The notes under the pieces were generated by a model. The model made no database searches, had not been told where the DNA came from, and was given only the letters and a program-made list of their open reading frames with translations. The translations under genes were made by a program, and so were the position numbers. Shown here piece after piece: positions 1 to 64,000 of a stretch of DNA of 64,000 nucleotides. How positions within the stretch are numbered: position 1 is the stretch's first letter; every line of letters begins with the position of its first letter. Origin of the DNA: Acidithiobacillus sp. (GTDB taxonomy: Bacteria; Pseudomonadota; Gammaproteobacteria; Acidithiobacillales; Acidithiobacillaceae); contig NZ_DAHVHY010000001.1 in the NCBI RefSeq assembly GCF_027322205.1, positions 11,060 to 75,059 on the forward strand, given 5' to 3'.

Positions 1-1
1 C

Positions 2-337
2 CGCGCCAAGGTGCGCCTGGGTCTCCTACGTTTCGACCGCGACTGGTTCGCGCCACTCTTCCAGCCAGGCTATAATGCCGAGCAGATCAAAACGGCTAAA
101 GAGCAGATTCGCAGCACCCTTGCCGGACTGAGCAGTATCTTCAGCCAGCAGCGTTACCTCTTCGGCGACGAACTCTCGGTGCTCGACTGCGCCATCGCTC
201 CATTGCTGTGGCGCCTTCCGGTTCTGGAAATCAGCCTGCCTGCGGCAGCCCGCGCGACCCAGGAGTACATGGATCGCGTCTTCAATCTGGAGAGTTTCAA
301 ACGCAGCCTAACCCCTGCCGAGAAGGCCATGCGCTGA
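2..337 (+). CDS. sspA: Stringent starvation protein A, C-terminal part (5' end outside window)
   Basis: GST C-terminal-like sequence YLFGDELSVLDCAIAPLLWRLP and the typical SspA ending FKRSLTPAEKAMR. Confidence 0.85.
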   Translation, partial: RAKVRLGLLRFDRDWFAPLFQPGYNAEQIKTAKEQIRSTLAGLSSIFSQQRYLFGDELSVLDCAIAPLLWRLPVLEISLPAAARATQEYMDRVFNLESFKRSLTPAEKAMR

Positions 338-338
338 C

Positions 339-2075
339 ATGGGTATGGAGCTTGCCCGCCTCCACAGTCTGCCGGAAGGCCTCTTCGCACGCTGCAAACG
401 CGACCCGGGTGGTGTCATTGCCCTGCACCGGCAAGGGGATGCTTTTCAGCCAGTGACAGCGGCGACCTTTGCCAGGTGTGTCCGGTTACGGGCTCGAGGG
501 CTCCTGCGCCTGGGGGTGCGCAGCGGAGAACGGGTGGTCCTGATGGCCCCCAACTCTCTGGATTGGGCGATCATGGATTTCGCCATCCTCAGCATTGGCG
601 CCATTACCGTTCCTCTCTATCCGACGTTCAGCCCGCGCGAGATTCATTATGTGCTGGGTGACAGCGGCGCCGGACTGATGCTGCTGGAAGGTGCCAGCGA
701 GTGGCGGCGTATGCATAATAGCTGGGGAGTACCCAATGACCGCGTCCTGCTCCGCGATGCAAACGCTGCGCGAGAAGTCGGCCTGCGGCACTGGGGGACG
801 CTGGAAGACGAGGGCGCCACCCTACGCGATGCTGAACTGGAAGAACGCCTCACGGCGCTGCGGCGCCAGCAGACGGCCACCATCGTCTACACCTCCGGGA
901 CGACAGGTTGGCCCAAGGGTGTCATGCTCAGTCACGGCAACATCCTGAGCAATGTCGAAGGGTTCATACCGCTGGTGCCATTATGCGCCGGACAACGCCT
1001 GCTCTCCATCCTGCCCCTCTCCCACGTTTTCGAACGGGGTACAGGGCATTTCGGCGCCTATCTGCTGGGGCTGGAAGTCGCCTATGCGGAGCGCCCGGAC
1101 ACGGTACTCCGTGACATGGAGGCATCTCATCCGGACATTGTGGTCGCCGTGCCGCGGGTTTTCCAACTGCTCTATAGCCGGGTACGACGGGGTATTGAAG
1201 ATCGACCGGGTCTGCTCGGTCGCTTTCTGCGTCGAGGGGCGGGGATGGATCCGCAGGGACGTCCGGCGGCACGCTGGCAGCGCGCTCTTACCCGCCGCCT
1301 GCTGATCCGCAACCTCCGCAGGAAACTGGGTGGGCGCTTGCGTTTCTTTGTCTCTGGAGGGGCTCCGCTGGATGCTGAAATTGCTCGATTTTTTATTGAT
1401 TTGGGTTTACCGATTATCGAAGGTTACGGCATGACCGAAGCGAGCCCGGTAATCGCCGCCAATCCTCTGGAGGCCATCCGTCCGGGAACCGTGGGACCCT
1501 TCCTGCCTAATCTGGAAGGGCGCATAGCAGCCGATGGCGAGATCCTGGTGCGCGGTCCGTCCGTCATGCTGGGCTACTGGAATAATGAGAGCGCCACACG
1601 TGAGGCCCTGGTGGACGGCTGGCTGCACACCGGCGACGTGGGCAGTCTGGACCCGGATGGTTATCTGCGTATCAGCGATCGCAAGAAAGATCTGATCGTC
1701 AATTCCGCTGGCGAGAACATCCCGCCGCAAAAAATTGAAATGCGGCTGATGGCGCAAGCGCTGATCGACCAGGCCGTCGTCTTTGGCGATCGCATGCCCT
1801 ATCTCACGGCACTCATTTTTCCCAATCAGGAACTCCTCAAAGAACGTGTCGATGCCCACGCCGACGGTGCCGCCACACGCAAGGCCATCCATGCGGCTAT
1901 TTCGACCGCGCTTGCTGATCTGCCCTCCCATGAACAGGTACGGCGTTTCGCCTTGCTGCCAGAAGCGCTGAGCGAGGCCAACGGCGAACTAACTCCTACC
2001 CTCAAGGTAAAACGGCGCGTCGTCGCCGAACACTACGCCGAACTGCTGGCGCAAATGGGCAATGTCAAGGGCTGA
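339..2075 (+). CDS. fadD: Long-chain fatty acid-CoA ligase (AMP-dependent synthetase)
   Basis: YTSGTTGWPKG P-loop, EGYGMTE, WLHTGDVG, DRKKDLIV, LTPTLKVKR motifs. Confidence 0.85.
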   Translation: MGMELARLHSLPEGLFARCKRDPGGVIALHRQGDAFQPVTAATFARCVRLRARGLLRLGVRSGERVVLMAPNSLDWAIMDFAILSIGAITVPLYPTFSPREIHYVLGDSGAGLMLLEGASEWRRMHNSWGVPNDRVLLRDANAAREVGLRHWGTLEDEGATLRDAELEERLTALRRQQTATIVYTSGTTGWPKGVMLSHGNILSNVEGFIPLVPLCAGQRLLSILPLSHVFERGTGHFGAYLLGLEVAYAERPDTVLRDMEASHPDIVVAVPRVFQLLYSRVRRGIEDRPGLLGRFLRRGAGMDPQGRPAARWQRALTRRLLIRNLRRKLGGRLRFFVSGGAPLDAEIARFFIDLGLPIIEGYGMTEASPVIAANPLEAIRPGTVGPFLPNLEGRIAADGEILVRGPSVMLGYWNNESATREALVDGWLHTGDVGSLDPDGYLRISDRKKDLIVNSAGENIPPQKIEMRLMAQALIDQAVVFGDRMPYLTALIFPNQELLKERVDAHADGAATRKAIHAAISTALADLPSHEQVRRFALLPEALSEANGELTPTLKVKRRVVAEHYAELLAQMGNVKG

Positions 2076-2081
2076 TCTCCC

Positions 2082-3452
2082 ATGCTGCTTACGCCGCCCG
2101 CTGCGCTGACTCCCGTTCTAACGGCCCTGCAGCGAACGGGGGCGCGGGTCCTGGTGGTGGGCGGCACACCACGGGACACTCTGCTCGGTGTGGCCACCCA
2201 CGACTGGGACCTGGAAATACACGGGTTAGGCGAGACCCGTCTGGCCGAATGTCTGATGCCCTTCGGCGCTCACCGGGTAGGTGGCCGTCATGCAGTCTGG
2301 GTGGCAGCCGGTGCGGAGATTTCCCTGCCACAAGCGCCGGGGGGGCAGATCAACCCGCACCTGCCCTGGGCCATCGCCGCTCAGCGGCGGGATTTTTCGG
2401 TCAACGCTCTGGCCTGGGACTGGCAGGCTCAGCGCCTCTTGGACCATGTTGGGGGAGTAGCGGACCTCCACGCCCGGCGGCTCCGCGTAGTAGCGGCCGA
2501 CACTTTTGGGGAAGATCCTCTGCGCGTTTTCCGCGCGGCACGGTTGGCGGGCCAATTGGGTTTTTCTATTGAAGCCCGGAGCGCCACACTCTGCCGCCAA
2601 TTGGCGCCTCGCCTGCAAGAAGTCCCCCGGGAACGCCTACGCAAAGAGTGGGAGGCACTGCTCCTGCGCGGTCGGCATCTGGTCCGGGCCTGGGATAGCC
2701 TCGCCCTTACCGGCGCCATCACCCGATTCCCCGAACTCCGAGCCCTGCAAGCGGTACCCCAGCGCCCCGACGCCCACCCGGAAGGTGATGTCTGGATACA
2801 CACCGGGCGGGTGCTTGCCGCTGCTGGCCAGCTACGCAGCGGCGACAAAACGCGCGACATCATCCTCATGCTTGGCGCTCTGCTGCACGACCTCGGCAAA
2901 GCCAGCACCACCCGGCGCGACCCCCAAGGTCGCTGGCGCGCTTGCGGACATGAACAGGCACAAGTTACTGCCGAGACTTTCCTAAGTCACTACTTTCCTG
3001 GTAACCATCTCAGCCACCAGGTGCTGTCCCTCATTCGCTGGCACGGCGCACCCTACGCCCTGCACCGCGATGGCGCAGGGCGTGCCACCTATGCCCGCCT
3101 TGCCCTACAGGTCCCTGACCGCCCCTTACTGCTGGATATCGCCCTGGCGGATGCACGTGGCGCAGGCATAGAGCACCCCCCCGCCATAGATGTCGCCCGC
3201 AAGGTGTGGCAAGAGATGAACATCTGGACCAGCCTCCCAGACCCGCTACTAAAGGGGTCTGATCTGATAGCACTGGGATTCATGCCTGGACCGCGGTTGG
3301 GTAAGGCACTGGCGCTTGCCCGCGAACTGCAGGCGACCGGTGCTTACCATGACCGCGAATCTCTGATGGCGGCGCTGCATCGGCGCCTGCCCGAACTCAG
3401 TCTCCGAGACGGCCGCGCTTATTCACTGCCGTCATGTTTCCCCACTGACTGA
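2082..3452 (+). CDS. cca: Class II tRNA nucleotidyltransferase with HD domain (possibly CC-adding)
   Basis: GGTPRD..DWD, RRDF, EDPLRVFR, ERLRKE motifs; HD domain HPEGDVWIH..LLHDLGK. Confidence 0.85.
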   Translation: MLLTPPAALTPVLTALQRTGARVLVVGGTPRDTLLGVATHDWDLEIHGLGETRLAECLMPFGAHRVGGRHAVWVAAGAEISLPQAPGGQINPHLPWAIAAQRRDFSVNALAWDWQAQRLLDHVGGVADLHARRLRVVAADTFGEDPLRVFRAARLAGQLGFSIEARSATLCRQLAPRLQEVPRERLRKEWEALLLRGRHLVRAWDSLALTGAITRFPELRALQAVPQRPDAHPEGDVWIHTGRVLAAAGQLRSGDKTRDIILMLGALLHDLGKASTTRRDPQGRWRACGHEQAQVTAETFLSHYFPGNHLSHQVLSLIRWHGAPYALHRDGAGRATYARLALQVPDRPLLLDIALADARGAGIEHPPAIDVARKVWQEMNIWTSLPDPLLKGSDLIALGFMPGPRLGKALALARELQATGAYHDRESLMAALHRRLPELSLRDGRAYSLPSCFPTD

Positions 3453-3663
3453 TGTCTGGTACCTGGACCCCTACCCACCAGTATGGAGCGACGCTATCGC
3501 GGCCATAACCGCCCACCAAACCCTGTCCCTCTGCCAGGTACACATGCCCTAAAAACTTCCTGGCATCCTCACGACTCCGGAAAATAGACCAAGCCACCAC
3601 CCGCGCCATCGGCGTAGTCGAGGGCACCTCCCGTGCTTCATCGAGAAAACTGTCATTGATCAT
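3397..3663 (-). CDS. Small hypothetical protein (88 aa)
   Basis: Good RBS (GAGGAG) about 8 nt before ATG; protein-like composition; fills the gap between cca and rnpB. Confidence 0.65.
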   Translation of the reverse strand: MINDSFLDEAREVPSTTPMARVVAWSIFRSREDARKFLGHVYLAEGQGLVGGYGRDSVAPYWWVGVQVPDISQWGNMTAVNKRGRLGD

Positions 3664-3783
3664 GGCACTCTACTCCTCTCTATGGCCCGCTATGGCCATC
3701 GCAGCGGGCCGCAGCAGGATCCTGATGCACCGGTGAAGATACATCACAGTATAGTGCGCAAAGTCCGGCCATGCGTTTTTCTT

Positions 3784-3812
3784 CTGACAGAAGGCCATAA
3801 AACGCGTATGCT
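3784..3812 (+). promoter_or_regulatory. Sigma70-type promoter of rnpB
   Basis: CTGACA (3784-3789), 17 nt spacer, TATGCT (3807-3812), 7 nt before the RNA 5' end. Confidence 0.6.
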
Positions 3813-3819
3813 CCGCGAC

Positions 3820-4160
3820 GGAGTGGGCCAGACGACCGCCGCGGAGCAATCCGGGGAGGAAAGTCCGGGCTCCATAGGGCAAGGCGCCGGTTAACGACCG
3901 GGAGGCGTGAGCCTACGGAAAGTGCCACAGAAAATATACCGCCAAGCGCGTAAGCGCCGGTAAGGGTGAAAAGGTGCGGTAAGAGCGCACCGCATTTCCG
4001 GTAACGGAAATGGCAGGGAAAACCCCGCCTGGAGCAAGACCAAATAGGCGTGCAATACCGTGGCCCGCGGTGCACGCGGGTAGGTTGCTGGAGCCTGCGC
4101 GTAAGTGTAGGTCTAGAGGAATGGTCGTCCACGACAGAACCCGGCTTATCGGCCCACTCC
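3820..4160 (+). ncRNA. rnpB: RNase P RNA, bacterial type A
   Basis: GAGGAAAGTCCGGGC, AGTGCCACAGAAA, GGGTGAAAAGGTGCGGTAAGAGCGCACC, GAGCAAGACCAAATAGG, ACAGAACCCGGCTTAT; P1 helix GGAGTGGGCC/GGCCCACTCC closes the ends. Confidence 0.97.
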
Positions 4161-4400
4161 AACTTTACCACCAGCCCCATTTATCCCGGCAGACAGCCCG
4201 GAAATATCCGCAACCCTCATAAAAAATCAACCAGATGGAAAAACAGGGCGAGTAGCGCCCACGCATTCCATGGCTAAAGAAAGAGTATCCTTAAACTCAT
4301 TTTACACCATGTAATCTGATGATTGCAGAAATCCCTTAAAGCACTTTGTTCACTCTTTATAAACATGCTCTAACATGCCGTAATTATTCGTTTTTTCTCC

Positions 4401-4429
4401 TTGACAGCGGGCAACCTTCCCTCTAATCT
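4401..4429 (+). promoter_or_regulatory. Sigma70 promoter of the mraZ/dcw operon
   Basis: Perfect TTGACA (4401-4406), 17 nt spacer, TAATCT (4424-4429). Confidence 0.7.
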
Positions 4430-4436
4430 TCGGATT

Positions 4437-4461
4437 GTGGGGAAAAGTGGGGCGAAGTGGA
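4437..4461 (+). promoter_or_regulatory. MraZ operator (three GTGGG boxes, 10-bp period)
   Basis: GTGGG at 4437 and 4447, GTGGA at 4457, between the promoter and the mraZ start; matches the known MraZ-binding repeat. Confidence 0.8.
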
Positions 4462-4484
4462 AAATTTTGGAGGGGAGCACAGGC

Positions 4485-4940
4485 ATGTTTAGGGGAACAC
4501 ATCGGCATAGTCTGGACAGCAAGGGACGCATGAACGTCCCCGCGCGTTTCCGCGACTGGCTGAACGCCCACTGCGACGGCCAATTGATCGTCACGATTGA
4601 TGCCCAGAGCCAGCCCGGCGAACGCTGCCTGGTCGCTTACCCCCTGCCCACCTGGGAAAAAGTCGAACGTCGCATCGCCGAACTCCCCAGCAACAGTGTC
4701 GCAGCCCGTCAGTTTCAACGCCTTTTTGTCGGTCAGTCCGAAGAGATCCGTCTGGATGCCCAGGCCCGTATCCTCCTGTCGCCCAACCTGCGCAAATTTG
4801 CGGAGCTGGATAAAGAATTGGTACTGGTGGGCCAGATCGACAAGTTTGAAATCTGGGATGCCGCCCGTTGGGAGACTTGTCAGGAAAACTGGCTGGCCAG
4901 CGCGGATGGCTTCGCTAGCCTGGGCGATCTGGTCCTGTGA
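4485..4940 (+). CDS. mraZ: Division/cell wall cluster transcriptional repressor MraZ
   Basis: MFRGTHRHSLDSKGRMNVPARFR and LDAQARILL AbrB-like repeats; first dcw gene. Confidence 0.95.
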   Translation: MFRGTHRHSLDSKGRMNVPARFRDWLNAHCDGQLIVTIDAQSQPGERCLVAYPLPTWEKVERRIAELPSNSVAARQFQRLFVGQSEEIRLDAQARILLSPNLRKFAELDKELVLVGQIDKFEIWDAARWETCQENWLASADGFASLGDLVL

Positions 4941-5902
4941 GGGAGGATCATGAACCAGACACCGCGCACATTACCGTCCTTCTGGCAGAAACCGTTGCCA
5001 TCCTGCGCCCGGCACTTCGGACTAGTGCAGCCTTGCGCTGTGTCGATGCAACCGGTGGGCGGGGCGGCCACAGCGCGGCCTTACTGGCGGAACTGGGTGC
5101 AACAGATGCCTTGCTCATCCTTGACCGCGACCCCACTGCCATTGCCGCGCTGCGCAACCGTTTTGCAAAAGACCCGCGAGTACACATTCGCCAGGCACGC
5201 TTCAGTCAATTGGCCGAAGTACTTGCGGCGCTGGAGTGGGGCAGCGTGGACGCCATCCTCGCCGATCTCGGCGTTTCGTCTCCGCAACTGGATGAAGCCG
5301 AGCGCGGCTTCAGCTTTATGCGCGATGGCCCACTCGACATGCGCATGGACCCGGGGGCCGGCGTGAGCGCTTCAGAGTGGCTGGCTACCGCACCCGAGGC
5401 CGAAATAAGCCGGGTGTTGCGCGAATATGGCGAGGAACGTTTTGCCCGCCCCATCGCCCGCGCTATTCTGCGGACCCGGGAACAAACGTCCATCACCAGA
5501 ACCCTGCAACTGGCGGACTTGATCGCTGAGGTACTGCCCCGTCACGAAATCGGACAACATCCGGCCACCCGCAGTTTTCAGGGCATCCGCATTTTCATCA
5601 ACCGCGAACTGGAAGAGTTGGAAGCCTTTCTCCCCCAGGCCATGAATGCGTTGCGCGCGGGCGGACGGCTGGCGGTCATCAGCTTTCACTCTCTGGAAGA
5701 CCGCTTGGTAAAACGTTTTTTCCGCGCTGACGATTATCGTATCAGCGCGGATATACCCCTGCGTGCCAGCGAACTCCCACCCCTGCCATGGCATCCTGTA
5801 GGTAAGGCCCTGCGGGCCAGCGCCCGGGAAACTTGCGATAATCCCCGTTCCCGCTCGGCCGTGCTGCGGACTGCCGAAAGGAGTGACCACTATGCGGCGT
5901 AG
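4937..5902 (+). CDS. rsmH: 16S rRNA m4C1402 methyltransferase
   Basis: HITVLL, DATGGRGGHS, DLGVSSPQLD, ISFHSLEDR, NPRSRSA. Confidence 0.96.
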   Translation: MREDHEPDTAHITVLLAETVAILRPALRTSAALRCVDATGGRGGHSAALLAELGATDALLILDRDPTAIAALRNRFAKDPRVHIRQARFSQLAEVLAALEWGSVDAILADLGVSSPQLDEAERGFSFMRDGPLDMRMDPGAGVSASEWLATAPEAEISRVLREYGEERFARPIARAILRTREQTSITRTLQLADLIAEVLPRHEIGQHPATRSFQGIRIFINRELEELEAFLPQAMNALRAGGRLAVISFHSLEDRLVKRFFRADDYRISADIPLRASELPPLPWHPVGKALRASARETCDNPRSRSAVLRTAERSDHYAA

Positions 5903-6155
5903 CACTATTATTCTCGCCCTGCTGATTACTGCCACACTATTCGGTATCGTCGCGGCAAGAGAGAATACCCGTAGCCAGTTCATCGCTTTACAGGAAGCGC
6001 AGGCCAGGCGTTTCGCCTTGGACAACCGCTGGGGTCAGCTCCAGCTGGAGCAGGCCACGCTCGCTTCCAATGCCCGCGTGGGCGATATTGCGCACCAAAA
6101 ACTTGGCCTTGCAGCTCCCAAAAACGATCAAATTGTCATGGTCAAAGCACCATGA
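5892..6155 (+). CDS. ftsL: Cell division protein FtsL
   Basis: Single TM plus coiled coil, WGQLQLEQATL; between rsmH and ftsI. Confidence 0.9.
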   Translation: MRRSTIILALLITATLFGIVAARENTRSQFIALQEAQARRFALDNRWGQLQLEQATLASNARVGDIAHQKLGLAAPKNDQIVMVKAP

Positions 6156-7936
6156 TCCATCCCGGCGCCCCCCTCCACTCGCCGCAAACCGTCACGCTTC
6201 CCGCGTGGCGGGCGACCGCAGTATGGACGGTGGTTGCGCTGGGTTTGGCGGCGATCATGGCACAAGCCTGGCGCGCGCAGGTGGAGCGCGGTCCGTTTCT
6301 ACGTAACCAGGGCGCACAGCGGTATCTGCGACACTTCGCCTTACCGGCGCAGCGTGGCCCCATTCTCGACCGTTCCGGTAAAGCGTTGGCTCTGTCCGTC
6401 CCGGTGCAAACCCTCTGGGTAGACCCCCGGTTGTTCAATCCGCAGCGGGCACCGTGGCCACAAATTGCCGTCGCCTTAGGGATCAGCGCAGCCACCCTTG
6501 CTGCACGGATCCAGAGCGGCGGCAGCCGGTTCGCCTTCCTCGCCCGCCAGATCGCTCCGGAACGTGCCGCTACCATTCTCGCCCTGCATGTACCCGGTTT
6601 ATACAGTCTCAATGAAAACAGGCGTTACTACCCGTCCGGCAGCATAACCGCGCCATTGCTCGGCTTCACCAATGTAGACGGGCGCGGCATTGAAGGGTTG
6701 GAGCTGACCTATAACCAGTGGCTGCAAGGGAAGGCAGGGGAAGAAACCGGACTGCGCGACAATCTAGGACATCCGCTCGCCATCCTGGGCACGACCAAAC
6801 CGGCCCTGCCCGGCCAGGCACTCACGCTCAGCATTGACCGCAACATCCAGTATGTGGCGTACGCTGCTCTCGCCTCCGCCGTACAGCGTTTTCAGGCACG
6901 CTCCGGAGCCGCGGTGCTGATGAATGTGCATACCGGCGAAATTCTCGCCATGGTCAGCTATCCCTCTTTTAACCCCAATGATCGCGCCGATTATCAGCCA
7001 GACCTCTACAATAATCGTGCCGTCGCCGACACTTTCGAACCGGGATCGGTGGTGAAACCTTTTACCATCGCTGCCGCATTGGATGACGGCAGCATTCAGC
7101 CCAATTCCACGTTTGATGTGAACACCAACTGCTTTCGGGTGGCCCATTACTGCATTCAGGACGATGTCCGTCACGGCACCCTCGACCTTGCTCAGGTACT
7201 CAAGTATTCCAGCAACATTGGCGCGGCAAAGATTTCCCTGCGGACACCGCCTGCCGATCTCTACCAGATGCTGCGCAATGTCGGTTTTGGGCAGGTGAGT
7301 GGATTAGGGCTGCCCGGGGAGACTGGCGGCACGGTTCCCGCTTGGCAAAACTGGGATGTGGCGCGGCGTGCCGCCATGGCTTACGGTTATGGTCTCTCCG
7401 TCACCCCTTTGCAACTGGCGGCGGCTTATGGCGCCATCGCCAATAACGGCGTCTATGTCCAGCCCACCTTGCTGCGCAGCACCAGCAACACCTCCCTGCA
7501 CAGTCAGCAGGTCATACCGGTCGCCACTGCGGCGCGACTGCGCGACTGGCTCGCCGGGGTGACCAGTCGGGGCGGCACCGGTTTCCTTGCCGCGATTCCC
7601 GGCTATTCGGTAGCCGGGAAAACCGGCACGTCCATCATGGCTAATGGTAAGGGCGGCTTTCATAAGCATCAGGTGAATACCACCTTTGTCGGCTTCGCGC
7701 CCGCCAACAATCCGCAATTCGTCATGGCCGTAGTGGTGCGTGGACCAACTCAGGGCTGGCGTTATGGCGGGGTAGTCGCCGCCCCGGTATTTCGGGTAAC
7801 CATGGGCGCTGCCCTGCATCAAATGGGCGCACAACCCGATGTCGGCACTGGTGTCTGGAATACCGCGGCAGGAAAAGCCATGACCGCAGACCAGGAGCGG
7901 CGTTGGGCCGAGGGGGCTGGCGATGCCGCACACTGA
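6152..7936 (+). CDS. ftsI: Penicillin-binding protein 3
   Basis: RGPILDR, SVVK (SxxK), SSN, KTG motifs. Confidence 0.95.
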   Translation: MIHPGAPLHSPQTVTLPAWRATAVWTVVALGLAAIMAQAWRAQVERGPFLRNQGAQRYLRHFALPAQRGPILDRSGKALALSVPVQTLWVDPRLFNPQRAPWPQIAVALGISAATLAARIQSGGSRFAFLARQIAPERAATILALHVPGLYSLNENRRYYPSGSITAPLLGFTNVDGRGIEGLELTYNQWLQGKAGEETGLRDNLGHPLAILGTTKPALPGQALTLSIDRNIQYVAYAALASAVQRFQARSGAAVLMNVHTGEILAMVSYPSFNPNDRADYQPDLYNNRAVADTFEPGSVVKPFTIAAALDDGSIQPNSTFDVNTNCFRVAHYCIQDDVRHGTLDLAQVLKYSSNIGAAKISLRTPPADLYQMLRNVGFGQVSGLGLPGETGGTVPAWQNWDVARRAAMAYGYGLSVTPLQLAAAYGAIANNGVYVQPTLLRSTSNTSLHSQQVIPVATAARLRDWLAGVTSRGGTGFLAAIPGYSVAGKTGTSIMANGKGGFHKHQVNTTFVGFAPANNPQFVMAVVVRGPTQGWRYGGVVAAPVFRVTMGAALHQMGAQPDVGTGVWNTAAGKAMTADQERRWAEGAGDAAH

Positions 7937-9371
7937 GACGCTCGCCAGCCTGTTGCCTGCCACTCCTGCTGCCCTGGCGGGGATTGCCCTGCAGGGCATT
8001 GAAACCGATACCCGTCGCCTGCGACCGGGCATGCTCTACGTCGGCTTGAACACCAATCATGGCGATGGCCGGCAATTTTTGGAACAGGCTTGGGCAGCAG
8101 GTGCAGCCGCAGCGCTGTTAGAGGGCAGTGCAGAGCGTATTTACACTGAACAGGGTCACCCCGTCTGGCAAAGCCCGCAGGCACGGGCTCTGCTCGGCAG
8201 GTCACTGCGCCGCTGGTATCGCTGGGACGAGGGTCGGGCGCCCGTCATCATTGGCGTTACCGGCACCAATGGCAAGAGCAGTGTGACCCGCCTCATCGCC
8301 GAACTTGCGCCGCAGCCCGCGATGATCATCGGCACCCTCGGCTACGGTCGCGTGGATGCGCTTATCTCCCACGCCAATACCACACCGGACCCGGTCCCTT
8401 TGTGGCAGACCCTGGCCACGCTGCGCGACCAGGGCGCCAAGGTCATCGCCATGGAGGTCTCCTCCCATGCGCTCGCGCTGGAACGGATTGCGGCAGTACC
8501 CTTTGCCGCCGCCGTATTTACCAATCTCAGTCGGGACCACCTCGATTTTCATGGGAATATGGCGCACTACGGCGCAACCAAAGCCCGCCTCTTCCAGACG
8601 CTAGGCCTCCAATTGGCCGTAATAAACAGCGACGACGCATTCGCCGGGCAGATCGCTGCCGCCATGGCGCCGGAAGTCCGGCAACTGCGCTTCGGGGTAA
8701 AGAGTGGAGACTACCAGGCTGTCGAGTGGCATCCCGGTGCCAGCGGCACCCTGCTCGACCTGCATACCCCTACCGGCCCGCGGCGCCTGCGCAGCCCCCT
8801 CATCGGCAACAGCAATATTCAGAATCTGCTGGCCGCGCTGGCCACTGCCGAGGGTATGGGCTGGCCGGTCAGTGACGCCGCCATCGCCGGACTCGACTTG
8901 CCGGAAGGTCGTTATCAGCGCTTGGCTCCGGTCCCCGGCAAGGCACAGGTGATGATCGACTATGCCCACACCCCAGATGCGCTGCAGCGGGTGCTCACCG
9001 ACCTGCGCGAAGTCGCTAAAGGCGCCGTGACCGTGGTCTTTGGCTGCGGTGGCGATCGGGATCGTGGCAAACGTCCGGAAATGGGGCGGGTGGCCGAACG
9101 CCTTGCCGACCACATCATTCTCACCGACGATAACCCGCGCAGCGAAGCGCCCGAGGTTATCGTCAACGACATCCTGGGCGGTATGGAACAGCCCGATCAG
9201 GTTACCGTGATTCATGACCGCGCGGCGGCCATCCGGGCCGCCATCACTGCATCGCAGGCCGGGGATTGGGTGCTCATCGCCGGCAAGGGACACGAGCGTA
9301 TCCAGGAGATACTGGGGCAGCGTTTACCCTTTCAGGACCGCAGTATTGCCGCGGAGGTGCTCAGCGCATGA
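7923..9371 (+). CDS. murE: UDP-MurNAc-tripeptide synthetase
   Basis: GVTGTNGKSS, MEVSSH, DYAHTPD, DNPR, AGKGHE. Confidence 0.96.
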   Translation: MPHTETLASLLPATPAALAGIALQGIETDTRRLRPGMLYVGLNTNHGDGRQFLEQAWAAGAAAALLEGSAERIYTEQGHPVWQSPQARALLGRSLRRWYRWDEGRAPVIIGVTGTNGKSSVTRLIAELAPQPAMIIGTLGYGRVDALISHANTTPDPVPLWQTLATLRDQGAKVIAMEVSSHALALERIAAVPFAAAVFTNLSRDHLDFHGNMAHYGATKARLFQTLGLQLAVINSDDAFAGQIAAAMAPEVRQLRFGVKSGDYQAVEWHPGASGTLLDLHTPTGPRRLRSPLIGNSNIQNLLAALATAEGMGWPVSDAAIAGLDLPEGRYQRLAPVPGKAQVMIDYAHTPDALQRVLTDLREVAKGAVTVVFGCGGDRDRGKRPEMGRVAERLADHIILTDDNPRSEAPEVIVNDILGGMEQPDQVTVIHDRAAAIRAAITASQAGDWVLIAGKGHERIQEILGQRLPFQDRSIAAEVLSA

Positions 9372-10720
9372 TCCGCTATTCACTGAACGAAATCGCTGAA
9401 ATCACCGGGGGCAAGCTGTTGCCCGGCAGCGCCGGCCGCAAAGAAATTCAGGGCATCGCTACGGACAGCCGTCAGCCGATGACGGGACCACTTTTTGTGG
9501 CATTGCGCGGCGCCCGCTTCAATGGCGAGGACTTCGTGCCTGATGCTCTTGCTCAGGGCGCCGGAGCCGTGCTGACCGGCACCCCTGTCACCGCACCTGG
9601 CGTCCTGGTAGGGGATACCCTGATAGCGCTGCAGACACTGACCGCCCACTGGCGGCAGCGTTTCAGCCTGCCGCTGCTGGCAGTGACCGGCTCCTGCGGC
9701 AAAACGACGGTCAAAGAGGTACTCACCGCTATCCTTAACGAGTCCGGCCCGGTACTGGCTACCAGCGGCAATCAGAACAACCACATCGGCGTACCCCTGA
9801 CGCTGGCACGGCTTGGCGCCGAGCATCGTTATGCGGTGCTGGAAATGGGCATGAATCACCCCGGCGAACTCACTCTCCTCAGCGGGCTGGCGAGGCCCAC
9901 CCTGGCCCTGATCAACAATGCAACCCCCGCGCATCTGGAAGGCCTCGGCAGCGTTGCCGCCATTGCCGCAGCCAAAGGCGAAATTCTCTCCGGTCTCGAC
10001 AAGCGCGGTCTCACGATCCTCAATGGCGACGATCCCTTCGCGGATTTCTGGGCGGAACGAGCGCCGGGAGAAGTCTGGCGCTTCAGCTTGGAGCATCGCC
10101 CGACGCGGGTGCGCGGACACTGGCGCGCCCACGAACAGGGTGGCGGACATCTGGAGGTACGCGCTCCACAAGGGGAATTCACTCTGGAGATTCCCTTGCC
10201 CGGTCAACACAATGGCCGCAATGTCCTGGCGGCCACGACCGCAGCGCTGGCGCTCGACATTTCCATTCCGCAAATTCAACGGGCAGTGGCCGGACTGAAG
10301 GCCATCCCCGGACGTTTGCAGTGGCGCTCCGGACTGCATGGCAGTCGGATTCTGGATGACACTTACAATGCCAATCCCGCCTCTCTCGAAGCCGGACTTC
10401 GTGTGCTCGCCGCGCAGTCCGGCCAACGTATCCTGGCCCTCGGTGACATGGGTGAACTCGGTCCCGAAGCCGCACTTTACCATCGGCAGGCGGGGACGCT
10501 GGCGCAGCAACTCGGTATTGAGCGCCTGTACGCACTCGGTCCGCTGGCAGCAGAGGCAGCCGATGCCTTCGGCGTCAACGGCGAAGCCTTCTCCGAATTG
10601 CCCTCTTTACTGGCCGCCCTGCAAAGTCGCCTGGACGGAGACACCGTGGTACTGATCAAAGGCTCCCGCGCCACCCACATGGAGCGCGTCGTACCGGCCT
10701 TAACCGGGGGGAATGCCTGA
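9368..10720 (+). CDS. murF: UDP-MurNAc-pentapeptide synthetase
   Basis: [40 protein letters not shown]; ATGA overlap with murE. Confidence 0.96.
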
Positions 10721-11802
10721 TGCTCTACGCCCTCTTTATGCAACTCGGCAGCCTTTATCACGGCTTTTACGTTTTTCAGTATCTGACCCTGCGCGGCGTA
10801 TTGGCCATCCTTACCGCGCTGATCCTCTCACTGTTCATCGGTCCATTCTTTATCGCCCGTCTGCGCCAATACAAAATCGGCCAGATCATCCGCAACGACG
10901 GTCCCGAAACCCACCTGAGTAAGCAGGGCACACCCACCATGGGCGGCGCCCTGATCCTGCTGGTGGTTATCCTGACGACGCTGCTCTGGTCGGATTTGCG
11001 TAATCCGCTGGTCTGGGTGGCGGTGCTCACTACCCTGGCCTTTGGCGCCATCGGCTTCATCGACGATTGGCGCAAGCTGCGGCGCAAAAACACCAAAGGA
11101 CTCTCAGCGCGGGCCAAATATGGTTTACAGTCGCTGGTGGCCTTCGCCGCGGCGGGGGTGCTCTATGCCCTGGCCAGCAAGCCGGTAGAGACCAGCTTGA
11201 TCCTGCCTTTTATACCTCATGTACTGATCCCGCTGGGCATCGGTTTCATCCTGTTCAGTTATTTCGTGATTGTCGGCACCTCCAATGCCGTCAACCTGAC
11301 CGACGGACTGGATGGCCTGGCCATTGTACCGACAATCATGGTCGCGGCGGCTTTAGGAATATTTGCTTACGTGTCCGGCAACGCGGTCTTTGCTCGCTAC
11401 CTGGATGTGCCCTGGGTACCGGGCTCCGGCCAGATGCTGATTTTCTGCGGGGCGCTGGTGGGTGCGGGGCTCGGTTTTCTCTGGTTCAACACCTATCCGG
11501 CCGAGGTTTTTATGGGCGATACCGGTGCCCTCGCGCTGGGCGCGGCGCTGGCCATCGTCGCCATCGTCGCCCGTCAGGAACTCGTGCTGGTCATTATGGG
11601 CGGCGTCTTTGTGGTGGAAACCTTATCCGTCATCATCCAGGTGATCTCCTTCCGGCTCACCGGTAAACGGGTCTTCCGCATGGCACCGCTGCACCACCAT
11701 TTTGAGAAAAAAGGCTGGCCTGAACCCCGGGTGGCGGTCCGTTTCTGGATCATCACCGTGATTCTGGTCCTCGTCGGTCTTTCCAGTCTGAAGATACGCT
11801 GA
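10720..11802 (+). CDS. mraY: Phospho-MurNAc-pentapeptide transferase
   Basis: [36 protein letters not shown]. Confidence 0.97.
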
Positions 11803-11803
11803 C

Positions 11804-13150
11804 ATGGACCTCAACGGCAAAAAGGTATGCATCGCCGGCATGGGCAAGACGGGACATTCCCTCTTGCGCACCGCCCTGCGCCTGGGTGCCCATTGCCGGG
11901 TCGAGGACACGCGTCTGCTAGCAGACGCCGCCGATTTGCGGCAACATTACCCAGACGTCGATTTCCATTTTGGCGACCTTCCCGAAGACGTGTTCCTGGG
12001 TGCGGATCTCATCCTGCTCAGCCCAGGGCTGACGCCGACATTGCCAGCCCTGCTCCGCGCCAGACAAGCAGGCATAGAGATCATGGGTGATATCGAACTT
12101 TTTGGCCGGATCGCCCGGACGTCCATCGTCGCCATCACCGGCAGCAATGGCAAAAGCACGGTCACCACCTTGCTTGGCGAGATGGCACAGGCCGCCGGAC
12201 TGCGCGCCGCCGTCGGCGGCAACCTCGGCACCCCCGCCCTCGACCTTTTGCCGGAAACGGGTCCCGAGCCGGAGCTCTATGTCCTCGAGCTGTCCAGCTT
12301 TCAGCTCGCGTCCTGTCAGCACTTTCATCCGCGCGCCGCTGCCATCCTCAACCTGAGCCCCGACCATCTGGACTGGCACGGCGACTATACGGCCTATGGA
12401 TCTGCCAAGGCGCGCATTTTCCAAGCGATGGGGGCCGGAGATACCCTGGTGCTGAATGCCGAAGACACCTTTACCGCCGCCCTGCCCGCCCAGGTTCCGG
12501 CAGGGGTGCAATTGCAGTTCTTCGGACGGGCTGGCGATCGCGACGCCTATACCGCCGATGATCAGCTCTGCCTGCGCGCCGACGGTCCGTTGCTGGCCTT
12601 GGATCAACTCCTGCTACGCGGTGGGCATAACACTGAAAATGCGTTGGCGGCGGCATTGCTCGCTCGTGCCGTGGATATCCCACTTACCGCCATCCGGCAG
12701 GCCTTGCGCAATTTCTCCGGTTTGCCCCACCGCCTCGCCTGGACCGCTGAGGTGAACGGGGTGAACTACTACGACGACTCCAAGGGCACCAATCTGGGCG
12801 CCACCCTCAAAGCCATGTCCGGCTTGCCGGGACCCCTGGTGATGATTCTGGGCGGCGATGCCAAAGGGGCTGACCTGAGCCCGCTGCGGGAAGCCTGTCG
12901 CGGTCAACGGGGGGCCGTCGTCATTGGTAAGGATGGCCCGCAAATAGCCGCATTGCTGGCTGGCGTGTTACCGGTGCAAGCCGTCAACAGCATGCCGACA
13001 GCGGTGCAGGCAGCAGCGGAGATGGCGCAGAGTGGCGATCAGGTGCTGCTCTCACCTGCCTGCGCCAGCACGGACATGTTCACCGATTATCAGGATCGTG
13101 GTCGTCAGTTTGTCGCGGCCGTACAGACATTGGCGGGGAGAGTGGCATGA
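11804..13150 (+). CDS. murD: UDP-MurNAc-L-Ala:D-Glu ligase
   Basis: TGSNGKSTVT, LELSSFQL, DDSKGTN, LSPACAS. Confidence 0.96.
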   Translation: MDLNGKKVCIAGMGKTGHSLLRTALRLGAHCRVEDTRLLADAADLRQHYPDVDFHFGDLPEDVFLGADLILLSPGLTPTLPALLRARQAGIEIMGDIELFGRIARTSIVAITGSNGKSTVTTLLGEMAQAAGLRAAVGGNLGTPALDLLPETGPEPELYVLELSSFQLASCQHFHPRAAAILNLSPDHLDWHGDYTAYGSAKARIFQAMGAGDTLVLNAEDTFTAALPAQVPAGVQLQFFGRAGDRDAYTADDQLCLRADGPLLALDQLLLRGGHNTENALAAALLARAVDIPLTAIRQALRNFSGLPHRLAWTAEVNGVNYYDDSKGTNLGATLKAMSGLPGPLVMILGGDAKGADLSPLREACRGQRGAVVIGKDGPQIAALLAGVLPVQAVNSMPTAVQAAAEMAQSGDQVLLSPACASTDMFTDYQDRGRQFVAAVQTLAGRVA

Positions 13151-14319
13151 CCAAACCAAGCTGGTGGTTAGCGGAAGAGGGACCTGCCGACACGGTTCTC
13201 TGGTGGATCATTCTGGCCCTGCTCGGCTTCGGCTTCGTCATGGTCTACTCCGCCAGCGCTCCCATCGCCCAGCATGAAACCGGCAACCCCTTCTTCTTTG
13301 CCGAGCGGCAGGGCCTCTACGCCCTTCTTGCCACTGCAATACTCTATTACACCAGCCGCATTGATCTGGATTTCTGGGAGCGCATCACTTTCCCGCTGAT
13401 GGGCCTTTCCATCATCGCTCTACTACTTGTTTTTATACCATTTATCGGCGTATCGGTGAACGGCTCCCATCGCTGGATCAACTTTCTCATTGTCCGCCTG
13501 CAGCCTTCTGAGTTGCTGAAATTTGCCTTGCTGCTTTTCCTCGCCCGCTATGTGGTACGTAAGGGGGAGTTGCTGGGCCGCTTCAAAGAGGGGCTCTGGC
13601 CGATTTTTGTGGTACTCGGTCTGCTGGGTGTGCTCCTGCTCCTGCAACCGGATTTCGGCTCTTACGCGATGGTGGTGCTCCTCACCGGAGTGATGCTCTT
13701 TCTGGGCGGCCTGCCTTTGGGTTATGTCATCCTGGCTGGCGCCATATCGGGCAGCGCGCTCGGAATTCTGGCCATATCAGCGCCTTATCGCCTGGCCCGC
13801 ATCACGACCTTCCAAAACCCCTGGGCAGATCCTTACGGGGCCGGATTCCAGTTGGTGCAATCTCTCATTGCCTTTGGGCGTGGCGGCCTCTTCGGAGTCG
13901 GTCTGGGCGACGGGGTGATGAAATATTTCTACCTGCCCGAGTCCTATACCGACTTCATTCTGGCGGTGATCGGCGAAGAGCTCGGCATGATCGGGGTGTG
14001 GTCCCTGGCAATGCTTTATGGCATCGCCTGCTGGCGGATCTACCGTGTCGGCCGCCGTGCTGCTGCGGCCGGTGATGCCTTCTTCGCTCTTTTCTGCTAC
14101 GGCACCCTGACCTGGTTTGGGGGTGAGGCCGTTATGTCCATGGGCGTGAATCTCGGCGCTCTACCGACCAAAGGTTTCGCCCTACCGCTGATCAGTTATG
14201 GCGGCAGCGCCCTGGTCTTCCTCTGCGCAGCCCTGGGTGTCGTCCTCGGCGTCAGCCGCCGTTATCCGGCGGTGCCCAACAGCAAAGTCGTCGTCCAGGA
14301 GGAACTCCAGAATGGCTGA
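13147..14319 (+). CDS. ftsW: SEDS peptidoglycan polymerase FtsW
   Basis: QPSELLK, QPDFG, LPESYTDFI, LPLISYGGS. Confidence 0.95.
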   Translation: MTKPSWWLAEEGPADTVLWWIILALLGFGFVMVYSASAPIAQHETGNPFFFAERQGLYALLATAILYYTSRIDLDFWERITFPLMGLSIIALLLVFIPFIGVSVNGSHRWINFLIVRLQPSELLKFALLLFLARYVVRKGELLGRFKEGLWPIFVVLGLLGVLLLLQPDFGSYAMVVLLTGVMLFLGGLPLGYVILAGAISGSALGILAISAPYRLARITTFQNPWADPYGAGFQLVQSLIAFGRGGLFGVGLGDGVMKYFYLPESYTDFILAVIGEELGMIGVWSLAMLYGIACWRIYRVGRRAAAAGDAFFALFCYGTLTWFGGEAVMSMGVNLGALPTKGFALPLISYGGSALVFLCAALGVVLGVSRRYPAVPNSKVVVQEELQNG

Positions 14320-15394
14320 CAGCGTCCTGATCGCAGCAGGCGGCACTGGCGGCCATATCTTCCCGGCCTTGGCGGTCGCCGACGCACTGCGCGCCCAGGG
14401 TGTGGAAGTCGCTTTTGCGGGAACAGCCGCCGGGATGGAAGCACGCCTGGTGCCGGAACGCGGCTATCCGCTGCATACTCTGGACATGCAGGGCTTGCGC
14501 GGCAAAGGCCTCGGGCGCTGGTTGCGTGCGCCCTGGCGGGTGGGTAAGGCGATCTTACAGGCACGGGCAATTCTGCGGAAAACCCAGAGCCGCGTGGTGC
14601 TCGGCATGGGGGGGTATGTCGCCGCCCCCGTCGGCATTGCCGCCTGGACCCTGGGACGCCCGCTCTGCCTGCATGAACAAAATGCCATCGCCGGGCTCAG
14701 CAATCGTTTGCTGGCGCCACTGGCCAAGCGTATTTTTCTCGGCTTTCCCGGCGCGCGTCTGGCCCGCGGTGAGTGGGTGGGCAACCCAGTCCGCGAGACC
14801 ATTCGCGCCTTGCCCGCACCGCAAGAGCGTTTCAGTCGGCGTAACGGACCAGCTCACCTGCTCATCATGGGTGGCAGTCAGGGCGCCAAGGTGCTCAACG
14901 AAGTCAGTGTCGCCGCGCTGAGCAGCATGACCGCCGCCGAGCGCCCCGCCATCTGGCATCAGACCGGCAAGGATCACGTAGAAACCACCCAGGCGGCTTA
15001 CGCACAGGCGGGCATTGACGCCCGGGTAGAGCCCTTTATAGAGGATATGGCGGCAGCACTGAGTTGGGCCGACCTCGCTCTCTGCCGCGCGGGCGCCGCC
15101 ACCATCGCCGAACTCGCCACCGCTGGTCTCGGCGCCGTCCTGATCCCCTTCCCCTTCGCAGTAGACGATCATCAGGCCACCAACGCCCGTTTTCTGGAGG
15201 AGGCCGGTGCGGCCAGGATACTGCGTCAGGAGGGGTTGGACGCCATACAGTTGCGCGATGTGCTGAATCCCTTACTGACTGACGCCGCACTCCGCCTACG
15301 CTGGGCAGAAGCCGCGCGCGCTCAGGCCAGGGGCGATGCCGCCGCCACCATTGCGACAGCTTGCATAGAATATGCAGGAGGCAGAAATGCGTAA
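14312..15394 (+). CDS. murG: Lipid II GlcNAc transferase
   Basis: GGTGGHIFP, HEQN, GGSQGA, RAGA, DDHQ. Confidence 0.96.
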   Translation: MADSVLIAAGGTGGHIFPALAVADALRAQGVEVAFAGTAAGMEARLVPERGYPLHTLDMQGLRGKGLGRWLRAPWRVGKAILQARAILRKTQSRVVLGMGGYVAAPVGIAAWTLGRPLCLHEQNAIAGLSNRLLAPLAKRIFLGFPGARLARGEWVGNPVRETIRALPAPQERFSRRNGPAHLLIMGGSQGAKVLNEVSVAALSSMTAAERPAIWHQTGKDHVETTQAAYAQAGIDARVEPFIEDMAAALSWADLALCRAGAATIAELATAGLGAVLIPFPFAVDDHQATNARFLEEAGAARILRQEGLDAIQLRDVLNPLLTDAALRLRWAEAARAQARGDAAATIATACIEYAGGRNA

Positions 15395-16781
15395 CTGGGT
15401 CCGCCAAGTCCACATGGTCGGCATCGGCGGCAGCGGCATGCGCGGCATCGCCGAAGTGCTGCTAAATCTCGGCTATGCCGTCTCCGGCTCCGATTTGCGT
15501 CCCGGCAGCTCCACCCTGCGCCTGACAGACTTAGGTGCGCGGATTTTCGGCGGTCACGAGGCCGTCAATGTGCGCGGCGCCGATGTGGTCGTGCTCTCTT
15601 CGGCCATTCCCGAAAGCAATCCAGAGGTTCAGGCCGCTCGCGAACTGCGCATCCCCGTCATCCGCCGCGCCGAGATGCTGGCGGAGCTGATGCGCTTCAA
15701 GCAGGGCATCGCCATCGCTGGCACCCACGGCAAGACCACCACCACCAGCCTGGTGGCCAGTATCCTCGGCGCTGGCGGACTGGACCCCACCTTCGTCATC
15801 GGCGGCCGCTTGAAGAGCGCCGGCACCCATGCCGCCCTCGGCAGTGGCGAATATCTGGTGGCAGAAGCGGACGAATCCGACGCCTCTTTCCTCTATCTCT
15901 CGCCCGTCATGGCCGTCGTCACCAACATCGACGCCGATCACATGGAAACCTACGGCGACAGCCTCGATAATTTGCGCGGCGCCTTCCTGCAATTTCTCCA
16001 GCGCCTGCCCTTCTACGGCCTCGCCGTCCTCTGCACCGATGAACCCATGGTCACCGGCCTCATCCCCGAATTGCGCACCCCCGTACTACGCTACGGTTTC
16101 GGTGACGATGTGGATTTGCAGGCGCGTGATGTCGCCGTGCAAGGCATTGGCAGTCGCTTCGCCGTATGGCGGCGGGTGGACAGCGACTATGTCCACTGGC
16201 TGGACGTAGAACTGGGCATCCCCGGCCGCCACAATGTCCTCAATGCCCTCGCCGCCATCGGCATTGCCAGCAAGGTAGGCGTACAGGAATCCATCATCAC
16301 CAGCGCATTGGCGGATTTCCGCGGCGTCGGCCGCCGTTTTGAGCTGGTCGGCACATTTGGCGGAATTACCGTGGTAGATGATTACGGCCATCACCCCCGG
16401 GAAATCGCCGCGACTATCGCTGCAGCCCGCTCCGTATGGCCGGAGCGACCACTGGTGGTGGCCTTTCAACCCCACCGCTACAGCCGCACCCAAGCGCTCT
16501 TCGGTGATTTCGTCAGCAGCCTGGCGGCGGCGGACCGGGTGATTCTGACGGACATTTACACTGCCGGCGAAAAGGCACTGCCCGGCGTTAACAGCCGCGC
16601 CCTCGCCGAGGCCATGGCCGCGCAAGGGGTGTCTGTCCGCTTCCTGCCTGATTTACTCACGGCGCCGCAACAAATCCGCGCCGAACTCCCCGCCAGGGCC
16701 GTACTGCTGACCCTCGGCGCGGGCAGCATCGCCAGCCTGGCGGCACAATGGTCCCAGGTCTTCGGGGAGGATCCCGCATGA
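15387..16781 (+). CDS. murC: UDP-MurNAc-L-alanine ligase
   Basis: GIGGSGM, GTHGKTTTT, EADESD, DDYGHHP, FQPHRYSRT. Confidence 0.97.
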   Translation: MRNWVRQVHMVGIGGSGMRGIAEVLLNLGYAVSGSDLRPGSSTLRLTDLGARIFGGHEAVNVRGADVVVLSSAIPESNPEVQAARELRIPVIRRAEMLAELMRFKQGIAIAGTHGKTTTTSLVASILGAGGLDPTFVIGGRLKSAGTHAALGSGEYLVAEADESDASFLYLSPVMAVVTNIDADHMETYGDSLDNLRGAFLQFLQRLPFYGLAVLCTDEPMVTGLIPELRTPVLRYGFGDDVDLQARDVAVQGIGSRFAVWRRVDSDYVHWLDVELGIPGRHNVLNALAAIGIASKVGVQESIITSALADFRGVGRRFELVGTFGGITVVDDYGHHPREIAATIAAARSVWPERPLVVAFQPHRYSRTQALFGDFVSSLAAADRVILTDIYTAGEKALPGVNSRALAEAMAAQGVSVRFLPDLLTAPQQIRAELPARAVLLTLGAGSIASLAAQWSQVFGEDPA

Positions 16782-17665
16782 TACACGCCATTGGGGGTCG
16801 TCTGCGCCTGGGAGAACCCATGCACCGCCACACCAGCTGGCGGGTCGGCGGCCCGGCCGATCGCTTCTATCTGCCCGGCACGCTGGAAGATCTGCAGGCT
16901 TTCCTGCAGCGTTTCGCCGTCGCCCCTCTCACCTGGCTTGGGCTGGGCAGCAATGTGCTGGTGCGGGACGGTGGTCTGCGTGGCACCGTCATTTGCTTGG
17001 CTAATACCATCGACAAGATTACCCTCGACGCGTCCGGTCTGATCCGTGCGGGGGCGGGGGCGGGGGCGGTCAAGATTGCCCACTTCGCCGCCAAGGCCGG
17101 GCTCGCCGGCGCCGAATTTCTCGCCGGCATCCCCGGTACCCTGGGCGGCTGTCTCAGTATGAATGCCGGCGCCCACGGTGGCGACACCTGGACTCTGGTG
17201 GAATGGGTCGAAGTCTTGCATCCCGATGGTCAACTGCAACGTCTGTCTCGCGCCGAGTTTCAGATTGGTTACCGGGAAGTCCAGGGTCAGGGCGATGCCT
17301 GCTTCGTCACCGCAGGATTGCGCCTGACCCCCGCAGACAGCGATGCCGTCAGGCAGCGCCTGCGTACCTGGCAGGTACGCCGCGCCGCCACTCAGCCTTT
17401 GGAATGGCCGAGCTGCGGTTCCGTCTTCCGCAACCCGCCTGGCGATCATGCCGCCCGGCTCATTGAGGCAGCAGAACTCAAGGGCATGCGTTATGGCGAT
17501 GCCGAAGTAAGTACCCAGCACGCCAATTTCATCATCAACCGCGGTGCTGCCCGCGCCGAGGAGATCGAAGCTCTGGTGGCCAACGTACAACAAGCGGTCC
17601 TCAGTCGCTTTGGCATCGACCTCCAGCCGGAGATGCGCGTTATCGGGGAGGTGACCGATGTCTGA
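16778..17665 (+). CDS. murB: UDP-N-acetylenolpyruvoylglucosamine reductase
   Basis: GLGSNVL, GIPGTLGG..MNAGA, GSVFRNP, HANFIIN. Confidence 0.96.
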   Translation: MIHAIGGRLRLGEPMHRHTSWRVGGPADRFYLPGTLEDLQAFLQRFAVAPLTWLGLGSNVLVRDGGLRGTVICLANTIDKITLDASGLIRAGAGAGAVKIAHFAAKAGLAGAEFLAGIPGTLGGCLSMNAGAHGGDTWTLVEWVEVLHPDGQLQRLSRAEFQIGYREVQGQGDACFVTAGLRLTPADSDAVRQRLRTWQVRRAATQPLEWPSCGSVFRNPPGDHAARLIEAAELKGMRYGDAEVSTQHANFIINRGAARAEEIEALVANVQQAVLSRFGIDLQPEMRVIGEVTDV

Positions 17666-18584
17666 TTTGCCCCGCATAGCCGTACTTTATGGTGGCCCCT
17701 CCGGCGAGCGCGAAGTTTCTCTCGACAGCGGTCGCGCCGTATTGCAGGCGTTGCAAGGATTGGGCCTGGATGCCGTCGGCATCGACATCCAACCGGCCAT
17801 CATCCAGCAGCAAGTGGCAGACAGCAAGGCGCATATCGCCTTCAACGTCTGCCATGGCGCGGTAGGCGAAGACGGCCTGTTGCAGGCCTGTCTGGAGACT
17901 CTGAATATCGTTTACACTGGCAGCGGCGCCCTCGCTTCCGCCCTCGCCATGGATAAATGGCGCTGCAAGCAGCTCTGGCGGGCAGCCGGTTTACCGGTGA
18001 CCGACGGCATTCTGCTGCGCCGCGGCGAGAATGCACCTGATCTCGGCGCCCGCTTCGGCTGGCCCCTGTACATCAAGCCGAACCACGGCGGTTCCAGCCT
18101 TGGCGTCAGCAAAGTTACGGGTCCGGCAGAACTGGATGCGGCCTTGCGGAGCGCCTTTGCGATGGAAGACGAAGTCCTCTGCGAGGGTGCCGTCATCGGC
18201 CACGAGGCCACTGTCGGCATCCTCGACGGCCGCGCCTTGCCGCCCATTGTCATCGAAACACCCCGCACCTTCTACGACTACACCGCGAAGTATCTCGCCG
18301 ACGATACCCGCTACCTCTTGCCCTCAGGCCTCGGTGCCCCACTGGATCAGCAGTTGCAGACACTTGCGCTCAAGGCTTTTGCCGAACTGGGCGGCCGCGA
18401 CTGGGGCCGCGTCGATTTCATGATCAGCAGCGACGGCCAGGCCCATCTGCTGGAAGTGAACAGTGTACCCGGCATGACCAGCCACAGCCTGGTCCCTATG
18501 GCCGCCAAGGCGATCGGCATGGATTTTCCTGAATTATGCAGCGCCATACTGCGCACCGCGCAGAGGAGAGTAAAACATGGTTAG
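17658..18584 (+). CDS. ddl: D-alanine-D-alanine ligase
   Basis: GGPSGEREVSL, GEDG, GSSLG, YDYTAKY, LEVNSVPGMT. Confidence 0.96.
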   Translation: MSDLPRIAVLYGGPSGEREVSLDSGRAVLQALQGLGLDAVGIDIQPAIIQQQVADSKAHIAFNVCHGAVGEDGLLQACLETLNIVYTGSGALASALAMDKWRCKQLWRAAGLPVTDGILLRRGENAPDLGARFGWPLYIKPNHGGSSLGVSKVTGPAELDAALRSAFAMEDEVLCEGAVIGHEATVGILDGRALPPIVIETPRTFYDYTAKYLADDTRYLLPSGLGAPLDQQLQTLALKAFAELGGRDWGRVDFMISSDGQAHLLEVNSVPGMTSHSLVPMAAKAIGMDFPELCSAILRTAQRRVKHG

Positions 18585-19434
18585 CGTCATGCGCGATTAC
18601 CGCCATGGGCAGCACCCACAACGGCCTGCCGCCACCGTCAAGGAACCACCCAAACGCAAAGCCGAAGCGGCAGTCCCACCCAAAGTACGTCAACCTATCC
18701 CATGGTGGCTTTATGGTCGTGTGCTGGTCGGCGGCGTTGGTCTCAGCGCCCTCGCCTGGGGGAGCTGGATGGGCTGGAACTGGGTGCGCGAGCCGCAACT
18801 CATGCCCATCAGCACCCTGACCATTACCGGCACCTCCGCGAAAATTCCGCTGCCCACGGTCAATGCCGCCCTCAAACCTTACGTTACTCAGGGTTTTCTC
18901 TGGGTGAACCCTGATCAGGTACGCCACACCCTCGATGCACTGCCTTGGGTCGCCGATGCCGAAGTCCGCAGAGTCTGGCCCGATCGCTTGCAAGTCGATA
19001 TCAAGCCCTATGTGCCCGTGGCCCGCTGGCTGGGCGGTACCGGACAAATGGTGGATGCCCAGGGTCAGGTGTTCAACGTCCCTCCCAGTCAGGTCTCCGG
19101 TGAGCTGCCGAATCTCGAAGGACCGGCGGATAGCGGTGCCAGGCTGATTGCACAAATGGCCAAATTCAACCAGATCCTCACCCCCCTGGGCATCAAGGTG
19201 CTGGATTTGCAAGAAGATCAACGCGGCGGCTGGCGTTGCATCCTCAGCAATAAGGTGCGCCTGCTGCTGGGCAGCGAAAACATCCTTCCCGCCTTGACAC
19301 GTTGGGTGGCTATTGCCCCCCAGGTCAAAGAATACCTCGTACCAGGGGCCACCATGGACCTGCGCTACACCAACGGCTTTGCGGTCGCCATGCCCACGGT
19401 GGCCACTGTCAGCAGTCCACTAACGGATCAGTGA
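18577..19434 (+). CDS. ftsQ: Cell division protein FtsQ
   Basis: TM plus POTRA (LPWVADAEVRRVWPD), DLRYTNG; dcw position. Confidence 0.92.
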   Translation: MVSVMRDYRHGQHPQRPAATVKEPPKRKAEAAVPPKVRQPIPWWLYGRVLVGGVGLSALAWGSWMGWNWVREPQLMPISTLTITGTSAKIPLPTVNAALKPYVTQGFLWVNPDQVRHTLDALPWVADAEVRRVWPDRLQVDIKPYVPVARWLGGTGQMVDAQGQVFNVPPSQVSGELPNLEGPADSGARLIAQMAKFNQILTPLGIKVLDLQEDQRGGWRCILSNKVRLLLGSENILPALTRWVAIAPQVKEYLVPGATMDLRYTNGFAVAMPTVATVSSPLTDQ

Positions 19435-19453
19435 TCCGAAGGAGAAACAGGAA

Positions 19454-20722
19454 ATGAAACGCAGCAATCCGGAACTCATCGTCGGTTTGGACATCGGCAC
19501 CTCCAAGGTCGCCTGCATTGTCGCCCAGTCCCGGGGCGGCCGTGAGGCGGAAATCATCGGCGTCGGCCAACACCCCTCCCGCGGCCTCAAAAAGGGCGTG
19601 GTGGTCGATATCGAATCCACCGTTCAGGCCATCACCCGCGCCGTGCAGGAAGCGGAGTTGATGGCCGGTGTGCAGATTCACGGCGCCATAGTCGGCATTG
19701 CCGGCGGCCACATCCGCGGCTATAACAGCCACGGCATCGTCGCCATCAAGAACAAGGAAGTCAGCAATGAGGATGTCGGCCGGGTCATGGACGCCGCCCG
19801 TGCCATCGTTATTCCCCAGGATCAGAACGTCATCCATATCCTGCCCCAGGAATTCATGATTGACAGCCAGGAAGGTGTCCGTGAGCCCGTCGGCATGTCC
19901 GGCGTGCGCCTGGAGGCCCGGGTGCACATCGTCACCGGTGCCGTCAGTGCCGCGCAAAACATCACCAAATGCGTCGAACGCTGCGGCTTGCAGGTACAGG
20001 ATCTGGTCCTCGAACAGCTCGCCTCCGCCGACGCCGTCCTCACTGCTGATGAGAAAGAACTCGGTGTCTGTCTGGTGGACATCGGCGGTGGCACTACGGA
20101 CATCGCCATCTTCCGCGATGGCGCCGTTCGCCACACCGCCGTCATCCCCATTGCCGGCGATCAGGTCACCAACGACATCGCCCTCGGCCTGCGCACCCCG
20201 CCCGTCGAAGCGGAAAACATCAAAAAGCTCTACGGCTGCGCCCTCGGTGATCTCATCGAGCAAGATGAAGAAATCCCCGTCCCCAGCGTTGGCACTCGTC
20301 CGCCCCGGACCATATCCCGGCGCATTCTCGGCGACATCATCGAACCTCGCATCAAGGAACTCTTTGAACTGATTCAGGCCGAGCTGCGGCGCACCGGCTA
20401 TGAAGATATGGTCGCGGCCGGAGTGGTCATTACCGGCGGTTCCAGCAAGCTGGAAGGGATGGCCGAACTGGCCGAAGAAATCCTCCACCTGCCGGTGCGC
20501 GTCGGCGAGCCCATGCATTTACCCGGCATGGAAACCGTCGTCCGGACTCCGGGCCATGCCACGGGCGTCGGTCTGGTCATGTACGGACTGCACAATCAAG
20601 TGGCGAGTCAGGCAGAGCCTTTACAGAACCCGGCCATCGCGGCCCGGGAAAATCATATGGATACCAGCTTCGGCGGCGTTTTTCGCAAGATGCGCTCCTG
20701 GGTACAGACGAGCTTCGGCTAA
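19454..20722 (+). CDS. ftsA: Cell division protein FtsA
   Basis: GLDIGTSK, DIGGGTTD, TGGSS actin-like motifs. Confidence 0.97.
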   Translation: MKRSNPELIVGLDIGTSKVACIVAQSRGGREAEIIGVGQHPSRGLKKGVVVDIESTVQAITRAVQEAELMAGVQIHGAIVGIAGGHIRGYNSHGIVAIKNKEVSNEDVGRVMDAARAIVIPQDQNVIHILPQEFMIDSQEGVREPVGMSGVRLEARVHIVTGAVSAAQNITKCVERCGLQVQDLVLEQLASADAVLTADEKELGVCLVDIGGGTTDIAIFRDGAVRHTAVIPIAGDQVTNDIALGLRTPPVEAENIKKLYGCALGDLIEQDEEIPVPSVGTRPPRTISRRILGDIIEPRIKELFELIQAELRRTGYEDMVAAGVVITGGSSKLEGMAELAEEILHLPVRVGEPMHLPGMETVVRTPGHATGVGLVMYGLHNQVASQAEPLQNPAIAARENHMDTSFGGVFRKMRSWVQTSFG

Positions 20723-20780
20723 TGCCTGCTTGCAGGGCTGAAGCACACAAATTTGCAGGACTTCAAGAAGGAGAAAGACT

Positions 20781-21944
20781 ATGTTTGAACTCAATGAATG
20801 TGAACAAGACGGTGCTGTCATCAAAGTGATCGGCGTCGGTGGCGGTGGCGGTAACGCTATCAACAACATGTGCGCGGCGGGTCTGGAAGGGGTGGAATTC
20901 ATCACCGCCAATACCGATGCCCAGGCGCTACGCCATTCCCACGCCAGCCACACCATCCAGCTCGGCGCCCAGATTACCCGCGGCCTCGGTGCTGGCGCCG
21001 ATCCCGAAGTCGGTCGCAAGGCTGCCGAAGAAGGCCGTGACGAAATCCGCGCAGCCTTGGAGAAGGCCGACATGGTCTTCATCACCACCGGCATGGGGGG
21101 TGGCACCGGCACCGGCGCCGCCCCCGTGGTGGCGGCCATTGCCCGCGACATGGGCATCCTTACCGTCGGAGTGGTCACCAAGCCATTCAACTTTGAGGGC
21201 AAGAAGCGTCAGCAACACGCCCTCTCCGGCATCGACGAACTCTCCCAGTATGTGGACTCACTGGTCATCATCCCCAACGAAAAGCTGTTGTCCGTCCTTG
21301 GCAAAAACATCAGCCTCAAGGACGCCTATCAGGCCGCCGACAACATCCTCCTCGGCGCCGTGCAGGGTATCTCCGAGCTGGTCACCCGCCCCGGCCTGAT
21401 GAACCTCGACTTCGCCGATGTCCGCACCGTCATGTCTGGCATGGGCCTGGCGATGATGGGTGCCGCCAGCGGTCGCGGCGAAAACCGTGCCAAAGACGCG
21501 GCCACCCGCGCTGCTTCCAGTCCGCTGCTGGACGATATCAACCTCTCCGGCGCCCGCGGCATTCTGGTCAACATCACCGCTGGCATGGACCTGACCCTGG
21601 GCGAGTTTGAAGAAGTCGGCGAACTGATCCGTGGCTATGCCGCTGATGATGCCAACGTCAAGGTCGGTACCGTGCTCGATCCGGAACTGGAAGGGGAACT
21701 GCGGGTCACCGTGGTTGCCACCGGTCTGCAGCGGGAACCCGTGCGTCTGGCGGTCGAAAACATTCGCACCCGCCCGGCAGCGACCCCAGCCACTGCCGCA
21801 GACTGGCGCAATCTCGACAAACCCACTGGTATGCGTCAGGCCGAACGCCCCGCGGCCCCGGTAGCCGCCGCACGCGGCGGTAATAACACCCCTAACTATG
21901 CCGACCTGGACATCCCCGCCTTTTTGCGCCGTCAGGCGGACTAA
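20781..21944 (+). CDS. ftsZ: Cell division protein FtsZ
   Basis: GVGGGGGNA, GMGGGTGTG tubulin signature, C-terminal DIPAFLRRQAD. Confidence 0.99.
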   Translation: MFELNECEQDGAVIKVIGVGGGGGNAINNMCAAGLEGVEFITANTDAQALRHSHASHTIQLGAQITRGLGAGADPEVGRKAAEEGRDEIRAALEKADMVFITTGMGGGTGTGAAPVVAAIARDMGILTVGVVTKPFNFEGKKRQQHALSGIDELSQYVDSLVIIPNEKLLSVLGKNISLKDAYQAADNILLGAVQGISELVTRPGLMNLDFADVRTVMSGMGLAMMGAASGRGENRAKDAATRAASSPLLDDINLSGARGILVNITAGMDLTLGEFEEVGELIRGYAADDANVKVGTVLDPELEGELRVTVVATGLQREPVRLAVENIRTRPAATPATAADWRNLDKPTGMRQAERPAAPVAAARGGNNTPNYADLDIPAFLRRQAD

Positions 21945-21960
21945 GGCCAGTAAAACCGGG

Positions 21961-22419
21961 TCAGCACAGTAAAGGCGCTTGACCCGGGCGGCAGCGTTCT
22001 TTGCTCGGCCGCGGCCCCTTAGCCGCCGCCTGTCGCACCAGTTCGTCTTCATCCGCCAGCAACTGCGTCCGCTGAACTTGCGTCAGCAATGGATTGCGGG
22101 CGATGGCATAGCGCACGTTAGGGTCGTGATCCTGACAAAACCCCCCCACCTGTTCTGCCGTTAAATCCGGCCTTTTCGCAATACACAGGCGGATAACATA
22201 GTCCCCATCCTCTGCCAGCACCGCCACTTCCTCCAACCGCAGGTCCGCACGGCGGGCAAAATAGCAGCGGGTCTGCATCCACTGCTCCGTCAACAAAAAC
22301 GACCGGTACCCTTCCGGCAATTCCGGACTCAATGCCCACTGCAATCGGGCAGCCAGCGCAAGGCTCCGCCACGGATCTTCCGTCGTTTTTATGCCCTGTA
22401 ACATAGCATCCATTGCCAA
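21961..22419 (-). CDS. LRV/HEAT-like repeat protein
   Basis: Three ~24-aa repeats: EDGDYVIRLCIAKR, DHDPNVRYAIARN, DEDELVRQAAAK. Confidence 0.7.
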   Translation of the reverse strand: MAMDAMLQGIKTTEDPWRSLALAARLQWALSPELPEGYRSFLLTEQWMQTRCYFARRADLRLEEVAVLAEDGDYVIRLCIAKRPDLTAEQVGGFCQDHDPNVRYAIARNPLLTQVQRTQLLADEDELVRQAAAKGPRPSKERCRPGQAPLLC

Positions 22420-22434
22420 ACCGCTACAGCGTGT

Positions 22435-23292
22435 TCAGCCCGCTACCAGGTGCCCAGAAGAATCACGGTCGGCGGTGCTCATTGCCTTACGGTAACGACT
22501 GAGATCTTTGGCACTCTGAAGGGGTGTTCCGAGCAAAGCAGAAAGATTACGTAAGATGCCATTGACTACCTTGCCCTCCCAGATTACGTCGAAATGGATC
22601 TGGGTATCCAGCCATTGCTCCAGCCAGCCCGGATCCGGCAGATGGCTTTGCACGCTGTCGTCAGGGTACATGGCTTTGTTCACATGGAGATTGGTGGGAT
22701 GCAATGCCTTCGCCGTCTTGGTGTTGGCCATGAGCACACCGATCTTGGCAAAAGCCAGACGCGCGGTATCCCCAAGGCGATCAATCGCGCGCCGCATATA
22801 CTTAAGATAAATGCCCGCGTGCCGCGCCTCATCCTTGGATAGCACCTCGTAAATCGTGCGAATCACCGGCTCGCTGTGCCACTGCGCCGCACATTTGTAC
22901 CAATGCGTCAGACGAATTTCGCCGCAAAAATGGAGCATGAGCGTCTCCATCGCCGGGGCTGGATCAAATTCAAAGCGCACGTTGTGCAACTCTTCTTCTG
23001 TCGGCAGATATTCCGGCGCAAAGCGGCGCAAATATTCCATGAGCACCAAAGCGTGCTTCTGTTCTTCATAGAACCAGATGGACATGAAGGCCGAAAAATC
23101 GGAGTCATTCCGGTTGTCCCGGAGAAACATTTCCGTCGCCGGGAGTGCGGACCACTCGGTGACCGCATTCATCTTGATCGTGCGCAACTGCTCATCGCTC
23201 ACCAGACTACGGTCAAATTGCTCCCAGGGAATATCCGTGGCCATGTTCCAGCGCGCGGCCTCCAGTGATTTGAACAACTCAGGGTATAACAT
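22435..23292 (-). CDS. Ferritin-like diiron protein (acyl-ACP desaturase/AurF-like fold)
   Basis: Two ExxH motifs (EEQKH, DEARH) with upstream Glu (TEW, GEIR); ATG start at MLYPELF. Confidence 0.8.
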   Translation of the reverse strand: MLYPELFKSLEAARWNMATDIPWEQFDRSLVSDEQLRTIKMNAVTEWSALPATEMFLRDNRNDSDFSAFMSIWFYEEQKHALVLMEYLRRFAPEYLPTEEELHNVRFEFDPAPAMETLMLHFCGEIRLTHWYKCAAQWHSEPVIRTIYEVLSKDEARHAGIYLKYMRRAIDRLGDTARLAFAKIGVLMANTKTAKALHPTNLHVNKAMYPDDSVQSHLPDPGWLEQWLDTQIHFDVIWEGKVVNGILRNLSALLGTPLQSAKDLSRYRKAMSTADRDSSGHLVAG

Positions 23293-23564
23293 AGCGAACA
23301 CACCTCTCTGGCGTTCTCAATAATGAGCGCCTGGACACCTCAATCTTTCCGCCCACCAGACGAAAGTTGCGCGCCGACACCCCCAGACTTTGCGGCGACA
23401 CCCGCGAAGCTTCACACCTATCTTGTGGCATTCTACGCCAAATCCCCGCATTGGGCGATGGCCCTGTTTATTTCCCCTGGCATTCGCCTTAGACACGAAT
23501 GACCTGGATTTATCCGGCCATTTGCGGCAGACTTTACGGATATACTTAGTGTTACGCGGAATCT

Positions 23565-24026
23565 ATGGCTGCATCATCTCCTCATATCCTTGTACTGCAT
23601 GGTCCGAACCTGAATCTGCTGGGTAGCCGTGAGCCCGGCCATTATGGGCAGACCACCCTCGCTGAAATCGATGCCGGGATGCAGGCGCACGCGCAGGGAT
23701 GGGGCTGGCGACTGCGCAGCCTGCAGAGTAACGCCGAACACATACTGATCGATGCTGTTCAGGAAGCGGCCCGGCAGGGCGTCACATACATCATCATCAA
23801 CCCCGCGGCCTTCACCCATACCAGTGTCGCCCTGCGTGATGCGCTGGCTGCCGTCCAGATCCCCTTTATTGAAGTGCATTTATCCAACATCCATGCCCGG
23901 GAACCGTTCCGCCGCCGTTCCTATTTCTCCGATCTCGCCCAAGGCATCATCGCGGGACTGGGTGCGGATGGGTATTTCCTGGCGCTGGATGCCATTCATC
24001 GACGCCTGAAGCGCCATAACCCATAA
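23565..24026 (+). CDS. aroQ: Type II 3-dehydroquinate dehydratase
   Basis: [29 protein letters not shown]. Confidence 0.97.
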
Positions 24027-24045
24027 CTGATACCAAGGAAAGAGC

Positions 24046-24513
24046 ATGGATATCCAATTCATCCGCCGCCTGGCCGAACTGCTGGAAAAAAGTGCCATTG
24101 ATGAAATAGAAGTGGTAGAGGGCGACAGTAAAGTCCGAATCACCCGGCACGTCGCGCCTGCTCATATGGCACCGACCATTACCTGCACTCAGCCAGCGGC
24201 AGTTGCTGCTGCAATACCCACCGACACAGCGGTAGCGACCACACCTGCCGCTGTTGAGCAGCCACCCCAAGGCTACATGATCAAATCGCCCATGGTTGGC
24301 ACCTTTTACCGCGCCGCCTCCCCAGAAGCCGCGCCCTTTGTAGAAGAAGGCAGCATTATCAAGGCTGGCCAGACCCTCTGTATTATCGAAGCCATGAAGT
24401 TGCTCAACGAAATCGAGGCCGACATCTCCGGAAAAGTGATCAAGGTCCTCGCCAGCAACAGCCAACCCGTCGAATACGGTGAACCCCTGTTCATCATTGC
24501 ACCCGAGGATTGA
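24046..24513 (+). CDS. accB: Biotin carboxyl carrier protein
   Basis: [12 protein letters not shown] biotinylation motif. Confidence 0.97.
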
Positions 24514-24514
24514 G

Positions 24515-25861
24515 ATGTTTGAGAAAATCCTCATCGCCAATCGCGGCGAGATTGCCCTGCGTATTCAGCGCGCCTGCCGCGAACTGGGCATTCGCACCGT
24601 CGCCGTCCACTCCGAGCCCGATCGCGATCTTCTGCATGTCAAACTCGCCGACGAGTCGGTGTGCATCGGCCCGGCACCCAGCGACAAAAGTTATCTGAAT
24701 ATTCCCGCCGTGATTGCGGCCGCCGAGGTGACTGACGCCGAAGCCATTCACCCCGGCTACGGCTTCCTTTCGGAAAATGCCGACTTCGCCGAACGGGTCG
24801 AAAAAAGTGGCTTTGCCTTTATCGGCCCGCGGGCCGAGACTATCCGCCTGATGGGCGACAAAATTGCCGCCAAGACGGCGATGAAGAAGGCTGGAGTGCC
24901 CTGTGTACCAGGCTCCGACGGGCCTTTGCCCGACGATAGCGAAGCCCTCAAGACCCTCGCCCGCGAGATCGGTTACCCCGTCATTCTCAAGGCCGCTGGT
25001 GGTGGTGGTGGTCGCGGTATGCGGGTCGTGCATACGGAAGCGCATCTCATCAACGCCGCCAATCTGACCCGTGCCGAGGCGGGCAAGGCCTTCGGCAACC
25101 CCACCCTGTACATGGAAAAATTCCTGGAGACACCGCGCCATATCGAGTTTCAGATACTCTGCGATGCCCATGGCCACTGCGTTCATCTGGGTGAACGGGA
25201 CTGCTCGGTGCAGCGCCGCCATCAGAAAGTCATCGAAGAAGCGCCAGCTCCCGGCATCAGCGCCGCCCAGCGGGCTGAAATCGGCACATCGGTGGTCAAA
25301 GCCTGCGAGGATATGGGCTATCGGGGCGCCGGCACGATCGAGTTTCTCTACGATCCGGGCAACCAGACCTTCTACTTCATTGAAATGAATACACGCGTGC
25401 AGGTCGAGCACCCGGTCACGGAGCTGATTACCGGCATCGACATCGTCAAGGCGCAAATCCGCATAGCAGCAGGCCTGCCGCTTGGGATTCGCCAGGAAGA
25501 CGTTGTACTCAGCGGTCACGCCATCGAATGCCGTATCAATGCCGAAGACCCGGAACGTTTCGTACCCTCTCCTGGACAAATTACCGCCTGGCACCCACCC
25601 GGCGGGCCAGGCATCCGGGTCGACAGTCACATTTATGCGGGGTATCGCGTGCCACCCTTCTACGACTCCATGATCGGCAAAATCATCGCGTTCGGAAGCG
25701 ACCGTGAGGAAGCCAATATGCGTATGCGCAGCGCCCTGCGCGAGACCACCATTGAGGGTATTCAGACCAATATCCCCCTGCACCGACGGGTGCTGGAAGA
25801 GGCCCAGTACGCCGCAGGCGGGGTGCATATCCACTATCTGGAGGCCTTGCTCGCCCTATGA
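24515..25861 (+). CDS. accC: Biotin carboxylase
   Basis: [35 protein letters not shown]. Confidence 0.98.
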
Positions 25862-26736
25862 AGATTGCCTGGTGGCAGCTCGGCATGCGTGTCCCCGCGG
25901 CAGTTACGGCGGCCATCGAGGTGCAATTGCAGGATGCTGGCGCAGAAGCCGTCAGCTTTCTTGAAGGCGACGACAGTGAAGCCGTATTCGATGCAGGGCT
26001 GATCTGGCAGAACAGCCAGTGCCAGGCCTTGTTTCCTGCCGACGACCATAGTGAAGCGACCCTGCAAAGGCTGGTCAGAGACCATGACTGGCAGCAATTC
26101 GCAGCACAATTCACGCCGCTGGAGGAACAGGACTGGGTAGCGGCGACGCAGGCCGCTTTCCCGGCACGCTGCTTCGGTCGCCTCTGGGTAGCCCCCAGTT
26201 GGGATGCGGCGCCCGCCGACGCCCATCGCGTGCTCCATCTCGATCCCGGCCAGGCCTTTGGCACCGGCGCCCATGCCACCACGGCTCTCTGCCTGCGTTT
26301 CCTGGACGCGCAGATCCGCGGGGGCGAAAGCCTTATCGATTACGGTTGCGGCTCCGGTATCCTGGCTATCGCCGGGCTGCTGCTGGGAGTCGGCCAAGCC
26401 TTCGGCGTAGATACGGATCCCGTTGCGCTGCAGGTAGCCACCGCCAATGCTGAAAGCAACGGCGTCGGTACCGGCCTGCAGCTCGCGCTGCCGGAAAACG
26501 CCAGTCTGCCCATGGCCGACATCCTGGTCGCCAACATACTGGCAACTCCCCTGCTGGCCCTCGCGCCCACCCTGGCTGACGCTGTCCGTCCCAGAGGCTG
26601 GATCGCACTGTCCGGCATCCTGCACCATCAGGAAGCGGAGATTAACGCCGCCTATAGACCCTATTTCGATCTCGCCGCCCCGCAACACGAAGAAGACTGG
26701 TCGCTCATCTATGGCCAGCGCAAAATCGGAGTATGA
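25858..26736 (+). CDS. prmA: Ribosomal protein L11 methyltransferase
   Basis: [29 protein letters not shown]. Confidence 0.95.
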
Positions 26737-27371
26737 CCATGGAAATCACCTGCCCCCGCTGTGAATCGACCTTTGCCACGGATGGTAAAGCCCTGCGCGA
26801 GCATCACTATCAGGTGAAATGCAGCGTCTGCCAACAAATCTTCCATATTGATATTGCCGCAGAGGAAACGCGTGCCGGTAGCAGCCTGGGGCGTCGTCTG
26901 GGTAGATTTCTGCTCATCCTGGCCATCATCCTGCTGATTACCGCCCTGATCGGGCAGGTACTTTGGTGGACACGCAGCTACAGTTACGCTGCCACCAGCG
27001 CGCCAGTACGCCATATGTTGCTGGATGGCGCCGAACAACTGGGCATCACCATTCCGTGGCCAGGCCCCAACAAAGACATCCGTATTTTAAACAGTCAGGT
27101 TACCCCGGTGGGGGATCATTTGGCGCGCATCACCGGCAGCATCGAAAATGTGGCCAACCAGGTCCAGGCCTACCCGGTGATCGAAGTCACCCTCAGCAAT
27201 GTCTATGGTGCACCGATTGCGCATCTGCAGTTTACCGCCGCTCAATACCTGAGCGGAGAATTTCATGCCAGCGCCGGATTTGTTCCTGGCACTGCGGTAC
27301 CATTTACCCTCAGCGGCCCTGCCTTGACGGCGGCCGCCGGTTACCAAGTCACTCTCCTCAGTCGTCCCTGA
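26733..27371 (+). CDS. Zinc-ribbon/DUF3426 membrane protein
   Basis: CPRC..CSVC zinc ribbon, one TM, periplasmic domain; typical position after prmA. Confidence 0.8.
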   Translation: MTMEITCPRCESTFATDGKALREHHYQVKCSVCQQIFHIDIAAEETRAGSSLGRRLGRFLLILAIILLITALIGQVLWWTRSYSYAATSAPVRHMLLDGAEQLGITIPWPGPNKDIRILNSQVTPVGDHLARITGSIENVANQVQAYPVIEVTLSNVYGAPIAHLQFTAAQYLSGEFHASAGFVPGTAVPFTLSGPALTAAAGYQVTLLSRP

Positions 27372-27382
27372 GGAGGCTGGCC

Positions 27383-27625
27383 ATGGGAACCACGGACCTG
27401 TCTTTGAGCGATTGCGTAACCCTGGTCATGGACCGCTATCTGGCGGATTTGCAGGGTGAAGTACCCAGCAACTTGCACGCACTGATCATAGACGAGGTGG
27501 AACGTGCCCTGCTCGCTAACACGCTGCAACATTGTAGCGGGCAACGCGGCATGGCTGCCCAATGGCTGGGCATCAATCGCAACACTTTGCGTAAGAAACT
27601 ACAGGCCTACGGATTAGATACCTGA
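27383..27625 (+). CDS. fis: Fis family DNA-binding protein
   Basis: EVERALL, AAQWLGINRNTLRKKL helix-turn-helix; AGGAGG RBS. Confidence 0.9.
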   Translation: MGTTDLSLSDCVTLVMDRYLADLQGEVPSNLHALIIDEVERALLANTLQHCSGQRGMAAQWLGINRNTLRKKLQAYGLDT

Positions 27626-28275
27626 ATCAACTGCGGAGCGGCGTTCGCCACCGATTGCGGGTTCGCACCGACCACGTTGCCGCCACCATTCATCAGGTAC
27701 TGCTGATAATAAGCGAGCACCCGCGGCACGTAAGCCTGGGTTTCTGCAAAAGGCGGAATATGATAACCCGCCTGGATCACGGCCTTCGATCCCGCATTGT
27801 AGGCGGCCACCGCCAGCTTCAGGTCACCACTAAATACCCGCAGCAAATGGGCCAGGTACGCCGTGCCACCGTTGATGTTATCAGCCGGGCTGAAGGAATT
27901 GGCCACCCCAAAACGATCCGCCGTTGCCGGAATGAGCTGCATCAACCCGACTGCCCCTTTGGGTGAAACCGCCCCCGCGTTGTAACCGGACTCGGCGCTG
28001 ATCACGGCGTTAATCAGCGCCGGACTGACCCCATAACGGCTAGCTGCCGCCCGAATCAGTGCCTGATAATGCGCCCTGGCCACCCTGTTAAAATCCGCGC
28101 GCGCCACGGCTACCGCCATTTTCGGCGTCCGCATCACCATCCGGTACTTGTTATTCCCGGCAGGCACGTTGGTCAGATGCACCACCCCGCTGCTATCGGT
28201 GTACGCATAAATATTGGCCTCAGCCGTGCTTCCGCAAAGCAGCAGCATCGCACCGAGCATCAGGCCAAGCCTCAC
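27607..28275 (-). CDS. Lytic transglycosylase (SLT) with N-terminal DUF4124-like segment
   Basis: Signal peptide, YAYTDSSGVVHLTNVP, AESGYN, GAVGLMQL, AAYNAG, ETQAYV. Confidence 0.9.
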   Translation of the reverse strand: MRLGLMLGAMLLLCGSTAEANIYAYTDSSGVVHLTNVPAGNNKYRMVMRTPKMAVAVARADFNRVARAHYQALIRAAASRYGVSPALINAVISAESGYNAGAVSPKGAVGLMQLIPATADRFGVANSFSPADNINGGTAYLAHLLRVFSGDLKLAVAAYNAGSKAVIQAGYHIPPFAETQAYVPRVLAYYQQYLMNGGGNVVGANPQSVANAAPQLIQVSNP

Positions 28276-28685
28276 TTCACCACCCGCAGTGAAGGGCGCT
28301 CGAGCTTACTGGGGGGGTTATCCGCGTTCTCAACACCGCCTCCCTCTGGGGGCGGCGGTGTGGTTGGGATTTCAGGATCGGCAAAGCCCATCCCCTCCTG
28401 CGTCTCCGCAGCGTAAATCGCCGCCACCGCCGCCATCGGTACATCCACCGTGCGGGCGACCCCACCAAAGCGGGCGTTAAAAGAAATCCAGCCATCCGCC
28501 ATACGGAGACTGTGGCAGGCGCGCGGCGAGACATCAAGAATCATCCGTCCATCCTTTTCGTAGCCACTCGGAACAGACATTCCCGGATAAGCCACCACCA
28601 CCAGAATATACGGGGTATGCCCCTGATCCACACACCACTGATAGACCGCATTGAGCAGGTAGGGCTTAGCACTTTCAGGTAACAA
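28272..28685 (-). CDS. sspB: ClpXP adaptor stringent starvation protein B
   Basis: PYLLNAVYQWCVD..TPY, FNARFGGV, C-terminal RPSLRVVK ClpX-binding tail; TTG start with GGAG RBS. Confidence 0.93.
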   Translation of the reverse strand: MLPESAKPYLLNAVYQWCVDQGHTPYILVVVAYPGMSVPSGYEKDGRMILDVSPRACHSLRMADGWISFNARFGGVARTVDVPMAAVAAIYAAETQEGMGFADPEIPTTPPPPEGGGVENADNPPSKLERPSLRVVK

Positions 28686-29307
28686 TTTTGTTCTCCATCA
28701 TCAGCATCCAGCCATATAACCGGTGCAGGCCAAGGACACATGGGTTGCCCCTATCGCTGCTGCATCCAAACTTATCCATAAAACGTTTATAGACGATTTT
28801 TCGGAATTCTCAAGATAGTTCAGATGCAGACGGTAGGATCAGGCGACGGCACAACACTGTTCGGTCCCGATTCAACATAACATATCTGCATGTTTAAACA
28901 CGATTTATGCTAACAAATCTTTTATAGAGCAGACCTTTTTTGCACATCCAGGAAATATCACACCCCTCTTGCAGTAATCTCTAAAATATGAGGCATAAAC
29001 GCACGCGCTTTAGTGATAGGCCCCGCTGGTGCCGCAGTCCTGCCCGTCTGCACCACCACCCAGCAAGAGGTCAGAGAGGGCGCTGGAGCAGAACTTTCTA
29101 GCAGCAGGCCATGGCAGAGGGGGTCTCAGCGGCCCAGCAGCGGGTGTGCTGCCGGCAGACGCGACGGCTTGGGCAGACCTGGCGAGGATCGGCTACCGGA
29201 GCGCTCGTTGATGCCGCCTTGGCTCGGTGAGTGACTCTTTGCTGAAAGAGAGATAATCTACATCGTCACAATAACTCACAGAGTCTGCAAAGAGAATATA
29301 TCAAGAC

Positions 29308-30090
29308 ATGCTAGAAACGATAACACTATGTATTTTGGCAAGTATAATATCCAGCCAAATCGTGCTTACCATGCTAATCCTTTGCCCTCGCTGCAAATTG
29401 ATCAGCCCAAACTTAGTCCGCCTGCCCCAAGCCGCTATCGCACGTCGCGAAATTGCTCTCACCTTCGACGACGGGCCACATGCAGAAATAACCCCGCAAA
29501 TACTAGATCACCTAGATCTACATAACGCCAAAGCCACCTTTTTTTGCATTGGTGAGAAAGTTGCTGCGCACCCGAATTTAGTCGCCGAAATAATGCGTCG
29601 AGGCCATAGCGTAGAAAATCACAGTTATCGCCACAATACGCTTTTCGCCTTCAGCAGCCCAAGTTTATTAGCGAACGACATTGTTAAAACGCAAAAAGCC
29701 ATCGAAGCTGCGACACATGGAACAGCACCACGTTTCTTCCGCGCGCCTTTTGGCTTTCGCAGTCCATTCTTGGGCAGGGTATTACGGCGACTGGGCCTGC
29801 AACACGTCGCGTGGACTCGACGTGGTTACGACACGACATCTCGAAATCCAGACACCGTGCTCCGCCGCCTCAGCCGCAATCTGGCCGCCGGAGACATATT
29901 GTTATTGCATGACGGCAAACCAGGGCTAGTTGTGTTACCCAGACTACTAGAACTGTGTAGCCATAAAGAACTACGTAGCGTGTCTTTATCCATGATATTT
30001 AAGGATGTCGAAACGCCCCCACAAATATGCAACCGTACCATGACAAGTGCTGGCGGTGATCACACACCATCGACGAATGCGCCGAGCTAA
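29308..30090 (+). CDS. Polysaccharide deacetylase (CE4/NodB family), membrane anchored
   Basis: TFDDGP, NHSYRH, RAPFG, DILLLHD motifs; N-terminal hydrophobic helix. Confidence 0.9.
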   Translation: MLETITLCILASIISSQIVLTMLILCPRCKLISPNLVRLPQAAIARREIALTFDDGPHAEITPQILDHLDLHNAKATFFCIGEKVAAHPNLVAEIMRRGHSVENHSYRHNTLFAFSSPSLLANDIVKTQKAIEAATHGTAPRFFRAPFGFRSPFLGRVLRRLGLQHVAWTRRGYDTTSRNPDTVLRRLSRNLAAGDILLLHDGKPGLVVLPRLLELCSHKELRSVSLSMIFKDVETPPQICNRTMTSAGGDHTPSTNAPS

Positions 30091-30137
30091 CTAGTTCAGT
30101 GTAGCTTTTATAGAAAGCGCCACTGGAGGAACGACAG

Positions 30138-31460
30138 ATGACCAAAGAACAACAGACATCAAACGCACATCCTGTGACACACGAATGTGACGTTCTGGTT
30201 ATAGGTGGCGGACCGGCAGGCTCGACGATCGGTGCGCTACTCGCAAAGCGCGGCTACCAAATCACCATACTAGAAAAAGCACATCATCCAAGATTTCATA
30301 TAGGTGAATCCCTGCTCCCCGCCAATTTACCGCTGCTGCAGAAATTGGGTGTTGCCCAAGAGGTAGACCAGATTGGGATGAAAAAATGGGGTGCAGAATT
30401 CAACTCGCCCTACCATACAAAGAAAAGAGAAACCTTCTTATTTGCCGATGCATGGGACAAGTCCATGCCCATGGCCTATCAGGTCAGACGCGCAGACTTC
30501 GATGATATTCTGTTTCGCAATGCGCGCAAAAAAGGCGCGACGACGATTGAGGGATGCCGGGTCCAGTCGGTTGAATTTTTGCCGCACGGAAAAGGTGCCA
30601 TAGTTCATGCCCTCCGCGAAGATGGATCGACAGAAATATGGAAAGCACGGTTCCTGGTTGATGCATCCGGTAGAGATACATTTCTCGGAACACGCTTCAA
30701 GACCAAACAGAACAACCCAAAACATAACAGCTCTGCCCTTTATGCGCATTTCCGTGGGGCACATCGCCTCCCCGGCAGTGAAGAGGGACATATTTCGCTA
30801 TTCTGGTTTGAACATGGGTGGTTTTGGTTCATCCCGTTAGCCGACGGAACTACCAGCGTGGGAGCGGTGGTATGGCCCTCTTATCTCAAAACACGAAAGA
30901 AACCCGTGGAAGATTTCTTTGCGGATACCATTGCCATGTCTCCCGATCTAGCGATGCGATTAGCAGACGCGCAGCGCGTGACCGATGTCGAAGCTACTGG
31001 CAACTACGCCTATATCTGCGAGCAGACCCATGGGGAAAGTTTCCTCATGTTGGGGGATGCATTCGCATTTTACGATCCCGTCTTTTCGTCGGGCGTCATG
31101 CTCGCCATGCAAAGCGCCTTTATCGGTGCCGATACGATTGATACTTGCCTGCGACAACCGCGACGTGCCGCCGCCGCGCTGCGTCACTTTGACCGGAAAG
31201 TTCGGCACGGAGGCAAGGTATTCTCCTGGTACATTTATCGCATGTCACAGCCCACCCTGCGCGATATGTTTATGTTTCCGGGCAATCAGGCACGAACCAA
31301 AGAGGCCGTACTATCCGTTCTCGCAGGAGATATTTTCAATAAAACACCGATTTGGAATTCCCTACGGATCTTCAAAATGGTCTATTACCTGACGTCGCTG
31401 CGGCACCTCGGAGCGTCTTGGGCCGCATACAAAAAACGAAAGGAAAACATCAGGATTTAA
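30138..31460 (+). CDS. Flavin-dependent halogenase-family protein
   Basis: GGGPAG FAD motif, HHPRFHIGESLLP, KKWGA, WFWFIP, GDAFAFYDPVFSSGV. Confidence 0.85.
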   Translation: MTKEQQTSNAHPVTHECDVLVIGGGPAGSTIGALLAKRGYQITILEKAHHPRFHIGESLLPANLPLLQKLGVAQEVDQIGMKKWGAEFNSPYHTKKRETFLFADAWDKSMPMAYQVRRADFDDILFRNARKKGATTIEGCRVQSVEFLPHGKGAIVHALREDGSTEIWKARFLVDASGRDTFLGTRFKTKQNNPKHNSSALYAHFRGAHRLPGSEEGHISLFWFEHGWFWFIPLADGTTSVGAVVWPSYLKTRKKPVEDFFADTIAMSPDLAMRLADAQRVTDVEATGNYAYICEQTHGESFLMLGDAFAFYDPVFSSGVMLAMQSAFIGADTIDTCLRQPRRAAAALRHFDRKVRHGGKVFSWYIYRMSQPTLRDMFMFPGNQARTKEAVLSVLAGDIFNKTPIWNSLRIFKMVYYLTSLRHLGASWAAYKKRKENIRI

Positions 31461-31462
31461 CC

Positions 31463-32527
31463 ATGCGCTTAGATGACGTCATGACAACAGGCACTGGCAC
31501 GCCGCTTACGCTTACTTATGCTCCGGCAGCAGTGGCATTAAACAATGACGCGTTGCGCACAGAAAACATTCTCGGTATCGTGCTGTTCGATAGTCCACTC
31601 GGCGCGGGGATCGGTGCTGACCAAAATAGTGGCATTCTAAAAACCCCCCTGAGCATTTACGGATCTGATGTCTGTGAAATCTGGAGTACCACACAGAGCG
31701 TAATTCCTGGACACTATTTGGATATACGCTATCGGCGCAGCGCAACCCTAACTTTGGGCAGTATCACCCTGGCTATAACATCACCACCTGACGATGGCGA
31801 CAACTTCAGTCCCCCGCCCATTCAGTCATGCGCTCAAGAAGCCTATCAGCAAATATTCACTCTCCTCCAAGAGAGTGGACATCTTCACCTACTCCGCGTC
31901 TGGAATTTTTTACCCGATATCAACGGTGCCACGCACGGCTTGGAACACTATCGCCAGTTCAATATTGGGCGCGCAAGTTCGTTTATTACCCACAACCGAC
32001 TTAGCGAAGAAAGTAGCATTCCCGCCGCGAGTGCTGTAGGGACATCCTCCGCAAATTTAGTCGTACACTTTCTCGCCGGACAGCACAAATCTGTAGCTCT
32101 GGAAAATCCCCGACAGATTAGCGCCTATTGCTATCCCAAAAAATATGGGCCATGCAGCCCTACCTTCTCGCGCGGCGGATGGCTCAAGCTAGATCAGCAA
32201 CATGCCTTATTTATTTCCGGAACCGCCAGCATTGTTGGCCACGACACCTTGCACATCGGTGATGTCGCCGCACAAACCCAGGAAAGCATACGGAACATTT
32301 CTGCGGTTATCGATGAAGCGAATCGCGTCGCCGGGCATCATTTATATAACTTGAACATGTTGAGCTATCGCGTCTATTTTCGCAATACTGCAGACTTAAC
32401 CGTTATCCAAACAGAGCTGAATCGGCTTATCGAACCCCTTACGGAAACGCTCTATATTCAGGCCGATATCTGTAGATCTGAACTCCTCGTGGAGATTGAG
32501 GGCACTGGCGGAGTCGTACACTTATAA
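31463..32527 (+). CDS. Chorismatase, FkbO/Hyg5/XanB2 family
   Basis: RVWNFLPDIN, YRQFNIGR, PAASAVG, ENPRQISAY, FISGTASIVGH, DICRSELLVEIEG. Confidence 0.88.
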   Translation: MRLDDVMTTGTGTPLTLTYAPAAVALNNDALRTENILGIVLFDSPLGAGIGADQNSGILKTPLSIYGSDVCEIWSTTQSVIPGHYLDIRYRRSATLTLGSITLAITSPPDDGDNFSPPPIQSCAQEAYQQIFTLLQESGHLHLLRVWNFLPDINGATHGLEHYRQFNIGRASSFITHNRLSEESSIPAASAVGTSSANLVVHFLAGQHKSVALENPRQISAYCYPKKYGPCSPTFSRGGWLKLDQQHALFISGTASIVGHDTLHIGDVAAQTQESIRNISAVIDEANRVAGHHLYNLNMLSYRVYFRNTADLTVIQTELNRLIEPLTETLYIQADICRSELLVEIEGTGGVVHL

Positions 32528-32815
32528 AATTAAGAAATACCCCATATCTATTTGCATAATATCATGACAACATTCTCATATGTTCATAAACAGCCGGGTT
32601 AAAATTAGTAATAGTCCTTTTTCTGAAAACGACTGCTTGCAAAGCAAACTATTTATTCCGGTGATTTACTTTTTGACATGTTTCTGGTATACAAGCCTTT
32701 CGTGATTTTGATCCTGAAAAAAAGAGACTGAACTTAAATCGTACTGGCTAATTTAAACCATATTCGATAGATTTAGGTTCAGCACCATTCGACCCATCAC
32801 ACCGAGAAAATACCA

Positions 32816-33262
32816 ATGAAATCAAATAAAAACATCGCCAGACTATTATCTGTCACCTGCCTTGCCTCAGGACTGATCGGCTGCGCAACCCAAGAACATC
32901 AGCCTGTATCGACTACTGCGGCATCCCAGGTCAGTGCCGTAGTGGTAGCCCCTACGGCAAGTACTGCCTCGGCACTGGACAGAGCTGCCGAAAAAACCAA
33001 CGTCCTCCCCACCCCAGGATCGCCATTCTCCAAATTGAAGATAGGCATGTCCCGACGCCAGGTTGAGCAACTGATCGGCTTTCCGGATCACACATCGAGC
33101 CACATTACCGGCAAGCAATTTATTCCATTTTACTTCGGCGGAGACACTCGCCGTACAGAAGCGTCTTATAAGGGCCAGGGTATCCTTACTTATGACAACA
33201 ACTCTCGATTTGGATCAACGGATACTTTGCTTATAATAACGGTGGACACAAATACCCCGTAA
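32816..33262 (+). CDS. Lipoprotein, SmpA/BamE-like domain
   Basis: Lipobox LIGC after a basic N-terminus; KLKIGMSRRQVEQLIGFPD. Confidence 0.75.
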   Translation: MKSNKNIARLLSVTCLASGLIGCATQEHQPVSTTAASQVSAVVVAPTASTASALDRAAEKTNVLPTPGSPFSKLKIGMSRRQVEQLIGFPDHTSSHITGKQFIPFYFGGDTRRTEASYKGQGILTYDNNSRFGSTDTLLIITVDTNTP

Positions 33263-33331
33263 AAAAGACAATGTCTCGTTGTAAATCATACCGACCGGAA
33301 ATCAGCAGCTCCAGCACCAATCGCGAAGCTG

Positions 33332-33360
33332 TTGACACAAATTTTAACTCGTGATAAAAA
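33332..33360 (+). promoter_or_regulatory. Possible sigma70 promoter for the acyltransferase-glycosyltransferase pair
   Basis: TTGACA (33332-33337), 17 nt, TAAAAA with TG upstream; -10 imperfect. Confidence 0.35.
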
Positions 33361-33516
33361 CCAAGAAAATTCAGTTAAGTTATTTAAGATCATTATTTCT
33401 GCTTAAGGTAGCGTCGATGTTGGACGGCATACAGACTAAGGGTCGGATATCCATGCAGATACATACTAATCGGGTGCGGGTGCAGGCCAGCCCATCGCGA
33501 TCAATATCTCTATCCT

Positions 33517-34296
33517 ATGGGCATTATTGATAAAATACGTTCTGCCCGAGAATACGTAGTATTCTACGTTGGTCTCGCGCTCTTGGCGAGCATTAGTCTT
33601 TTATGGTCTATTTTTGCGCTACCCATGAACATTATACTTCCCACAAAGTGGCGGAAGTTAACGGGGCGATGGGTTATTTCCATGGGGTTTAGGCTGTATC
33701 TACGGGCATTATCCGCTCTCGGTGCGTGCCATTTTGATATTAGCGCACTCGATACACTCAGCGATGAATCACCGATGGTCATCGCACCGAATCATCCCTC
33801 CCTGCTCGACGCGGTTATGATCCTTTCGCGCATGCCGCGCCTAGCATGCATCATGAAGGCGGAGTTGGTAGATAATCCATTTTTTGGCGCCGGCGCGCGC
33901 CTGGCCTGTTACATTCGTAATGACGCCATACGCCACATGCTTCACCTTGCCGTGGAGGAACTGCGCAGTGGCAGTCATTTGCTTCTTTTCCCGGAAGGCA
34001 CTCGCAGTCATCCTCTTCCCATCGGAACCATACGGGGCAGCATTGCGCTGATTGCCAAGCAGGCCCATGTCCCCATTCAGACCATATTAATCACCGCAGA
34101 CTCTCCCTTTCTCGGGAAGGGATGGCCCTTCTTTCGCAAGCCAGCCATGCCTATTCACTACCGTATAGAGATAGGCCGCCGCTTCGATCCGCCAACGGAC
34201 GTACGCCGCACCATAGCGGAACTGGAAGCCTATTTTCACTCGGCTCTGCCCGGCGAACCCTGTGCACCAGGCGTCGCGGCAGCAGACGAGTGTTAA
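33517..34296 (+). CDS. Lysophospholipid acyltransferase (PlsC-like)
   Basis: NHPSLLD (HxxxxD), FPEGTRS. Confidence 0.9.
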   Translation: MGIIDKIRSAREYVVFYVGLALLASISLLWSIFALPMNIILPTKWRKLTGRWVISMGFRLYLRALSALGACHFDISALDTLSDESPMVIAPNHPSLLDAVMILSRMPRLACIMKAELVDNPFFGAGARLACYIRNDAIRHMLHLAVEELRSGSHLLLFPEGTRSHPLPIGTIRGSIALIAKQAHVPIQTILITADSPFLGKGWPFFRKPAMPIHYRIEIGRRFDPPTDVRRTIAELEAYFHSALPGEPCAPGVAAADEC

Positions 34297-35060
34297 TGAA
34301 ACAATCCTCCAACACCCACTTAGTGCTTATTCCGAGCTACAACCCCGGGCCTAAAGTATATGAGACCGTGACTGCGGCACGTCAGCATTGGAGCCCTGTC
34401 TGGGTCGTCGTGGACGGGAGCACCGACGGCACGGCAATAGGCCTCCAGGAATTAGCGCGCCGGGATAGTGGATTGCGCATTCTTCTCCTCTCCCACAACC
34501 GTGGCAAAGGAGAAGCTGTACGATGTGGCTTGGAGCAAGCCCAGGCACAGGGCTATACCCATGTGTTGACGATGGACTCTGACGGTCAGCATCCCGCCGG
34601 GGCGGTTCCCGCATTTATGCAAGCATCTGCCGACAACCCTGACGCCATGATCCTCGGCGTACCGGTTTTTGATGCCAGTGCCCCCGCTCTTCGGGTAAAA
34701 GGTCGCAAGATATCGAACTGGTGGGCCAACCTGGAAACATTAGGCGGGGGTATCAGTGACTCCCTCTTTGGCTTTCGCGTTTATCCCCTCGTCCCCCTGC
34801 AGCGCCTCATGCACAAACAGCGCTGGATGCGGCGTTTCGATTTCGATCCAGAAGCCGCTGTACGAATGTCCTGGATGGGAATTCGCATTATCAACTTACC
34901 GGCGCCCGTGCGTTATTTTGAGACCAGCGATGGCGGGGTTTCTCATTTTCATTACCTGCGTGATAATGTTCTGTTGACCTGGATGCATACCCGTTTATTT
35001 CTTGGTTTTATAATACGCCTGCCGATGTTATTGGCGCGCCGGATACGGCAGCAGCATTAG
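34296..35060 (+). CDS. Glycosyltransferase family 2
   Basis: LIPSYN, VVDGSTDGT, NRGKGEA, MDSDGQH, DSLFGFRVYP; TAATG overlap with upstream gene. Confidence 0.92.
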   Translation: MKQSSNTHLVLIPSYNPGPKVYETVTAARQHWSPVWVVVDGSTDGTAIGLQELARRDSGLRILLLSHNRGKGEAVRCGLEQAQAQGYTHVLTMDSDGQHPAGAVPAFMQASADNPDAMILGVPVFDASAPALRVKGRKISNWWANLETLGGGISDSLFGFRVYPLVPLQRLMHKQRWMRRFDFDPEAAVRMSWMGIRIINLPAPVRYFETSDGGVSHFHYLRDNVLLTWMHTRLFLGFIIRLPMLLARRIRQQH

Positions 35061-35087
35061 CTGTCATATGCCCCGCTGTTCAGTATT

Positions 35088-36386
35088 TTAAGTAGCAACG
35101 GCCTCCCCATGTTGCCCATGCACATGGGGTAACCAGCGCCGCAGCAACGGCGTTGTGACGACGGTGCTCACAATAGCCATAATGACCAGCATAGTAAAAA
35201 CATTTTCTGAAATGGCCCCCATATCATAACCCACATTAATGACAATAAGCTCCATGAGTGCTCTGGTGTTCATCATGACCCCAATGATTTTCCCCTGATG
35301 ATGATTCAATCCTGAAATCCGTGCGGCGACATACACGCCAGCAAACTTAGAGATCGTCGCCAATATCAATATTAAACCACACCAAATCCACAAGCCCAGG
35401 CCATCGAGCGCGGCAATATTAGTTCGCAAGCCGGTATAAGTAAAAAATATTGGCAGAAAAAAAACCAAAACGAAAGGGGCAACACGCTCTTGCCATAGCC
35501 TGGAAAAAGCGACTTCGTCATACAATATGACGCCCATAATAAATCCACCAAATATCGTAAATATTCCTAACGCTGAGGTGATCATACCCGAGATTAATAT
35601 GCCCACTAAGACAATCCCCAGAAAAGTCGCAGATATCTCATGCTCGGCATGAAAGTGGCGGATCGCCCATTTCATGAGTGGCCGAACGAAATAAAACCAC
35701 GCCAGGACAAAAAGTAAAACGAAAAATACCTTGGCCAAAAATAAGGGAAATTGAAATTGCGCAAGCGCCAAGGCCGTTACCAGTGCGAGTAACAACCAGC
35801 CCACCACGTCATTTATCGCTGCAGCACTGATTGCGATCACCCCAAGCCGAGATTTTGTTATGCCCAGCTCCATCATAATGCGACCGAGAACAGGAACAGC
35901 CGTAATGGAAAAAGCGGTAGCCACAAAGAGCGCCGAAACCCAGCGGTTTGCCTCCGGAGAAAGCAGAGGGGCGCTCATGAAGCCCACGCCAAAACCCGTA
36001 GCAAATGGTAACAAGAGGCTAGCCATCGCTATCCATAACACTACACGGCGATTGGCTTTTTCCTTAAGATGCGAAAAATCAAATTCCAGGCCGACCTGAA
36101 ACATCAGCAAGATAAGGCCTAACTGGGAAAGGACATCTAACGGCCCTGACGGAATAGAATGGAAAACCCAATGAAAAGGAACGGGCATTATCCAGCCGAA
36201 TAATGAAGGACCCAGCAGAATTCCCGCAATAATTTCTCCAACAACAGTGGCCTGGGCTATTCTAGCAGCAAAGCTTCCCGCAAGGCGCGCGGCCAGAATA
36301 ATAATGCAAAGTTGTGCCAAGGTAAAAAATACCAGACGTTCGGATTGCTGGGTTGCCAAATCCGCAACATGCTTACCAATGGTCAT
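35088..36386 (-). CDS. Cation:proton antiporter (CPA2/Na_H_Exchanger)
   Basis: GEIIAGILLGPS, LMFQVGLEFD, SITAVPVLGRI, AINDVVGW, MNTRALMELIV; about 12 TM. Confidence 0.9.
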   Translation of the reverse strand: MTIGKHVADLATQQSERLVFFTLAQLCIIILAARLAGSFAARIAQATVVGEIIAGILLGPSLFGWIMPVPFHWVFHSIPSGPLDVLSQLGLILLMFQVGLEFDFSHLKEKANRRVVLWIAMASLLLPFATGFGVGFMSAPLLSPEANRWVSALFVATAFSITAVPVLGRIMMELGITKSRLGVIAISAAAINDVVGWLLLALVTALALAQFQFPLFLAKVFFVLLFVLAWFYFVRPLMKWAIRHFHAEHEISATFLGIVLVGILISGMITSALGIFTIFGGFIMGVILYDEVAFSRLWQERVAPFVLVFFLPIFFTYTGLRTNIAALDGLGLWIWCGLILILATISKFAGVYVAARISGLNHHQGKIIGVMMNTRALMELIVINVGYDMGAISENVFTMLVIMAIVSTVVTTPLLRRWLPHVHGQHGEAVAT

Positions 36387-36402
36387 AAAATTGTTTCTAT
36401 GT

Positions 36403-37125
36403 TCATACCATGGCACCATTGACCGATATAATCTGCCCACTGATGTAAGCCGCTTTTTCTGAGGCCAGGAAACCCACGAGATCAGCGACCTCGGCCGGTT
36501 GTCCCGCCCGCCCCATGGGCACCATCTGGGTGATTCGCGCAGCATCAAAAGCCTGCGCACTCATTTCCGTGGCGATAATACCGGGCGCTACGGCATTGAC
36601 GGTAATACCCCGGCTGGCCACTTCCAACGCTAGCGATTTAGTCGCCGCATGTAACGCACCTTTCGCTGCTGCGTAATTTACTTGTCCGCGGTTCCCCATA
36701 AGCGCTGCCACGGAGGTAATATTGATGATCCGTCCCCAGCGGGTGCGGATCATGGGCATCAAGACGGCCTGCGTAACATGGAAAAAGCCGTTCAACGAAA
36801 CATCTATGACCTCCTGCCACTGCTGCGGACTGAGCCCTGGAAAAGCCGCATCATCGTGGATTCCGGCATTATTGATCAACACCTGTATCGGCCCCGATGC
36901 AATCAATTCCTGTACGGACTGGGTGGTCGTCTCGCGGTCGGTAATATCGAAGGCTGACACCACTGCGCGACCGCCAGCGTCTCTGATGGACGCCGCCAAA
37001 GCGGTAGCTTTTATCAGGTTGCGATGGGTATGAATAATGACGTCAAAGCCATCTGCGGCCAGCCTTTGGCAGATAGCGGCACCAATGCTACCGCTCCCGC
37101 CCGTCACCAAGGCACGTTTACACAT
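36403..37125 (-). CDS. fabG: 3-oxoacyl-ACP reductase (cluster-specific FabG/XanH-like)
   Basis: TGGSGSIG, NNAGI, YAAAK, VAPGII. Confidence 0.92.
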   Translation of the reverse strand: MCKRALVTGGSGSIGAAICQRLAADGFDVIIHTHRNLIKATALAASIRDAGGRAVVSAFDITDRETTTQSVQELIASGPIQVLINNAGIHDDAAFPGLSPQQWQEVIDVSLNGFFHVTQAVLMPMIRTRWGRIINITSVAALMGNRGQVNYAAAKGALHAATKSLALEVASRGITVNAVAPGIIATEMSAQAFDAARITQMVPMGRAGQPAEVADLVGFLASEKAAYISGQIISVNGAMV

Positions 37126-37576
37126 CTGGGGCTTCCTGTTTAGCCGCCACGAAAATAATGATCCGACCCTTAACGAGTATATGTCGGTCAGCAGAGATAG
37201 CGAAGTTGTAAAGCAAACTACTGTGGGCAGCGAGTCTTGTTGCACTGACCGCCAAATCGCCCTCGATATCGTCGAGGCGCGTTATTTCCAGACATAATTC
37301 TCGGACACTCGCGAGGTAACCCGCACCGGTCCTTTGAGGTTTACCTCCCTCTTCTCCCCGTACTAATGCATCATGTACAGCCATGGCCTGTGCCGCATAC
37401 TCGACAGCGCAGATCGCACCCAACCGTCCAGCCACCCGCAATGGGTTGCTTGCGCTTCGATGGCTGCTCGCGACACAGAGAATCTGTTCGTCATCCCAAC
37501 GCTCTACGCAATCCAGCAAGAGCATATTGCCTTTATGTGGAAGGTGATCGGAGATCCACTGACGACCTATCGACAC
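37118..37576 (-). CDS. Hotdog-fold 3-hydroxyacyl-ACP dehydratase subunit (ApeP-like)
   Basis: LPHKGNMLLLD, EYAAQAMAVH, GYLASVR; GTG start. Confidence 0.85.
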   Translation of the reverse strand: MSIGRQWISDHLPHKGNMLLLDCVERWDDEQILCVASSHRSASNPLRVAGRLGAICAVEYAAQAMAVHDALVRGEEGGKPQRTGAGYLASVRELCLEITRLDDIEGDLAVSATRLAAHSSLLYNFAISADRHILVKGRIIIFVAAKQEAPDV

Positions 37577-38376
37577 GGCGCCACTTCCAGCACCAGATAT
37601 TGAGAAGGCAAATACACCAATACGATATTTCCGGTATCCTGCCGCGCGATGGATTGCAGCAGCGGCAAACAACCTGCGGCGGGGATAGCTCTGGAGAGAT
37701 CGTCAAGCAGCAGGTCGGACATCGCTTGCCCCGGCAACTCGGCAAAGGGCAGGTCGCCAGCAATCCGAATCTGCGCCAGAGATTTGCCAGGATGCGGCGT
37801 TACCGTCAATAACAATGCAACCGCAAAAATATCAGGTACCGGGCGAACGGCGGATAGCGGAAAAGGATAATCCTGGTCACTGGCCACCAGCAACACAGGA
37901 GTACGGAGCGACACCAGCAGCGATACGGCTTCTAACAGGCCAGCCGCAAAACTTCCATCATAGGCGCTCACCACCGACGATGGTGCCATCGCGCCCGTGG
38001 CAATACCCCAGTAACCAGAAATCGCGTTATGCACGGAATTGTGAAACTGGGTGGGTGATATCAGATGGTCGTCGGCGGCCAGCGCCGAACAAATAGCGTT
38101 GCAGATATCCCCATCGCCACCCGAAGAGGCAAACACCGATGCCGGCTCCGCAGGCAAGACACCCGCCATGGTACAGGCCGCATATCCCACCTGCAGTGCG
38201 GCCATAACCCCTCTGCTGGCCCGGCGTCGTTCTGCCGGGGGCAAGGATTCCGGCGGCGATAATATGGTCTTTCCGGGTAGATAAGCATGTTCACCCTTCA
38301 GTAGACATACGGCCTCTTGCCAGCTTTCCATGCCCGGCCCCAACACACCAATACCTTCCACATACACAGGATGCAT
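37567..38376 (-). CDS. Ketosynthase chain-length factor
   Basis: LPPAERRRAS, SPTQFHNSVHNAISGYW; lacks catalytic Cys; directly after KS. Confidence 0.88.
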   Translation of the reverse strand: MHPVYVEGIGVLGPGMESWQEAVCLLKGEHAYLPGKTILSPPESLPPAERRRASRGVMAALQVGYAACTMAGVLPAEPASVFASSGGDGDICNAICSALAADDHLISPTQFHNSVHNAISGYWGIATGAMAPSSVVSAYDGSFAAGLLEAVSLLVSLRTPVLLVASDQDYPFPLSAVRPVPDIFAVALLLTVTPHPGKSLAQIRIAGDLPFAELPGQAMSDLLLDDLSRAIPAAGCLPLLQSIARQDTGNIVLVYLPSQYLVLEVAPCR

Positions 38377-38393
38377 AGCAATACCCCGGTTCG

Positions 38394-39587
38394 TTAAATG
38401 GGACGGCCAAAAATCAGGCTGCAGTTACTGCCGCCAAAACCGAATGAATTACTTAACACCGTGGAGATCGCACCCCCCTGATTTTGGGAAATGTAATTAA
38501 TTTCCAGCGACTGATCCCGCGGTCCGGTATATGGACTCGACGGCATAAAGTCATTTTGAATGGCCAATACGCATATGGCGGCTTCCAGGGCACCGGCGGC
38601 ACCCAACGTATGGCCCGTAGCCCCCTTCGTAGAGCTACATGGTGTTGCTGTACCGAAGACATTCGCTATAGCAATTGCTTCTGCCGCATCATTCGCCACG
38701 GTGCCAGTACCGTGCAGATTAATATAATCAATATGCTCAGGACCCAATCCTGCAGAGACCAGTGCGCGCTCCATAGCCAGGCGCGCGCCCAAGCCCTGCG
38801 GATGTGGCGAGGACATATGATAGGCATCACTGGATTCGCCGACACCCAATAACCAGACGGCTTCGCGGCCCTGAGGACCGGCCATCCTCTCCACGAGCAT
38901 ATACGCAGCCGCCTCCCCAATAGAAATGCCCGCACGATCACCACTAAATGGTCGACAAGGTTCTTTAGCCAAAAGACCCAGAGACTCAAAACCATAGAGT
39001 GTCGTCGCGCATAAAGAATCCACACCGCCCACCACCGCCGCATCAATCAGACCATAATCCACCATCCGCTGGGCGGAGGCGAAGACCTTCGCACTGGAAG
39101 AACATGCCGACGAAACGGCCACAGCAGGGCCTTCAAGACCAAGCTTACGCCGGACAAACTCCGTAAGGGAATAAGGGCTATGCGTGCCCGCATATACGAA
39201 TTCTGCCGGTAGCTGGCCACTCACTGCGTCACGATGTCGAAACGCCCACTCGGTACGTAACATACCGGCAGTGCTCGTTCCCAAGAAAACACCTACGCGC
39301 CGCCGCCCCCAACGACTGACGGCCGCCTCAACCGCATCGGCAAAACCATCTTGAGAAAGTGCAAGTTGGGCCAGGCGGTTATTACGACAATTGAAGTCTC
39401 GCAGATCGGCGTCAATTTTTTCATCATCAACGCCAGCCACCTCACCAACCCAGGTATCGACGACCATATCGCGGAATGCACAAGGCGCAAGCCCACTCCG
39501 CCGCCCATGCAATGCGGCCAGGGTTTGCTCCAGACCACGGCCAATACAACTTGTAGCGGTCATGCCAGAAATCATCAAAATGGACAT
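38394..39587 (-). CDS. Beta-ketoacyl-ACP synthase (aryl polyene KS)
   Basis: Cys-His-His triad: SSACSSS, HGTGT, KGATGHTLGAAG; SNSFGFGGSN. Confidence 0.93.
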   Translation of the reverse strand: MSILMISGMTATSCIGRGLEQTLAALHGRRSGLAPCAFRDMVVDTWVGEVAGVDDEKIDADLRDFNCRNNRLAQLALSQDGFADAVEAAVSRWGRRRVGVFLGTSTAGMLRTEWAFRHRDAVSGQLPAEFVYAGTHSPYSLTEFVRRKLGLEGPAVAVSSACSSSAKVFASAQRMVDYGLIDAAVVGGVDSLCATTLYGFESLGLLAKEPCRPFSGDRAGISIGEAAAYMLVERMAGPQGREAVWLLGVGESSDAYHMSSPHPQGLGARLAMERALVSAGLGPEHIDYINLHGTGTVANDAAEAIAIANVFGTATPCSSTKGATGHTLGAAGALEAAICVLAIQNDFMPSSPYTGPRDQSLEINYISQNQGGAISTVLSNSFGFGGSNCSLIFGRPI

Positions 39588-39899
39588 ATATATTAAAAAT
39601 CAATGCTGTATTGAAAGCGCATTGTGATGGCGAAGTGACCAAAAGTCAACCGGTTCCCGCTGATCTCGGCCCTTCCCGAGGCTATCTCCGCTGGCCAAAC
39701 CCGCCACAGAGGATGGTGGACGGCACCTTATTCTGGGTTACAATCCCGAGGCCATGCTTGACGAGGGGGGGAGCATCGTCAGAAATGAGCAGAACGGTGT
39801 ACTCCTGGTCAACGCGTGCAGAGAGCAGCAAGGCACGCACACGATCGGCACGCCAGCGGAGTCTGACGTATAACGACAGTCAAAATGGAGATATAAAGA

Positions 39900-40163
39900 A
39901 TGCCCCTTACCCCGGAAGAAGTAGACTTGAGCCGTTTAATTATAAAATCCTTGAACCTGCCAATGGACCCTTTGCAGGTAGATCCTGAGGCCCCACTTTA
40001 TGGCGGCCCACTGGGCCTGGATTCTATCGACCTCCTGGAGCTTTCCATGGTCATCACCAAGAAATACGGGGTAATGTTATCTAGCGAAGGAGCCAATAAA
40101 ACAGAGATATTCAGTTGCTTAAGAACCCTCTGTCATTACGTACAAAATCATCAGGCGGACTAA
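39900..40163 (+). CDS. Acyl carrier protein (XanC-like)
   Basis: GLDSIDLLEL phosphopantetheine site; GGAG RBS. Confidence 0.92.
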   Translation: MPLTPEEVDLSRLIIKSLNLPMDPLQVDPEAPLYGGPLGLDSIDLLELSMVITKKYGVMLSSEGANKTEIFSCLRTLCHYVQNHQAD

Positions 40164-40196
40164 GCACAAGGCTTGCCCTGCACCAAACCACCGCGC

Positions 40197-42563
40197 TTAC
40201 AACGTCTGTTCTATTATTACTGTCCTTCGCTCAGCCAAGCTGGCAGAAAACAAAAGCGCCAATACCACGCCTGGTGCAACAGTGGCGCCGATCGCCTGAA
40301 GGACCGGGACGCCGGAGAACGCCAGAGGCGCAAAACCGATAAGCGTAGCCAGATTGGCAACAACCAGAGATACCAAAGTACGCGATGAGCCTTCGCCGTT
40401 CATCTGTCCACTACGATCAAAGAATAGTGCGTAGTTAGACCCCACCGCAACTATCAACATCAGTCCGATGAGGTTCAAAATATTCAACTCGATGCCCATC
40501 ACCACGAATCCGGCTGCCACCGAAAGTACCGCAGCAATTAATGGTAACATGATTCGAACAACGCGAATCACGGATCGAAAGACTACCAATAATAAAATAA
40601 TAATACCTAAAACACCGGTCAGAGAAAGCTTGAGGGCATTTCTGATATACCCGGAATAAAGCGTATTTGTGGCTCCGGAAATATCGACAAACATAACATC
40701 ATCAACATGGTGCTGCCTCATGACGGCCTGCACGGCCTCAGGGTTGATCTTACCGGATGATGGCGCCATAACCGGTAACAATACACTCCACTCCTGGCCC
40801 TGATGGACAAGCATACTGTCTACAATTTGCCGGATACCTGTTGGCAGCTCAGCATAAGTCAGTGGCGGCAGCCTCCGCTCCCGCTCTACCGCTTGGACAA
40901 ACGGGGAGAGCCGTGATGCTGACACTGGCAATCCGCGCAGCGCTTCTGCCAAACGCGCGGTCAGAATTTTTTTCGGAGGCAAGGCAGATATACGCTCCAC
41001 TTGCGATTCCACACCGGGCAAAAAACGAGTAGGGGTTTGAAAACCTCCGATAATGCCAGAGACTTGGAGTTGTTCTAACAGCGGGTCTATTTTACTGGCT
41101 TTTTCCAGCGCCCGATTACGGGTTGGTCCGGAAACCACTAGCAGATATCCTGCATCAGGTATTCCCATATCCTTACGCAACTTCGCATAGAGTAACTGAT
41201 CGGCTTTAGGAACCGGACTAAGTGCCGACAGCTCGTGACTCCAGATATGATCACGATGGACAACCAAAATGCCACTCGCAATAACTGTCAATGAAATAAC
41301 AACCCATCTTGCGGACGACAGCATACGCATAATGTCGACAAGAATACCACCCATCCGCTCGAAATCGCGCCGTTTAAAATGATGCAAGGGCAAGCTCGGC
41401 AATACAAAACGGGTAACACCCGCGGCGGTGAGTAGGCCGGCAATAGCATAGAGGCCGAGCTGTGCGAGCCCTGGCAGGTTAGAAAACAGCAGACTGGCAA
41501 AACCGGCCACTGAAGTGAACACGCCCAGCCTGATGATGGGCCAATATTTTTTGCTCCATAATTCCGCGCCGGCAGCCATTTCCCCGGCCTGCACGAAGAA
41601 ATAGATTGAATAATCTACCGCCTCCCCGATCAGCGCTGTGCCGAATCCCAAAGTGATATCATAAACCACCCCAAAACCTAAAGACACCGCAGCGATACCA
41701 ACGATAACACCAGACATCACGGGTACAAGGCTGAATGCCAGCACCGCCAGCGACCGGTAGACGAACAACAGCAACATAATAATTAATGTGCCACTTATCA
41801 GCGACATCAACTCTGCGGCATGGATGATCGTATCGCGCGCCGCCACAGAAATCACACCCACACCAGTCAACTGTAACCTGGTGTTTTGGCCAGAGCTCCC
41901 CATGTCCCTTTGCGCCAACCTGAATATCTTTTTTATAGTAGCTATCGCCTGTTGTTGTGCGTCACTATCCGATCCCGGAAATCGCGTCTGCAACACAAGC
42001 AATGCGCTATCTCCGGTCGACGATACCCACACACCATCCAGGACTCGCGGCTTCGCCATTCCACGCATCCCCTTGGCCATGCCAATCATGGCTCCAGTAG
42101 GGTCACTCGGGAAAAGCGCTAGCATTGCCTCACCGCCTGGAGTAGCCAGGTCATTGAGTGTCTTTTCTATCGCATCATGCAGACCTTTTACCGAAAATAG
42201 CTCCGGCTTGGTAGCTGCACTCAACAAATAGCGATGCGCGAACAGATAATTATATATTTTTGAATTAACGCCCGCATTCCCATTACTCACAAATTTAAAT
42301 TGGCTATTTTTACGGAGATCGAGAGCCATTCGCGCGGAAATACGCGCCCTTGCAGCGGCATCGCCGCCATTTATCGCCACTAAAATCTTGCGTGAGAGCA
42401 CACCATTACGCAACTGTTCGTTCAACAGCTCTTGCTGTGCGCTAGGTGATTTTGGCAAAAATTCGGATAGCGTCGACTCAAATTTTGTATTGATGATTAC
42501 GCCAATGGCGCCGATCAGTATCGCCAGCCACACTCCCAGAATCAACCACCGGAATTTTCTCAT
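40197..42563 (-). CDS. MMPL/RND-family lipid exporter (XanM-like)
   Basis: Two TM blocks with GEAVDYSIY and GSNYALFF, two large periplasmic loops. Confidence 0.88.
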   Translation of the reverse strand: MRKFRWLILGVWLAILIGAIGVIINTKFESTLSEFLPKSPSAQQELLNEQLRNGVLSRKILVAINGGDAAARARISARMALDLRKNSQFKFVSNGNAGVNSKIYNYLFAHRYLLSAATKPELFSVKGLHDAIEKTLNDLATPGGEAMLALFPSDPTGAMIGMAKGMRGMAKPRVLDGVWVSSTGDSALLVLQTRFPGSDSDAQQQAIATIKKIFRLAQRDMGSSGQNTRLQLTGVGVISVAARDTIIHAAELMSLISGTLIIMLLLFVYRSLAVLAFSLVPVMSGVIVGIAAVSLGFGVVYDITLGFGTALIGEAVDYSIYFFVQAGEMAAGAELWSKKYWPIIRLGVFTSVAGFASLLFSNLPGLAQLGLYAIAGLLTAAGVTRFVLPSLPLHHFKRRDFERMGGILVDIMRMLSSARWVVISLTVIASGILVVHRDHIWSHELSALSPVPKADQLLYAKLRKDMGIPDAGYLLVVSGPTRNRALEKASKIDPLLEQLQVSGIIGGFQTPTRFLPGVESQVERISALPPKKILTARLAEALRGLPVSASRLSPFVQAVERERRLPPLTYAELPTGIRQIVDSMLVHQGQEWSVLLPVMAPSSGKINPEAVQAVMRQHHVDDVMFVDISGATNTLYSGYIRNALKLSLTGVLGIIILLLVVFRSVIRVVRIMLPLIAAVLSVAAGFVVMGIELNILNLIGLMLIVAVGSNYALFFDRSGQMNGEGSSRTLVSLVVANLATLIGFAPLAFSGVPVLQAIGATVAPGVVLALLFSASLAERRTVIIEQTL

Positions 42564-43240
42564 GGAGTAGACGAATTTCTTATACTAATAAACGACCAAT
42601 CGTGATTTACTTTTACAATTTCAATACTGCGTACCATGTTCCCGATACCACTAACAGCGATATGCTTGATCTGCTTTGCAAACGCATTTTGCTTCGGCAC
42701 CAGAATTAACGTCCAGCTATTTTTGTTGCCTTTTAGGGAAAGCATAAAATGCGTCTCCAATAGCTCCGTATTTCCGGTCAACACCCCGCGAATACTATCG
42801 ACAAAAGCGAGCAGTTCCGGATGATCGTCCAATTGAATAGTATATTTATCCATGGTGAGAACATCGCCTTGCACCAGCATCACCTGATCTCTGGGTTTGA
42901 CGGTGTGCATTTCCAGCGTATCCGGTGCCACAAAGCGCATATTACCAGATGATTGTATTGGCTTATCCAAAAACCCAATATGTTTTGTCTCTACAAAAGA
43001 GGCATGGCTAGACTTCACCTGCGCCAACATATGCATTAACTCTGTTATGTTCCAGTCTGCCGCGGAGGCCGCTTGTGTTAGCATGGAGCCCCCGATGAAA
43101 AATGCGAGAACGGCACCAATGGCATATCGTCTGGGCAGATAGAATATTCGTCGAAGCAGTAGTGATCTGAGAAATAAAATGTTAATACCCGGCGCAGTGA
43201 CCGCGACCGGCGACTCCGGTTGAGCGCGCTCAATACTCAT
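42560..43240 (-). CDS. LolA-like periplasmic lipid carrier
   Basis: FVETKHIGFLDKPIQSSGNMRFVAPD, WTLILVPK; start uncertain but ATGA-coupled. Confidence 0.8.
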   Translation of the reverse strand: MSIERAQPESPVAVTAPGINILFLRSLLLRRIFYLPRRYAIGAVLAFFIGGSMLTQAASAADWNITELMHMLAQVKSSHASFVETKHIGFLDKPIQSSGNMRFVAPDTLEMHTVKPRDQVMLVQGDVLTMDKYTIQLDDHPELLAFVDSIRGVLTGNTELLETHFMLSLKGNKNSWTLILVPKQNAFAKQIKHIAVSGIGNMVRSIEIVKVNHDWSFISIRNSSTP

Positions 43241-44196
43241 TTTAAATGACCCTCTTTCACTTTAATATTATAATTATTTGCCCAAAAATCATAAAAGTTA
43301 AACCAATTATAAGGAGCCATATGGCAGTATTTTTCAACCTCATTGACATATTTTAACATCGCATCCTGAATAGCCTTGTCCCGATCCAGTTTCTCTACAG
43401 AAGAAAAATCGGCAATCTGCGTTATAAATATTTCATAGTGCCCTGGACCCGTATAAAGGCCGGCCATAAAATACAAAGGCCGATTGAGCAGCGCCGCAAT
43501 ACGAAAAGTGCCGCTCGGCCATGCGGCGGGCTCTCCGAGAAAAGGGATAACCCGCTTTTTCTCTGACCCGACAGACCGGTCACCGAGGAAACCAACCAAC
43601 GCACCCATTTCCAATTGCTCCTGAACACGCAGCATCGTGTCCCAGCGGCCTAACGGGATAATATTAGGCCGCTCTCCGGTTTTCATACTCGCCAGCGTGG
43701 CATTGAGTTTTTTTGCGTTATCCTCATACATAACCATCACCACTGGCACCCCAGGATACTTCAGGCCGACAGACCGCAATACCTCAAAGCTGCCCAGGTG
43801 CGCACCCACCAGCAGGGCACCACGCATATCGGCAATCGCCTGTTCCACGTCTTCGGACAAATGCGACTGGATAGTAAACGATGAATCATCATTACTGAGC
43901 AGATACACTCTATCGTGAATCGTCGTAGCAAACGTCAGGAAATGACGATAGATATCTCTGGCATCGGCGCGGCGCCCGAGAACGCGGGTAAGGTAGGCCC
44001 GGGAGGCAACCCGCGCAGCGGGCGCAAAAAGCATAAAATAGCCCGCAATCAAATACAACACCACACGACCAACAGTCCTTCCCATCTTTTTCGAAATCCA
44101 GATCATCAGGCGCAGCATAAATCGGCTTCCCCGCTCGGGGCTACTAAACCACTCGTTATCCGGCGATTGTTGAACCGTGCTGAACCGGTGAACCAT
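43237..44196 (-). CDS. LpxL-like lipid acyltransferase
   Basis: W..PERGS, GAHLGSFE, LGDR, PYNWFNFYDFW. Confidence 0.88.
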   Translation of the reverse strand: MVHRFSTVQQSPDNEWFSSPERGSRFMLRLMIWISKKMGRTVGRVVLYLIAGYFMLFAPAARVASRAYLTRVLGRRADARDIYRHFLTFATTIHDRVYLLSNDDSSFTIQSHLSEDVEQAIADMRGALLVGAHLGSFEVLRSVGLKYPGVPVVMVMYEDNAKKLNATLASMKTGERPNIIPLGRWDTMLRVQEQLEMGALVGFLGDRSVGSEKKRVIPFLGEPAAWPSGTFRIAALLNRPLYFMAGLYTGPGHYEIFITQIADFSSVEKLDRDKAIQDAMLKYVNEVEKYCHMAPYNWFNFYDFWANNYNIKVKEGHLK

Positions 44197-44198
44197 TA

Positions 44199-44528
44199 TT
44201 AGAGTCGCTCCAAAACATGCCCAGAGAAGTCGCCGGATGCGACCAGACGAGCGCCCGCATGGACTTCAAAGGTCATGGGCAGAGCATCTGCTACGAGCAC
44301 GCGAAGATTCAGCAATTCACCAGGTGCCGCCGTGCTGTAGAATTTCGCCGAGCTAATACTGCAATCATTTATCGGCAAATCTCCCGTTGCGGCTATAGCG
44401 CAAACAATCTCATCCAGAAGCAAGGCGGCGGGCACAATCGGATTTCCCGGAAAATGGCCAGCGAATACTGGGTGCCCAACCGGAATGGTAAACCTATGGT
44501 CATAATATTTCAGACGAACGCTCCTCAT
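44199..44528 (-). CDS. Hotdog-fold dehydratase subunit (ApeI-like)
   Basis: HPVFAGHFPGNPIVPAALLLDEI. Confidence 0.88.
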   Translation of the reverse strand: MRSVRLKYYDHRFTIPVGHPVFAGHFPGNPIVPAALLLDEIVCAIAATGDLPINDCSISSAKFYSTAAPGELLNLRVLVADALPMTFEVHAGARLVASGDFSGHVLERL

Positions 44529-45861
44529 TACCCATCAAAGCTTCGACCATTGCTTTTAAGGCTTCTCGTGAGATCTTACCGGTAGTGTTCCTAGGCAGGC
44601 TATCCACGATCTTTAGCGGGCGAGGAATAAACGCTGGATCCACACACTGCTTGAGCCGCTCAATTATTATTTCTACATCCATGTCCGGGGCCACCGCAAA
44701 TGCCACTAAACGTGTCACTCGCCCATCAGCACTTTCATCGGGCATAAAAAACACCCCATCCAGAACTCCGGAGACAGCTGTGAGCTGATGATTTAAATGT
44801 GAAATAGAACTACGTTTCCCTGCTATATTTACGAGATCCTCCATCCGCCCATATAACAGAAAATGTTGTTCATCCACTATTTCTACGGCGTCGCCAACCG
44901 CCATCGCCTGCTGCAAATGCCCGCCCTGTATCCTAATCCGATCACCCTTCGTCATCCACGACAACCCCGGGAGTAAATGCCATTCCTTCGTTTGGCTCGT
45001 GCGCCGCGTTGCCACTACGCCAGTTTCCGTAGAGCCATAAATTTCGAGCAGCTCGCCGCCAAAGCGGGCTTCTGCGCTTACCGCGAGATCCCGAGTTAGT
45101 GGTGCCGTGGCCGAAAGCAACAAATCCACACTTGGCAATGGCGTATCAGTAGCGAGCATAGAACGAAGGTGAACAGGAGTACTGATCAAAACGCGCGGTC
45201 GCGCTACTGAGGAAATCCCTGCATAGATATCCGCTGGGTAGAAATAGCGCTCCGTGGCGATTATACCAGCACATTGCCACAGCATAAGAATGGTAGATTC
45301 AAAGCCATACATATGCTGTGGTGGAACGGTACCTACCACCGTGTAGGTGCGGCCATCGAGCAAGCCCAGGCGCTGAGCCTCCGCCCGCACCGAATGCACG
45401 AGATCTCCCCATGTTTTAAGGTGAGGAACGGGTATTCCGGTCGACCCCGATGTAAACACGTAAGCCACCGGGAGCGATTCATCCAGGCGCGGAATAGTGG
45501 GTGAGCTATCGACAGGCGCATCTGGCAGAACAATCGGAAACGCCAGGTATGGGAAGCCCATATCATTCCCATCATCGCCAATGCAAAACAGGTCTGGCGC
45601 GAAATCGACTATTTTTTTAACACTTTCGGTGGTGTACGTGGAAGGCAGCAGGCTGGTTTTCCCGGCAACCATTGCCGCCGCGAGGCCTACCATGAAATGG
45701 TACCGATCCTGACAGGTATTCAGCAAATGCTGTCCAGGCCGGAGTAACTGTCGGATATGGTTCACATCAGCCAGGAATTGTCGCAGAGTGACACCTCGGC
45801 CTTGGCGAATGGCCACGGCATCATCCAGTGATTGATGCGTCATCATCGGGAGATAATTCAT
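44500..45861 (-). CDS. Aryl-AMP/acyl-ACP ligase (XanA2-like)
   Basis: FTSGSTGIPVPH, TVPPQHMYGFE, YGSTETG, GRMEDLVNIAGKR, LPRNTTGK. Confidence 0.88.
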   Translation of the reverse strand: MNYLPMMTHQSLDDAVAIRQGRGVTLRQFLADVNHIRQLLRPGQHLLNTCQDRYHFMVGLAAAMVAGKTSLLPSTYTTESVKKIVDFAPDLFCIGDDGNDMGFPYLAFPIVLPDAPVDSSPTIPRLDESLPVAYVFTSGSTGIPVPHLKTWGDLVHSVRAEAQRLGLLDGRTYTVVGTVPPQHMYGFESTILMLWQCAGIIATERYFYPADIYAGISSVARPRVLISTPVHLRSMLATDTPLPSVDLLLSATAPLTRDLAVSAEARFGGELLEIYGSTETGVVATRRTSQTKEWHLLPGLSWMTKGDRIRIQGGHLQQAMAVGDAVEIVDEQHFLLYGRMEDLVNIAGKRSSISHLNHQLTAVSGVLDGVFFMPDESADGRVTRLVAFAVAPDMDVEIIIERLKQCVDPAFIPRPLKIVDSLPRNTTGKISREALKAMVEALMGNEERSSEIL

Positions 45862-45908
45862 ACCTAGAAAAACCCCCTGTTTAAAAAATAAACATCATAA
45901 ATTCCAAA

Positions 45909-46670
45909 TCATGAATCCGATTTTATAATAGCAACGGATTGCCTGTCGGCAAAATAAGCCCGGACGCCAGCCCCCATACTGCCCCGCTCACTGATGGGGA
46001 TTTGGCGACAACGGACAGCGTATTCAATGATAAACATTAATGCAATCAATACGGTGCTAGTCGTACCGGAAATCAATACCCATACATGCTGCCCAAGGAT
46101 AAAAAATATTAAAAACAATAAAATTGCCAGCGCTGTAAAGAATAGTGTCCATGCCACCGTCACCTGGCGCGTATAGCGCGCCAGTCGTGCATTCAGTGGA
46201 CCATGCACCATCTCTGCAATCCGCGAGACGAGCGGTATGTGGCCGGAGCGCAAAGTGAGTCCGAAAGCAAATGCTAACAGGGTAAACAACGCACTCCGCT
46301 GCACCATACATATCCAGCCAATATAGTGCGCAATAGTCGCACTATTACGCCATATTATTACGCCAGAAATAGCAGCCAGCATAATCCAAAACGCCTTAAA
46401 GCGCGCGCATCCAGACACCAGAAATAGGGCAACAATAATGGGTGTAAATGCCGAAAGTACAACTAGTGCATTCGGATTTTTTGCAGAGATATCCACATAG
46501 GTGAGCATTTGATAGCCGATCAGGACAGACAGAAAAAGTACACCTTTCCAAAAAGCATGCACGCTGCCAGCGTTACGCCCCGTCGCCATCAACGCTGCAC
46601 CTTTATCAAGAAGAACTCCCACACCTTTTCTCCTTAAAAAATCGGCCATAAAATGGGGAAGGCGTATCAT
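45909..46670 (-). CDS. Integral membrane protein (COG4648-like) of aryl polyene clusters
   Basis: FGLTLRSGHIPLVSRIA..ARYTRQVTVAWTLFF..FIIEYAVR; start uncertain. Confidence 0.75.
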   Translation of the reverse strand: MIRLPHFMADFLRRKGVGVLLDKGAALMATGRNAGSVHAFWKGVLFLSVLIGYQMLTYVDISAKNPNALVVLSAFTPIIVALFLVSGCARFKAFWIMLAAISGVIIWRNSATIAHYIGWICMVQRSALFTLLAFAFGLTLRSGHIPLVSRIAEMVHGPLNARLARYTRQVTVAWTLFFTALAILLFLIFFILGQHVWVLISGTTSTVLIALMFIIEYAVRCRQIPISERGSMGAGVRAYFADRQSVAIIKSDS

Positions 46671-46729
46671 ATTGGCACGTTACAGCGCAGTTGTTTCAGA
46701 AAGTGATAATGATCCCGCCTGATTCTTTA

Positions 46730-47050
46730 TCACTTGGGAGGGGGCAGCGAACGATTATTCGCCGTACCGCGCCCCCGCAGGGCGCTCCAAAATTCGATCG
46801 CTCCACCCTTTGCCGCATGCCCAACGTCGACTGCAGTTTTCGCAATCCCAACACCAACCTCTTTCCCGACCTGACCGATTCTATGTGCGGTGGAACCAAG
46901 CGCGCGCCCGACATGCTGGGCTTCGCGCTTCAAAGGCACACCATTGGCGTACACCGCCACCGGGAACGCGAGGCTGATCACAAGCGTCAATAACGCGATG
47001 AACGCCATGTTCGTTTTAGTGGTGTTTTTGAACTGATGACATTTTCTCAT
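46730..47050 (-). CDS. Small secreted amphipathic hypothetical protein
   Basis: Signal peptide ending VYA, Gly/Ala/Val/His-rich helical repeats; GGGGTG RBS. Confidence 0.6.
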   Translation of the reverse strand: MRKCHQFKNTTKTNMAFIALLTLVISLAFPVAVYANGVPLKREAQHVGRALGSTAHRIGQVGKEVGVGIAKTAVDVGHAAKGGAIEFWSALRGRGTANNRSLPPPK

Positions 47051-47139
47051 AACACCCCCAAGCATTTCCTCAACGTCGCATGCTTGAACCTATAGACAAC
47101 TGGAGTTGCCCTAATCAAATTGCGCCGACCTCGTGCTCT

Positions 47140-48150
47140 TCAAAATGAGTCACGATGATATGCGACCACCCGCTCCACTTCATTCTTGGCACCCAGGATA
47201 ACGGGGACACGCTCATGCAAGCCCTGGGGGTCGATATCCAGGATCCGCGTCGTGCCGGTGCTGGCCGCACCACCTGCCTGTTCTATCAGATAGGACATGG
47301 GATTGGCCTCGTAGAGCAGACGTAGCTTGCCAGGCTTTTTCGGATCACGCTGATCAAAGGGATACAGGAAAATGCCGCCACGACACAGAATGCGATGCAC
47401 GTCCGCAACCATGGAGCCAACCCAGCGCATATTGAAATTGCGCTGACGAGGTCCATCCGTACCCTGATTGAGTTCGTCGATATAACGCTGCACCGGTTTC
47501 TGCCAGTGGCGATGGTTGCTCATGTTGATCGCATATTCGCTGGTGTCCTCGGGAATACGCATCTGGCTGTGGGTCAGCATATACTCACCGATGGAAGGAT
47601 CAAGGGTAAAGCCATTGACCCCGTAGCCGGTGCTATACACCAGCATATTGCTGGAGCCATAAAGGGCATAGCCCGCACAGACCTGCTCAACACCGGGTTG
47701 GAGGAAATCGGCGAGTTCCGCGTCACGCCCGGCCACTGGTGCCTTGAGGATGCTGAAAATGGTCCCGACGCTGATGCCGACGTCGGTATTGCTGGAACCA
47801 TCCAAAGGATCAAAAAGTAACAGATACTTGCCGCGCGGCACATTTTGGGGGATGGCGTAAGGGTCATCCATCTCCTCGGAGGCCATGCCGGCGAGATGAC
47901 CAGTCCAGTCCATGGACTTGAGAATGGCTTCGTTGGAGATGATATCCAGCTTTTTCTGGACTTCACCCTGCACGTTATCCGTCCCCGCACTACCCAACGC
48001 GCCCACCAAAGCACCGCGATACACCTGCGCGCCAATAAATTTGCAGGAAATGGTGAGATCATTGAGCAAACCGGCAAAGTCGCCAGAGGCGCCGGGATAG
48101 AGGCGCGTTTCTTCAATAATAAATTGACTGAGGGTGGTGCCGATATGCAT
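47140..48150 (-). CDS. fbp: Class 1 fructose-1,6-bisphosphatase
   Basis: [34 protein letters not shown]. Confidence 0.97.
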
Positions 48151-48183
48151 GGTACGGTCCTTTACTGGAAGAGGATTAATCAT

Positions 48184-48936
48184 CTAGAGAGCGCTGAGGC
48201 CCAGTCTGAATTCTACTGTGGATTCTACCGCGCGCGCTGTTCCCTGGTCCAACCATTGCAGTAACTGAATATGAAAGCGGTGAATCCCCCCACTGATTTT
48301 CGGATAATAATCGGCTTGATCTGTCAATTCCAGGCGAATCAGAGAGGGCGGACGGCGAGCATCCAATGGTGCGCCGTAACGCCCCTCCGGTGCTTTCACC
48401 ATCAACCATGTGCAGGAGTCGCGCAGTAAGGCGAGAATCAGATCAGTGCTATGCTGTAGAATCTCCAAGCTGTTCTGCCAGCTATTCAGAAGTCTGTGGA
48501 TACGCGCGGGGGTTTGCTGGTTCCAGAACGCCAGCACGGGCAGATCACAGTCCGCGAGGCCCCCGGCTACGCCCAACCGGCCGCGCGCGAGCTGGATGAT
48601 TTCCTGATGGCGCAACAATTGGCCGAAAGGTTCACGGTGCTCGCGCAGCACTTTGAGCTGTTGGTCTATGCGAAATTGCCAGGCGCGCAAAGGAGCCTCA
48701 TCAACCTCAGGGCTTTGCGCCCAGACGGCGAGGCTCTGCCCAAGCCGTTCCAGTTCCAGAATGACATCAAGGCGCAACTCCGGGCGGCTGCAAAAATCAA
48801 GCAGTTCATTGTAAGGACGCAGGGCATCGCGCAGATTGGTCGTGTTCGCAATTTCTTGCTGCATCTGTGCGAAGATGCTCTCCAAGCGCAGCAAAAGGCG
48901 TGCGCGTTCATGGAGTGGGTGTTCATAAACGGCCAT
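48184..48936 (-). CDS. zapD: Cell division protein ZapD
   Basis: YEHPLHERARLLLRLE, GGLADCDLP, YYPKISGG; follows coaE. Confidence 0.9.
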   Translation of the reverse strand: MAVYEHPLHERARLLLRLESIFAQMQQEIANTTNLRDALRPYNELLDFCSRPELRLDVILELERLGQSLAVWAQSPEVDEAPLRAWQFRIDQQLKVLREHREPFGQLLRHQEIIQLARGRLGVAGGLADCDLPVLAFWNQQTPARIHRLLNSWQNSLEILQHSTDLILALLRDSCTWLMVKAPEGRYGAPLDARRPPSLIRLELTDQADYYPKISGGIHRFHIQLLQWLDQGTARAVESTVEFRLGLSAL

Positions 48937-49068
48937 GCCGTACCTCATTCAAGAGCCACCGCTGCTACACGAAACCACTGCGCCGCAAAACCAAGGAACG
49001 GCGGCGGCGCGCACCATTTCTAGGCAACGCCCCACAGGTTGCCACAGGTGCTTTCCCTAAGCAAATCG

Positions 49069-49671
49069 TTAGGTTCCCCGCAAATGACGAAGATAGAGAG
49101 CAACTTGGGCTTGCAACTCAGCCAGCGAACCTTCATTGGGAATAATCCAGTCGGCGGCGGCATTACGCGCAACACGATCGCATTGCGCCGCCAGCACCGC
49201 AGAGATTTGGCCCTCTGTCCAGCCAGGACGAGCACGCAGGCGCTCCATTTGCTGGGATCGTGGACAATCGACGACCAGGACTTGATCCAGCAATGGGCGA
49301 TAGCCATTTTCGACCAGCAGCGGCACCATCCAGACCAGCAGAGATTGTGGATGCCGTCGACTCAGTGCATCGCTGGCAGTTATAAAGGATGCACGGATAA
49401 GTGGATGGAGAAGGGCTTCCAGCCAGACTTTCGCCGCCGGATCACTAAAAATCCGTGCACGCAATGCGGCGCGATCGAGGCCGCCATCTTCGCCTAAAAA
49501 AGTCGGGCCAAAATGGGCGATAATGGCTTGCAGGGCTGGGCTGCCCGGTACCACCAGTTCGCGGGCGATGGCATCGGCATCCAGCACCTGGGCGCCCGCC
49601 GCCTTGAGGATCTCGGCGACCGTGCTTTTGCCGCAGGCCACCCCTCCCGTCAGGCCAATCCGCAGCGCCAT
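49069..49671 (-). CDS. coaE: Dephospho-CoA kinase
   Basis: IGLTGGVACGKST, DADAIAR, LEALLHP. Confidence 0.95.
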   Translation of the reverse strand: MALRIGLTGGVACGKSTVAEILKAAGAQVLDADAIARELVVPGSPALQAIIAHFGPTFLGEDGGLDRAALRARIFSDPAAKVWLEALLHPLIRASFITASDALSRRHPQSLLVWMVPLLVENGYRPLLDQVLVVDCPRSQQMERLRARPGWTEGQISAVLAAQCDRVARNAAADWIIPNEGSLAELQAQVALYLRHLRGT

Positions 49672-50457
49672 TCAGGAACCCAGCAGATGTAGATAGCCGG
49701 AGAGGATGGCTTGTGGCCACAGCAACATGAGCCAGCCCCCCAGCGCCAGGTAAGGACCAAAGGGCATGGCATAGTCCCGGCCCTTACCGCGCAGCAGAAA
49801 GCTCAGAGCGACCAGACCACCGCTCAGTGCCGCAATAAACAGGGTTAAGAAGACCGCCTGCCAGCCCAGCCACGCACCAATCATGCCGAGCAATTTGAGA
49901 TCGCCGCCGCCCATTCCGTGCCGTCCGGTCGCCCGATAATACACTGTGGCCAGCAACCACAGACTGCCGTAGCCAATGAGTACACCGAGTAAAGCATCCA
50001 GGGGCGTTACCAGCCCTATCCCCGGCCATAAAAGTGCTGATCCATTCAGCAGTAACCCAATCAACAGCCCCGGCTTGGTAATACGATCAGGCAACAGTTG
50101 CGTCTCCAGATCAATCATGGTCAGCGCCAGCAGTATCCAGGTGAATACCAGGGCCGGGATCAGTTGCCAGGTGAGACCCAGTTGCCCGACGACCACCAGA
50201 CTGAGCAAGCCGGTCAGGAGTTCCAGCACCGGATAACGCCAGGCAATAGGGTTGCCACAACCATGGCAGCGGCCACGCAACAACATCCAGCTCAGGACCG
50301 GGATATTTTCCCAAGGCCGCAGCAGATGGCCGCAGTGCGGGCAGTGCGACACGGGATGAATGATGGACTCGTGGCGAGGCACCCGATGCACCACCACATT
50401 CAGGAAGCTGCCGATGAGCAGACCGAGCAGCGTGATTAAAGTATAGGCCACACTCAT
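49672..50457 (-). CDS. pilD: Prepilin peptidase/N-methyltransferase
   Basis: GSFLNVV, CPHC..CHGC, DLETQLLPD, GMGGGDLKL, PFGPYL. Confidence 0.96.
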   Translation of the reverse strand: MSVAYTLITLLGLLIGSFLNVVVHRVPRHESIIHPVSHCPHCGHLLRPWENIPVLSWMLLRGRCHGCGNPIAWRYPVLELLTGLLSLVVVGQLGLTWQLIPALVFTWILLALTMIDLETQLLPDRITKPGLLIGLLLNGSALLWPGIGLVTPLDALLGVLIGYGSLWLLATVYYRATGRHGMGGGDLKLLGMIGAWLGWQAVFLTLFIAALSGGLVALSFLLRGKGRDYAMPFGPYLALGGWLMLLWPQAILSGYLHLLGS

Positions 50458-50468
50458 TGCACCCGGCG

Positions 50469-51824
50469 TCATGTAATTTCTTCCGGAGACAATCTGCGGA
50501 GTCGCAGTTCCAGCGACTGCAAACTGACGCCCAGCAGATCTGCGGCGTGATGCCGGTCTCCTCCGGCCTGCCCCAGCATCTGGCGTAGTAATACGGCCTC
50601 GGCCGTGTCTAAAGTGGCCAGCGCACCTCTTGCCGATACAGAGATAAGTATGCCGTTTCCTGGTGCCACACCGCCAGAAGAGGTGAGTTCTGCTTCAGGT
50701 AGAATATCGTCCTGCTGTAACGCAAGGTGGCGCTCCAGCAAATTTTCCAGTTCGCGAACATTTCCGGGGAAGGCGTAGCTACCCAGCCGCTCCAGAGTCC
50801 CCGCGGGCAGTCGCGTCGGCGCACCATGCTGCGCACCCCCGATACGTTGCAGAATCACCTCTGCCAACTGAGGAATATCCTCCGGATGCTCGCGCAAGGG
50901 GGGCATTTGGAGCCTCACGACATCCAGACGATACAGGAGATCCCGACGAAAGTTACCGGCAACGACCATTTCTTGCAGATCGCGGTGAGTAGCGGAGATG
51001 AAACGCAGATCCAGGGGAATTTCCCGCGATGCACCCAATGGACGAATGGTTCGCTCCTGAATGGCCCGCAGGAGCTTAACCTGCACCATCATTGGTAGCT
51101 CACCGATCTCATCCAGAAAAATGGTGCCGCCATTGGCCGCCACGAAAAGCCCTTCGCGGCGCTGCACAGCACCAGAGTAAGCTCCCTTTTCGGCACCAAA
51201 GAGCTCACTTTCCACCAGTCCCTCGGGAATGGCACCACAGTTGACAGCCACGAAAGGCTTGTCGTGACGGACCCCCGAGGCGTGGATCGCACGCGCTGCC
51301 AACTCCTTACCAGTACCAGACTCACCGGTAATATGTACTGGCGCATTACTTCGCGCAACGCGGCGGATATCATCGCGTAAGCGCCGCATGACCGCAGAAT
51401 TGCCCACCAGCCTTTGCGTGCCGTCCAAACCCACCGGTGACAGGCGGCTGAGATCAACAGCTTGAGCTATCAGTCGCCGCAGACGCGTAAGTTCGATGGG
51501 CTTGGCCATGTAATCAAAGGCCCCTGCCTGCATCGCCTCAACCGCGCCATCGGCGGTGGAGTAGGCCGTAATCACGGCGACCGGCACCTGCGGATGCAAC
51601 ACATGCAGACGACGTACCAGATCAATACCCGAACCATCCGGCAACCGCAGATCGCTCAGACATAAAGAAGGGGCACCTTCGGCGAGGCGGGCGTAGGCCT
51701 CCGCGAGGGAGTGGGCACCCGTGACCGCGATTCCCATACCCTGCAGCGTAATGCCCAGTAATTCAACGATATTCGGCTCATCATCCACGATCAGGGCAGG
51801 TGGTAATATGGAAAAATCAGCCAT
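50469..51824 (-). CDS. pilR: Sigma54-type response regulator, PilR-like
   Basis: Receiver (DDEP, DLRLPD), GESGTGKE, FLDE, FRRDLLYRL, PGNVRELEN, C-terminal HTH. Confidence 0.85.
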   Translation of the reverse strand: MADFSILPPALIVDDEPNIVELLGITLQGMGIAVTGAHSLAEAYARLAEGAPSLCLSDLRLPDGSGIDLVRRLHVLHPQVPVAVITAYSTADGAVEAMQAGAFDYMAKPIELTRLRRLIAQAVDLSRLSPVGLDGTQRLVGNSAVMRRLRDDIRRVARSNAPVHITGESGTGKELAARAIHASGVRHDKPFVAVNCGAIPEGLVESELFGAEKGAYSGAVQRREGLFVAANGGTIFLDEIGELPMMVQVKLLRAIQERTIRPLGASREIPLDLRFISATHRDLQEMVVAGNFRRDLLYRLDVVRLQMPPLREHPEDIPQLAEVILQRIGGAQHGAPTRLPAGTLERLGSYAFPGNVRELENLLERHLALQQDDILPEAELTSSGGVAPGNGILISVSARGALATLDTAEAVLLRQMLGQAGGDRHHAADLLGVSLQSLELRLRRLSPEEIT

Positions 51825-53422
51825 CACTCCACCGCCTCCAGGCACCAGCAGGGGAGAAAAATCCGGAACAGCACACCACCCTGTGGATGGTTTCCACAAT
51901 CAATGCGGCCACCATTGATGCGCAACAACTCGCGCACCATAGACAAGCCCAGCCCGGTACCCCGTGAATTGGTCGTAAAAAATGGCTCAAAAATGCGCTC
52001 CATCACCTCCGGCTTTACGCCCGATCCAAAATCTCGCAGCGTCACCATAACGGTTTCCTTGTCCGCACGCACCGTCTCGATTTCCACCCGCATCGTCGCA
52101 TCTTCCGCTACCCCATACTGCGCACTGTTATGCAGCAGATTCCAGAACACTTGGCGTAGCTGCGCAGGATCGGCATAAATCTGAAGCTGCGGGGAAATTT
52201 CGCGGATAACGATCGTCATGGGTGCAAGTAGCGGATCGGCCTGCAACTGAGTGACGAGCGTCGGCAACCAGTCCGACAAACCGATGGATTCGGAATGCGC
52301 CGGGCTGGGGCGGGCCATCTCCAGTACCGATTCGATAATGGCGTTGATGCGCACCGTCTCTCGTTCCAGTATCTCAAAAAGGTGCCGCGAGCCGGGGTTT
52401 TCCACGCTCTCACCGAGCAGGTTACCCGCGTGGCGAATCACGCTGAGCGGGTTACGAATTTCATGGGCAATATTAGCCGCCAAGCGACCCAGCGCCGCCA
52501 GCTGCGCCTCCCGTTCGCGGGCACGCAACGCTGATGCATCGCGGAGAAGCAGTAGACAATAGGGGCTCTGGGGCAAAGCGATTTTACGTACCAGCAGAGT
52601 CTGCGCACTGTCCTGCAGGGTCGGATCACGTCCACCCAGGGTGATTATCATCTCGCCGTCACCCGGTGCCGGTTGTCGCAATGCGGTGGCCAGACGCGGC
52701 TGCACCATATCGAGGGCGGCAGGTGCGGAAGTCCATAGCCGGTATCCCGAAAGCGTCCGAGCAATGGGGTTGCTGAGAACCACACGGTTTTGCCGATCCA
52801 GTACGAAAACGCCCACATCCATATGCTGCACAATTTCCCGGTTCAGGGCGTTGAGATTGACGACCTCTGCATCCCTTTGCAGCGCCAGACGGTTGCCGCG
52901 TTCCAGACTGAGGACCAGACTGTCGGCCAGCACCGCCACCGCCACCAGTGCCAGGACATAGATAAAAAGCTGGCCAAGCGGCGGATGCTCGGAGGCCATC
53001 CCGCCCAAAAGTGATTCACTCACGAGCAGCGCCAGCAATATCCACACAAAAACAAAAGCGCTTTTACCGCGCAAAAGACTCGCCGTGGACACCAGCAGCA
53101 AGAAGGGAAGGATACTAAAGGGACCGCTGACCCCTCCCCCGAAACGCAATAATAGCAGCACCAGCAAGGTATCAGTCGACACCTGAATCCAGGCGTGGTA
53201 GCGCGGTTGCACCGGCCGCCGCAACAAAAGTGCCAACAGATAACCGAGACTGACCGTAGCGGCCACCAGGGTCAGGACACGCAACAGCCTCGCGTGCCCC
53301 CCCAGATCGATAATGGTCTCACTGGCTGGCAAGTGTAACAGGACGGCAATAACCGCTGCGATGAGCAACCGGTAGGCGGAAATCCCCCAAAGGCGCCGCC
53401 AATCACCCACCATCTCCGGCAT
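51824..53422 (-). CDS. pilS: Sensor histidine kinase, PilS-like
   Basis: Six TM, PAS-like region, AHEIRNPL, FEPFFTT, GTGLGL. Confidence 0.87.
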   Translation of the reverse strand: MPEMVGDWRRLWGISAYRLLIAAVIAVLLHLPASETIIDLGGHARLLRVLTLVAATVSLGYLLALLLRRPVQPRYHAWIQVSTDTLLVLLLLRFGGGVSGPFSILPFLLLVSTASLLRGKSAFVFVWILLALLVSESLLGGMASEHPPLGQLFIYVLALVAVAVLADSLVLSLERGNRLALQRDAEVVNLNALNREIVQHMDVGVFVLDRQNRVVLSNPIARTLSGYRLWTSAPAALDMVQPRLATALRQPAPGDGEMIITLGGRDPTLQDSAQTLLVRKIALPQSPYCLLLLRDASALRAREREAQLAALGRLAANIAHEIRNPLSVIRHAGNLLGESVENPGSRHLFEILERETVRINAIIESVLEMARPSPAHSESIGLSDWLPTLVTQLQADPLLAPMTIVIREISPQLQIYADPAQLRQVFWNLLHNSAQYGVAEDATMRVEIETVRADKETVMVTLRDFGSGVKPEVMERIFEPFFTTNSRGTGLGLSMVRELLRINGGRIDCGNHPQGGVLFRIFLPCWCLEAVE

Positions 53423-53545
53423 ATTATGCGCCCCGCCGCAGAGTTCTGCTGGACGTTACAACGCCATAATTCATCGCACAACTACTGCCCATTGTCATGT
53501 TTGTGACGCCCTGCACAAAATATCTGGGTATACGGGGAGGCAAAA

Positions 53546-55255
53546 TCAAAGATTGGTCACCCGCAAAACCTCCTCAAGGCTAGTGACTCCCTCCCTGATC
53601 CGCCTCAATCCGTTTTGCCGCATGGTCAGCACCCCTTCCTGTGCCGCCTGCCGCGCCAGATCGATGGAGGTTCCACCGCGCATGATGATTTCACGCATGG
53701 CATCACTCACCGGCATCACCTGATAGAGCCCCATCCGGCCTTTGTATCCAGTGTTATTGCACTGATCACAACCCGTCGCGCCCAGAGGACGCCAGCCCTG
53801 CAGATCCTCGGGCGCGAATCCCGCCTCAATCAGTGCCTGATCGGGAATACGCAGGGGTTTTTTACAGTGTGGACAGAGTTTGCGTACGAGTCGCTGCGCC
53901 ATCACCAGGTGCACACCACCGGCAACATTATAAGTAGGAATACCCATGTTTTCCAGGCGGGTGAGGCTCTGCGGTGCATCATTGGTATGCAGGGTGGCCA
54001 ACACCAGATGACCCGTCTGGGCAGCCTTGATGGCCGTCTCTGCGGTTTCCAGATCACGTACCTCACCGACCATGATGATGTCCGGGTCCTGACGCAGGAA
54101 GGAACGCAAGGCGGCGGCAAAGTTGAGACCGATGCGCTCGTTGATATTCACCTGATTGATTCCATACACCGGGATTTCCACAGGGTCCTCTGCGGTACTG
54201 ATGTTGCAGTCGCCGGTGTTGAGGATATTCAGCGCGGTATAGAGAGTCGTCGTTTTACCCGAACCCGTGGGGCCGGTGACCAGGATCATACCGTAGGGCC
54301 GGTGGATAGCCTCTTCAAAGGCCTTGCGCTGGTCCGGCAAAAAGCCCAATTGTTCTATGGGCACCTTGGAACTGGCCGGATCCAGCAAGCGCAGCACAAT
54401 GGTTTCGCCAAAACTGGTGGGCAGAAAAGAGACCCGGAAATCAATAACCCGCGCTGGCGGCACCCTGACCCGCAGACGGCCATCCTGGGGTAAACGCCGC
54501 TCAGAAATATCCAGGCGACAGAGAATCTTCAGGCGCGAAGTGACACCGTCACGCAACGCCACCGGCGGATGCAGCACGTCCTGCAATACGCCATCGAGGC
54601 GGTAACGCACCCGAAAATCCTTTTCATAGGGTTCCAGATGAATATCGGAAACCCCGCGCTGAATGGCATCCAGCAGCAATTGCCGGGCAAAGCGCACTAC
54701 GGGCGCATCCTCGACACTGCTATCATTCTCCTGGGCAAGATCGAATTCTTCCTGCTCTTCTTCGTCATGCGGCTTGTCCATGAAAACATCGTCAATTCCG
54801 CCTTGCATACTATTGGCTGCGGTATTCACCGCCTTGACCAGCTTGTTGGCCTCGACCAGTATCGGCATCACCTGCAAACCGGTGTTGAACTTCACATCTT
54901 CCACCGCCTTAAAATCCGTGGGATCCGCCATGGCGAGGTAGAGGGTATCCCCATGCTTTGACAGAGGCAGCACCAGATAGCGGATCATCAACCCCTTGTC
55001 GAGCTTCCGAATGAGCAATTCATCAATCGTGACCGCATCCAGATCAAGCATGGGCATGTTATAGCGGGCGGAAAGGTGCGCCATAAGCACAGTGGCAGGA
55101 ACGGCGCCTTTCTCGACCACATAAAACAGGAGCGGCGTCTTACCGCGCGCCGGATCGGCGGCCAGGCTTTGCAACTGCGCCTCGTCGCTTAACCCGTTGC
55201 TGACTAACGCCCGTAATACGGGCGTCAACGAGATGTGTTCTGGATTCGTAGCCAT
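53546..55255 (-). CDS. pilB: Type IV-A pilus assembly ATPase
   Basis: GPTGSGKTTT, AEDPVE, RQDPD, TGHLV..TLHTN, CPHC/CDQC zinc site. Confidence 0.96.
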   Translation of the reverse strand: MATNPEHISLTPVLRALVSNGLSDEAQLQSLAADPARGKTPLLFYVVEKGAVPATVLMAHLSARYNMPMLDLDAVTIDELLIRKLDKGLMIRYLVLPLSKHGDTLYLAMADPTDFKAVEDVKFNTGLQVMPILVEANKLVKAVNTAANSMQGGIDDVFMDKPHDEEEQEEFDLAQENDSSVEDAPVVRFARQLLLDAIQRGVSDIHLEPYEKDFRVRYRLDGVLQDVLHPPVALRDGVTSRLKILCRLDISERRLPQDGRLRVRVPPARVIDFRVSFLPTSFGETIVLRLLDPASSKVPIEQLGFLPDQRKAFEEAIHRPYGMILVTGPTGSGKTTTLYTALNILNTGDCNISTAEDPVEIPVYGINQVNINERIGLNFAAALRSFLRQDPDIIMVGEVRDLETAETAIKAAQTGHLVLATLHTNDAPQSLTRLENMGIPTYNVAGGVHLVMAQRLVRKLCPHCKKPLRIPDQALIEAGFAPEDLQGWRPLGATGCDQCNNTGYKGRMGLYQVMPVSDAMREIIMRGGTSIDLARQAAQEGVLTMRQNGLRRIREGVTSLEEVLRVTNL

Positions 55256-56124
55256 CGGCGTAAAATCTCCTCCACGGCGGCGGTTTGCGGCAGAGTTCCC
55301 GTCCATATCCGAAAACTCTCCGCGCCTTGCTCTACCAACATGCCCAGCCCATCAATCGCGCCCAGCCCGGCCTGCCGGGCGGCGTGCAGTAGAGGCGTCT
55401 CCAATGGGTTATAGACGATATCGTATACGCTGCCATTTCTGGGCATGCGGGCCAGATCCAGCTCCGGGTGATGCTCCCCGTGCAACCCCCGTGCGCTGGT
55501 ATTGACCAGTAACGCGCTGTGGGGCAGCACCGCAGACAATGCCGCCGAGTCCAACGGAATGGGATGTACCGGAAGGTCGGGAAACTGTACAGCCAGAGAT
55601 TCGGCACGCGGCAAGTGGCGATTTGCTAAATAAATGGCCGGGCATCCGGCGTGACCAAGCGCATAGACAATAGCTCGGGCCGCCCCCCCCGCGCCAATCA
55701 CGGTCGCCGGATATTGCTGCCAGCCATTCCCTGCCGCACGCTCCAGCGCCCGCTGAAAACCGAGTGCATCCGTATTGTGTCCTTCCATGCCCGAGGACGT
55801 GAAACACACGGTGTTCACCGCGCCGATGGCACGCGCCGCCGCGCTCAATTGCTGCATCAGCGGCAACACGACCTCTTTATGGGGGACCGTAACATTCACG
55901 CCGCGCACGCCAAGCTCCGGCAGTCCGGCCAGCGCCGTGGCGATCGCCTCTGCATGCACCGGAAAGGGCACATAAACCAGGTCCCGATCCTGCTGCGCGG
56001 CAAAGAGGCGATGCATCCATGGCGAGAGACTGTGCGTGACCGGCTGACCGAGAATGCCATAAACGACCGTTCCGCCGCCGGGATGCCAACAATTGCTGAT
56101 GTCAGACGGTGGGAAGAGCCCCAT
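55225..56124 (-). CDS. aroE: Shikimate dehydrogenase
   Basis: HSLSP, NVTVPHK, NTD, GAGGAARA, DIVYNP, GLGMLVEQG. Confidence 0.95.
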   Translation of the reverse strand: MGLFPPSDISNCWHPGGGTVVYGILGQPVTHSLSPWMHRLFAAQQDRDLVYVPFPVHAEAIATALAGLPELGVRGVNVTVPHKEVVLPLMQQLSAAARAIGAVNTVCFTSSGMEGHNTDALGFQRALERAAGNGWQQYPATVIGAGGAARAIVYALGHAGCPAIYLANRHLPRAESLAVQFPDLPVHPIPLDSAALSAVLPHSALLVNTSARGLHGEHHPELDLARMPRNGSVYDIVYNPLETPLLHAARQAGLGAIDGLGMLVEQGAESFRIWTGTLPQTAAVEEILRRWLRIQNTSR

Positions 56125-57283
56125 ACGATCTTTCCTTTGCGGTGATTTCCATCCTTTTCGAGAGATGGACAAGCAGATCTGGCCAGTTATCTCCGGGCAG
56201 GATATTACCCAGAGTCATGGGGCGCTGTGCCCCGGTAACGTGCGCCATGGGCAGACGTTGCCCCAGCAAACACTGGCCGCCCAGCCAGGCAAAGGCCAAC
56301 GCCTCCAAAGCCTGACTGGGAATACCGCTGTACTGCCCACCGTGCAAAATTCGGGTCTCTGCCAGGCCCCCCTGCAGGACGCGCATCAGAGTCGGGTTTT
56401 CGGCACCGCCACCGAACACCAGCATTTCTGTAGCGCCCGGTGTCCAGGTCCTTATCGCCTGTGCCACAGAAACCGCGGTCAATGCCGTCAATGTGGCCAG
56501 GAAATCCACCGCGGAGCCACGCCAGGATGACCACCATTGCGTCACCAGGGGCAACCCGAAAACTTCCCGCCCGGTGCTTTTGGGAGGTGGCTGCCGGAAG
56601 AACGGGTGCGCCAGCCATGCTTCTAACTGTACAGTATCGCAAAGTCCGTCAGCCGCCATTTGGCCATCCACATCACAGGTCAATTGCCCATCACCGCACA
56701 AATGCATGGCGGCATCCATCAGCACATTGCCCGGCCCGCAGTCGAAAGCCAGGAGTGGACGGGGGTCGTCCATGCCCGGCAACCAGGTCACGTTGGCCAT
56801 ACCACCGAGATTGAGTACCAGACGGGGTCGTTTATCCTGAAAGCAGTATTGATGGAAAGGTGGCACCAGCGGCGCCCCTTCCCCCCCGGCCGCCACATCG
56901 GCACGCCGGAAATCGTGGACCACGGTCAGACCGGTGGCCACGGCAATATCTGCTGCGGCACCAATTTGCAGCGTAAAGCCGGGGTCCCCCCGTGGTTGAT
57001 GACGAATGGTCTGCCCGTGCAAAGCGATAAAGTCTACCGGACCGAGATGGGCGATGGCAGCACTCGCCAATTGCGCATAACAGGCGCCCAGACGCCGGTC
57101 GAGTTGCGCCATCGCCTCAACACTCAGTGGCCCGCTGGCAGCCAGCACCTCCGCACGCAACGTCGGATCAAAGGAGCACCCAAAGACACCCTGGTAACCC
57201 GCACAACCTGCGGCCTCAAAATCCAGCACCGCAGCATCCACACCGTCGGTGCTGGTTCCAGACATCAGACCCAGGCCACGCAA
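56102..57283 (-). CDS. anmK: Anhydro-N-acetylmuramic acid kinase
   Basis: GLMSGTSTDGVD, HGQTIRH, GGEGAPL, DCGPGN, KSTGRE, EALAFAWL. Confidence 0.95.
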   Translation of the reverse strand: MRGLGLMSGTSTDGVDAAVLDFEAAGCAGYQGVFGCSFDPTLRAEVLAASGPLSVEAMAQLDRRLGACYAQLASAAIAHLGPVDFIALHGQTIRHQPRGDPGFTLQIGAAADIAVATGLTVVHDFRRADVAAGGEGAPLVPPFHQYCFQDKRPRLVLNLGGMANVTWLPGMDDPRPLLAFDCGPGNVLMDAAMHLCGDGQLTCDVDGQMAADGLCDTVQLEAWLAHPFFRQPPPKSTGREVFGLPLVTQWWSSWRGSAVDFLATLTALTAVSVAQAIRTWTPGATEMLVFGGGAENPTLMRVLQGGLAETRILHGGQYSGIPSQALEALAFAWLGGQCLLGQRLPMAHVTGAQRPMTLGNILPGDNWPDLLVHLSKRMEITAKERSYGALPTV

Positions 57284-57332
57284 GGCGACCTACTCAGCCA
57301 ACAAACGCGTCAACCGGTGCAACACCAACGCA

Positions 57333-57821
57333 TCAATGATCCTGGTCATGCGCTCCGTGCCCATGCACATGACCATGAGCCAGTTCTTCGGCAGTGGCGT
57401 CCCGTACTTCCAGCACAGTCACATCGAAGTTCAGGGTCATCCCAGCCAGAGGGTGATTAAGGTCGACGGTAATTTCGTTGCCTTCGATATCGATTACCGT
57501 GGCAAGGCGTGTGCCCTCTTCGGTCATGGTCTCAAACTGGGTACCGATCTCCAGTTCTTCCTGATCGTCAAAATCTTCCACACCCACCACCTCGACCAGA
57601 TCTTCGTCCCAATCACCATAACCTTCTTCGGGTGGGATGGAAACCTCCAGCTTATCGCCGACACGACGCCCCGCCAGAGCCTGCTCCAGGCCGGGGATGA
57701 TGCCGTGGTGACCATGGAGATATACAAGGGGCTCTTCACCCACGGAGCTGTCAATCAGCTCCCCCTCTTCATCGGTCAGGGAATAGTCGATCGTGACGAC
57801 TTTGTCTTTGCTGATCATCAT
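57333..57821 (-). CDS. slyD: FKBP-type peptidyl-prolyl isomerase SlyD
   Basis: YLHGHHGIIPGLE, DLNHPLAG, short His-rich tail. Confidence 0.93.
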   Translation of the reverse strand: MMISKDKVVTIDYSLTDEEGELIDSSVGEEPLVYLHGHHGIIPGLEQALAGRRVGDKLEVSIPPEEGYGDWDEDLVEVVGVEDFDDQEELEIGTQFETMTEEGTRLATVIDIEGNEITVDLNHPLAGMTLNFDVTVLEVRDATAEELAHGHVHGHGAHDQDH

Positions 57822-57883
57822 GGCGCGAGTCCTATGGGTTAAGGGCCTGAAAAGGGTACTGCTATGGTAGTTTCGAGCCGATT

Positions 57884-58897
57884 TTAGCCTGACTGCGCGG
57901 AAACGGCAAAATTTTCCGGGTTATCCCAATGACGCCAATGGGGTTCAAGAATCTGGCTGAACGCCGCCACCCAGAGAGGGTTGTCATTGAGCGCAGGAAT
58001 ATAGCGTAGTTCCTGGCCACCCGCCTGGAGGAAAGTTTCTTTGCCTTCCTGGGCGATTTCCTGCAGTGTTTCCACGCAATCCACACTAAACCCAGGGCAG
58101 ATGGCGTCTATGCGGGGCACCCCGGAACGCGCCAACGCGACGAGTGTTTTATCGGTATGGGGCGTCAGCCATTGGGCGGCGCCGAAGCGGCTTTGGAAGG
58201 TTTGTACCCACTGATCATCAGACAGACCGAGCTCCTTTACCAGCAGTGCGGTGGTCTTTTCGCACTGAGCGCGATAGGGATCGCCCTTCTCAATGCAAAT
58301 CTCCGGCAAGCCGTGAAAAGAAATCAGCAATCGCTCTGCCTGCCCGTGCTCCTGCCACCAGACGCGGATACTGTCCGCCAGAGCACGAATATAGGCAGGG
58401 TGTTCGTACCAGTCCCGAATCATGCGAATTTCCGGAATTTCGCGCCATTTCCGCAATTCTTTGGCCACCGCATCAAAAATGGAGGCTGTGGTGGCTGCCG
58501 CATATTGGGGATAAAGTGGCACCACCAGTATTCTGCTGCAATCGGCGTCGCGCAACGCGGCCATGCCTTTCGCAATTGACGGATTGCCGTAACGCATAGC
58601 CAACTCCACCCGGACGTGACCGGGAAACTGCCGATCCCACCGGGCCTGCAGTGCGTCGCATTGGCGCTGGCTATAGACCATCAGGGGTGAGCCATCGGGA
58701 AGCCAGATGCTGGCATAATTGCGCGCCGAGCGGGCGGGACGAAACAGCAGAATGGGTCCATTCAGGATAGGCCACCAGAGGATGCGCGGAAGTTCCACTA
58801 CCCGGGTGTCACTGAGAAACTCGCGCAGGTAGCGGCGTACTGCCGGGGCGGCCGGCGCATCGGGGGTGCCCAGATTGACGACCAGAATACCAATCAT
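57884..58897 (-). CDS. hemH: Ferrochelatase
   Basis: NLGTP, GSPL, LYPQY, SFHGLP, FQSRFG, DCVETLQEI. Confidence 0.96.
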   Translation of the reverse strand: MIGILVVNLGTPDAPAAPAVRRYLREFLSDTRVVELPRILWWPILNGPILLFRPARSARNYASIWLPDGSPLMVYSQRQCDALQARWDRQFPGHVRVELAMRYGNPSIAKGMAALRDADCSRILVVPLYPQYAAATTASIFDAVAKELRKWREIPEIRMIRDWYEHPAYIRALADSIRVWWQEHGQAERLLISFHGLPEICIEKGDPYRAQCEKTTALLVKELGLSDDQWVQTFQSRFGAAQWLTPHTDKTLVALARSGVPRIDAICPGFSVDCVETLQEIAQEGKETFLQAGGQELRYIPALNDNPLWVAAFSQILEPHWRHWDNPENFAVSAQSG

Positions 58898-59667
58898 GCC
58901 TCATTCTCCAGCGTGATATAGACAGGCGCGTGATCTGACGGGCGCTCTGCTGCCCGCGCAGCGCGGTCGATGACGACATCCCGAGTGCATGCAAGGAGTG
59001 AAGCCGAGGCCAGGATCAGGTCGATGCGCAGCCCCTGATTGCGCCGGAACGCAGCCGCGCGGTAATCCCACCAGCTCCACGTCTGCGCGTCCGGGTACAG
59101 GCTACGGTAACTATCATGCAATCCGAGACTCAACAGAGCACCCAGCGCCGCCCGTTCGGGAGCCGAGCAAAGGATGCCATCCCCCCAGACCGTAGCGTCG
59201 TAAACATCACGGTCGTCAGGGGCAATATTGAAATCCCCTACCAGCAGCAGTTGCGGCCAGCGCTGCAATTCCTCGGCAATCAGCGCACGCAGGCGCCCCA
59301 ACCACTGTAATTTATAGGGATACTTGTCGCTGTCCAGAGACTGACCGTTAGGCACATAAACATTGATGACACGCAAGTCACCGAAGCAGGCGGCGCACAG
59401 TCGTGCCTGCCCGTCGCCACCACCTGGCCAGTCGCAGCGGGCGTCGTCGGGCGCTGTCCGGCTCAGTATGGCGACACCGTTATAAGTCGGCTGACCGTGA
59501 TAGAGCGACTGATAGCCTGCGTCCGCCAGTGCGGCCACCGGGAAACGCGCATCGACCAGCTTTGTCTCCTGCAGACAAAGGACATCGGGCTGCTCGTTAC
59601 CCAGCCATTCCAATACTTGCGGGAGACGCACCTTCAGAGAATTAACGTTCCAGGTGGCAATTTTCAC
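58894..59667 (-). CDS. xth: Exodeoxyribonuclease III
   Basis: ATWNVNS, LQETK, YVPNG, GDFNIAP, WWDYR, GLRIDLIL, SDHAPV; GTG start. Confidence 0.93.
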   Translation of the reverse strand: MKIATWNVNSLKVRLPQVLEWLGNEQPDVLCLQETKLVDARFPVAALADAGYQSLYHGQPTYNGVAILSRTAPDDARCDWPGGGDGQARLCAACFGDLRVINVYVPNGQSLDSDKYPYKLQWLGRLRALIAEELQRWPQLLLVGDFNIAPDDRDVYDATVWGDGILCSAPERAALGALLSLGLHDSYRSLYPDAQTWSWWDYRAAAFRRNQGLRIDLILASASLLACTRDVVIDRAARAAERPSDHAPVYITLENEA

Positions 59668-59672
59668 GAAAA

Positions 59673-60275
59673 TTACTGTGGCGCAGTGGCATTGATGCTG
59701 GGACGTTGACGCAGGGCGTGCATCCAGGTCGTCAAATCCGGGAATTGCAGCAAGAAATCCGGTGCGCGCAGATCGACATAACCCACTGCAGCGACGGTCA
59801 CAATCTGTGCCAGAGTCAGCACCGGTAGGGCGCGGGCCTCTTTCCACGCACACGTCTCTTCCTGCAGCATGGCCAGCGCCGCTAGAACCCTGCCGCGGGC
59901 ACGTTGCAACATACCGGCATCCTGGCAATCTTTACTGTGGCGTTGCTCCAACACCCAGGCAACCGTGGTATCCATAATGCCGCTGGCCAGCGCCTCAATC
60001 CGCAATGTCTCAATGCGGGCCTCCGGATCATGGGGGATGATGGCTGGTTCAGGGCGCAGAATTTCCAGATATTGGATGATCACTGCTGAGTCATATACGG
60101 CCGAGCCGTCATTACGCACCAGCACGGGGATCTTGCCCAGGGGATTGTGCTCCAGTGCCCCATGGTCGGCGGCGCGGAGATCCACCCACTCCAAAGCACA
60201 GGGGATATTCTTTTCCAGCAGTGCGATACGCACCTTCCGGGCATAGGGGCTGGTCTGCGTAGCATAAAGTCGCAT
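59673..60275 (-). CDS. Glutathione S-transferase family protein
   Basis: TSPYARKVR, NPLGKIPVL, YDSAVIIQYL. Confidence 0.9.
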   Translation of the reverse strand: MRLYATQTSPYARKVRIALLEKNIPCALEWVDLRAADHGALEHNPLGKIPVLVRNDGSAVYDSAVIIQYLEILRPEPAIIPHDPEARIETLRIEALASGIMDTTVAWVLEQRHSKDCQDAGMLQRARGRVLAALAMLQEETCAWKEARALPVLTLAQIVTVAAVGYVDLRAPDFLLQFPDLTTWMHALRQRPSINATAPQ

Positions 60276-60368
60276 TTTCAATCTCTCCTTTTCTGCTGAA
60301 TCCGGACGACTATCTGTTATCATGACGAAAGCATCGCTCCAAGCCAACCCCAGAAAGATAAACAAACC

Positions 60369-61205
60369 ATGAATTACGACCACCACCATCACGCCGGCAA
60401 TGCTGCCGACTGCATCAAGCATCTGGCCCTGAGTCTCACTTTGCATGCCCTGATCCGTAAGGACACGCCGCTCGCTTACATCGACACCCACGCGGGCGCG
60501 GGACGATATACACTGAGCGCGCAAGGGGAACACTTGCAGGGCGTTGCGCGCCTCTGGGCGGACCGGCGCAGCCTGCCGCATGCGGGCGCCTGGCTGAAAA
60601 TCATCAGCAATGAGAACAGCGACGGTGTATTACGCCACTATCCCGGCTCACCCGTCCTCGCCGCCGCCCTGCTCCGACCTACCGACCGGATGGTGCTCTG
60701 CGAACAGCAGCCCGAAGTAGCGACCCGTCTGCGCAAGGCGATGGGCAAGCGGGCGCACACCAGCATCATCGGCGAAGACGGTTATCGCACCCTCTTCGGG
60801 CTGATTCCCCCGCCTGAAAAACGTGGCCTGATCCTGATCGACCCGCCCTTTGAACGCAGAGACGAATGGGAACGCCTCCCGAACACCCTGATCCGCGCCT
60901 ATCAGCGCTGGCCGCAAGGGGTGTATCTCGTCTGGTACCCGGTAAAAATCCGCGGTACGATCACTAGGTTGTGGCAGACCTTGCGTGAACACCTGCCCGC
61001 TTTTGCCTGTGAACTGTTGCAGATGCCGGAAGAAGGCCGGGAACAGCTTTTTGGTAGCGGGCTGATTGTGGTGAATCCACCCTGGGGCCTGCGCGAGGCA
61101 CTGACCGCCGCCCTGACAGAACTGGGTCCACTGCTCACTGCGTCACAAAGCGGTGGATTGTGGTCTCTGCGTTGCCAAGGCTGGTCGGGTCCGGATAAGG
61201 CTTAA
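60369..61205 (+). CDS. rlmJ: 23S rRNA m6A2030 methyltransferase
   Basis: HAGNAADCIKH, DTHAGAG, YPGSP, LIDPPFE, WYP, GSGLIVVNPPW. Confidence 0.92.
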   Translation: MNYDHHHHAGNAADCIKHLALSLTLHALIRKDTPLAYIDTHAGAGRYTLSAQGEHLQGVARLWADRRSLPHAGAWLKIISNENSDGVLRHYPGSPVLAAALLRPTDRMVLCEQQPEVATRLRKAMGKRAHTSIIGEDGYRTLFGLIPPPEKRGLILIDPPFERRDEWERLPNTLIRAYQRWPQGVYLVWYPVKIRGTITRLWQTLREHLPAFACELLQMPEEGREQLFGSGLIVVNPPWGLREALTAALTELGPLLTASQSGGLWSLRCQGWSGPDKA

Positions 61206-61280
61206 TCGTCGCATACCAAATGCCACCATTCGATCCATCACCGCGTATTTTAATGGATGATTTATCAGCAAGGAATAACC

Positions 61281-61565
61281 ATGAGTACCTCGACACTGCC
61301 TAATATCGACCATGTGCGCAAGCTGCTCCTCTACGGCGGACCGCTCGCGCAACTTCAGGGAGAACTGGTCAAACAGCCCGGCCAGGAAATCAGTGTTGCC
61401 GTGCTCTATCAACTGGCCCTGCGCCATGGTGTTATCAGCCCGACGGCGGCGCGGGAAGGACTCGCCCTGCTCGCTACGGCAGGTACCGCTGGCGACACCG
61501 GGCGTGCCATTCTGGAACGGGTACTGACCGAAGGGGATTTTTTGGCCGTGCGGGTAATGCGTTGA
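61281..61565 (+). CDS. Small hypothetical protein, DUF2322-like
   Basis: LPNIDHV..QPGQEISVAVLYQL..AAREGLALLA resembles DUF2322 as I recall it; AAGGA RBS. Confidence 0.55.
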   Translation: MSTSTLPNIDHVRKLLLYGGPLAQLQGELVKQPGQEISVAVLYQLALRHGVISPTAAREGLALLATAGTAGDTGRAILERVLTEGDFLAVRVMR

Positions 61566-61577
61566 GTGGTCGTGACC

Positions 61578-62339
61578 ATGCGCCTTTATAGCTGGAATGT
61601 GAACGGCTGGCGCGCCGCCTGGCGCAAGGGTTTGCGCGACTGGGTCGCGGCGACGCAACCGGATCTGTTCTGCATACAGGAAAGCAAAGCCAATCCGGAC
61701 CGCCTGCCAGCGGCGGAAACCATACTGGCGGGCTACGATGGCCTCTGGGCTGTTGCCGAACGTCCCGGTTACAGCGGCGTAGCCACTTTCAGCAAAGCAT
61801 CCTGCCGATCGGTAGCAACAGGATTGGGCATTCCCCGCTTCGACCGGGAAGGGCGCGTGGCCATCACCGACTGCGGTGATTTCGATCTGTACAATGTCTA
61901 CTTTCCCAACGGCAAGAAAGATCATGAACGTCTGGCCTTCAAACTGGATTTCTACGCCGCCTTCCTGGAGCGGATCAACGCCCGGGTGGCCGCGGGTCGG
62001 CCGGTGGTGTTCTGCGGAGATGTCAACACCGCCCACCAGGCCATCGATCTGGCGCGCCCCAAAGAGAATGCGAAAATATCGGGATTTCTCCCCGAGGAAC
62101 GAGCCTGCCTGGACCAATGGGCGGCGGCTGGCTGGGTGGACAGCTTCCGTCACCTGCACCCGGATACCGTGCGCTATTCCTGGTGGAGTCAGCGCACCAA
62201 TGCCCGCGCCCGCAATATTGGCTGGCGCCTGGATTATTTCTGGGTACACGAGAGCCTGCTACCGCGCCTGCGCGGGGCGGGGATCGCCACCGAAGTGACG
62301 GGCTCCGATCACTGCCCGGTCTGGCTGGAGTTGGACTGA
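61578..62339 (+). CDS. Exodeoxyribonuclease III family, ExoA-like AP endonuclease
   Basis: SWNVNG, IQESK, YFPNG, GDVNTAH, YSWWSQR, NIGWRLDYF, SDHCPV. Confidence 0.93.
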   Translation: MRLYSWNVNGWRAAWRKGLRDWVAATQPDLFCIQESKANPDRLPAAETILAGYDGLWAVAERPGYSGVATFSKASCRSVATGLGIPRFDREGRVAITDCGDFDLYNVYFPNGKKDHERLAFKLDFYAAFLERINARVAAGRPVVFCGDVNTAHQAIDLARPKENAKISGFLPEERACLDQWAAAGWVDSFRHLHPDTVRYSWWSQRTNARARNIGWRLDYFWVHESLLPRLRGAGIATEVTGSDHCPVWLELD

Positions 62340-63251
62340 ATGAATCTCGAACAATATGCCGCCATCGCTCGCTCCACCCTGCATACGGTAATCGACTACC
62401 GGCGTTGGGGAGCCAGCCGTTTTGCCGCTGCCGGGCTCGACTTCAGTCAGGGCCAGCAGCACCCCCGCGCCGAAGCCGACACGCTCCTCGCGCGAGCGCT
62501 GCACCTGGAGCCGGAAGACCTTGCAGAACTCGGCGCGGCCCGTCTGCTGGACAGCGAGAAGCGGGTAACACTCAACTACTTCTACCAGCGGGAGATGCTC
62601 CGCCGTCCCGCCGCCTACATCACTGGCGAAGCCTGGTTTGCCGGACTGCGTTTTAGCGTCGATGAACGCGTCCTCATTCCCCGCAGCCTGCTTGAACCGT
62701 TTATTGAAGAGGGCTTCGCACCCTGGGTAGAGGCGTCGCAGGTGCAGCGCATTTTGGAGATCGGCACTGGCTCCGGCTGTATGGCCATCGCCCTGGCCCT
62801 GCGCTTTCCGGATACCGAAGTGGATGCAGTAGATATTTCCGCCGAGGCCCTCGCCGTAGCCCGCACGAATGTGCAACGCTATGGCCTGGAGGAGCGCGTG
62901 CATCTGCATCAGTCCGACCTCTTCGCCGCATTGGATGGACAGCGCTACGACCTGATCCTCAGCAACCCGCCCTATGTGGACGCGGCAGCCATGGCAGAGC
63001 TGCCCCCCGAATACCGGCACGAACCCCATCTCGCCTTGGCCGCCGGCGACGATGGCCTGGATTGCCTGCTCCCCCTGTTGGAGCAGGCGCCACACCACCT
63101 GCAGACGGGCGGCGTGCTGGTGGTGGAAACCGGCGATGCCGAAGAGGCCCTCATCCGCCGCCGTCCCGACCTGCCCCTGATCTGGCTGGAGCATCCGGCG
63201 GGCGGCTCCGGCGCCTTTCTGGTCGTAGCCGCAGCCGACGGCGGATTTTAG
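62340..63251 (+). CDS. prmB: Ribosomal protein L3 glutamine methyltransferase
   Basis: PAAYITGEAWF, VDERVLIPRS, IGTGSGC, SNPPY, HEP..AL. Confidence 0.92.
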   Translation: MNLEQYAAIARSTLHTVIDYRRWGASRFAAAGLDFSQGQQHPRAEADTLLARALHLEPEDLAELGAARLLDSEKRVTLNYFYQREMLRRPAAYITGEAWFAGLRFSVDERVLIPRSLLEPFIEEGFAPWVEASQVQRILEIGTGSGCMAIALALRFPDTEVDAVDISAEALAVARTNVQRYGLEERVHLHQSDLFAALDGQRYDLILSNPPYVDAAAMAELPPEYRHEPHLALAAGDDGLDCLLPLLEQAPHHLQTGGVLVVETGDAEEALIRRRPDLPLIWLEHPAGGSGAFLVVAAADGGF

Positions 63252-63265
63252 GGACCCACGCAGGC

Positions 63266-63319
63266 TCAGTCCGGCGTCGCCAGTAGATCCAGGAAAGCGC
63301 GCATCGCCCGCGAGTGAAA
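63266..63319 (-). pseudogene. Possible C-terminal remnant of a LysR-type regulator
   Basis: Minus frame reads FHSRAMRAFLDLLATPD-stop, resembling LysR C-terminal helices; preceded by in-frame stops. Confidence 0.45.
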
Positions 63320-63340
63320 TTAGCGTTAGCGTTAGCGTTA
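63320..63340. repeat. Hexamer tandem repeat (TTAGCG)3 + TTA
   Basis: TTAGCG at 63320, 63326 and 63332, read directly. Confidence 0.9.
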
Positions 63341-63370
63341 AATTAGGACAACTTCCAAGGATCCAGCTTC

Positions 63371-64000
63371 GTGGAAACATCGCCGTCCCTTTCTAAAACC
63401 TGGCCCCTCTTTGCGGGGGTAGGCCTCGCCCTCGGTATGGGCTCCTTCGACGGCGCCTCGGTGCAGGGTATTTTTCCCTACGTCGCGGGCGGCCTCTCCA
63501 CCAGCAGCGATCATGCCCTCTGGACCCTGACCTACTTCATTGTCCACTGGTCACTGGGGATTACCCTGATGCCCTGGACGACAGCCCGCTTCGGGATGCG
63601 CCGCGTCTTTCAGGTGGCGGTTGCCGTGGCTATGGTGGGCACCGTCATCAGCGCGGTGACCAACAATCTCTGGATTATGCTGCTGTCCCGTGCTCTGGAA
63701 GGCGTCGCCGCGGGGCTTCTCGTTCCCCTGAGTCAGAGTCTTTTTCTGCGCCACAGCCCCAGCCAGCACCATGGTCTGGTGACCATATTCTGGAGTAATG
63801 CCATGTTGGTGCCTTTCTTCTTCGGGCCGACCATCGGCGGCCTGCTGGCGACGGAACTGGGCTATCGCAGCATTTTCCTGCTTTCCCTGCCGATCTGGGG
63901 CGCCGCCCTGTTTCTGGGCAGCATGGGCATCCCCAAAGAGCAGGGCAATCCCCAAACCCCGCCCTTCGATAGCTGGGGCTTCGGCCTGCTCTATGGCGGG
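63371..64000 (+). CDS. DHA2/EmrB-family MFS efflux transporter (3' end outside window)
   Basis: Open frame from GTG to window end: MGSFDGASV..W.LT.F..ARFGMRRVF..SRALEG.AAG..GPTIGG..FLLSLP; absent from the ORF track because it has no stop. Confidence 0.88.
   Translation, partial: METSPSLSKTWPLFAGVGLALGMGSFDGASVQGIFPYVAGGLSTSSDHALWTLTYFIVHWSLGITLMPWTTARFGMRRVFQVAVAVAMVGTVISAVTNNLWIMLLSRALEGVAAGLLVPLSQSLFLRHSPSQHHGLVTIFWSNAMLVPFFFGPTIGGLLATELGYRSIFLLSLPIWGAALFLGSMGIPKEQGNPQTPPFDSWGFGLLYGG

Follow-up and report, generated by a model that had tools for sequence, protein, structure and literature searches.

Loss of the flexible loop in an HD-domain tRNA nucleotidyltransferase of Acidithiobacillus: a candidate CC-adding repair enzyme

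The tRNA nucleotidyltransferase encoded in a 64-kb stretch of Acidithiobacillus DNA (hereafter the window) has a catalytic head from which the flexible loop of CCA-adding enzymes is deleted, and this deletion is fixed in all sampled Acidithiobacillus lineages. As judged from sequence relationships, it appears to have originated independently inside the HD-domain, E. coli-type lineage of these enzymes. We consider the chances slightly better than even that the protein (P0001) is a CC-restricted repair enzyme derived from an HD-type CCA enzyme, in which case it could plausibly represent the CC half of a split CC + A system; the split originally suggested has partial support in this sense, its A half not having been seen in the DNA sampled. 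What the analysis demonstrates is the anatomy of the enzyme, its conservation, the selection acting on it and the CCA encoded in the sampled tRNA genes; we infer that it adds CC only, that it serves in repair and that a partner enzyme exists.

The gene occupies positions 2082..3452 (+) of the window and starts 7 nt past the stop of an upstream acyl-CoA synthetase gene. Its open reading frame is stop-free and encodes 456 amino acids, and its identification as an HD-domain class II tRNA nucleotidyltransferase draws on the translation, Pfam, AlphaFold and Foldseek. Pfam recognizes the end of the PolyA_pol head (residues 100-135), the PolyA_pol_RNAbd region and the HD domain (residues 237-334), while the first 100 residues do not align to the NCBIfam CCA models or to Pfam PolyA_pol. 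The closest database relatives are Acidithiobacillus proteins with identities of 96-53%, with one more at 44%, and they are variously named 'CCA tRNA nucleotidyltransferase', 'HD domain-containing protein' and 'polyA polymerase'. The exact protein is found only in metagenomes (mine-related and other) and MAG contigs, and therefore the host is taken to be an uncultured Acidithiobacillus of the ferrooxidans/ferrivorans group.

A family alignment of 29 sequences reveals that the catalytic apparatus is retained. At 2160..2210 (+) lie GGTPRD (motif A, residues 27-32) and the catalytic pair D41-x-D43, with no variation at G27, G28, R31, D32, D41 or D43. E79 of the EISLP segment (2316..2318, +), which supplies the third catalytic carboxylate, is E or D in all relatives and an invariant E within the Acidithiobacillus clade. 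Downstream of it are motif B, RRDFSVNA (residues 102-109; 2385..2408, +), in which R102, R103, D104 and N108 are invariant, and motif D, EDPLR (residues 144-148; 2511..2525, +), with invariant D145, L147 and R148; the EDxxR motif serves as the amino-acid template for CTP and ATP (PMC7014341). The segment ERLRKEWEALL (residues 184-194; 2631..2663, +) fits the pattern ERxxxExxxhh and has invariant E184, R185 and E189. The HD phosphohydrolase motifs HPEGD (232-236) and LLHDLGK (267-273), encoded at 2775..2900 (+), are kept across the clade except in two deep branches, P0022 and P0131, where the HD motifs are degenerate and the transferase motifs intact. The C-terminal 'LGxxPGP' segment is also retained. 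Translation and alignment thus bear out the original prediction in describing GGTPRD as motif A and the EDPLR motif and HD domain as intact, and P0001 displays all the features by which the superfamily is recognized, viz., motif A with DxD and the third carboxylate, RRD with EDxxR, and the seahorse fold.

The head departs from this pattern between E79 and R102. The interval comprises 22 residues when counted strictly between the two positions and 23 with the Glu included, which agrees with the 23 residues originally counted from the Glu (2316) to RRDF (2385), and the usual loop is, as was then stated, absent. The closest non-Acidithiobacillus relatives have 32 residues in the same interval, the E. 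coli CCA enzyme likewise 32, the Bacillus and Planococcus CCA enzymes 30 and the Aquifex A-adding enzyme 28. The interval of P0001 (22, against 30-32 in CCA enzymes and 28 in the A-adding one) is thus 10 residues shorter than that of the sister clade and 6-8 shorter than that of solved CCA- and A-adding enzymes, and the loop deletion of about 10 residues relative to full CCA enzymes that had been proposed holds against the sister clade and E. coli. All Acidithiobacillus-clade sequences show a gap of 10-11 columns here in the alignment of 29 relatives, and pairwise alignment with the full-loop relative P0040 places an 8+2-residue gap at exactly that site. P0040 aligns without gaps to the E. coli loop, RTERKSGSGYTGF / 'LARTERKSGSGYTGF...', and is 37% identical to E. 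coli Cca over the head, neck and HD domain; we treat the comparison with E. coli as a lead rather than a database fact.

What remains at the site is the shortened connector PQAPGGQINPHLPW (residues 83-96; 2328..2369, +), delimited by the gaps against the sister clade and P0040 and by a survey of motif spacing. The next relatives, with 37-40% identity and drawn from Acidobacteriota, Campylobacterota, Nitrospirota, Verrucomicrobiota and Myxococcota, read 'LPRRESKxGRGHRGFxVxGDPxL' in this region. Their basic/acidic motif R-x-E is replaced by Q-A-P in P0001; throughout the Acidithiobacillus clade the Gln is kept, and what used to be the acidic position is free to vary. The remaining nine connector residues are conserved in the clade as PQxxG..[D/N]PHLPW, and AlphaFold predicts the connector with a pLDDT of ~90, meaning that it is modelled as an ordered link rather than a flexible loop.

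The G7 run that had been remarked on at the junction is real (nt 2339-2345), and a homopolymer situated exactly there could be taken to indicate that the short loop is a frameshift or assembly error, or that the gene is a decaying pseudogene. The run is incidental, however, as it is strain-specific and synonymous, with relatives encoding the same Gly-Gly as GGA GGG or GGC GGA. The G run itself is not conserved, yet frame and length stay the same from species to species. Moreover, four metagenome assemblies cover the gene with zero indels, one contig spanning the gene in three of them, and dN/dS is ~0.2. The short loop as an artefact is excluded, and the probability we would still attach to it is negligible.

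The GGxxRD-to-RRD spacing, measured in ~185 family members, is 74-76 residues in 31 of 31 Acidithiobacillus-clade sequences and at least 82 in all of the ~155 other members but one, a protein from a Myxococcota MAG (L083) with a spacing of 72; such a pattern is not a matter of chance. This measure is unusable against the PDB entry 3WFO, as that Aquifex enzyme has other insertions and ERD in motif B. A search of 1.84 billion proteins found short spacing in 9 of 129 measurable 50%-identity representatives, and loop loss is therefore recurrent yet uncommon in the family; none of the other short-loop representatives led back to a CC-adding enzyme with experimental characterisation. Maximum likelihood applied to 66 sequences unites the Acidithiobacillus short-loop sequences in one monophyletic clade (support 100/100), whose stem measures 0.81 changes per site and which has a diverse full-loop group alongside, and assigns separate origins to the short or degenerate loops of L083 and P0057.

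Published rules for sorting class II enzymes assign proteins with the poly(A) polymerase (PAP) signature to PAP and those with the loop deletion to the CC-adding type (Hoffmeier 2010, PMC2910056), and further associate sRxxxExxxhh with A-adding enzymes or PAP and ERxxxExxxhh with CC- or CCA-adding enzymes (PMC2910056). The PAP I signature, [LIV][LIV]G[RK][RK]Fx[LIV]h[HQL][LIV] as given in PMC2910056 and PMC8208693, is missing from P0001, whose corresponding beta-turn region reads RVGGRHAVWV (2274..2303, +). With its loop deleted, the signature missing and ERxxxExxxhh in place, P0001 is thus classed as CC-adding under these rules. The loss of R-x-E points in the same direction: the basic/acidic motif positions tRNA-CC for A addition, and loop deletions and most point mutations stop A addition while sparing C addition (PMC7014341). 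The original suggestion of a candidate CC-adding enzyme therefore stands on the published rules, the lost R-x-E and the clade-fixed deletion, but with the short loop as a hallmark of CC-adding enzymes rather than a proof, because loop grafts sometimes fail to restore A addition (PMC3925840).

Two other assignments within the superfamily were rejected. P0001 is not an A-adding enzyme, since it has E in place of the small residue at the first position of sRxxxExxxhh and reaches only 44.5 bits with NF041569 (A-adding, DHH/CBS fusion; cut-off 1440). Nor is it PAP I, given the missing signature and scores below the cut-offs of both TIGR01942 (PcnB; 92.6 bits, cut-off 305.65) and NF008634 (52.6 bits, cut-off 702).

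The low scores extend to the NCBIfam CCA models, and all CCA, PcnB and A-adding models align to P0001 only from about residue 100 on. The E. coli-type CCA model NF008137 gives 108.7 bits, far below its cut-off of 451, over residues 101-296 only, and Acidithiobacillus proteins as a group score 109-124 bits, whereas the same model is the best one for the sister-clade proteins, which reach 193-209 bits and align from the N-terminus. A protein that scores so poorly, has 100 initial residues unaligned to these models or PolyA_pol and sits at the end of a long stem branch might no longer build tRNA CCA ends and have changed its job, either to C addition on other RNAs or to an HD-based 2',3'-cyclic phosphodiesterase or phosphatase, with a canonical cca elsewhere in the genome. 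Other short-loop members of the family, for example from Agromyces and Myxococcota, are unnamed 'HD domain-containing' proteins. Several observations nevertheless make such a change improbable. None of the catalytic and nucleotide-template residues varies, and no region of the protein is more constrained than the head: whole-gene pairwise dN/dS is 0.16-0.20 at the species level (0.36 for the near-identical pair of the window and L005), with regional values of 0.11-0.16 (head), 0.12-0.18 (neck), 0.14-0.21 (HD/body) and ~0.26 (tail), and these low values, especially that of the head, indicate that the transferase is maintained by purifying selection. P0022 and P0131, which lost the HD motifs, kept the transferase, so that the transferase is always retained. 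The full head-neck-body-tail fold is predicted with confidence, and the conserved neighbourhood of the gene, described below, fits tRNA processing.

The AlphaFold model of P0001 has a pLDDT of 92.2 and a pTM of 0.89 and shows the complete head-neck-body-tail ('seahorse') shape. Foldseek matches it to every solved class II tRNA nucleotidyltransferase, and the top 46 PDB matches consist entirely of class II enzymes of the CCA-, CC- or A-adding type or PAP, with TM scores of 0.53-0.67; the scores are so alike that Foldseek cannot separate the CC-, CCA- and A-adding types for P0001. The C-terminal half of P0001 alone gave no match to PDB sequences. Only 3WFO aligns over near-full length with a profile of the clade, and the alignment takes in the HD motif (ALFHDIGK) as well as the C-terminal 'LGxxPG'; since no other enzyme of the class in the PDB appears to bear an HD domain, this match reflects shared architecture and not shared specificity. 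We take 3WFO-3WFS to be the structures of the Aquifex aeolicus CC-adding enzyme determined by Yamashita et al. in 2014. The Aquifex CC-adding enzyme structures of Yamashita et al. 2014 are described in the review by Tomita (PMC3925840).

The genomic context is compatible with a role in tRNA processing. The gene for the RNase P RNA, rnpB (3820-4164, +; Rfam RF00010, 341.8 bits), lies ~370 nt downstream with a promoter-like site just upstream of it (3784-3812, +; promoter scan), and the mraZ/dcw cell-division cluster comes next. The adjacency of the nucleotidyltransferase gene and rnpB is found in five genomes, that of the window and four other Acidithiobacillus, and since rnpB is another tRNA-processing gene, it counts in favour of a CC-adding repair enzyme. 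A search of six-frame ORFs with the family HMM matched only the known gene, and no second nucleotidyltransferase, in the 64-kb window and the fetched flanks; neither was there one within 10 kb of the gene in 80 related loci. Exact-protein look-ups, which moved from site to site by way of a duplicated toxin-antitoxin protein and IS630 transposases, extended the sampling to ~300 kb of related Acidithiobacillus chromosomes, about one tenth of a genome, where no other PF01743 gene was present.

The 64-kb window contains no tRNA genes. In the related Acidithiobacillus sequence CP127527.1, the CCA follows the discriminator base in three of three tRNA genes (tRNA-His-GTG, tRNA-Gln-TTG and tRNA-Leu-TAG), a count confined to these three genes of a related strain rather than the genome of the window. 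An 88-nt 'tRNA-Arg' called by ARAGORN (L087, L088) is a false positive located inside an aminotransferase gene. As the sampled tRNA genes encode CCA, P0001 is more likely to act in 3'-end repair than as an obligatory maturation enzyme, and any CC + A system in this organism would be one of repair rather than maturation. An RNase T equivalog gene is present in another related Acidithiobacillus, CP080536.1 (281 bits, cut-off 246), and RNase T drives the turnover of tRNA CCA ends in E. coli (PMC6468291). The literature and supplementary tables searched gave no useful information on a pcnB or cca gene or on tRNA CCA status in Acidithiobacillus.

The presence of RNase T also furnishes an argument against CC-only activity. 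With RNase T in the cell, repair of A76 should be needed, and if P0001 were the sole nucleotidyltransferase, a CC-only enzyme would leave tRNA-CC unrepaired; the absence of a second nucleotidyltransferase would thus argue that P0001 still adds A, and none was seen in the ~64 kb of the window or in ~300 kb of Acidithiobacillus DNA. P0001 could then still be a complete CCA-adding and repair enzyme, the only one of the cell, in which the conserved nine-residue connector or another part of the protein replaces the loop. In keeping with this, P0001 seems to be the vertically inherited equivalent of proteobacterial HD-type cca, the sister clade being best matched by NF008137 and 37% identical to the E. 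coli CCA enzyme. The nine connector residues are conserved and might form a minimal loop, which counts against CC-only activity, and loop grafts are not always decisive for specificity (PMC3925840). On the other hand, all experimentally tested loop deletions in the literature consulted are reported to abolish A addition (PMC7014341), the basic and acidic residues of the motif are both gone, with the acidic position free to vary in the clade, and the DNA sampled for a second enzyme amounts to only about one tenth of a genome. Taken together, we regard a complete CCA-adding activity as the main rival reading, though a rather unlikely one.

We therefore return to the CC-restricted repair enzyme, for which the following course of events may be envisaged. 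In the ancestor of the sampled Acidithiobacillus lineages, a 10-residue deletion would have removed the flexible loop, and the adjacent basic/acidic motif would have been lost as well. With DxD, the third carboxylate, RRD and EDxxR intact, the enzyme would have kept its ability to bind the 3' ends of tRNA and to attach C74 and C75, but with the loop gone, which serves to switch the pocket from CTP to ATP, and likewise the motif by which tRNA-CC is positioned, efficient addition of A76 would most likely be impossible. Its role would then be to mend nibbled 3' ends, possibly aided by the HD phosphohydrolase domain, and the final A would be supplied by a different enzyme, for which an A-adding paralogue and poly(A) polymerase I are the alternatives. 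A more specific version holds that the only E. coli-type CCA repair enzyme of the cell turned CC-only independently, despite encoded CCA and RNase T, and that A is restored without a dedicated A-adding paralogue, for example by PAP I followed by exonuclease trimming; we consider this version unlikely as it stands.

Loop deletion, known since 2008 as a source of CC-adding enzymes, is the textbook explanation of how they arise from CCA-adding ones, and the described CC-adding cases belong mainly to Aquificae, Deinococcus-Thermus, cyanobacteria, some Bacilli and Geobacter. What is new here is an apparently independent origin, fixed in the sampled clade, in a proteobacterial class and within its E. 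coli-type lineage. Should the enzyme be CC-only, one may ask why such a repair enzyme is retained and what restores A76 after trimming by RNase T; and if A is restored by a non-dedicated enzyme, this would amount to a form of split repair so far undescribed for Proteobacteria. The protein is also a natural loop-loss variant whose nearest full-loop relatives carry the E. coli type of loop, which makes it an easy system for loop grafts. Names such as "CCA tRNA nucleotidyltransferase" may overclaim the function of the Acidithiobacillus proteins.

Among known systems, the bacterial CC-adding enzymes of Aquifex aeolicus, Bacillus halodurans, Deinococcus, Synechocystis and Geobacter resemble P0001 in having an intact core, a deleted loop and ERxxxExxxhh. 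Their identity to P0001 is low, however (16-20%, Foldseek), and the deletion looks independent; they also have an identified A-adding partner, whereas for P0001 none was found in the sampled DNA, and the tRNA genes that were sampled already have CCA encoded. E. coli Cca (NF008137) shares with P0001 the nucleotidyltransferase head and neck combined with an HD phosphohydrolase domain, and the two likely have a common role in repair where tRNA genes encode CCA, but P0001 lacks R-x-E and the 10 residues that match the E. coli Cca loop RKSGSGYTGF. An E. coli mutation that abolishes only AMP incorporation is said to have been located in that loop by Zhu et al. in 1986. The CC-adding enzyme of Schizosaccharomyces pombe likewise combines a lost or damaged basic/acidic motif with the loss of A addition (PMC7014341); unlike P0001, it is eukaryotic, its loop is full-length but mutated, and a known paralogue acts as its A-adding partner. 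Poly(A) polymerase I (PcnB) is a further member of the class II superfamily, with neck motifs similar to those of P0001, as reflected in the TIGR01942 match, but it is devoid of an HD domain, whereas P0001 is devoid of the PAP signature and has E in ERxxxE; PAP I is a candidate source of the A-adding activity that P0001 itself would lack.

The flexible loop between motifs A and B and the basic/acidic R-x-E motif just before it, both linked to A76 addition, are also absent from other members of the same HD-type nucleotidyltransferase family, namely the Myxococcota MAG locus L083, the protein P0057 and eight family representatives (P0146, P0151, P0181, P0198, P0217, P0230, P0239 and P0257). These are unrelated family members and the losses are independent events. 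One loop-less family member, from Agromyces albus, is named solely as an 'HDIG domain-containing metalloprotein'. The Nitrospira versions (L048, L058, L062 and L081; Nitrospirota) retain a full-length loop of unrelated sequence (IPSRMLxxDTSLPGLLRQADP), along with an altered R-x-E motif, and might constitute another lineage with changed A-adding ability.

We also observe degeneration of the HD domain in two deep Acidithiobacillus-like branches, P0022 and P0131, where the phosphohydrolase motif LLHDLGK is replaced by LLQSLGR and VLAASGR, while every transferase motif is retained despite the degenerate HD motifs. The phosphohydrolase seems to be dispensable in some lineages. Two other loci, L034 and L042, are nearly identical in their nucleotidyltransferase genes and flanking tRNA-Gly genes, yet their database labels are 'Candidatus Uhrbacteria' and 'uncultured Gammaproteobacteria'. 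Of these two MAG bins, one is probably misassigned.

In the window, rnpB, encoding the RNase P RNA (3820-4164, + strand), lies directly 3' of the nucleotidyltransferase gene and has a predicted promoter-like site of its own (3784-3812, + strand). This pairing is kept in five Acidithiobacillus genomes (the window, L006, L007, L008 and L084), with rnpB at about 11.7-12.1 kb in the latter four loci. Both partners are tRNA-end-processing genes. The final 56 nt of the nucleotidyltransferase gene are overlapped on the opposite strand by an 88-aa ORF (3397-3663, - strand), which is annotated as a gene in public assemblies, has no Pfam match and may be spurious. Farther along, the 'island' at about 29300-46700, between fbp and the upstream genes, is a lipid or aryl-polyene-like biosynthesis cluster with genes for ketoacyl synthases, an MMPL transporter, an acyl-CoA ligase, a flavin halogenase, a family 2 glycosyltransferase, lipid A-type acyltransferases, a polysaccharide deacetylase and a Na+/H+ exchanger. 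Neither an integrase nor a transposase was observed in this region.

In the Acidithiobacillus chromosome CP127527.1, an IS630-family element present at five sites has one copy (L095, 10001-10644) near tRNA-His, the end of its coding region lying 20 nt downstream of the tRNA's CCA end. Another Acidithiobacillus genome, CP080536.1, carries a bona fide RNase T gene (L088, 13163-13768; TIGR01298, 281 bits). In E. coli this exonuclease trims tRNA CCA ends (PMC6468291), and A76 repair should therefore be of importance in Acidithiobacillus.

Follow-up and report, generated by a model that had tools for sequence, protein, structure and literature searches.

A very probably functional xanthomonadin-type aryl-polyene gene cluster in an Acidithiobacillus ferrivorans-like acidophile

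Introduction

The experimentally verified arcuflavin loci of Azoarcus (PMC3949708, Table 1) carry, gene for gene and in the same order, what we found at the locus described here, as matched by annotation and order: an arcA-arcK arm that includes the antiporter gene arcG, and an arcN-arcV stretch that matches the other arm. Azoarcus BH72 makes a xanthomonadin-dialkylresorcinol (DAR) hybrid from unlinked loci. Its ArcB produces both 3- and 4-hydroxybenzoate (3- and 4-HBA) and ArcT activates 3-HBA, while the pigment is unbrominated although halogenase genes are present. In Xanthomonas, roles have been described for XanB2, XanA2, XanC and XanH (PMC6859482), whose counterparts here were assigned by role rather than by direct sequence alignment. 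The full aryl-polyene (APE) lipid of Xenorhabdus is an APE ester of GalNAc-phosphate-diacylglycerol, and the roles of ApeD, ApeJ, ApeM and ApeL in that organism match the acyltransferase, family-2 glycosyltransferase (GT2), MMPL and LolA genes at our locus.

Acidithiobacillus is already represented among these systems. Schöner et al. 2014 (Table S7) classed Acife_2836-2854 of A. ferrivorans SS3 (19 locus tags) as xanthomonadin-type, and A. ferrooxidans likewise. The cluster type was thus on record for A. ferrivorans in 2014, and the unstudied product is the sole new element: our literature search turned up neither chemistry for the product of any Acidithiobacillus nor a paper reporting a pigment, so that the original reading is not contradicted by an identical cluster of known chemistry.

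Results

A 19-gene cluster in an A. ferrivorans-like strain

We analysed a 64-kb stretch of DNA (the window), in which a Pfam and NCBIfam domain inventory identified 19 contiguous intact genes at 29308-47065:

29308-30090, plus strand: CE4 polysaccharide deacetylase, sharing its annotation with Azoarcus arcN (PF01522, 108.9 bits)
30138-31460, plus strand: FADH2-dependent halogenase, arcA position (PF04820)
31463-32527, plus strand: chorismatase of the Hyg5/XanB2 kind (PF21168, 106 bits; PF01042, 22 bits)
32816-33262, plus strand: small lipoprotein (lipobox LIGC, residue 20)
33517-34296, plus strand: PlsC-type (lysophospholipid) acyltransferase, arcD/ApeD position (PF01553, 57.7 bits)
34296-35060, plus strand: GT2, arcE/ApeJ position (PF00535, 68.5 bits)
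35088-36386, minus strand: CPA2 monovalent cation:proton antiporter, membrane domain only, arcG position (PF00999, 184 bits)
36403-37125, minus strand: 3-oxoacyl-ACP reductase FabG/KR, XanH/FabG3, arcH and ApeQ role (NF004200)
37118-37576, minus strand: ApeP-like hotdog dehydratase DH1, arcI position (ortholog profile)
37567-38376, minus strand: chain-length factor-like ketosynthase partner (CLF), ApeC/arcJ type (PF13723, 92 bits)
38394-39587, minus strand: elongating ketosynthase (KS), ApeO/arcK type (NF006618, PRK09185)
39900-40163, plus strand: dedicated acyl carrier protein (ACP), XanC/arcV/ApeE role (PF00550)
40197-42563, minus strand: MMPL/RND-type exporter, ApeM/arcP role (PF03176)
42560-43240, minus strand: LolA-like periplasmic carrier, ApeL/arcQ role (PF19574, 59 bits)
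43237-44196, minus strand: LpxL/lipid-A-type acyltransferase, arcR position (PF03279, 55.5 bits)
44199-44528, minus strand: small FabZ/ApeI-like hotdog dehydratase subunit DH2, arcS position (PF07977, 23.3 bits)
44500-45861, minus strand: aryl-acid adenylating AMP ligase, XanA2/ArcT/ApeH role (PF00501)
45909-46670, minus strand: polytopic membrane protein of 253 aa, arcU position, possibly ApeG role (conserved position)
46730-47065, minus strand: small secreted protein of 111 aa at the cluster edge (N-terminal hydrophobic segment)

The starts of the chorismatase, GT2, antiporter, FabG and DH1 genes were re-set downstream of the mechanical ORF starts on the basis of ortholog lengths and start codons. 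All gene classes of the original prediction were recovered in place, and its count of 17 genes rises to 19 with the last two genes listed.

The nearest loci were those of A. ferrivorans, A. ferriphilus and A. ferrianus, and the KS was 93% identical to that of A. ferrivorans strain SS3. The host is an A. ferrivorans-like strain, and the earlier suspicion of an acidophile was correct. Comparison with A. ferrivorans DSM 22755 likewise bore out the reported lack of frameshifts: all 19 proteins were alignable at 74-99% identity in full synteny, the whole query was covered in 16 of them, and the remaining three fell short by at most 11 residues. We conclude that the locus is very probably a complete and functional xanthomonadin-type APE type II PKS cluster on the chromosome of such a strain; the core of the original reading withstood each check applied to it.

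The single KS/CLF pair, single ACP, added antiporter and gene order had been taken to set the locus apart. They do distinguish it from clusters of the E. coli/Xenorhabdus type. Among xanthomonadin/arcuflavin-type clusters, however, this layout is normal: it is known from Azoarcus, and all four features, the Na+/H+ antiporter included, recur in A. ferrooxidans and Sulfuriferula.

Starter, loading and elongation enzymes

The chorismatase ATG (31463) lies directly 3' of the halogenase stop. Its best PDB match was Hyg5 (5ag3, 147 bits), while it scored 201 bits against TIGR04444, under the cut-off of 325. A Gly (in GTAS), a Cys and a Glu align with Hyg5 G240, C327 and E334, the roles of which have been described (PMC7170507), and by analogy the enzyme is predicted to yield a hydroxybenzoate starter, namely 3-HBA and possibly also 4-HBA. 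For the AMP ligase, the top NCBIfam model was 4-coumarate-CoA ligase (under cut-off) and the best PDB match was 4-chlorobenzoate-CoA ligase. It carries the motifs TSGSTG(137), YGSTE(275) and GKISR(428), and a role in loading hydroxybenzoate onto the ACP is predicted. The ACP gene, divergent from the KS operon, encodes a protein scoring 87.6 bits against NF006617 (cut-off 70) with DSI at Ser42. The halogenase matched genuine halogenases best (8zop, 203 bits; CndH 3e1t, 190; PltA, 185), and it has a complete set of flavin-halogenase motifs, GGGPAG(23), WFWFIP(228) and GDA...FYDPVFSSG(306-319), together with a Lys that aligns with CndH K76, the catalytic Lys.

The elongation enzymes supported the proposed xanthomonadin/aryl-polyene identity. 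The KS scored 534 bits against NF006618 (PRK09185; cut-off 407), and its best PDB matches were to ApeO (6qsp_A, 266 bits; 7f28_B, 240 bits) with FabF at most 178, so that it does not group with ordinary FabF, as anticipated. Its triad Cys163/His292/His326 (ACSSS, HGTGT, GHTLGAAG) was present as predicted, as was the DSI of the ACP. The CLF matched only ApeC chains (7f28_A and 6qsp_B) and consists of an N-terminal KS domain alone, without the catalytic Cys-His-His. FabG scored 356 bits against NF004200 (cut-off 273) and 267 bits, under cut-off, against the flexirubin FlxB model, and has the motifs NNAG and YAAAK. For DH1, a single-sequence Pfam search returned nothing at E<=0.01 (ApeP-like only at E=0.017); a profile built from eight orthologs, in which PH.G.M.LLD and EY.AQ are invariant, matched ApeP 6qsr_B over nearly its full length (E=1.1e-5). 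DH2 carries GHFPG...LLLDE and matched FabZ structures at E=1.7e-4, with ApeI 6qsr_A weak by sequence (only E=0.5). Precomputed annotations of the orthologs in A. ferrooxidans, Sulfuriferula and Polaromonas assign DH1 to PF22817 and DH2 to PF22818 (ApeI-like).

Predicted pathway

By analogy with characterised relatives, we infer which starter is used, how the chain is made and anchored, where the product resides and what it does for the cell, as follows. The chorismatase would convert chorismate to 3-hydroxybenzoate, perhaps with some 4-hydroxybenzoate, which the AMP ligase would adenylate and load onto Ser42 of the dedicated ACP. The KS:CLF heterodimer would then perform repeated malonyl extension, each round being processed by the FabG-like reductase and the two-subunit ApeP/ApeI-like dehydratase; with no enoyl reductase acting, a conjugated aryl polyene would therefore form on the ACP. 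The flavin halogenase may add halogen to the ring or chain. A glyco(phospho)lipid anchor, with the polyene esterified to it, would be the work of the two acyltransferases (PlsC-type and LpxL-type), GT2 and CE4, and the MMPL/RND pump, LolA-like carrier, lipoprotein and membrane protein would deliver the product to the outer membrane, where it would most likely act as an antioxidant and photoprotectant. The glycolipid anchor and the defence against Fenton stress, put forward originally in somewhat too strong terms, may apply. Genes for a flavin reductase, a phosphopantetheinyl transferase, a malonyl transferase and a methyltransferase are all absent from the cluster, and the pathway would thus depend on housekeeping enzymes.

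Alternative explanations

Several features would suit an island acquired by horizontal transfer, now cryptic or decaying, from which no product arises in nature. The cluster has a GC content of 0.51, its flanks 0.59-0.61, with GC3 lower too; the A. ferrooxidans cluster sits at a different locus; in A. ferrianus the chorismatase-halogenase-deacetylase arm has been lost; under laboratory conditions the ape cluster of Xenorhabdus stays silent; and an Acidithiobacillus pigment has not been reported. Against this stand the 19 intact ORFs with their catalytic residues kept, dN/dS of about 0.07-0.3 for most genes versus three relatives, which indicates purifying selection, and a single chromosomal site shared by A. 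ferrivorans, A. ferriphilus and A. ferrianus. We found neither mobility genes nor a tRNA nor flanking repeats. Transcription of KS and ACP, implied by the original prediction, is likewise supported: homologues of these and other cluster genes occur in RNA-seq assemblies of related strains and in an environmental (mine-drainage) metatranscriptome, evidence that consists of assembled contigs from strains about 90% identical to the host and may include DNA carry-over (contigs in run X23 reach 110 kb). With contig depth a poor measure of expression, the run X24 RNA assembly was deepest over ACP, where the bin mean was 1619 compared with 305 for the KS contig, and a contig just 5' of ACP (39834-39893) had a depth of 2924. 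We therefore consider a cryptic island unlikely.

The two other readings concern the product. Considering that Azoarcus BH72, the nearest characterised system by gene order, makes its xanthomonadin-DAR hybrid from unlinked loci, and that our view of the genome spans only 64 kb, the polyene could be esterified to a dialkylresorcinol (arcuflavin/flexirubin-like) through darA/darB elsewhere, with no glycolipid. This is very unlikely: the window contains no KAS-III (DarB-like) gene or other dar candidate, its family-matched genes outside the cluster are all housekeeping, Schöner et al. class A. ferrivorans SS3 and A. ferrooxidans ATCC 53993 as plain xanthomonadin type and list a DAR cluster for neither, and GT2, CE4 and the two acyltransferases point to a sugar-lipid anchor. 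It is more improbable still that the main product is a non-aryl conjugated fatty acyl lipid, or 4-hydroxybenzoate for ubiquinone, with an aryl polyene secondary or absent. The Xenorhabdus ape machinery does also yield a conjugated C26:5 fatty acyl chain, Xanthomonas XanB2 also feeds ubiquinone synthesis, and the A. ferrianus PKS genes are under purifying selection despite having no in-cluster chorismatase. Yet a dedicated aryl-acid ligase, related best to 4-chlorobenzoate and 4-coumarate ligases, lies beside the ApeI-like dehydratase; chorismatase, ligase and ACP together form the defining xanthomonadin loading module; and the second lipid chain of Xenorhabdus has been attributed to an additional ACP, whereas there is one ACP here.

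Lipid attachment, export and accessory genes

The CE4 protein, with motifs TFDDG(52), HSYRH(105), RAPF(145) and LLH(199), probably removes the N-acetyl group from the sugar in the lipid anchor; its gene is also found in the A. ferrooxidans, Sulfuriferula and Polaromonas clusters, where GT2 is conserved at 69-71% identity (A. ferrooxidans L064 in this comparison). The GT2 motifs are DGSTD(98) and DSD(152), and its ATG overlaps by 1 nt the stop of the PlsC-type acyltransferase gene, which encodes HPSLLD(93) and FPEGTR(158). The LpxL-type enzyme has HLGSFE(133). Under-cut-off matches were obtained for MMPL with the HAE3 and HpnN-like models, for the LolA-like protein with the flexirubin LolA2 model (57.8 bits) and for the antiporter with TIGR00932 (150 bits against 238). 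The antiporter gene starts 17 nt past the FabG stop on the same strand; an ortholog 69% identical lies at that position in A. ferrooxidans and one 59% identical in Sulfuriferula, and the Azoarcus (arcG) and Dechloromonas clusters contain one too.

The lipoprotein varies by strain (74% identity in A. ferrivorans DSM 22755, 97% in MAG L002) and has no counterpart in the A. ferrooxidans cluster; it shows weak SmpA/OmlA (BamE-like) similarity (PF04355, E=5e-4, under cut-off), and the Sideroxydans cluster includes an SmpA/OmlA gene. Neither the 253-aa membrane protein nor the 111-aa secreted protein matched a Pfam or NCBIfam family. The former has orthologs at the same position in L064, L065 and L066 (37-45% identity), the latter a 53% identical homologue at the same position in A. 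ferrooxidans, where both genes are kept beside the AMP ligase.

Gene content and intactness of the cluster

The aryl-polyene (APE) type II polyketide synthase cluster spans window positions 29308-47065, where coding density is high and every gene class of the original prediction was confirmed by Pfam and NCBIfam scans. The original prediction counted 17 genes; its gene classes stood, while the count rises to 19 with two extra ORFs, one for a polytopic membrane protein of 253 aa and one for a secreted protein of 111 aa; in A. ferrooxidans, both have homologues that adjoin the AMP ligase gene.

Genes of the cluster (window positions where individual genes are discussed; DH1 and DH2, hotdog dehydratases; KS, ketosynthase; CLF, chain-length-factor-like protein).
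Plus strand, in order: CE4 deacetylase, FAD-dependent halogenase, FkbO/Hyg5-family chorismatase, small lipoprotein, PlsC-type acyltransferase, GT2
Minus strand, in order: CPA2 antiporter, FabG-type reductase, hotdog protein (DH1, 37118-37576), Ketoacyl-synt_2 (CLF-like) protein (37567-38376), KS (38394-39587)
39900-40163, plus strand: ACP, 87 aa
Minus strand, in order: MMPL transporter, LolA-like protein, LpxL-type acyltransferase, small FabZ-like hotdog protein (DH2, 44199-44528), AMP ligase

The cluster had been described as lacking obvious frameshifts, and this was borne out by alignment to A. ferrivorans DSM 22755, in which all 19 proteins found counterparts at 74-99% identity (16 over the full query, the other three short by at most 11 residues). 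The starts of the chorismatase, GT2, antiporter, FabG and DH1 genes were moved downstream on the basis of ortholog lengths and start codons, and with the corrected starts neighbouring genes abut closely or overlap, as is typical of co-translated operons. The HX4D, FPEGTR, DSD, TFDDG/HSYRH, YxxxK, TSGSTG and DSI motifs were all present. Scanning the cluster for promoters and terminators returned 27 against 21±4.9 and 25 against 21.2±4.4 in shuffled sequences, and because these counts were no higher than in the shuffles, no operon boundaries can be claimed.

Polyene core enzymes

The type II polyene core is complete, with a stand-alone KS, a CLF-like protein carrying an N-terminal KS domain only, a ketoreductase (KR), hotdog dehydratases and a dedicated ACP. 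The KS passed the NCBIfam model PRK09185 at its curated cut-off (534 bits vs 407) and fell short of that of the FabF model (233 vs 494 bits). Its closest solved structure was ApeO of Xenorhabdus doucetiae (6qsp_A, 266 bits), followed by ApeO of Acinetobacter baumannii (7f28_B, 240 bits), while ordinary FabF structures reached at most 178 bits, so that by these scores the KS is nearer to ApeO than to ordinary FabF. The Cys-His-His triad expected of this enzyme was located at Cys163, His292 and His326. The only PDB matches of the CLF-like protein were the ApeC chains 7f28_A and 6qsp_B, and by these PDB matches the KS:CLF pair is of the ApeO:ApeC kind.

DH1 gave no Pfam match at E<=0.01, either alone or for each of eight orthologs, and a profile built from these eight orthologs matched ApeP (6qsr_B) in the PDB over almost its full length (E=1.1e-5), with the PH.G.M.LLD and EY.AQ motifs invariant among the orthologs. 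DH2 carries the FabZ signature GHFPG...LLLDE and matched FabZ structures, with a weak match to ApeI (E=0.5); its orthologs are labelled PF22818, ApeI-like, in precomputed Pfam annotation. DH1 and DH2 may together form a heteromeric dehydratase of the ApeI:ApeP kind, for which the ApeP-like half is the better supported. The family assignments and residues of the cluster proteins are shown by these sequence comparisons.

Chorismatase, halogenase and ligase

The cluster carries a chorismatase of the XanB2 type, with a YjgF/YER057c/UK114-like domain, which scored 106 bits against PF21168, 201 bits against TIGR04444 and 22 bits against PF01042, just under the 27.3 cut-off of the latter. Its best PDB match was Hyg5. 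When it was aligned to 5ag3, 5a3k (a Cys-to-Ser variant) and FkbO (4bps), a Gly, a Cys and a Glu fell on Hyg5 G240, C327 and E334, the first two of which are both Ala in FkbO. In Hyg5, E334 is the catalytic Glu, and the Gly/Cys pair marks chorismatases that form 3-hydroxybenzoate (PMC7170507). By these residues, the protein is predicted to belong to the 3-hydroxybenzoate-forming CH-Hyg5 / CH-XanB2 subfamily.

The halogenase was nearest to genuine flavin halogenases (8zop, CndH and PltA). It contains GGGPAG(23) as its GxGxxG motif, WFWFIP(228) as its WxWxIP motif, and a Lys within GMKKWGAEF that aligns with CndH K76, and is thus a predicted flavin-dependent halogenase with FAD motif, WxWxIP and catalytic lysine in place. 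The AMP ligase was nearest to 4-chlorobenzoate and 4-coumarate ligases.

Class assignment and comparison with known clusters

A xanthomonadin-type cluster is defined as a polyene cluster with a YjgF-like chorismatase and without dialkylresorcinol (DAR) genes, whereas a PAL/HAL (tyrosine ammonia-lyase) gene would mark the flexirubin-polyene type, and darA/darB in the genome would make a cluster arcuflavin type (Schöner et al. 2014, Table S7). No PAL/HAL domain was detected in the 19 cluster proteins or the other scanned ORFs of the window, and darA/darB were absent within the 64-kb window, as was a pathway methyltransferase. The conserved accessory set is present, comprising GT2, a PlsC acyltransferase, a LolA-like protein, an adjacent exporter and an aryl-acid AMP ligase. 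The identification as a xanthomonadin/aryl-polyene type II PKS was correct, and none of the findings that the original prediction had named as contradicting it was encountered.

The family to which the cluster belongs is well known and very widespread, and this member had already been catalogued. Acife_2836-2854 of A. ferrivorans SS3 (19 locus tags) and Lferr_0930-0943 of A. ferrooxidans ATCC 53993 are both classed as xanthomonadin-type without DAR genes (Schöner et al. 2014, PLoS One, Table S7), so that the cluster type, its layout and its presence in both species were published in 2014. Strain SS3 belongs to the same genus and apparently the same species group as the window strain, and its 19 locus tags compare with 19 ORFs here; its KS (AEM48921.1) is 93% identical to the window KS and falls in the same 90% cluster. 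Both clusters fit the combination of a polyene locus with a YjgF-like chorismatase; SS3 has no DAR cluster listed (Schöner et al. 2014, Table S7), and for the window the statement holds across its 64 kb. The A. ferrooxidans cluster in GCA_018854265.1 differs more, with 37-73% protein identity, no lipoprotein gene and another chromosomal site; there its neighbourhood includes an MFS transporter, DUF481, an HsdM_N fragment, PNPOx and gamma-glutamyltranspeptidase. We found no published study of an Acidithiobacillus aryl-polyene/xanthomonadin cluster, and the AMD genome-mining papers found make no mention of one.

The antiporter, the single KS/CLF pair and the rearranged gene order had been taken as distinctive and could have signified a new variant, but the same features occur in Azoarcus, A. 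ferrooxidans and Sulfuriferula, and they are the standard layout of the xanthomonadin/arcuflavin subtype. In Azoarcus sp. BH72, whose arc clusters specify arcuflavin (a xanthomonadin-dialkylresorcinol), arcA-arcK encode a halogenase, chorismatase, outer-membrane protein, acyltransferase, glycosyltransferase, (ArgC-like) protein, Na+/H+ antiporter, KR, DH, CLF and KS, and arcN-arcV encode a deacetylase, hypothetical protein, exporter, LolA, acyltransferase, DH, AMP ligase, hypothetical protein and ACP (PMC3949708). Likened by annotation and order only, arcA-L and arcM-X correspond to the window cluster as follows: the first arm matches in order from halogenase through KS, the second arm has the same genes in mostly the same order, and the window cluster is essentially both arms joined into one locus. 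It differs in the placement of the deacetylase, beside the halogenase, and of the ACP, between KS and exporter, and it lacks the ArgC-like gene, methyltransferase, two-component regulator and DAR genes. The antiporter lies in the same arm directly after KR in A. ferrooxidans and one methyltransferase gene further on in Sulfuriferula multivorans, is also carried by the Dechloromonas cluster (Schöner et al.), and was absent from the Polaromonas cluster examined. A CPA2 antiporter is retained after the KS-CLF-DH-KR genes in several xanthomonadin-type clusters (Acidithiobacillus, Sulfuriferula, Azoarcus and Dechloromonas).

The pig/xan cluster of Xanthomonas campestris pv. campestris follows the same logic as the window cluster, likened by roles and not by sequence identity. 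Xanthomonas has no antiporter in the table of Schöner et al., whereas the window has the CPA2 antiporter, and xanthomonadins are brominated and O-methylated, whereas the window cluster has no methyltransferase.

The ape clusters of Xenorhabdus doucetiae, E. coli CFT073 and Acinetobacter baumannii share the PlsC acyltransferase, GT2, MMPL pump and LolA-like protein with the window, and among solved structures the window KS:CLF comes nearest to ApeO:ApeC and DH1 to ApeP. The ape core consists of two KS (apeO and apeR), two ACPs (apeE and apeF), a CLF, two DH, a KR and a transporter (Grammbitter et al.). In the window, by comparison, the starter would come from an in-cluster chorismatase, and the halogenase, CE4 deacetylase, LpxL-type acyltransferase and CPA2 antiporter are extra genes. 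Missing from its 19 genes are the second KS (ApeR), the second ACP (ApeF), the thioesterase (ApeK) and the methyltransferase (ApeB) of the ape cluster. The window system probably works like the ape system without being of the E. coli/Xenorhabdus subtype, because it has one KS, one ACP and neither thioesterase nor methyltransferase.

Chromosomal site and variation between strains

In a collection of species-representative genomes, the closest loci were those of A. ferrivorans DSM 22755, A. ferriphilus DSM 100412, related MAGs and A. ferrianus MG, and near-identical DNA was present in mine-drainage and tailings metagenomes. An exact-sequence contig look-up with the window KS gave no match, and the same sequence was present in the protein collection. 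The cluster sits at the same sspB-fbp site in A. ferrivorans, and the fbp-zapD flank is common to A. ferriphilus and A. ferrianus too.

GC content is 0.51 across 29308-47065, compared with 0.61 in 1-28685 and 0.59 in 47140-64000, and GC3 is 0.47-0.61 in the cluster compared with 0.63-0.74 in neighbouring housekeeping genes. There is no tRNA in the window, no integrase or transposase in the flanks and no meaningful direct or inverted repeat at the cluster borders, so the low GC cannot be attributed to a recognisable mobile element. Together these features point to an old horizontal acquisition of the cluster.

A. ferrivorans DSM 22755 differs from the window strain in a mosaic manner, with 83-99.6% nucleotide identity per gene. 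Across 28272-48948, the arm from the ACP to the small protein is 96.7-99.6% identical, the KS 91%, the CE4 deacetylase 88% and the lipoprotein 83%, and the flanking fbp, zapD and sspB are 91-96% identical. This mosaic identity suggests that recombination between strains may have occurred within the cluster.

In A. ferrianus MG (16100-21185 of its locus), the cluster lies beside the same fbp/zapD flank without the arm of lipoprotein, chorismatase, halogenase and deacetylase, in place of which ORF translations read as Tad/type-II-secretion-F-like genes, a YgjP-like hydrolase and ffh; dN/dS is still 0.07-0.23 in those PKS and export genes that are retained. By RNA-assembly contigs of related strains, 32385-33481 and 28842-29228 are the most variable stretches of the window locus. 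In these contigs, the lipoprotein region and a portion of the spacer between sspB and the CE4 gene are missing or substituted, and 385 nt are exchanged for 249 other letters.

Selection and transcription in related strains

Compared with three relatives, most cluster genes had dN/dS of about 0.07-0.3, like the flanking zapD and sspB; artefacts of frame offsets were excluded (GT2 against A. ferrivorans DSM 22755 and A. ferrianus MG, DH1 against the relative L003, and the antiporter against A. ferrianus MG).

Homologues of the cluster genes were found in RNA-seq assemblies of two related organisms (~90% nucleotide identity) and in a mine-drainage metatranscriptome, which is evidence for transcription in relatives, not in this strain. 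DNA carry-over is possible in such assemblies, and the depth of a contig reflects expression poorly. Transcription of the KS and ACP had been named as a point on which the pathway assignment would stand or fall, and homologues of both are present in the RNA-seq assemblies of related strains. In one RNA-seq assembly run (X24), the assembly is broken into contigs of 2-6 kb with unequal depths. The peak falls in the 39788-40451 bin that holds the ACP gene (mean 1619), and a contig immediately upstream of the ACP (39834-39893) reaches about 2900, compared with about 300 for the KS contig and 430-710 for the other cluster contigs. With contig depth taken as a rough guide, the cluster gene with the highest expression is possibly the ACP.

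Proposed pathway

In Azoarcus, ArcB makes 3- and 4-hydroxybenzoate (3-HBA and 4-HBA) and ArcT activates 3-HBA (PMC3949708). Xanthomonas uses XanB2 to make 3-HBA, which XanA2 then joins to the ACP XanC, and an unusual type II PKS including XanH/FabG3 builds the polyene, the product being a membrane-bound yellow pigment that guards against photo-oxidative and peroxidative damage (PMC6859482). The Xenorhabdus APE lipid, the sole full structure known, is a polyene ester on GalNAc, phosphate-linked to diacylglycerol, and its assembly implicates ApeD (a PlsC-type acyltransferase), ApeJ (a glycosyl/acyl-transferase), ApeM (an RND pump) and LolA/LolB-like proteins.

Because the anatomy of the window cluster matches these Xanthomonas, Azoarcus and Xenorhabdus precedents, we infer a sequence from hydroxybenzoate to polyene to lipid. 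Chorismate would be converted to hydroxybenzoate and loaded on the ACP, and iterative KS:CLF, KR and DH cycles without enoyl reduction would give a polyene, possibly halogenated. The polyene would then be moved to a glyco(phospho)lipid built by GT2, the two acyltransferases and the CE4 deacetylase, and the MMPL transporter, LolA-like protein and lipoprotein would serve export to the outer membrane. Starter, chain, anchor and antioxidant role are each predicted by analogy. Products of such clusters are antioxidant outer-membrane lipids, and an aryl-polyene cluster in an iron-oxidising acidophile fits a protective role and adds no new principle.

A more specific reading, which we consider unlikely, is that in iron- and sulfur-oxidising acidophiles the product is a chemically distinct aryl-polyene lipid, perhaps halogenated, unmethylated and with a de-N-acetylated amino-sugar anchor, that guards the outer membrane from Fe(II)-driven oxidative stress, with the conserved and co-oriented CPA2 antiporter as a working part of the pathway. 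In that case the antiporter would not be a passenger and might, for example, couple ion or proton flux to the handling of precursor, halide or product. We found no isolation or chemical characterisation of an Acidithiobacillus pigment in the literature. The practical value of the cluster lies in halogenation, the lipid anchor and antiporter retention as tractable questions in Acidithiobacillus.

Other features of the window

The remainder of the window consists of ordinary core chromosome. The left flank holds RNase P RNA, the dcw cell-wall/division cluster, aroQ, accC, prmA, fis, a lytic transglycosylase and sspB, and the right flank holds fbp, zapD, coaE, pilD/R/S/B, aroE, anmK and hemH. Two adjacent minus-strand ORFs in the right flank, 61143-62249 and 62259-63380 (368 and 373 aa), have no Pfam/NCBIfam match. 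Between ftsZ and aroQ, a 288-aa protein (22435-23301, minus strand) showed weak AurF / ferritin-like di-iron matches (Pfam E=2e-7) and an encapsulin-associated ferritin-like match (E=8e-7) far below the cut-off.

The dcw cluster is complete at 4401-21944 (mraZ, mraW, ftsI, murE, murF, mraY, murD, ftsW, murG, murC, ddl, ftsQ, ftsA and ftsZ), with genes for an AMP-binding enzyme and a poly(A) polymerase/CCA-adding-like protein upstream of it at 339-3452. A full-length bacterial RNase P class A RNA was identified at 3820-4164 on the plus strand (341.8 bits), and a mechanical ORF at 3680-4180 on the minus strand is probably spurious because it overlaps this RNA.

Follow-up and report, generated by a model that had tools for sequence, protein, structure and literature searches.

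The arcuflavin (arc) cluster of Azoarcus sp. BH72 encodes ArcA (azo3921), whose counterpart in Dechloromonas aromatica is Daro_4197, annotated as a "halogenase/reductase" (Schoner et al. 2014, PMC3949708). In Azoarcus BH72, the arcA-type gene adjoins a chorismatase gene, ArcT is active with 3-HBA, and the pigment arcuflavin (C41H52O4) is a non-brominated, halogen-free aryl-heptaene without an extra oxygen or hydroxyl that would betray the action of ArcA (PMC3949708); the growth medium was LB with 0.5% NaCl. The xanthomonadin cluster of Xanthomonas campestris, an aryl-polyene cluster with brominated products, also contains a flavin-dependent halogenase homologue, XCC4001, with an identity of 26% to Azoarcus ArcA (61% coverage, E-value = 5e-17) and 24% to Daro_4197 (~60% coverage, E-value = 2e-15) (Schoner et al. 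2014, Table S4, PMC3949708). Among solved structures, CndH (3e1t), PltA (5dbj), Mpy16 (5buk), and ChlB4 (7fco) are "variant B" flavin-dependent halogenases belonging to pyrrole, tyrosine, or methylsalicylate pathways in other phyla. ChlB4, PltA, and Mpy16 use carrier-tethered aromatic acyl groups. FasV (8zop, FAD complex) acts in fasamycin biosynthesis and is not known to require a carrier. As early as 2013–2014, ArcA-clade genes of the Azoarcus, Dechloromonas, and Variovorax clusters carried the annotation "halogenase". The literature search returned nothing on 8ZOP, nothing on flexirubin halogenases or Variovorax aryl polyenes, and nothing joining Acidithiobacillus with a halogenase, xanthomonadin, or aryl polyene.

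The window (the whole analyzed stretch of DNA, 64,000 nucleotides) comes from an uncultured Acidithiobacillus from mine waters and contains a conserved aryl-polyene cluster of the yellow-pigment type (29308–46670) that matches the arc clusters of Azoarcus. The plus-strand operon opens with a gene for an ArcN-like polysaccharide deacetylase (29308..30090; Pfam PF01522, 2e-31), followed by the halogenase-type gene (30138..31460) and by genes for an ArcB-like chorismatase of the FkbO/Hyg5/XanB2 type (31463..32527; Pfam PF21168, 1e-30; TIGR04444 at 201 bits, under the cut-off of 325), a small lipoprotein, weakly BamE-like (32816..33262; ORF and Pfam), an ArcD-like PlsC-type acyltransferase (33517..34296; Pfam PF01553), and an ArcE-like family-2 glycosyltransferase (GT2; 34296..35060; Pfam PF00535), the start of which is taken to be an internal ATG overlapping the preceding stop codon. 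Encoded on the minus strand are an ArcG-like Na+/H+ exchanger-family transporter (35088..36560, start approximate; Pfam PF00999, 5e-54), a 3-ketoacyl-ACP reductase (KR; 36403..37245, start probably inside the ORF; Pfam adh_short, 8e-56), a candidate ArcI-like dehydratase (37118..37672), a chain-length-factor-like ketosynthase partner (CLF; 37567..38376; Pfam PF13723, 5e-26), and an aryl-polyene-type beta-ketoacyl-ACP synthase (KS; 38394..39587; NCBIfam PRK09185, 533.8 bits against a cut-off of 407). The ArcI-like candidate had no match in Pfam or NCBIfam and is suggested by its conserved position between KR and CLF (tblastn). An acyl carrier protein (ACP) with the phosphopantetheine site LGLDSIDLLEL is encoded on the plus strand (39900..40163; PRK09184, 87.6 bits against a cut-off of 70; Pfam PP-binding), whereas the remaining genes lie on the minus strand and encode an MMPL/RND-like exporter (40197..42563; Pfam PF03176), a LolA-like carrier protein (42560..43240; Pfam PF19574), a Lipid-A-type (LpxL-like) acyltransferase (43237..44196; Pfam PF03279), a FabA/FabZ-like dehydratase (44199..44528; Pfam PF07977, TIGR01750 weakly), an aryl-acid AMP ligase (ArcT/XanA2-like; 44500..45861; Pfam AMP-binding), and, in the ArcU position, a polytopic membrane protein (45909..46670) with no family match in the Pfam search. 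The ligase, presumed to load hydroxybenzoate onto the ACP, gave NCBIfam matches of the 4-coumarate and 3-hydroxybenzoate ligase-like kind, all under cut-off. Among all ORFs from 28686 to 47140, neither a flavin reductase gene nor a methyltransferase gene was found. RNA-seq of related strains covered the whole region at ~90% identity, which is no proof of transcription, because the data consist of contigs, assembled to lengths of up to 110 kb and flat in depth, and DNA carry-over is possible.

The ArcA and Daro_4197 clusters share with this cluster the halogenase homologue, the XanB2-type chorismatase, a small envelope protein, PlsC, and GT2; the KR, DH, CLF-like, and KS genes on the opposite strand (with the Na+/H+ antiporter); and the exporter/LolA/acyltransferase/DH/AMP-ligase/ACP block. 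Compared with Azoarcus, however, two loci are fused into one cluster in Acidithiobacillus, the methyltransferase and the argC-like gene are absent from it, a polysaccharide deacetylase gene lies immediately upstream of the halogenase-type gene, the lipoprotein takes the slot of a MipA-like outer-membrane protein, and the window is without dialkylresorcinol genes. Synteny was assessed in the best 80 loci by similarity to the halogenase-type protein, none of which was from Xanthomonas or Acidithiobacillus. The gene order of the cluster recurs among these beta- and gammaproteobacterial loci, with the chorismatase directly downstream of the halogenase homologue in 52 of the 80, PlsC in 66, GT2 in 69 (median identity 68%), and KS/CLF/KR/DH in 41–44; the ArcI-like candidate was matched between KR and CLF in 41 of the 80. 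Less frequent were homologues of the polysaccharide deacetylase (34/80), the Na+/H+ exchanger-family transporter (15/80, and also in the Azoarcus and Dechloromonas clusters), and the ArcU-position membrane protein (weak homologues, 14/80), and the lipoprotein was not conserved (1/80), this stretch being replaced in related strains. The halogenase-type gene thus stands next to the chorismatase gene within the PlsC–GT2/KR–DH–CLF–KS block, in the order given in Table 1 of PMC3949708 and in the best 80 loci. Its product is 57–63% identical to the syntenic homologues of Rhodocyclales (Dechloromonas, Azonexus, Zoogloea, and Oryzomicrobium) and, judging by synteny, belongs to the ArcA/Daro_4197 clade. 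Among cultured close relatives, A. ferriphilus has a protein 92% identical to it. It is an addition to the known ArcA-type clade of halogenase homologues, and the present annotation is sound but routine.

Orthology of the gene to XCC4001 was rejected, the latter being 24–26% identical to ArcA and Daro_4197, whereas the Acidithiobacillus protein is 57–58% identical to the Dechloromonas and Azonexus orthologues. As judged from the published BLAST comparisons with ArcA and Daro_4197, XCC4001 is a distant paralogue of the Acidithiobacillus gene. The preliminary description of this DNA had cited the brominated xanthomonadins as a precedent; because XCC4001 is so distant from the ArcA-type proteins, neither bromination nor this precedent is transferable by orthology.

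The open ORF 30138..31460 on the plus strand encodes a protein of 440 aa (ORF calling and translation) and is preceded by a GGAGGA ribosome-binding site (30125–30130), with the ATG 7 nt further on. The chorismatase ATG lies 3 nt past its stop codon (junction sequence); as judged from the sequence, the halogenase-type gene is translationally coupled to, and probably co-transcribed with, the XanB2-like chorismatase gene. Translation and alignment revealed the FAD-binding motif GxGxxG as GGGPAG (aa 23–28, 30204..30221), the halogenase signature WxWxIP as WFWFIP (aa 228–233, 30819..30836), and K83, the second K of GMKKWGAEF (30384..30386), all three lying where the preliminary description had placed them. 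A further intact motif, absent from that description, is the flavin/halide-site loop (DPxFSSG) GDAFAFYDPVFSSG (aa 306–319, 31053..31094), which alignments showed to be common to CndH, PltA, ChlB4, and Mpy16. In the HMMER alignments, K83 paired with the second K of PltA FPKKFGA (K73) and with the K of CndH FPIKRGG, i.e., it falls on the position of the catalytic Lys (PltA K73, CndH K76, PrnA K79), as the earlier reading had supposed. The WxWxIP motif was present without exception in the 120 closest homologues, and almost every 50%-identity representative, as far down as 34% identity, had it too; the K83 column was occupied by K in 120 of 121 homologue sequences. Residues G23, G25, P26, and G28 of GGGPAG and G306, D307, D313, P314, F316, S317, and G319 of the GDAFAFYDPVFSSG loop were invariant in alignment A2. 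The FAD site, WxWxIP, the catalytic-Lys position, the DPxFSSG loop, and the fold are intact, and strong purifying selection acts on them.

Family placement was evaluated by profile, sequence, and structure. Pfam PF04820 (Trp_halogenase) scored 91.7 bits against a cut-off of 21, and a phmmer search of the PDB returned ten solved halogenase-type chains (E-values of 6e-59 to 4e-42). The family profile matched CndH (1e-73), FasV (1e-72), ChlB4 (3e-69), Mpy16 (1e-68), and PltA (9e-65), halogenases overall falling between 1e-52 and 1e-73, whereas the first non-halogenases appeared at 2e-14 to 8e-11. For the AF2 model (pLDDT 83.5, pTM 0.85), the top 37 Foldseek matches in the PDB were halogenases plus the uncharacterised 3nix, with a TM of 0.80–0.83 to FasV, ChlB4, PltA, and Mpy16. 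Since the PF04820 score, the halogenase matches in the PDB, and the homologue-wide conservation of the motifs agree, the motif match is not due to chance. On sequence and model, the 440-aa protein is placed as a homologue within the flavin-dependent halogenase group of CndH, FasV, ChlB4, Mpy16, and PltA; profile values, fold, and motifs thus bear out the PltA/CndH-type assignment of the preliminary description. With the variant B enzymes it shares the fold (TM 0.73–0.83), GxGxxG, WxWxIP, the catalytic Lys, and the DPxFSSG loop, and the alignments extend as far as residue ~400–410, within the C-terminal helical region (query residues 401–410, the model being helical from 318 to 438), although the identity is only ~28–33%. 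A further likeness to carrier-dependent systems is the presence of ACP and loading-ligase genes in the neighbourhood. FasV ranked first both in the single-sequence search of the PDB (6e-59) and in Foldseek (1.4e-34, TMq 0.80), but it has 412 aa, and the alignment stops near residue 357, without the last ~80 residues of the 440-aa protein. The Cytophaga hutchinsonii "flavoprotein/dehydrogenase" 3nix, from structural genomics, is of similar length (profile E-value = 1e-61, TMt 0.87–0.89).

These scores bear on two other assignments. A double-bond reductase resembling geranylgeranyl reductases, with halogenase motifs present by coincidence, would be in line with the 109.5 bits given by the reductase family TIGR02032, but this score is under the cut-off of 158.8, the digeranylgeranylglycerophospholipid reductase 3oz2 was matched at 3e-11 against 1e-73 for CndH, the top structural matches were halogenases, and K83 pairs with the catalytic Lys, so that this assignment is effectively refuted; the grouping with such reductases, which the preliminary description had named as contrary to its reading, was not obtained (~3e-11 against 1e-52 to 1e-73 for halogenases). 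The CmlS equivalog (NF033113; 198 against a cut-off of 900) was likewise rejected, and a QhpG/LodB-type monooxygenase was dropped on the scores: the QhpG equivalog (NF049967) reached 176 against a cut-off of 240, and the solved monooxygenases QhpG and 8uiu were matched by the family profile at 1e-11 to 1e-14. In a wider form, the protein could be a non-halogenating flavoenzyme (a hydroxylase or other oxidoreductase) that has kept the fold and motifs of halogenases in aryl-polyene biosynthesis, for which the "halogenase/reductase" label of the Dechloromonas orthologue (PMC3949708), the sub-threshold NCBIfam matches to the monooxygenases QhpG and LodB, and the halogen-free arcuflavin may be cited. 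However, the Lys and WxWxIP, thought to be necessary for halogenation only, are almost invariant clade-wide and in neighbours down to 34% identity, the solved monooxygenases are matched far more weakly than the halogenases (1e-73), and arcuflavin carries no additional hydroxyl; such an enzyme is considered improbable.

The preferred reading, to which a probability of about 0.5 was assigned, is that of an ArcA-type flavin-dependent halogenase in an arcuflavin/xanthomonadin-like aryl-polyene lipid cluster, acting on a phenolic substrate. FADH2 would be supplied by a flavin reductase encoded outside the cluster; FADH2, O2, and halide would yield hypohalous acid, which K83 would direct to the phenolic substrate. 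The most likely substrate would be a 3- or 4-hydroxybenzoyl starter originating from the neighbouring chorismatase and tethered to the ACP, the alternative being the full aryl polyene, and the halogen would be introduced ortho to the hydroxyl group. The aryl-polyene setting proposed in the preliminary description was recovered, both the ACP and the aryl-AMP ligase being present, and these two appear compatible with a carrier-tethered substrate. Meanwhile, WxWxIP and the Lys, taken there as a sign of carrier-bound substrates, mark flavin-dependent halogenases generally, so an ACP-bound substrate can only be inferred. As for the claim that the aryl polyene is brominated or chlorinated, the halogenase homologue in the cluster speaks for it, whereas the arcuflavin of Azoarcus is halogen-free despite the arcA-type gene and the NaCl in the medium; a halogenated Acidithiobacillus pigment is plausible. 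Halogenase activity is likely, but it is unproven because the sole relative with an analyzed pigment makes a halogen-free one. Given that this relative's medium was rich in chloride, the enzyme may halogenate only with bromide, only under certain conditions, or to a minor extent. The lack of a flavin reductase gene in the cluster, the CmlS score short of its cut-off, and the distance of XCC4001 also speak against the preferred reading. The chloride sensitivity of the lineage, also invoked earlier, is evidence neither for nor against halogenation.

It should be noted that ArcA-type genes are fixed beside the chorismatase gene in dozens of genera, yet without a visible mark on arcuflavin. Across the best 80 loci, the median identity of the halogenase-type protein was 61.5%, the same as that of KS, and in every paired locus (100%) the chorismatase, AMP ligase, CLF, and dehydratases showed lower identity than it did. 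The loci, however, had been chosen by similarity to this very protein, which introduces an ascertainment bias into these figures. By these figures, the ArcA-type enzyme is as well conserved as the core synthase of the cluster. Such conservation, the fixed position of the gene in the cluster, and the lack of both halogen and extra oxygen in arcuflavin would suit a competent halogenase whose halogen is absent from the final pigment, halogenation being cryptic, or transient on an intermediate, or directed at another molecule that the cluster makes or handles, and the enzyme being core rather than decorative. This explanation is rated as rather unlikely: the proposed aryl-polyene pathway has no step requiring halogen activation, the bias in the choice of loci weakens the conservation argument, and the Azoarcus analysis did not specifically seek minor halogenated congeners. 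For the clade as a whole, we tentatively suggest, with the odds against it, that ArcA-type homologues are either core to the aryl-polyene lipid pathway, through cryptic halogenation or another essential step, or makers of overlooked bromide-dependent organohalogen membrane pigments, those of Acidithiobacillus in acid mine drainage among them.

If the ArcA-type protein is an active halogenase, as in the preferred reading, halogenated outer-membrane aryl-polyene lipids would be products of Acidithiobacillus as well as of numerous beta- and gammaproteobacteria of soil and fresh water, and would constitute a large unnoticed natural source of organohalogens. The clade would then represent a phenol halogenase family that may use ACP-tethered hydroxybenzoates and would merit attention in biocatalysis. 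Should the protein not halogenate a pigment, the strength of its conservation indicates an unrecognised step of aryl-polyene biosynthesis.

The halogenase homologue is encoded by an uninterrupted ORF of 440 residues (30138–31460, + strand; ORF call and translation) with the ribosome-binding site GGAGGA 7 nt 5' of its ATG. Its translation contained GGGPAG (residues 23–28, 30204–30221), WFWFIP (residues 228–233, 30819–30836) and K83 in GMKKWGAEF (codon 30384–30386), all located where the preliminary description had placed them, as well as an intact fourth motif typical of halogenase enzymes, GDAFAFYDPVFSSG (residues 306–319). Pfam assigned Trp_halogenase (91.7 bits, cut-off 21) and FAD_binding_3. 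A single-sequence search of solved structures matched ten halogenase-type chains (6e-59 to 3e-40), namely, FasV (8zop), CndH, PltA, ChlB4, Mpy16, RadH, CmlS, Bmp2 (two entries) and the uncharacterised flavoprotein 3nix. Sharper separation was obtained with a profile made from 48 homologues (CndH, 1e-73; FasV, 1e-72; ChlB4, 3e-69; Mpy16, 1e-68; PltA, 9e-65), the first non-halogenase being a Bacillus flavin monooxygenase (2e-14), followed by digeranylgeranylglycerophospholipid reductase (3e-11) and QhpG (8e-11). K83 was aligned with the second Lys of FPKKFGA in PltA (K73, counted on the PltA sequence shown) and with the Lys of FPIKRGG in CndH. The AlphaFold2 model (mean pLDDT 83.5, pTM 0.85) was superposed on FasV, ChlB4, PltA, Mpy16 and 3nix with TM scores of 0.80–0.83, and each of the top 37 Foldseek matches was a halogenase or 3nix. 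These profile scores and the Lys pairing bear out the proposed PltA/CndH-type flavin-dependent halogenase homologue; a geranylgeranyl-reductase-like enzyme, to which the weak reductase match would correspond, is effectively excluded by the same scores, alignments and Foldseek matches. The NCBIfam thresholds for the CmlS equivalog, the QhpG equivalog and the geranylgeranyl reductase family were not reached; hence, the protein is not an orthologue of any of these named enzymes.

The closest database protein, 92% identical, carries the species name Acidithiobacillus ferriphilus; identities were 72–83% for proteins of other members of the genus and 64–70% for those of Thiobacillus, Sulfuriferula, Polaromonas and Rhodoferax. 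The exact protein was found only on metagenome and Logan contigs, and the window DNA in mine-tailings and mine-drainage metagenomes; the window thus comes from an uncultured Acidithiobacillus. The catalytic-Lys column was K in 120 of 121 aligned sequences, WxWxIP was kept in all 120 homologues, and GxGxxG, WxWxIP and DPxFSxG were present in almost all 50%-identity cluster representatives, down to 34% identity, which places the protein deep within halogenase sequence space. The catalytic apparatus is intact and under strong purifying selection.

The aryl-polyene cluster lies between sspB (28272–28685) and the fructose-1,6-bisphosphatase gene (47140–48183). The plus-strand genes encode a polysaccharide deacetylase (29308–30090), the halogenase homologue, a chorismatase of the FkbO/Hyg5/XanB2 type (ATG at 31463, 3 nt past the halogenase stop), a small lipoprotein (32816–33262), a PlsC acyltransferase and a GT2 glycosyltransferase. 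They are followed on the minus strand by a Na+/H+ exchanger-family transporter (35088–36560), a ketoreductase (KR), a dehydratase candidate, a CLF-like protein, an aryl-polyene-type ketosynthase (PRK09185, 534 bits), an MMPL exporter, a LolA-like protein, an LpxL-like acyltransferase, a FabZ-like dehydratase, an aryl-AMP ligase and a membrane protein. The ACP gene (39900–40163, PRK09184) is the lone plus-strand gene inside this block, opposite to the flanking ketosynthase and MMPL genes. The flanks comprise a cell-division/cell-wall-like gene cluster, judged by ORF sizes, up to ftsZ (339–21944), then aroQ, accB, accC, prmA and sspB, and on the other side fbp, zapD, coaE, pilD, a pilS/pilR-like two-component pair, a pilB-type ATPase, aroE, anmK and hemH (47140–58897); with such housekeeping neighbours the pigment cluster is part of the chromosome and shows no obvious link to a mobile element. 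Between ftsZ and aroQ, a gene for a 288-aa ferritin-like di-iron protein (22435–23301, − strand; weak AurF, acyl-ACP desaturase and rubrerythrin matches) adjoins that of a HEAT-repeat protein (21961–22419).

Synteny was assessed in 80 loci (57–69% identity), the best of 594 relatives returned when each species was represented by a single genome; these loci were searched by tblastn with the window cluster proteins; since many contigs were short, the locus counts are lower bounds. The chorismatase lay directly 3' of the halogenase homologue in 52 of the 80 loci, and alongside it were found GT2 (69), PlsC (66), KR, dehydratase, CLF and ketosynthase (41–44) and the Na+/H+ antiporter (15). Gene content and order correspond to those of the arc genes of Azoarcus sp. 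BH72, which form two loci, and of the Dechloromonas aromatica cluster (PMC3949708). In both organisms the antiporter is likewise embedded mid-cluster, as it is here between GT2 and KR, and it seems to be a conserved, if unexplained, part of the cluster. The median identity of the halogenase homologue to the window protein across these loci (61.5%) equalled that of the ketosynthase (61.3%), was a little below KR (67%) and GT2 (68%) and exceeded by a wide margin the values for the chorismatase (43%), AMP ligase (49%), CLF (47%) and dehydratases (40–46%). Although this comparison favours the halogenase homologue, as loci were picked by similarity to it, the gene clearly does not behave as a tailoring gene that evolves fast and occurs patchily.

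Several positions vary. The polysaccharide deacetylase, directly 5' of the halogenase homologue here, lies 6–10 kb off beside the MMPL exporter in most other taxa; hence, rearrangement or fusion of the cluster has taken place in this Acidithiobacillus. The small lipoprotein was kept in one of the 80 loci, and its slot between chorismatase and acyltransferase holds a MipA-like outer-membrane protein in Azoarcus; the stretch 32431–33004 is swapped in assemblies of related strains (635-nt skip, 205 other letters). In RNA-seq-derived contigs of related strains, 385 nt of the intergenic region 5' of the plus-strand operon (28842–29228) are replaced by 249 other letters, and the promoter region is thus variable.

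Xanthomonadins are brominated and Xanthomonas clusters have a halogenase gene, whereas Lysobacter, whose cluster lacks one, makes non-brominated pigments (PMC3691225). This chemical precedent stands, but orthology does not: the xanthomonadin-cluster halogenase XCC4001 is only 26% identical to ArcA of Azoarcus (61% coverage, E 5e-17) and 24% to Daro_4197 of Dechloromonas (Table S4, Schoner et al. 2014, PMC3949708). Judging by synteny and 57–63% identity to Rhodocyclales homologues, the window enzyme probably belongs to the ArcA/Daro_4197 clade, so bromination is not transferable by orthology. In Azoarcus BH72, arcA adjoins the chorismatase gene, and arcuflavin from cells cultured in LB with 0.5% NaCl is a non-brominated aryl-heptaene esterified with a dialkylresorcinol (C41H52O4; PMC3949708). 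Hence, the one analysed product of an ArcA-type cluster was halogen-free in chloride-rich medium.

The halogenase homologue is coupled to a chorismatase predicted to make 3- and 4-hydroxybenzoate. Azoarcus has arcM and Dechloromonas a radical-SAM methyltransferase, whereas no methyltransferase gene was found in the window cluster (28686–47140), nor a flavin reductase gene within the cluster or dialkylresorcinol genes (darAB) within the window. With this gene set, the phenol of the predicted pigment would be free, and the dialkylresorcinol ester might be lacking. FADH2 from a reductase encoded outside the cluster would, with O2 and halide, yield hypohalous acid, which K83 would steer ortho to the phenol hydroxyl, left free and activated by the absent O-methyltransferase, of a hydroxybenzoyl starter or the grown aryl-polyene. 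At this stage the starter would probably be on the ACP, loaded by the AMP ligase. WxWxIP and the Lys mark flavin-dependent halogenases generally; they identify the family, as had been proposed, but not a carrier-bound substrate, which is suggested only by similarity to PltA, Mpy16, CndH and ChlB4, by alignment through the helical C-terminal region and by an ACP and a ligase encoded nearby. The proposal that an ACP-bound aryl polyene is brominated or chlorinated is weakened by this point, by the distance from XCC4001 and by halogen-free arcuflavin. Halogenation of the predicted pigment or its starter is the best explanation, with a probability of about one half. That a competent halogenase acts cryptically or on another molecule would accommodate arcuflavin together with the intact motifs, but is unlikely; a non-halogenating flavoenzyme with retained motifs, also compatible with arcuflavin, is less probable still given the conserved catalytic Lys. 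The supposed chloride sensitivity of the lineage, against which a halogenated pigment had seemed notable, has no bearing on the enzyme, which requires cytoplasmic halide alone.

Cluster comparisons of 2013–2014 already showed genes of this clade as 'halogenase', and in public databases they are annotated as NAD(P)/FAD-dependent oxidoreductase or tryptophan 7-halogenase; a literature search found no paper on such a halogenase-bearing aryl-polyene cluster in Acidithiobacillus. The interest of the finding lies in the mismatch between the core-like conservation of the halogenase homologue and the halogen-free product of Azoarcus.
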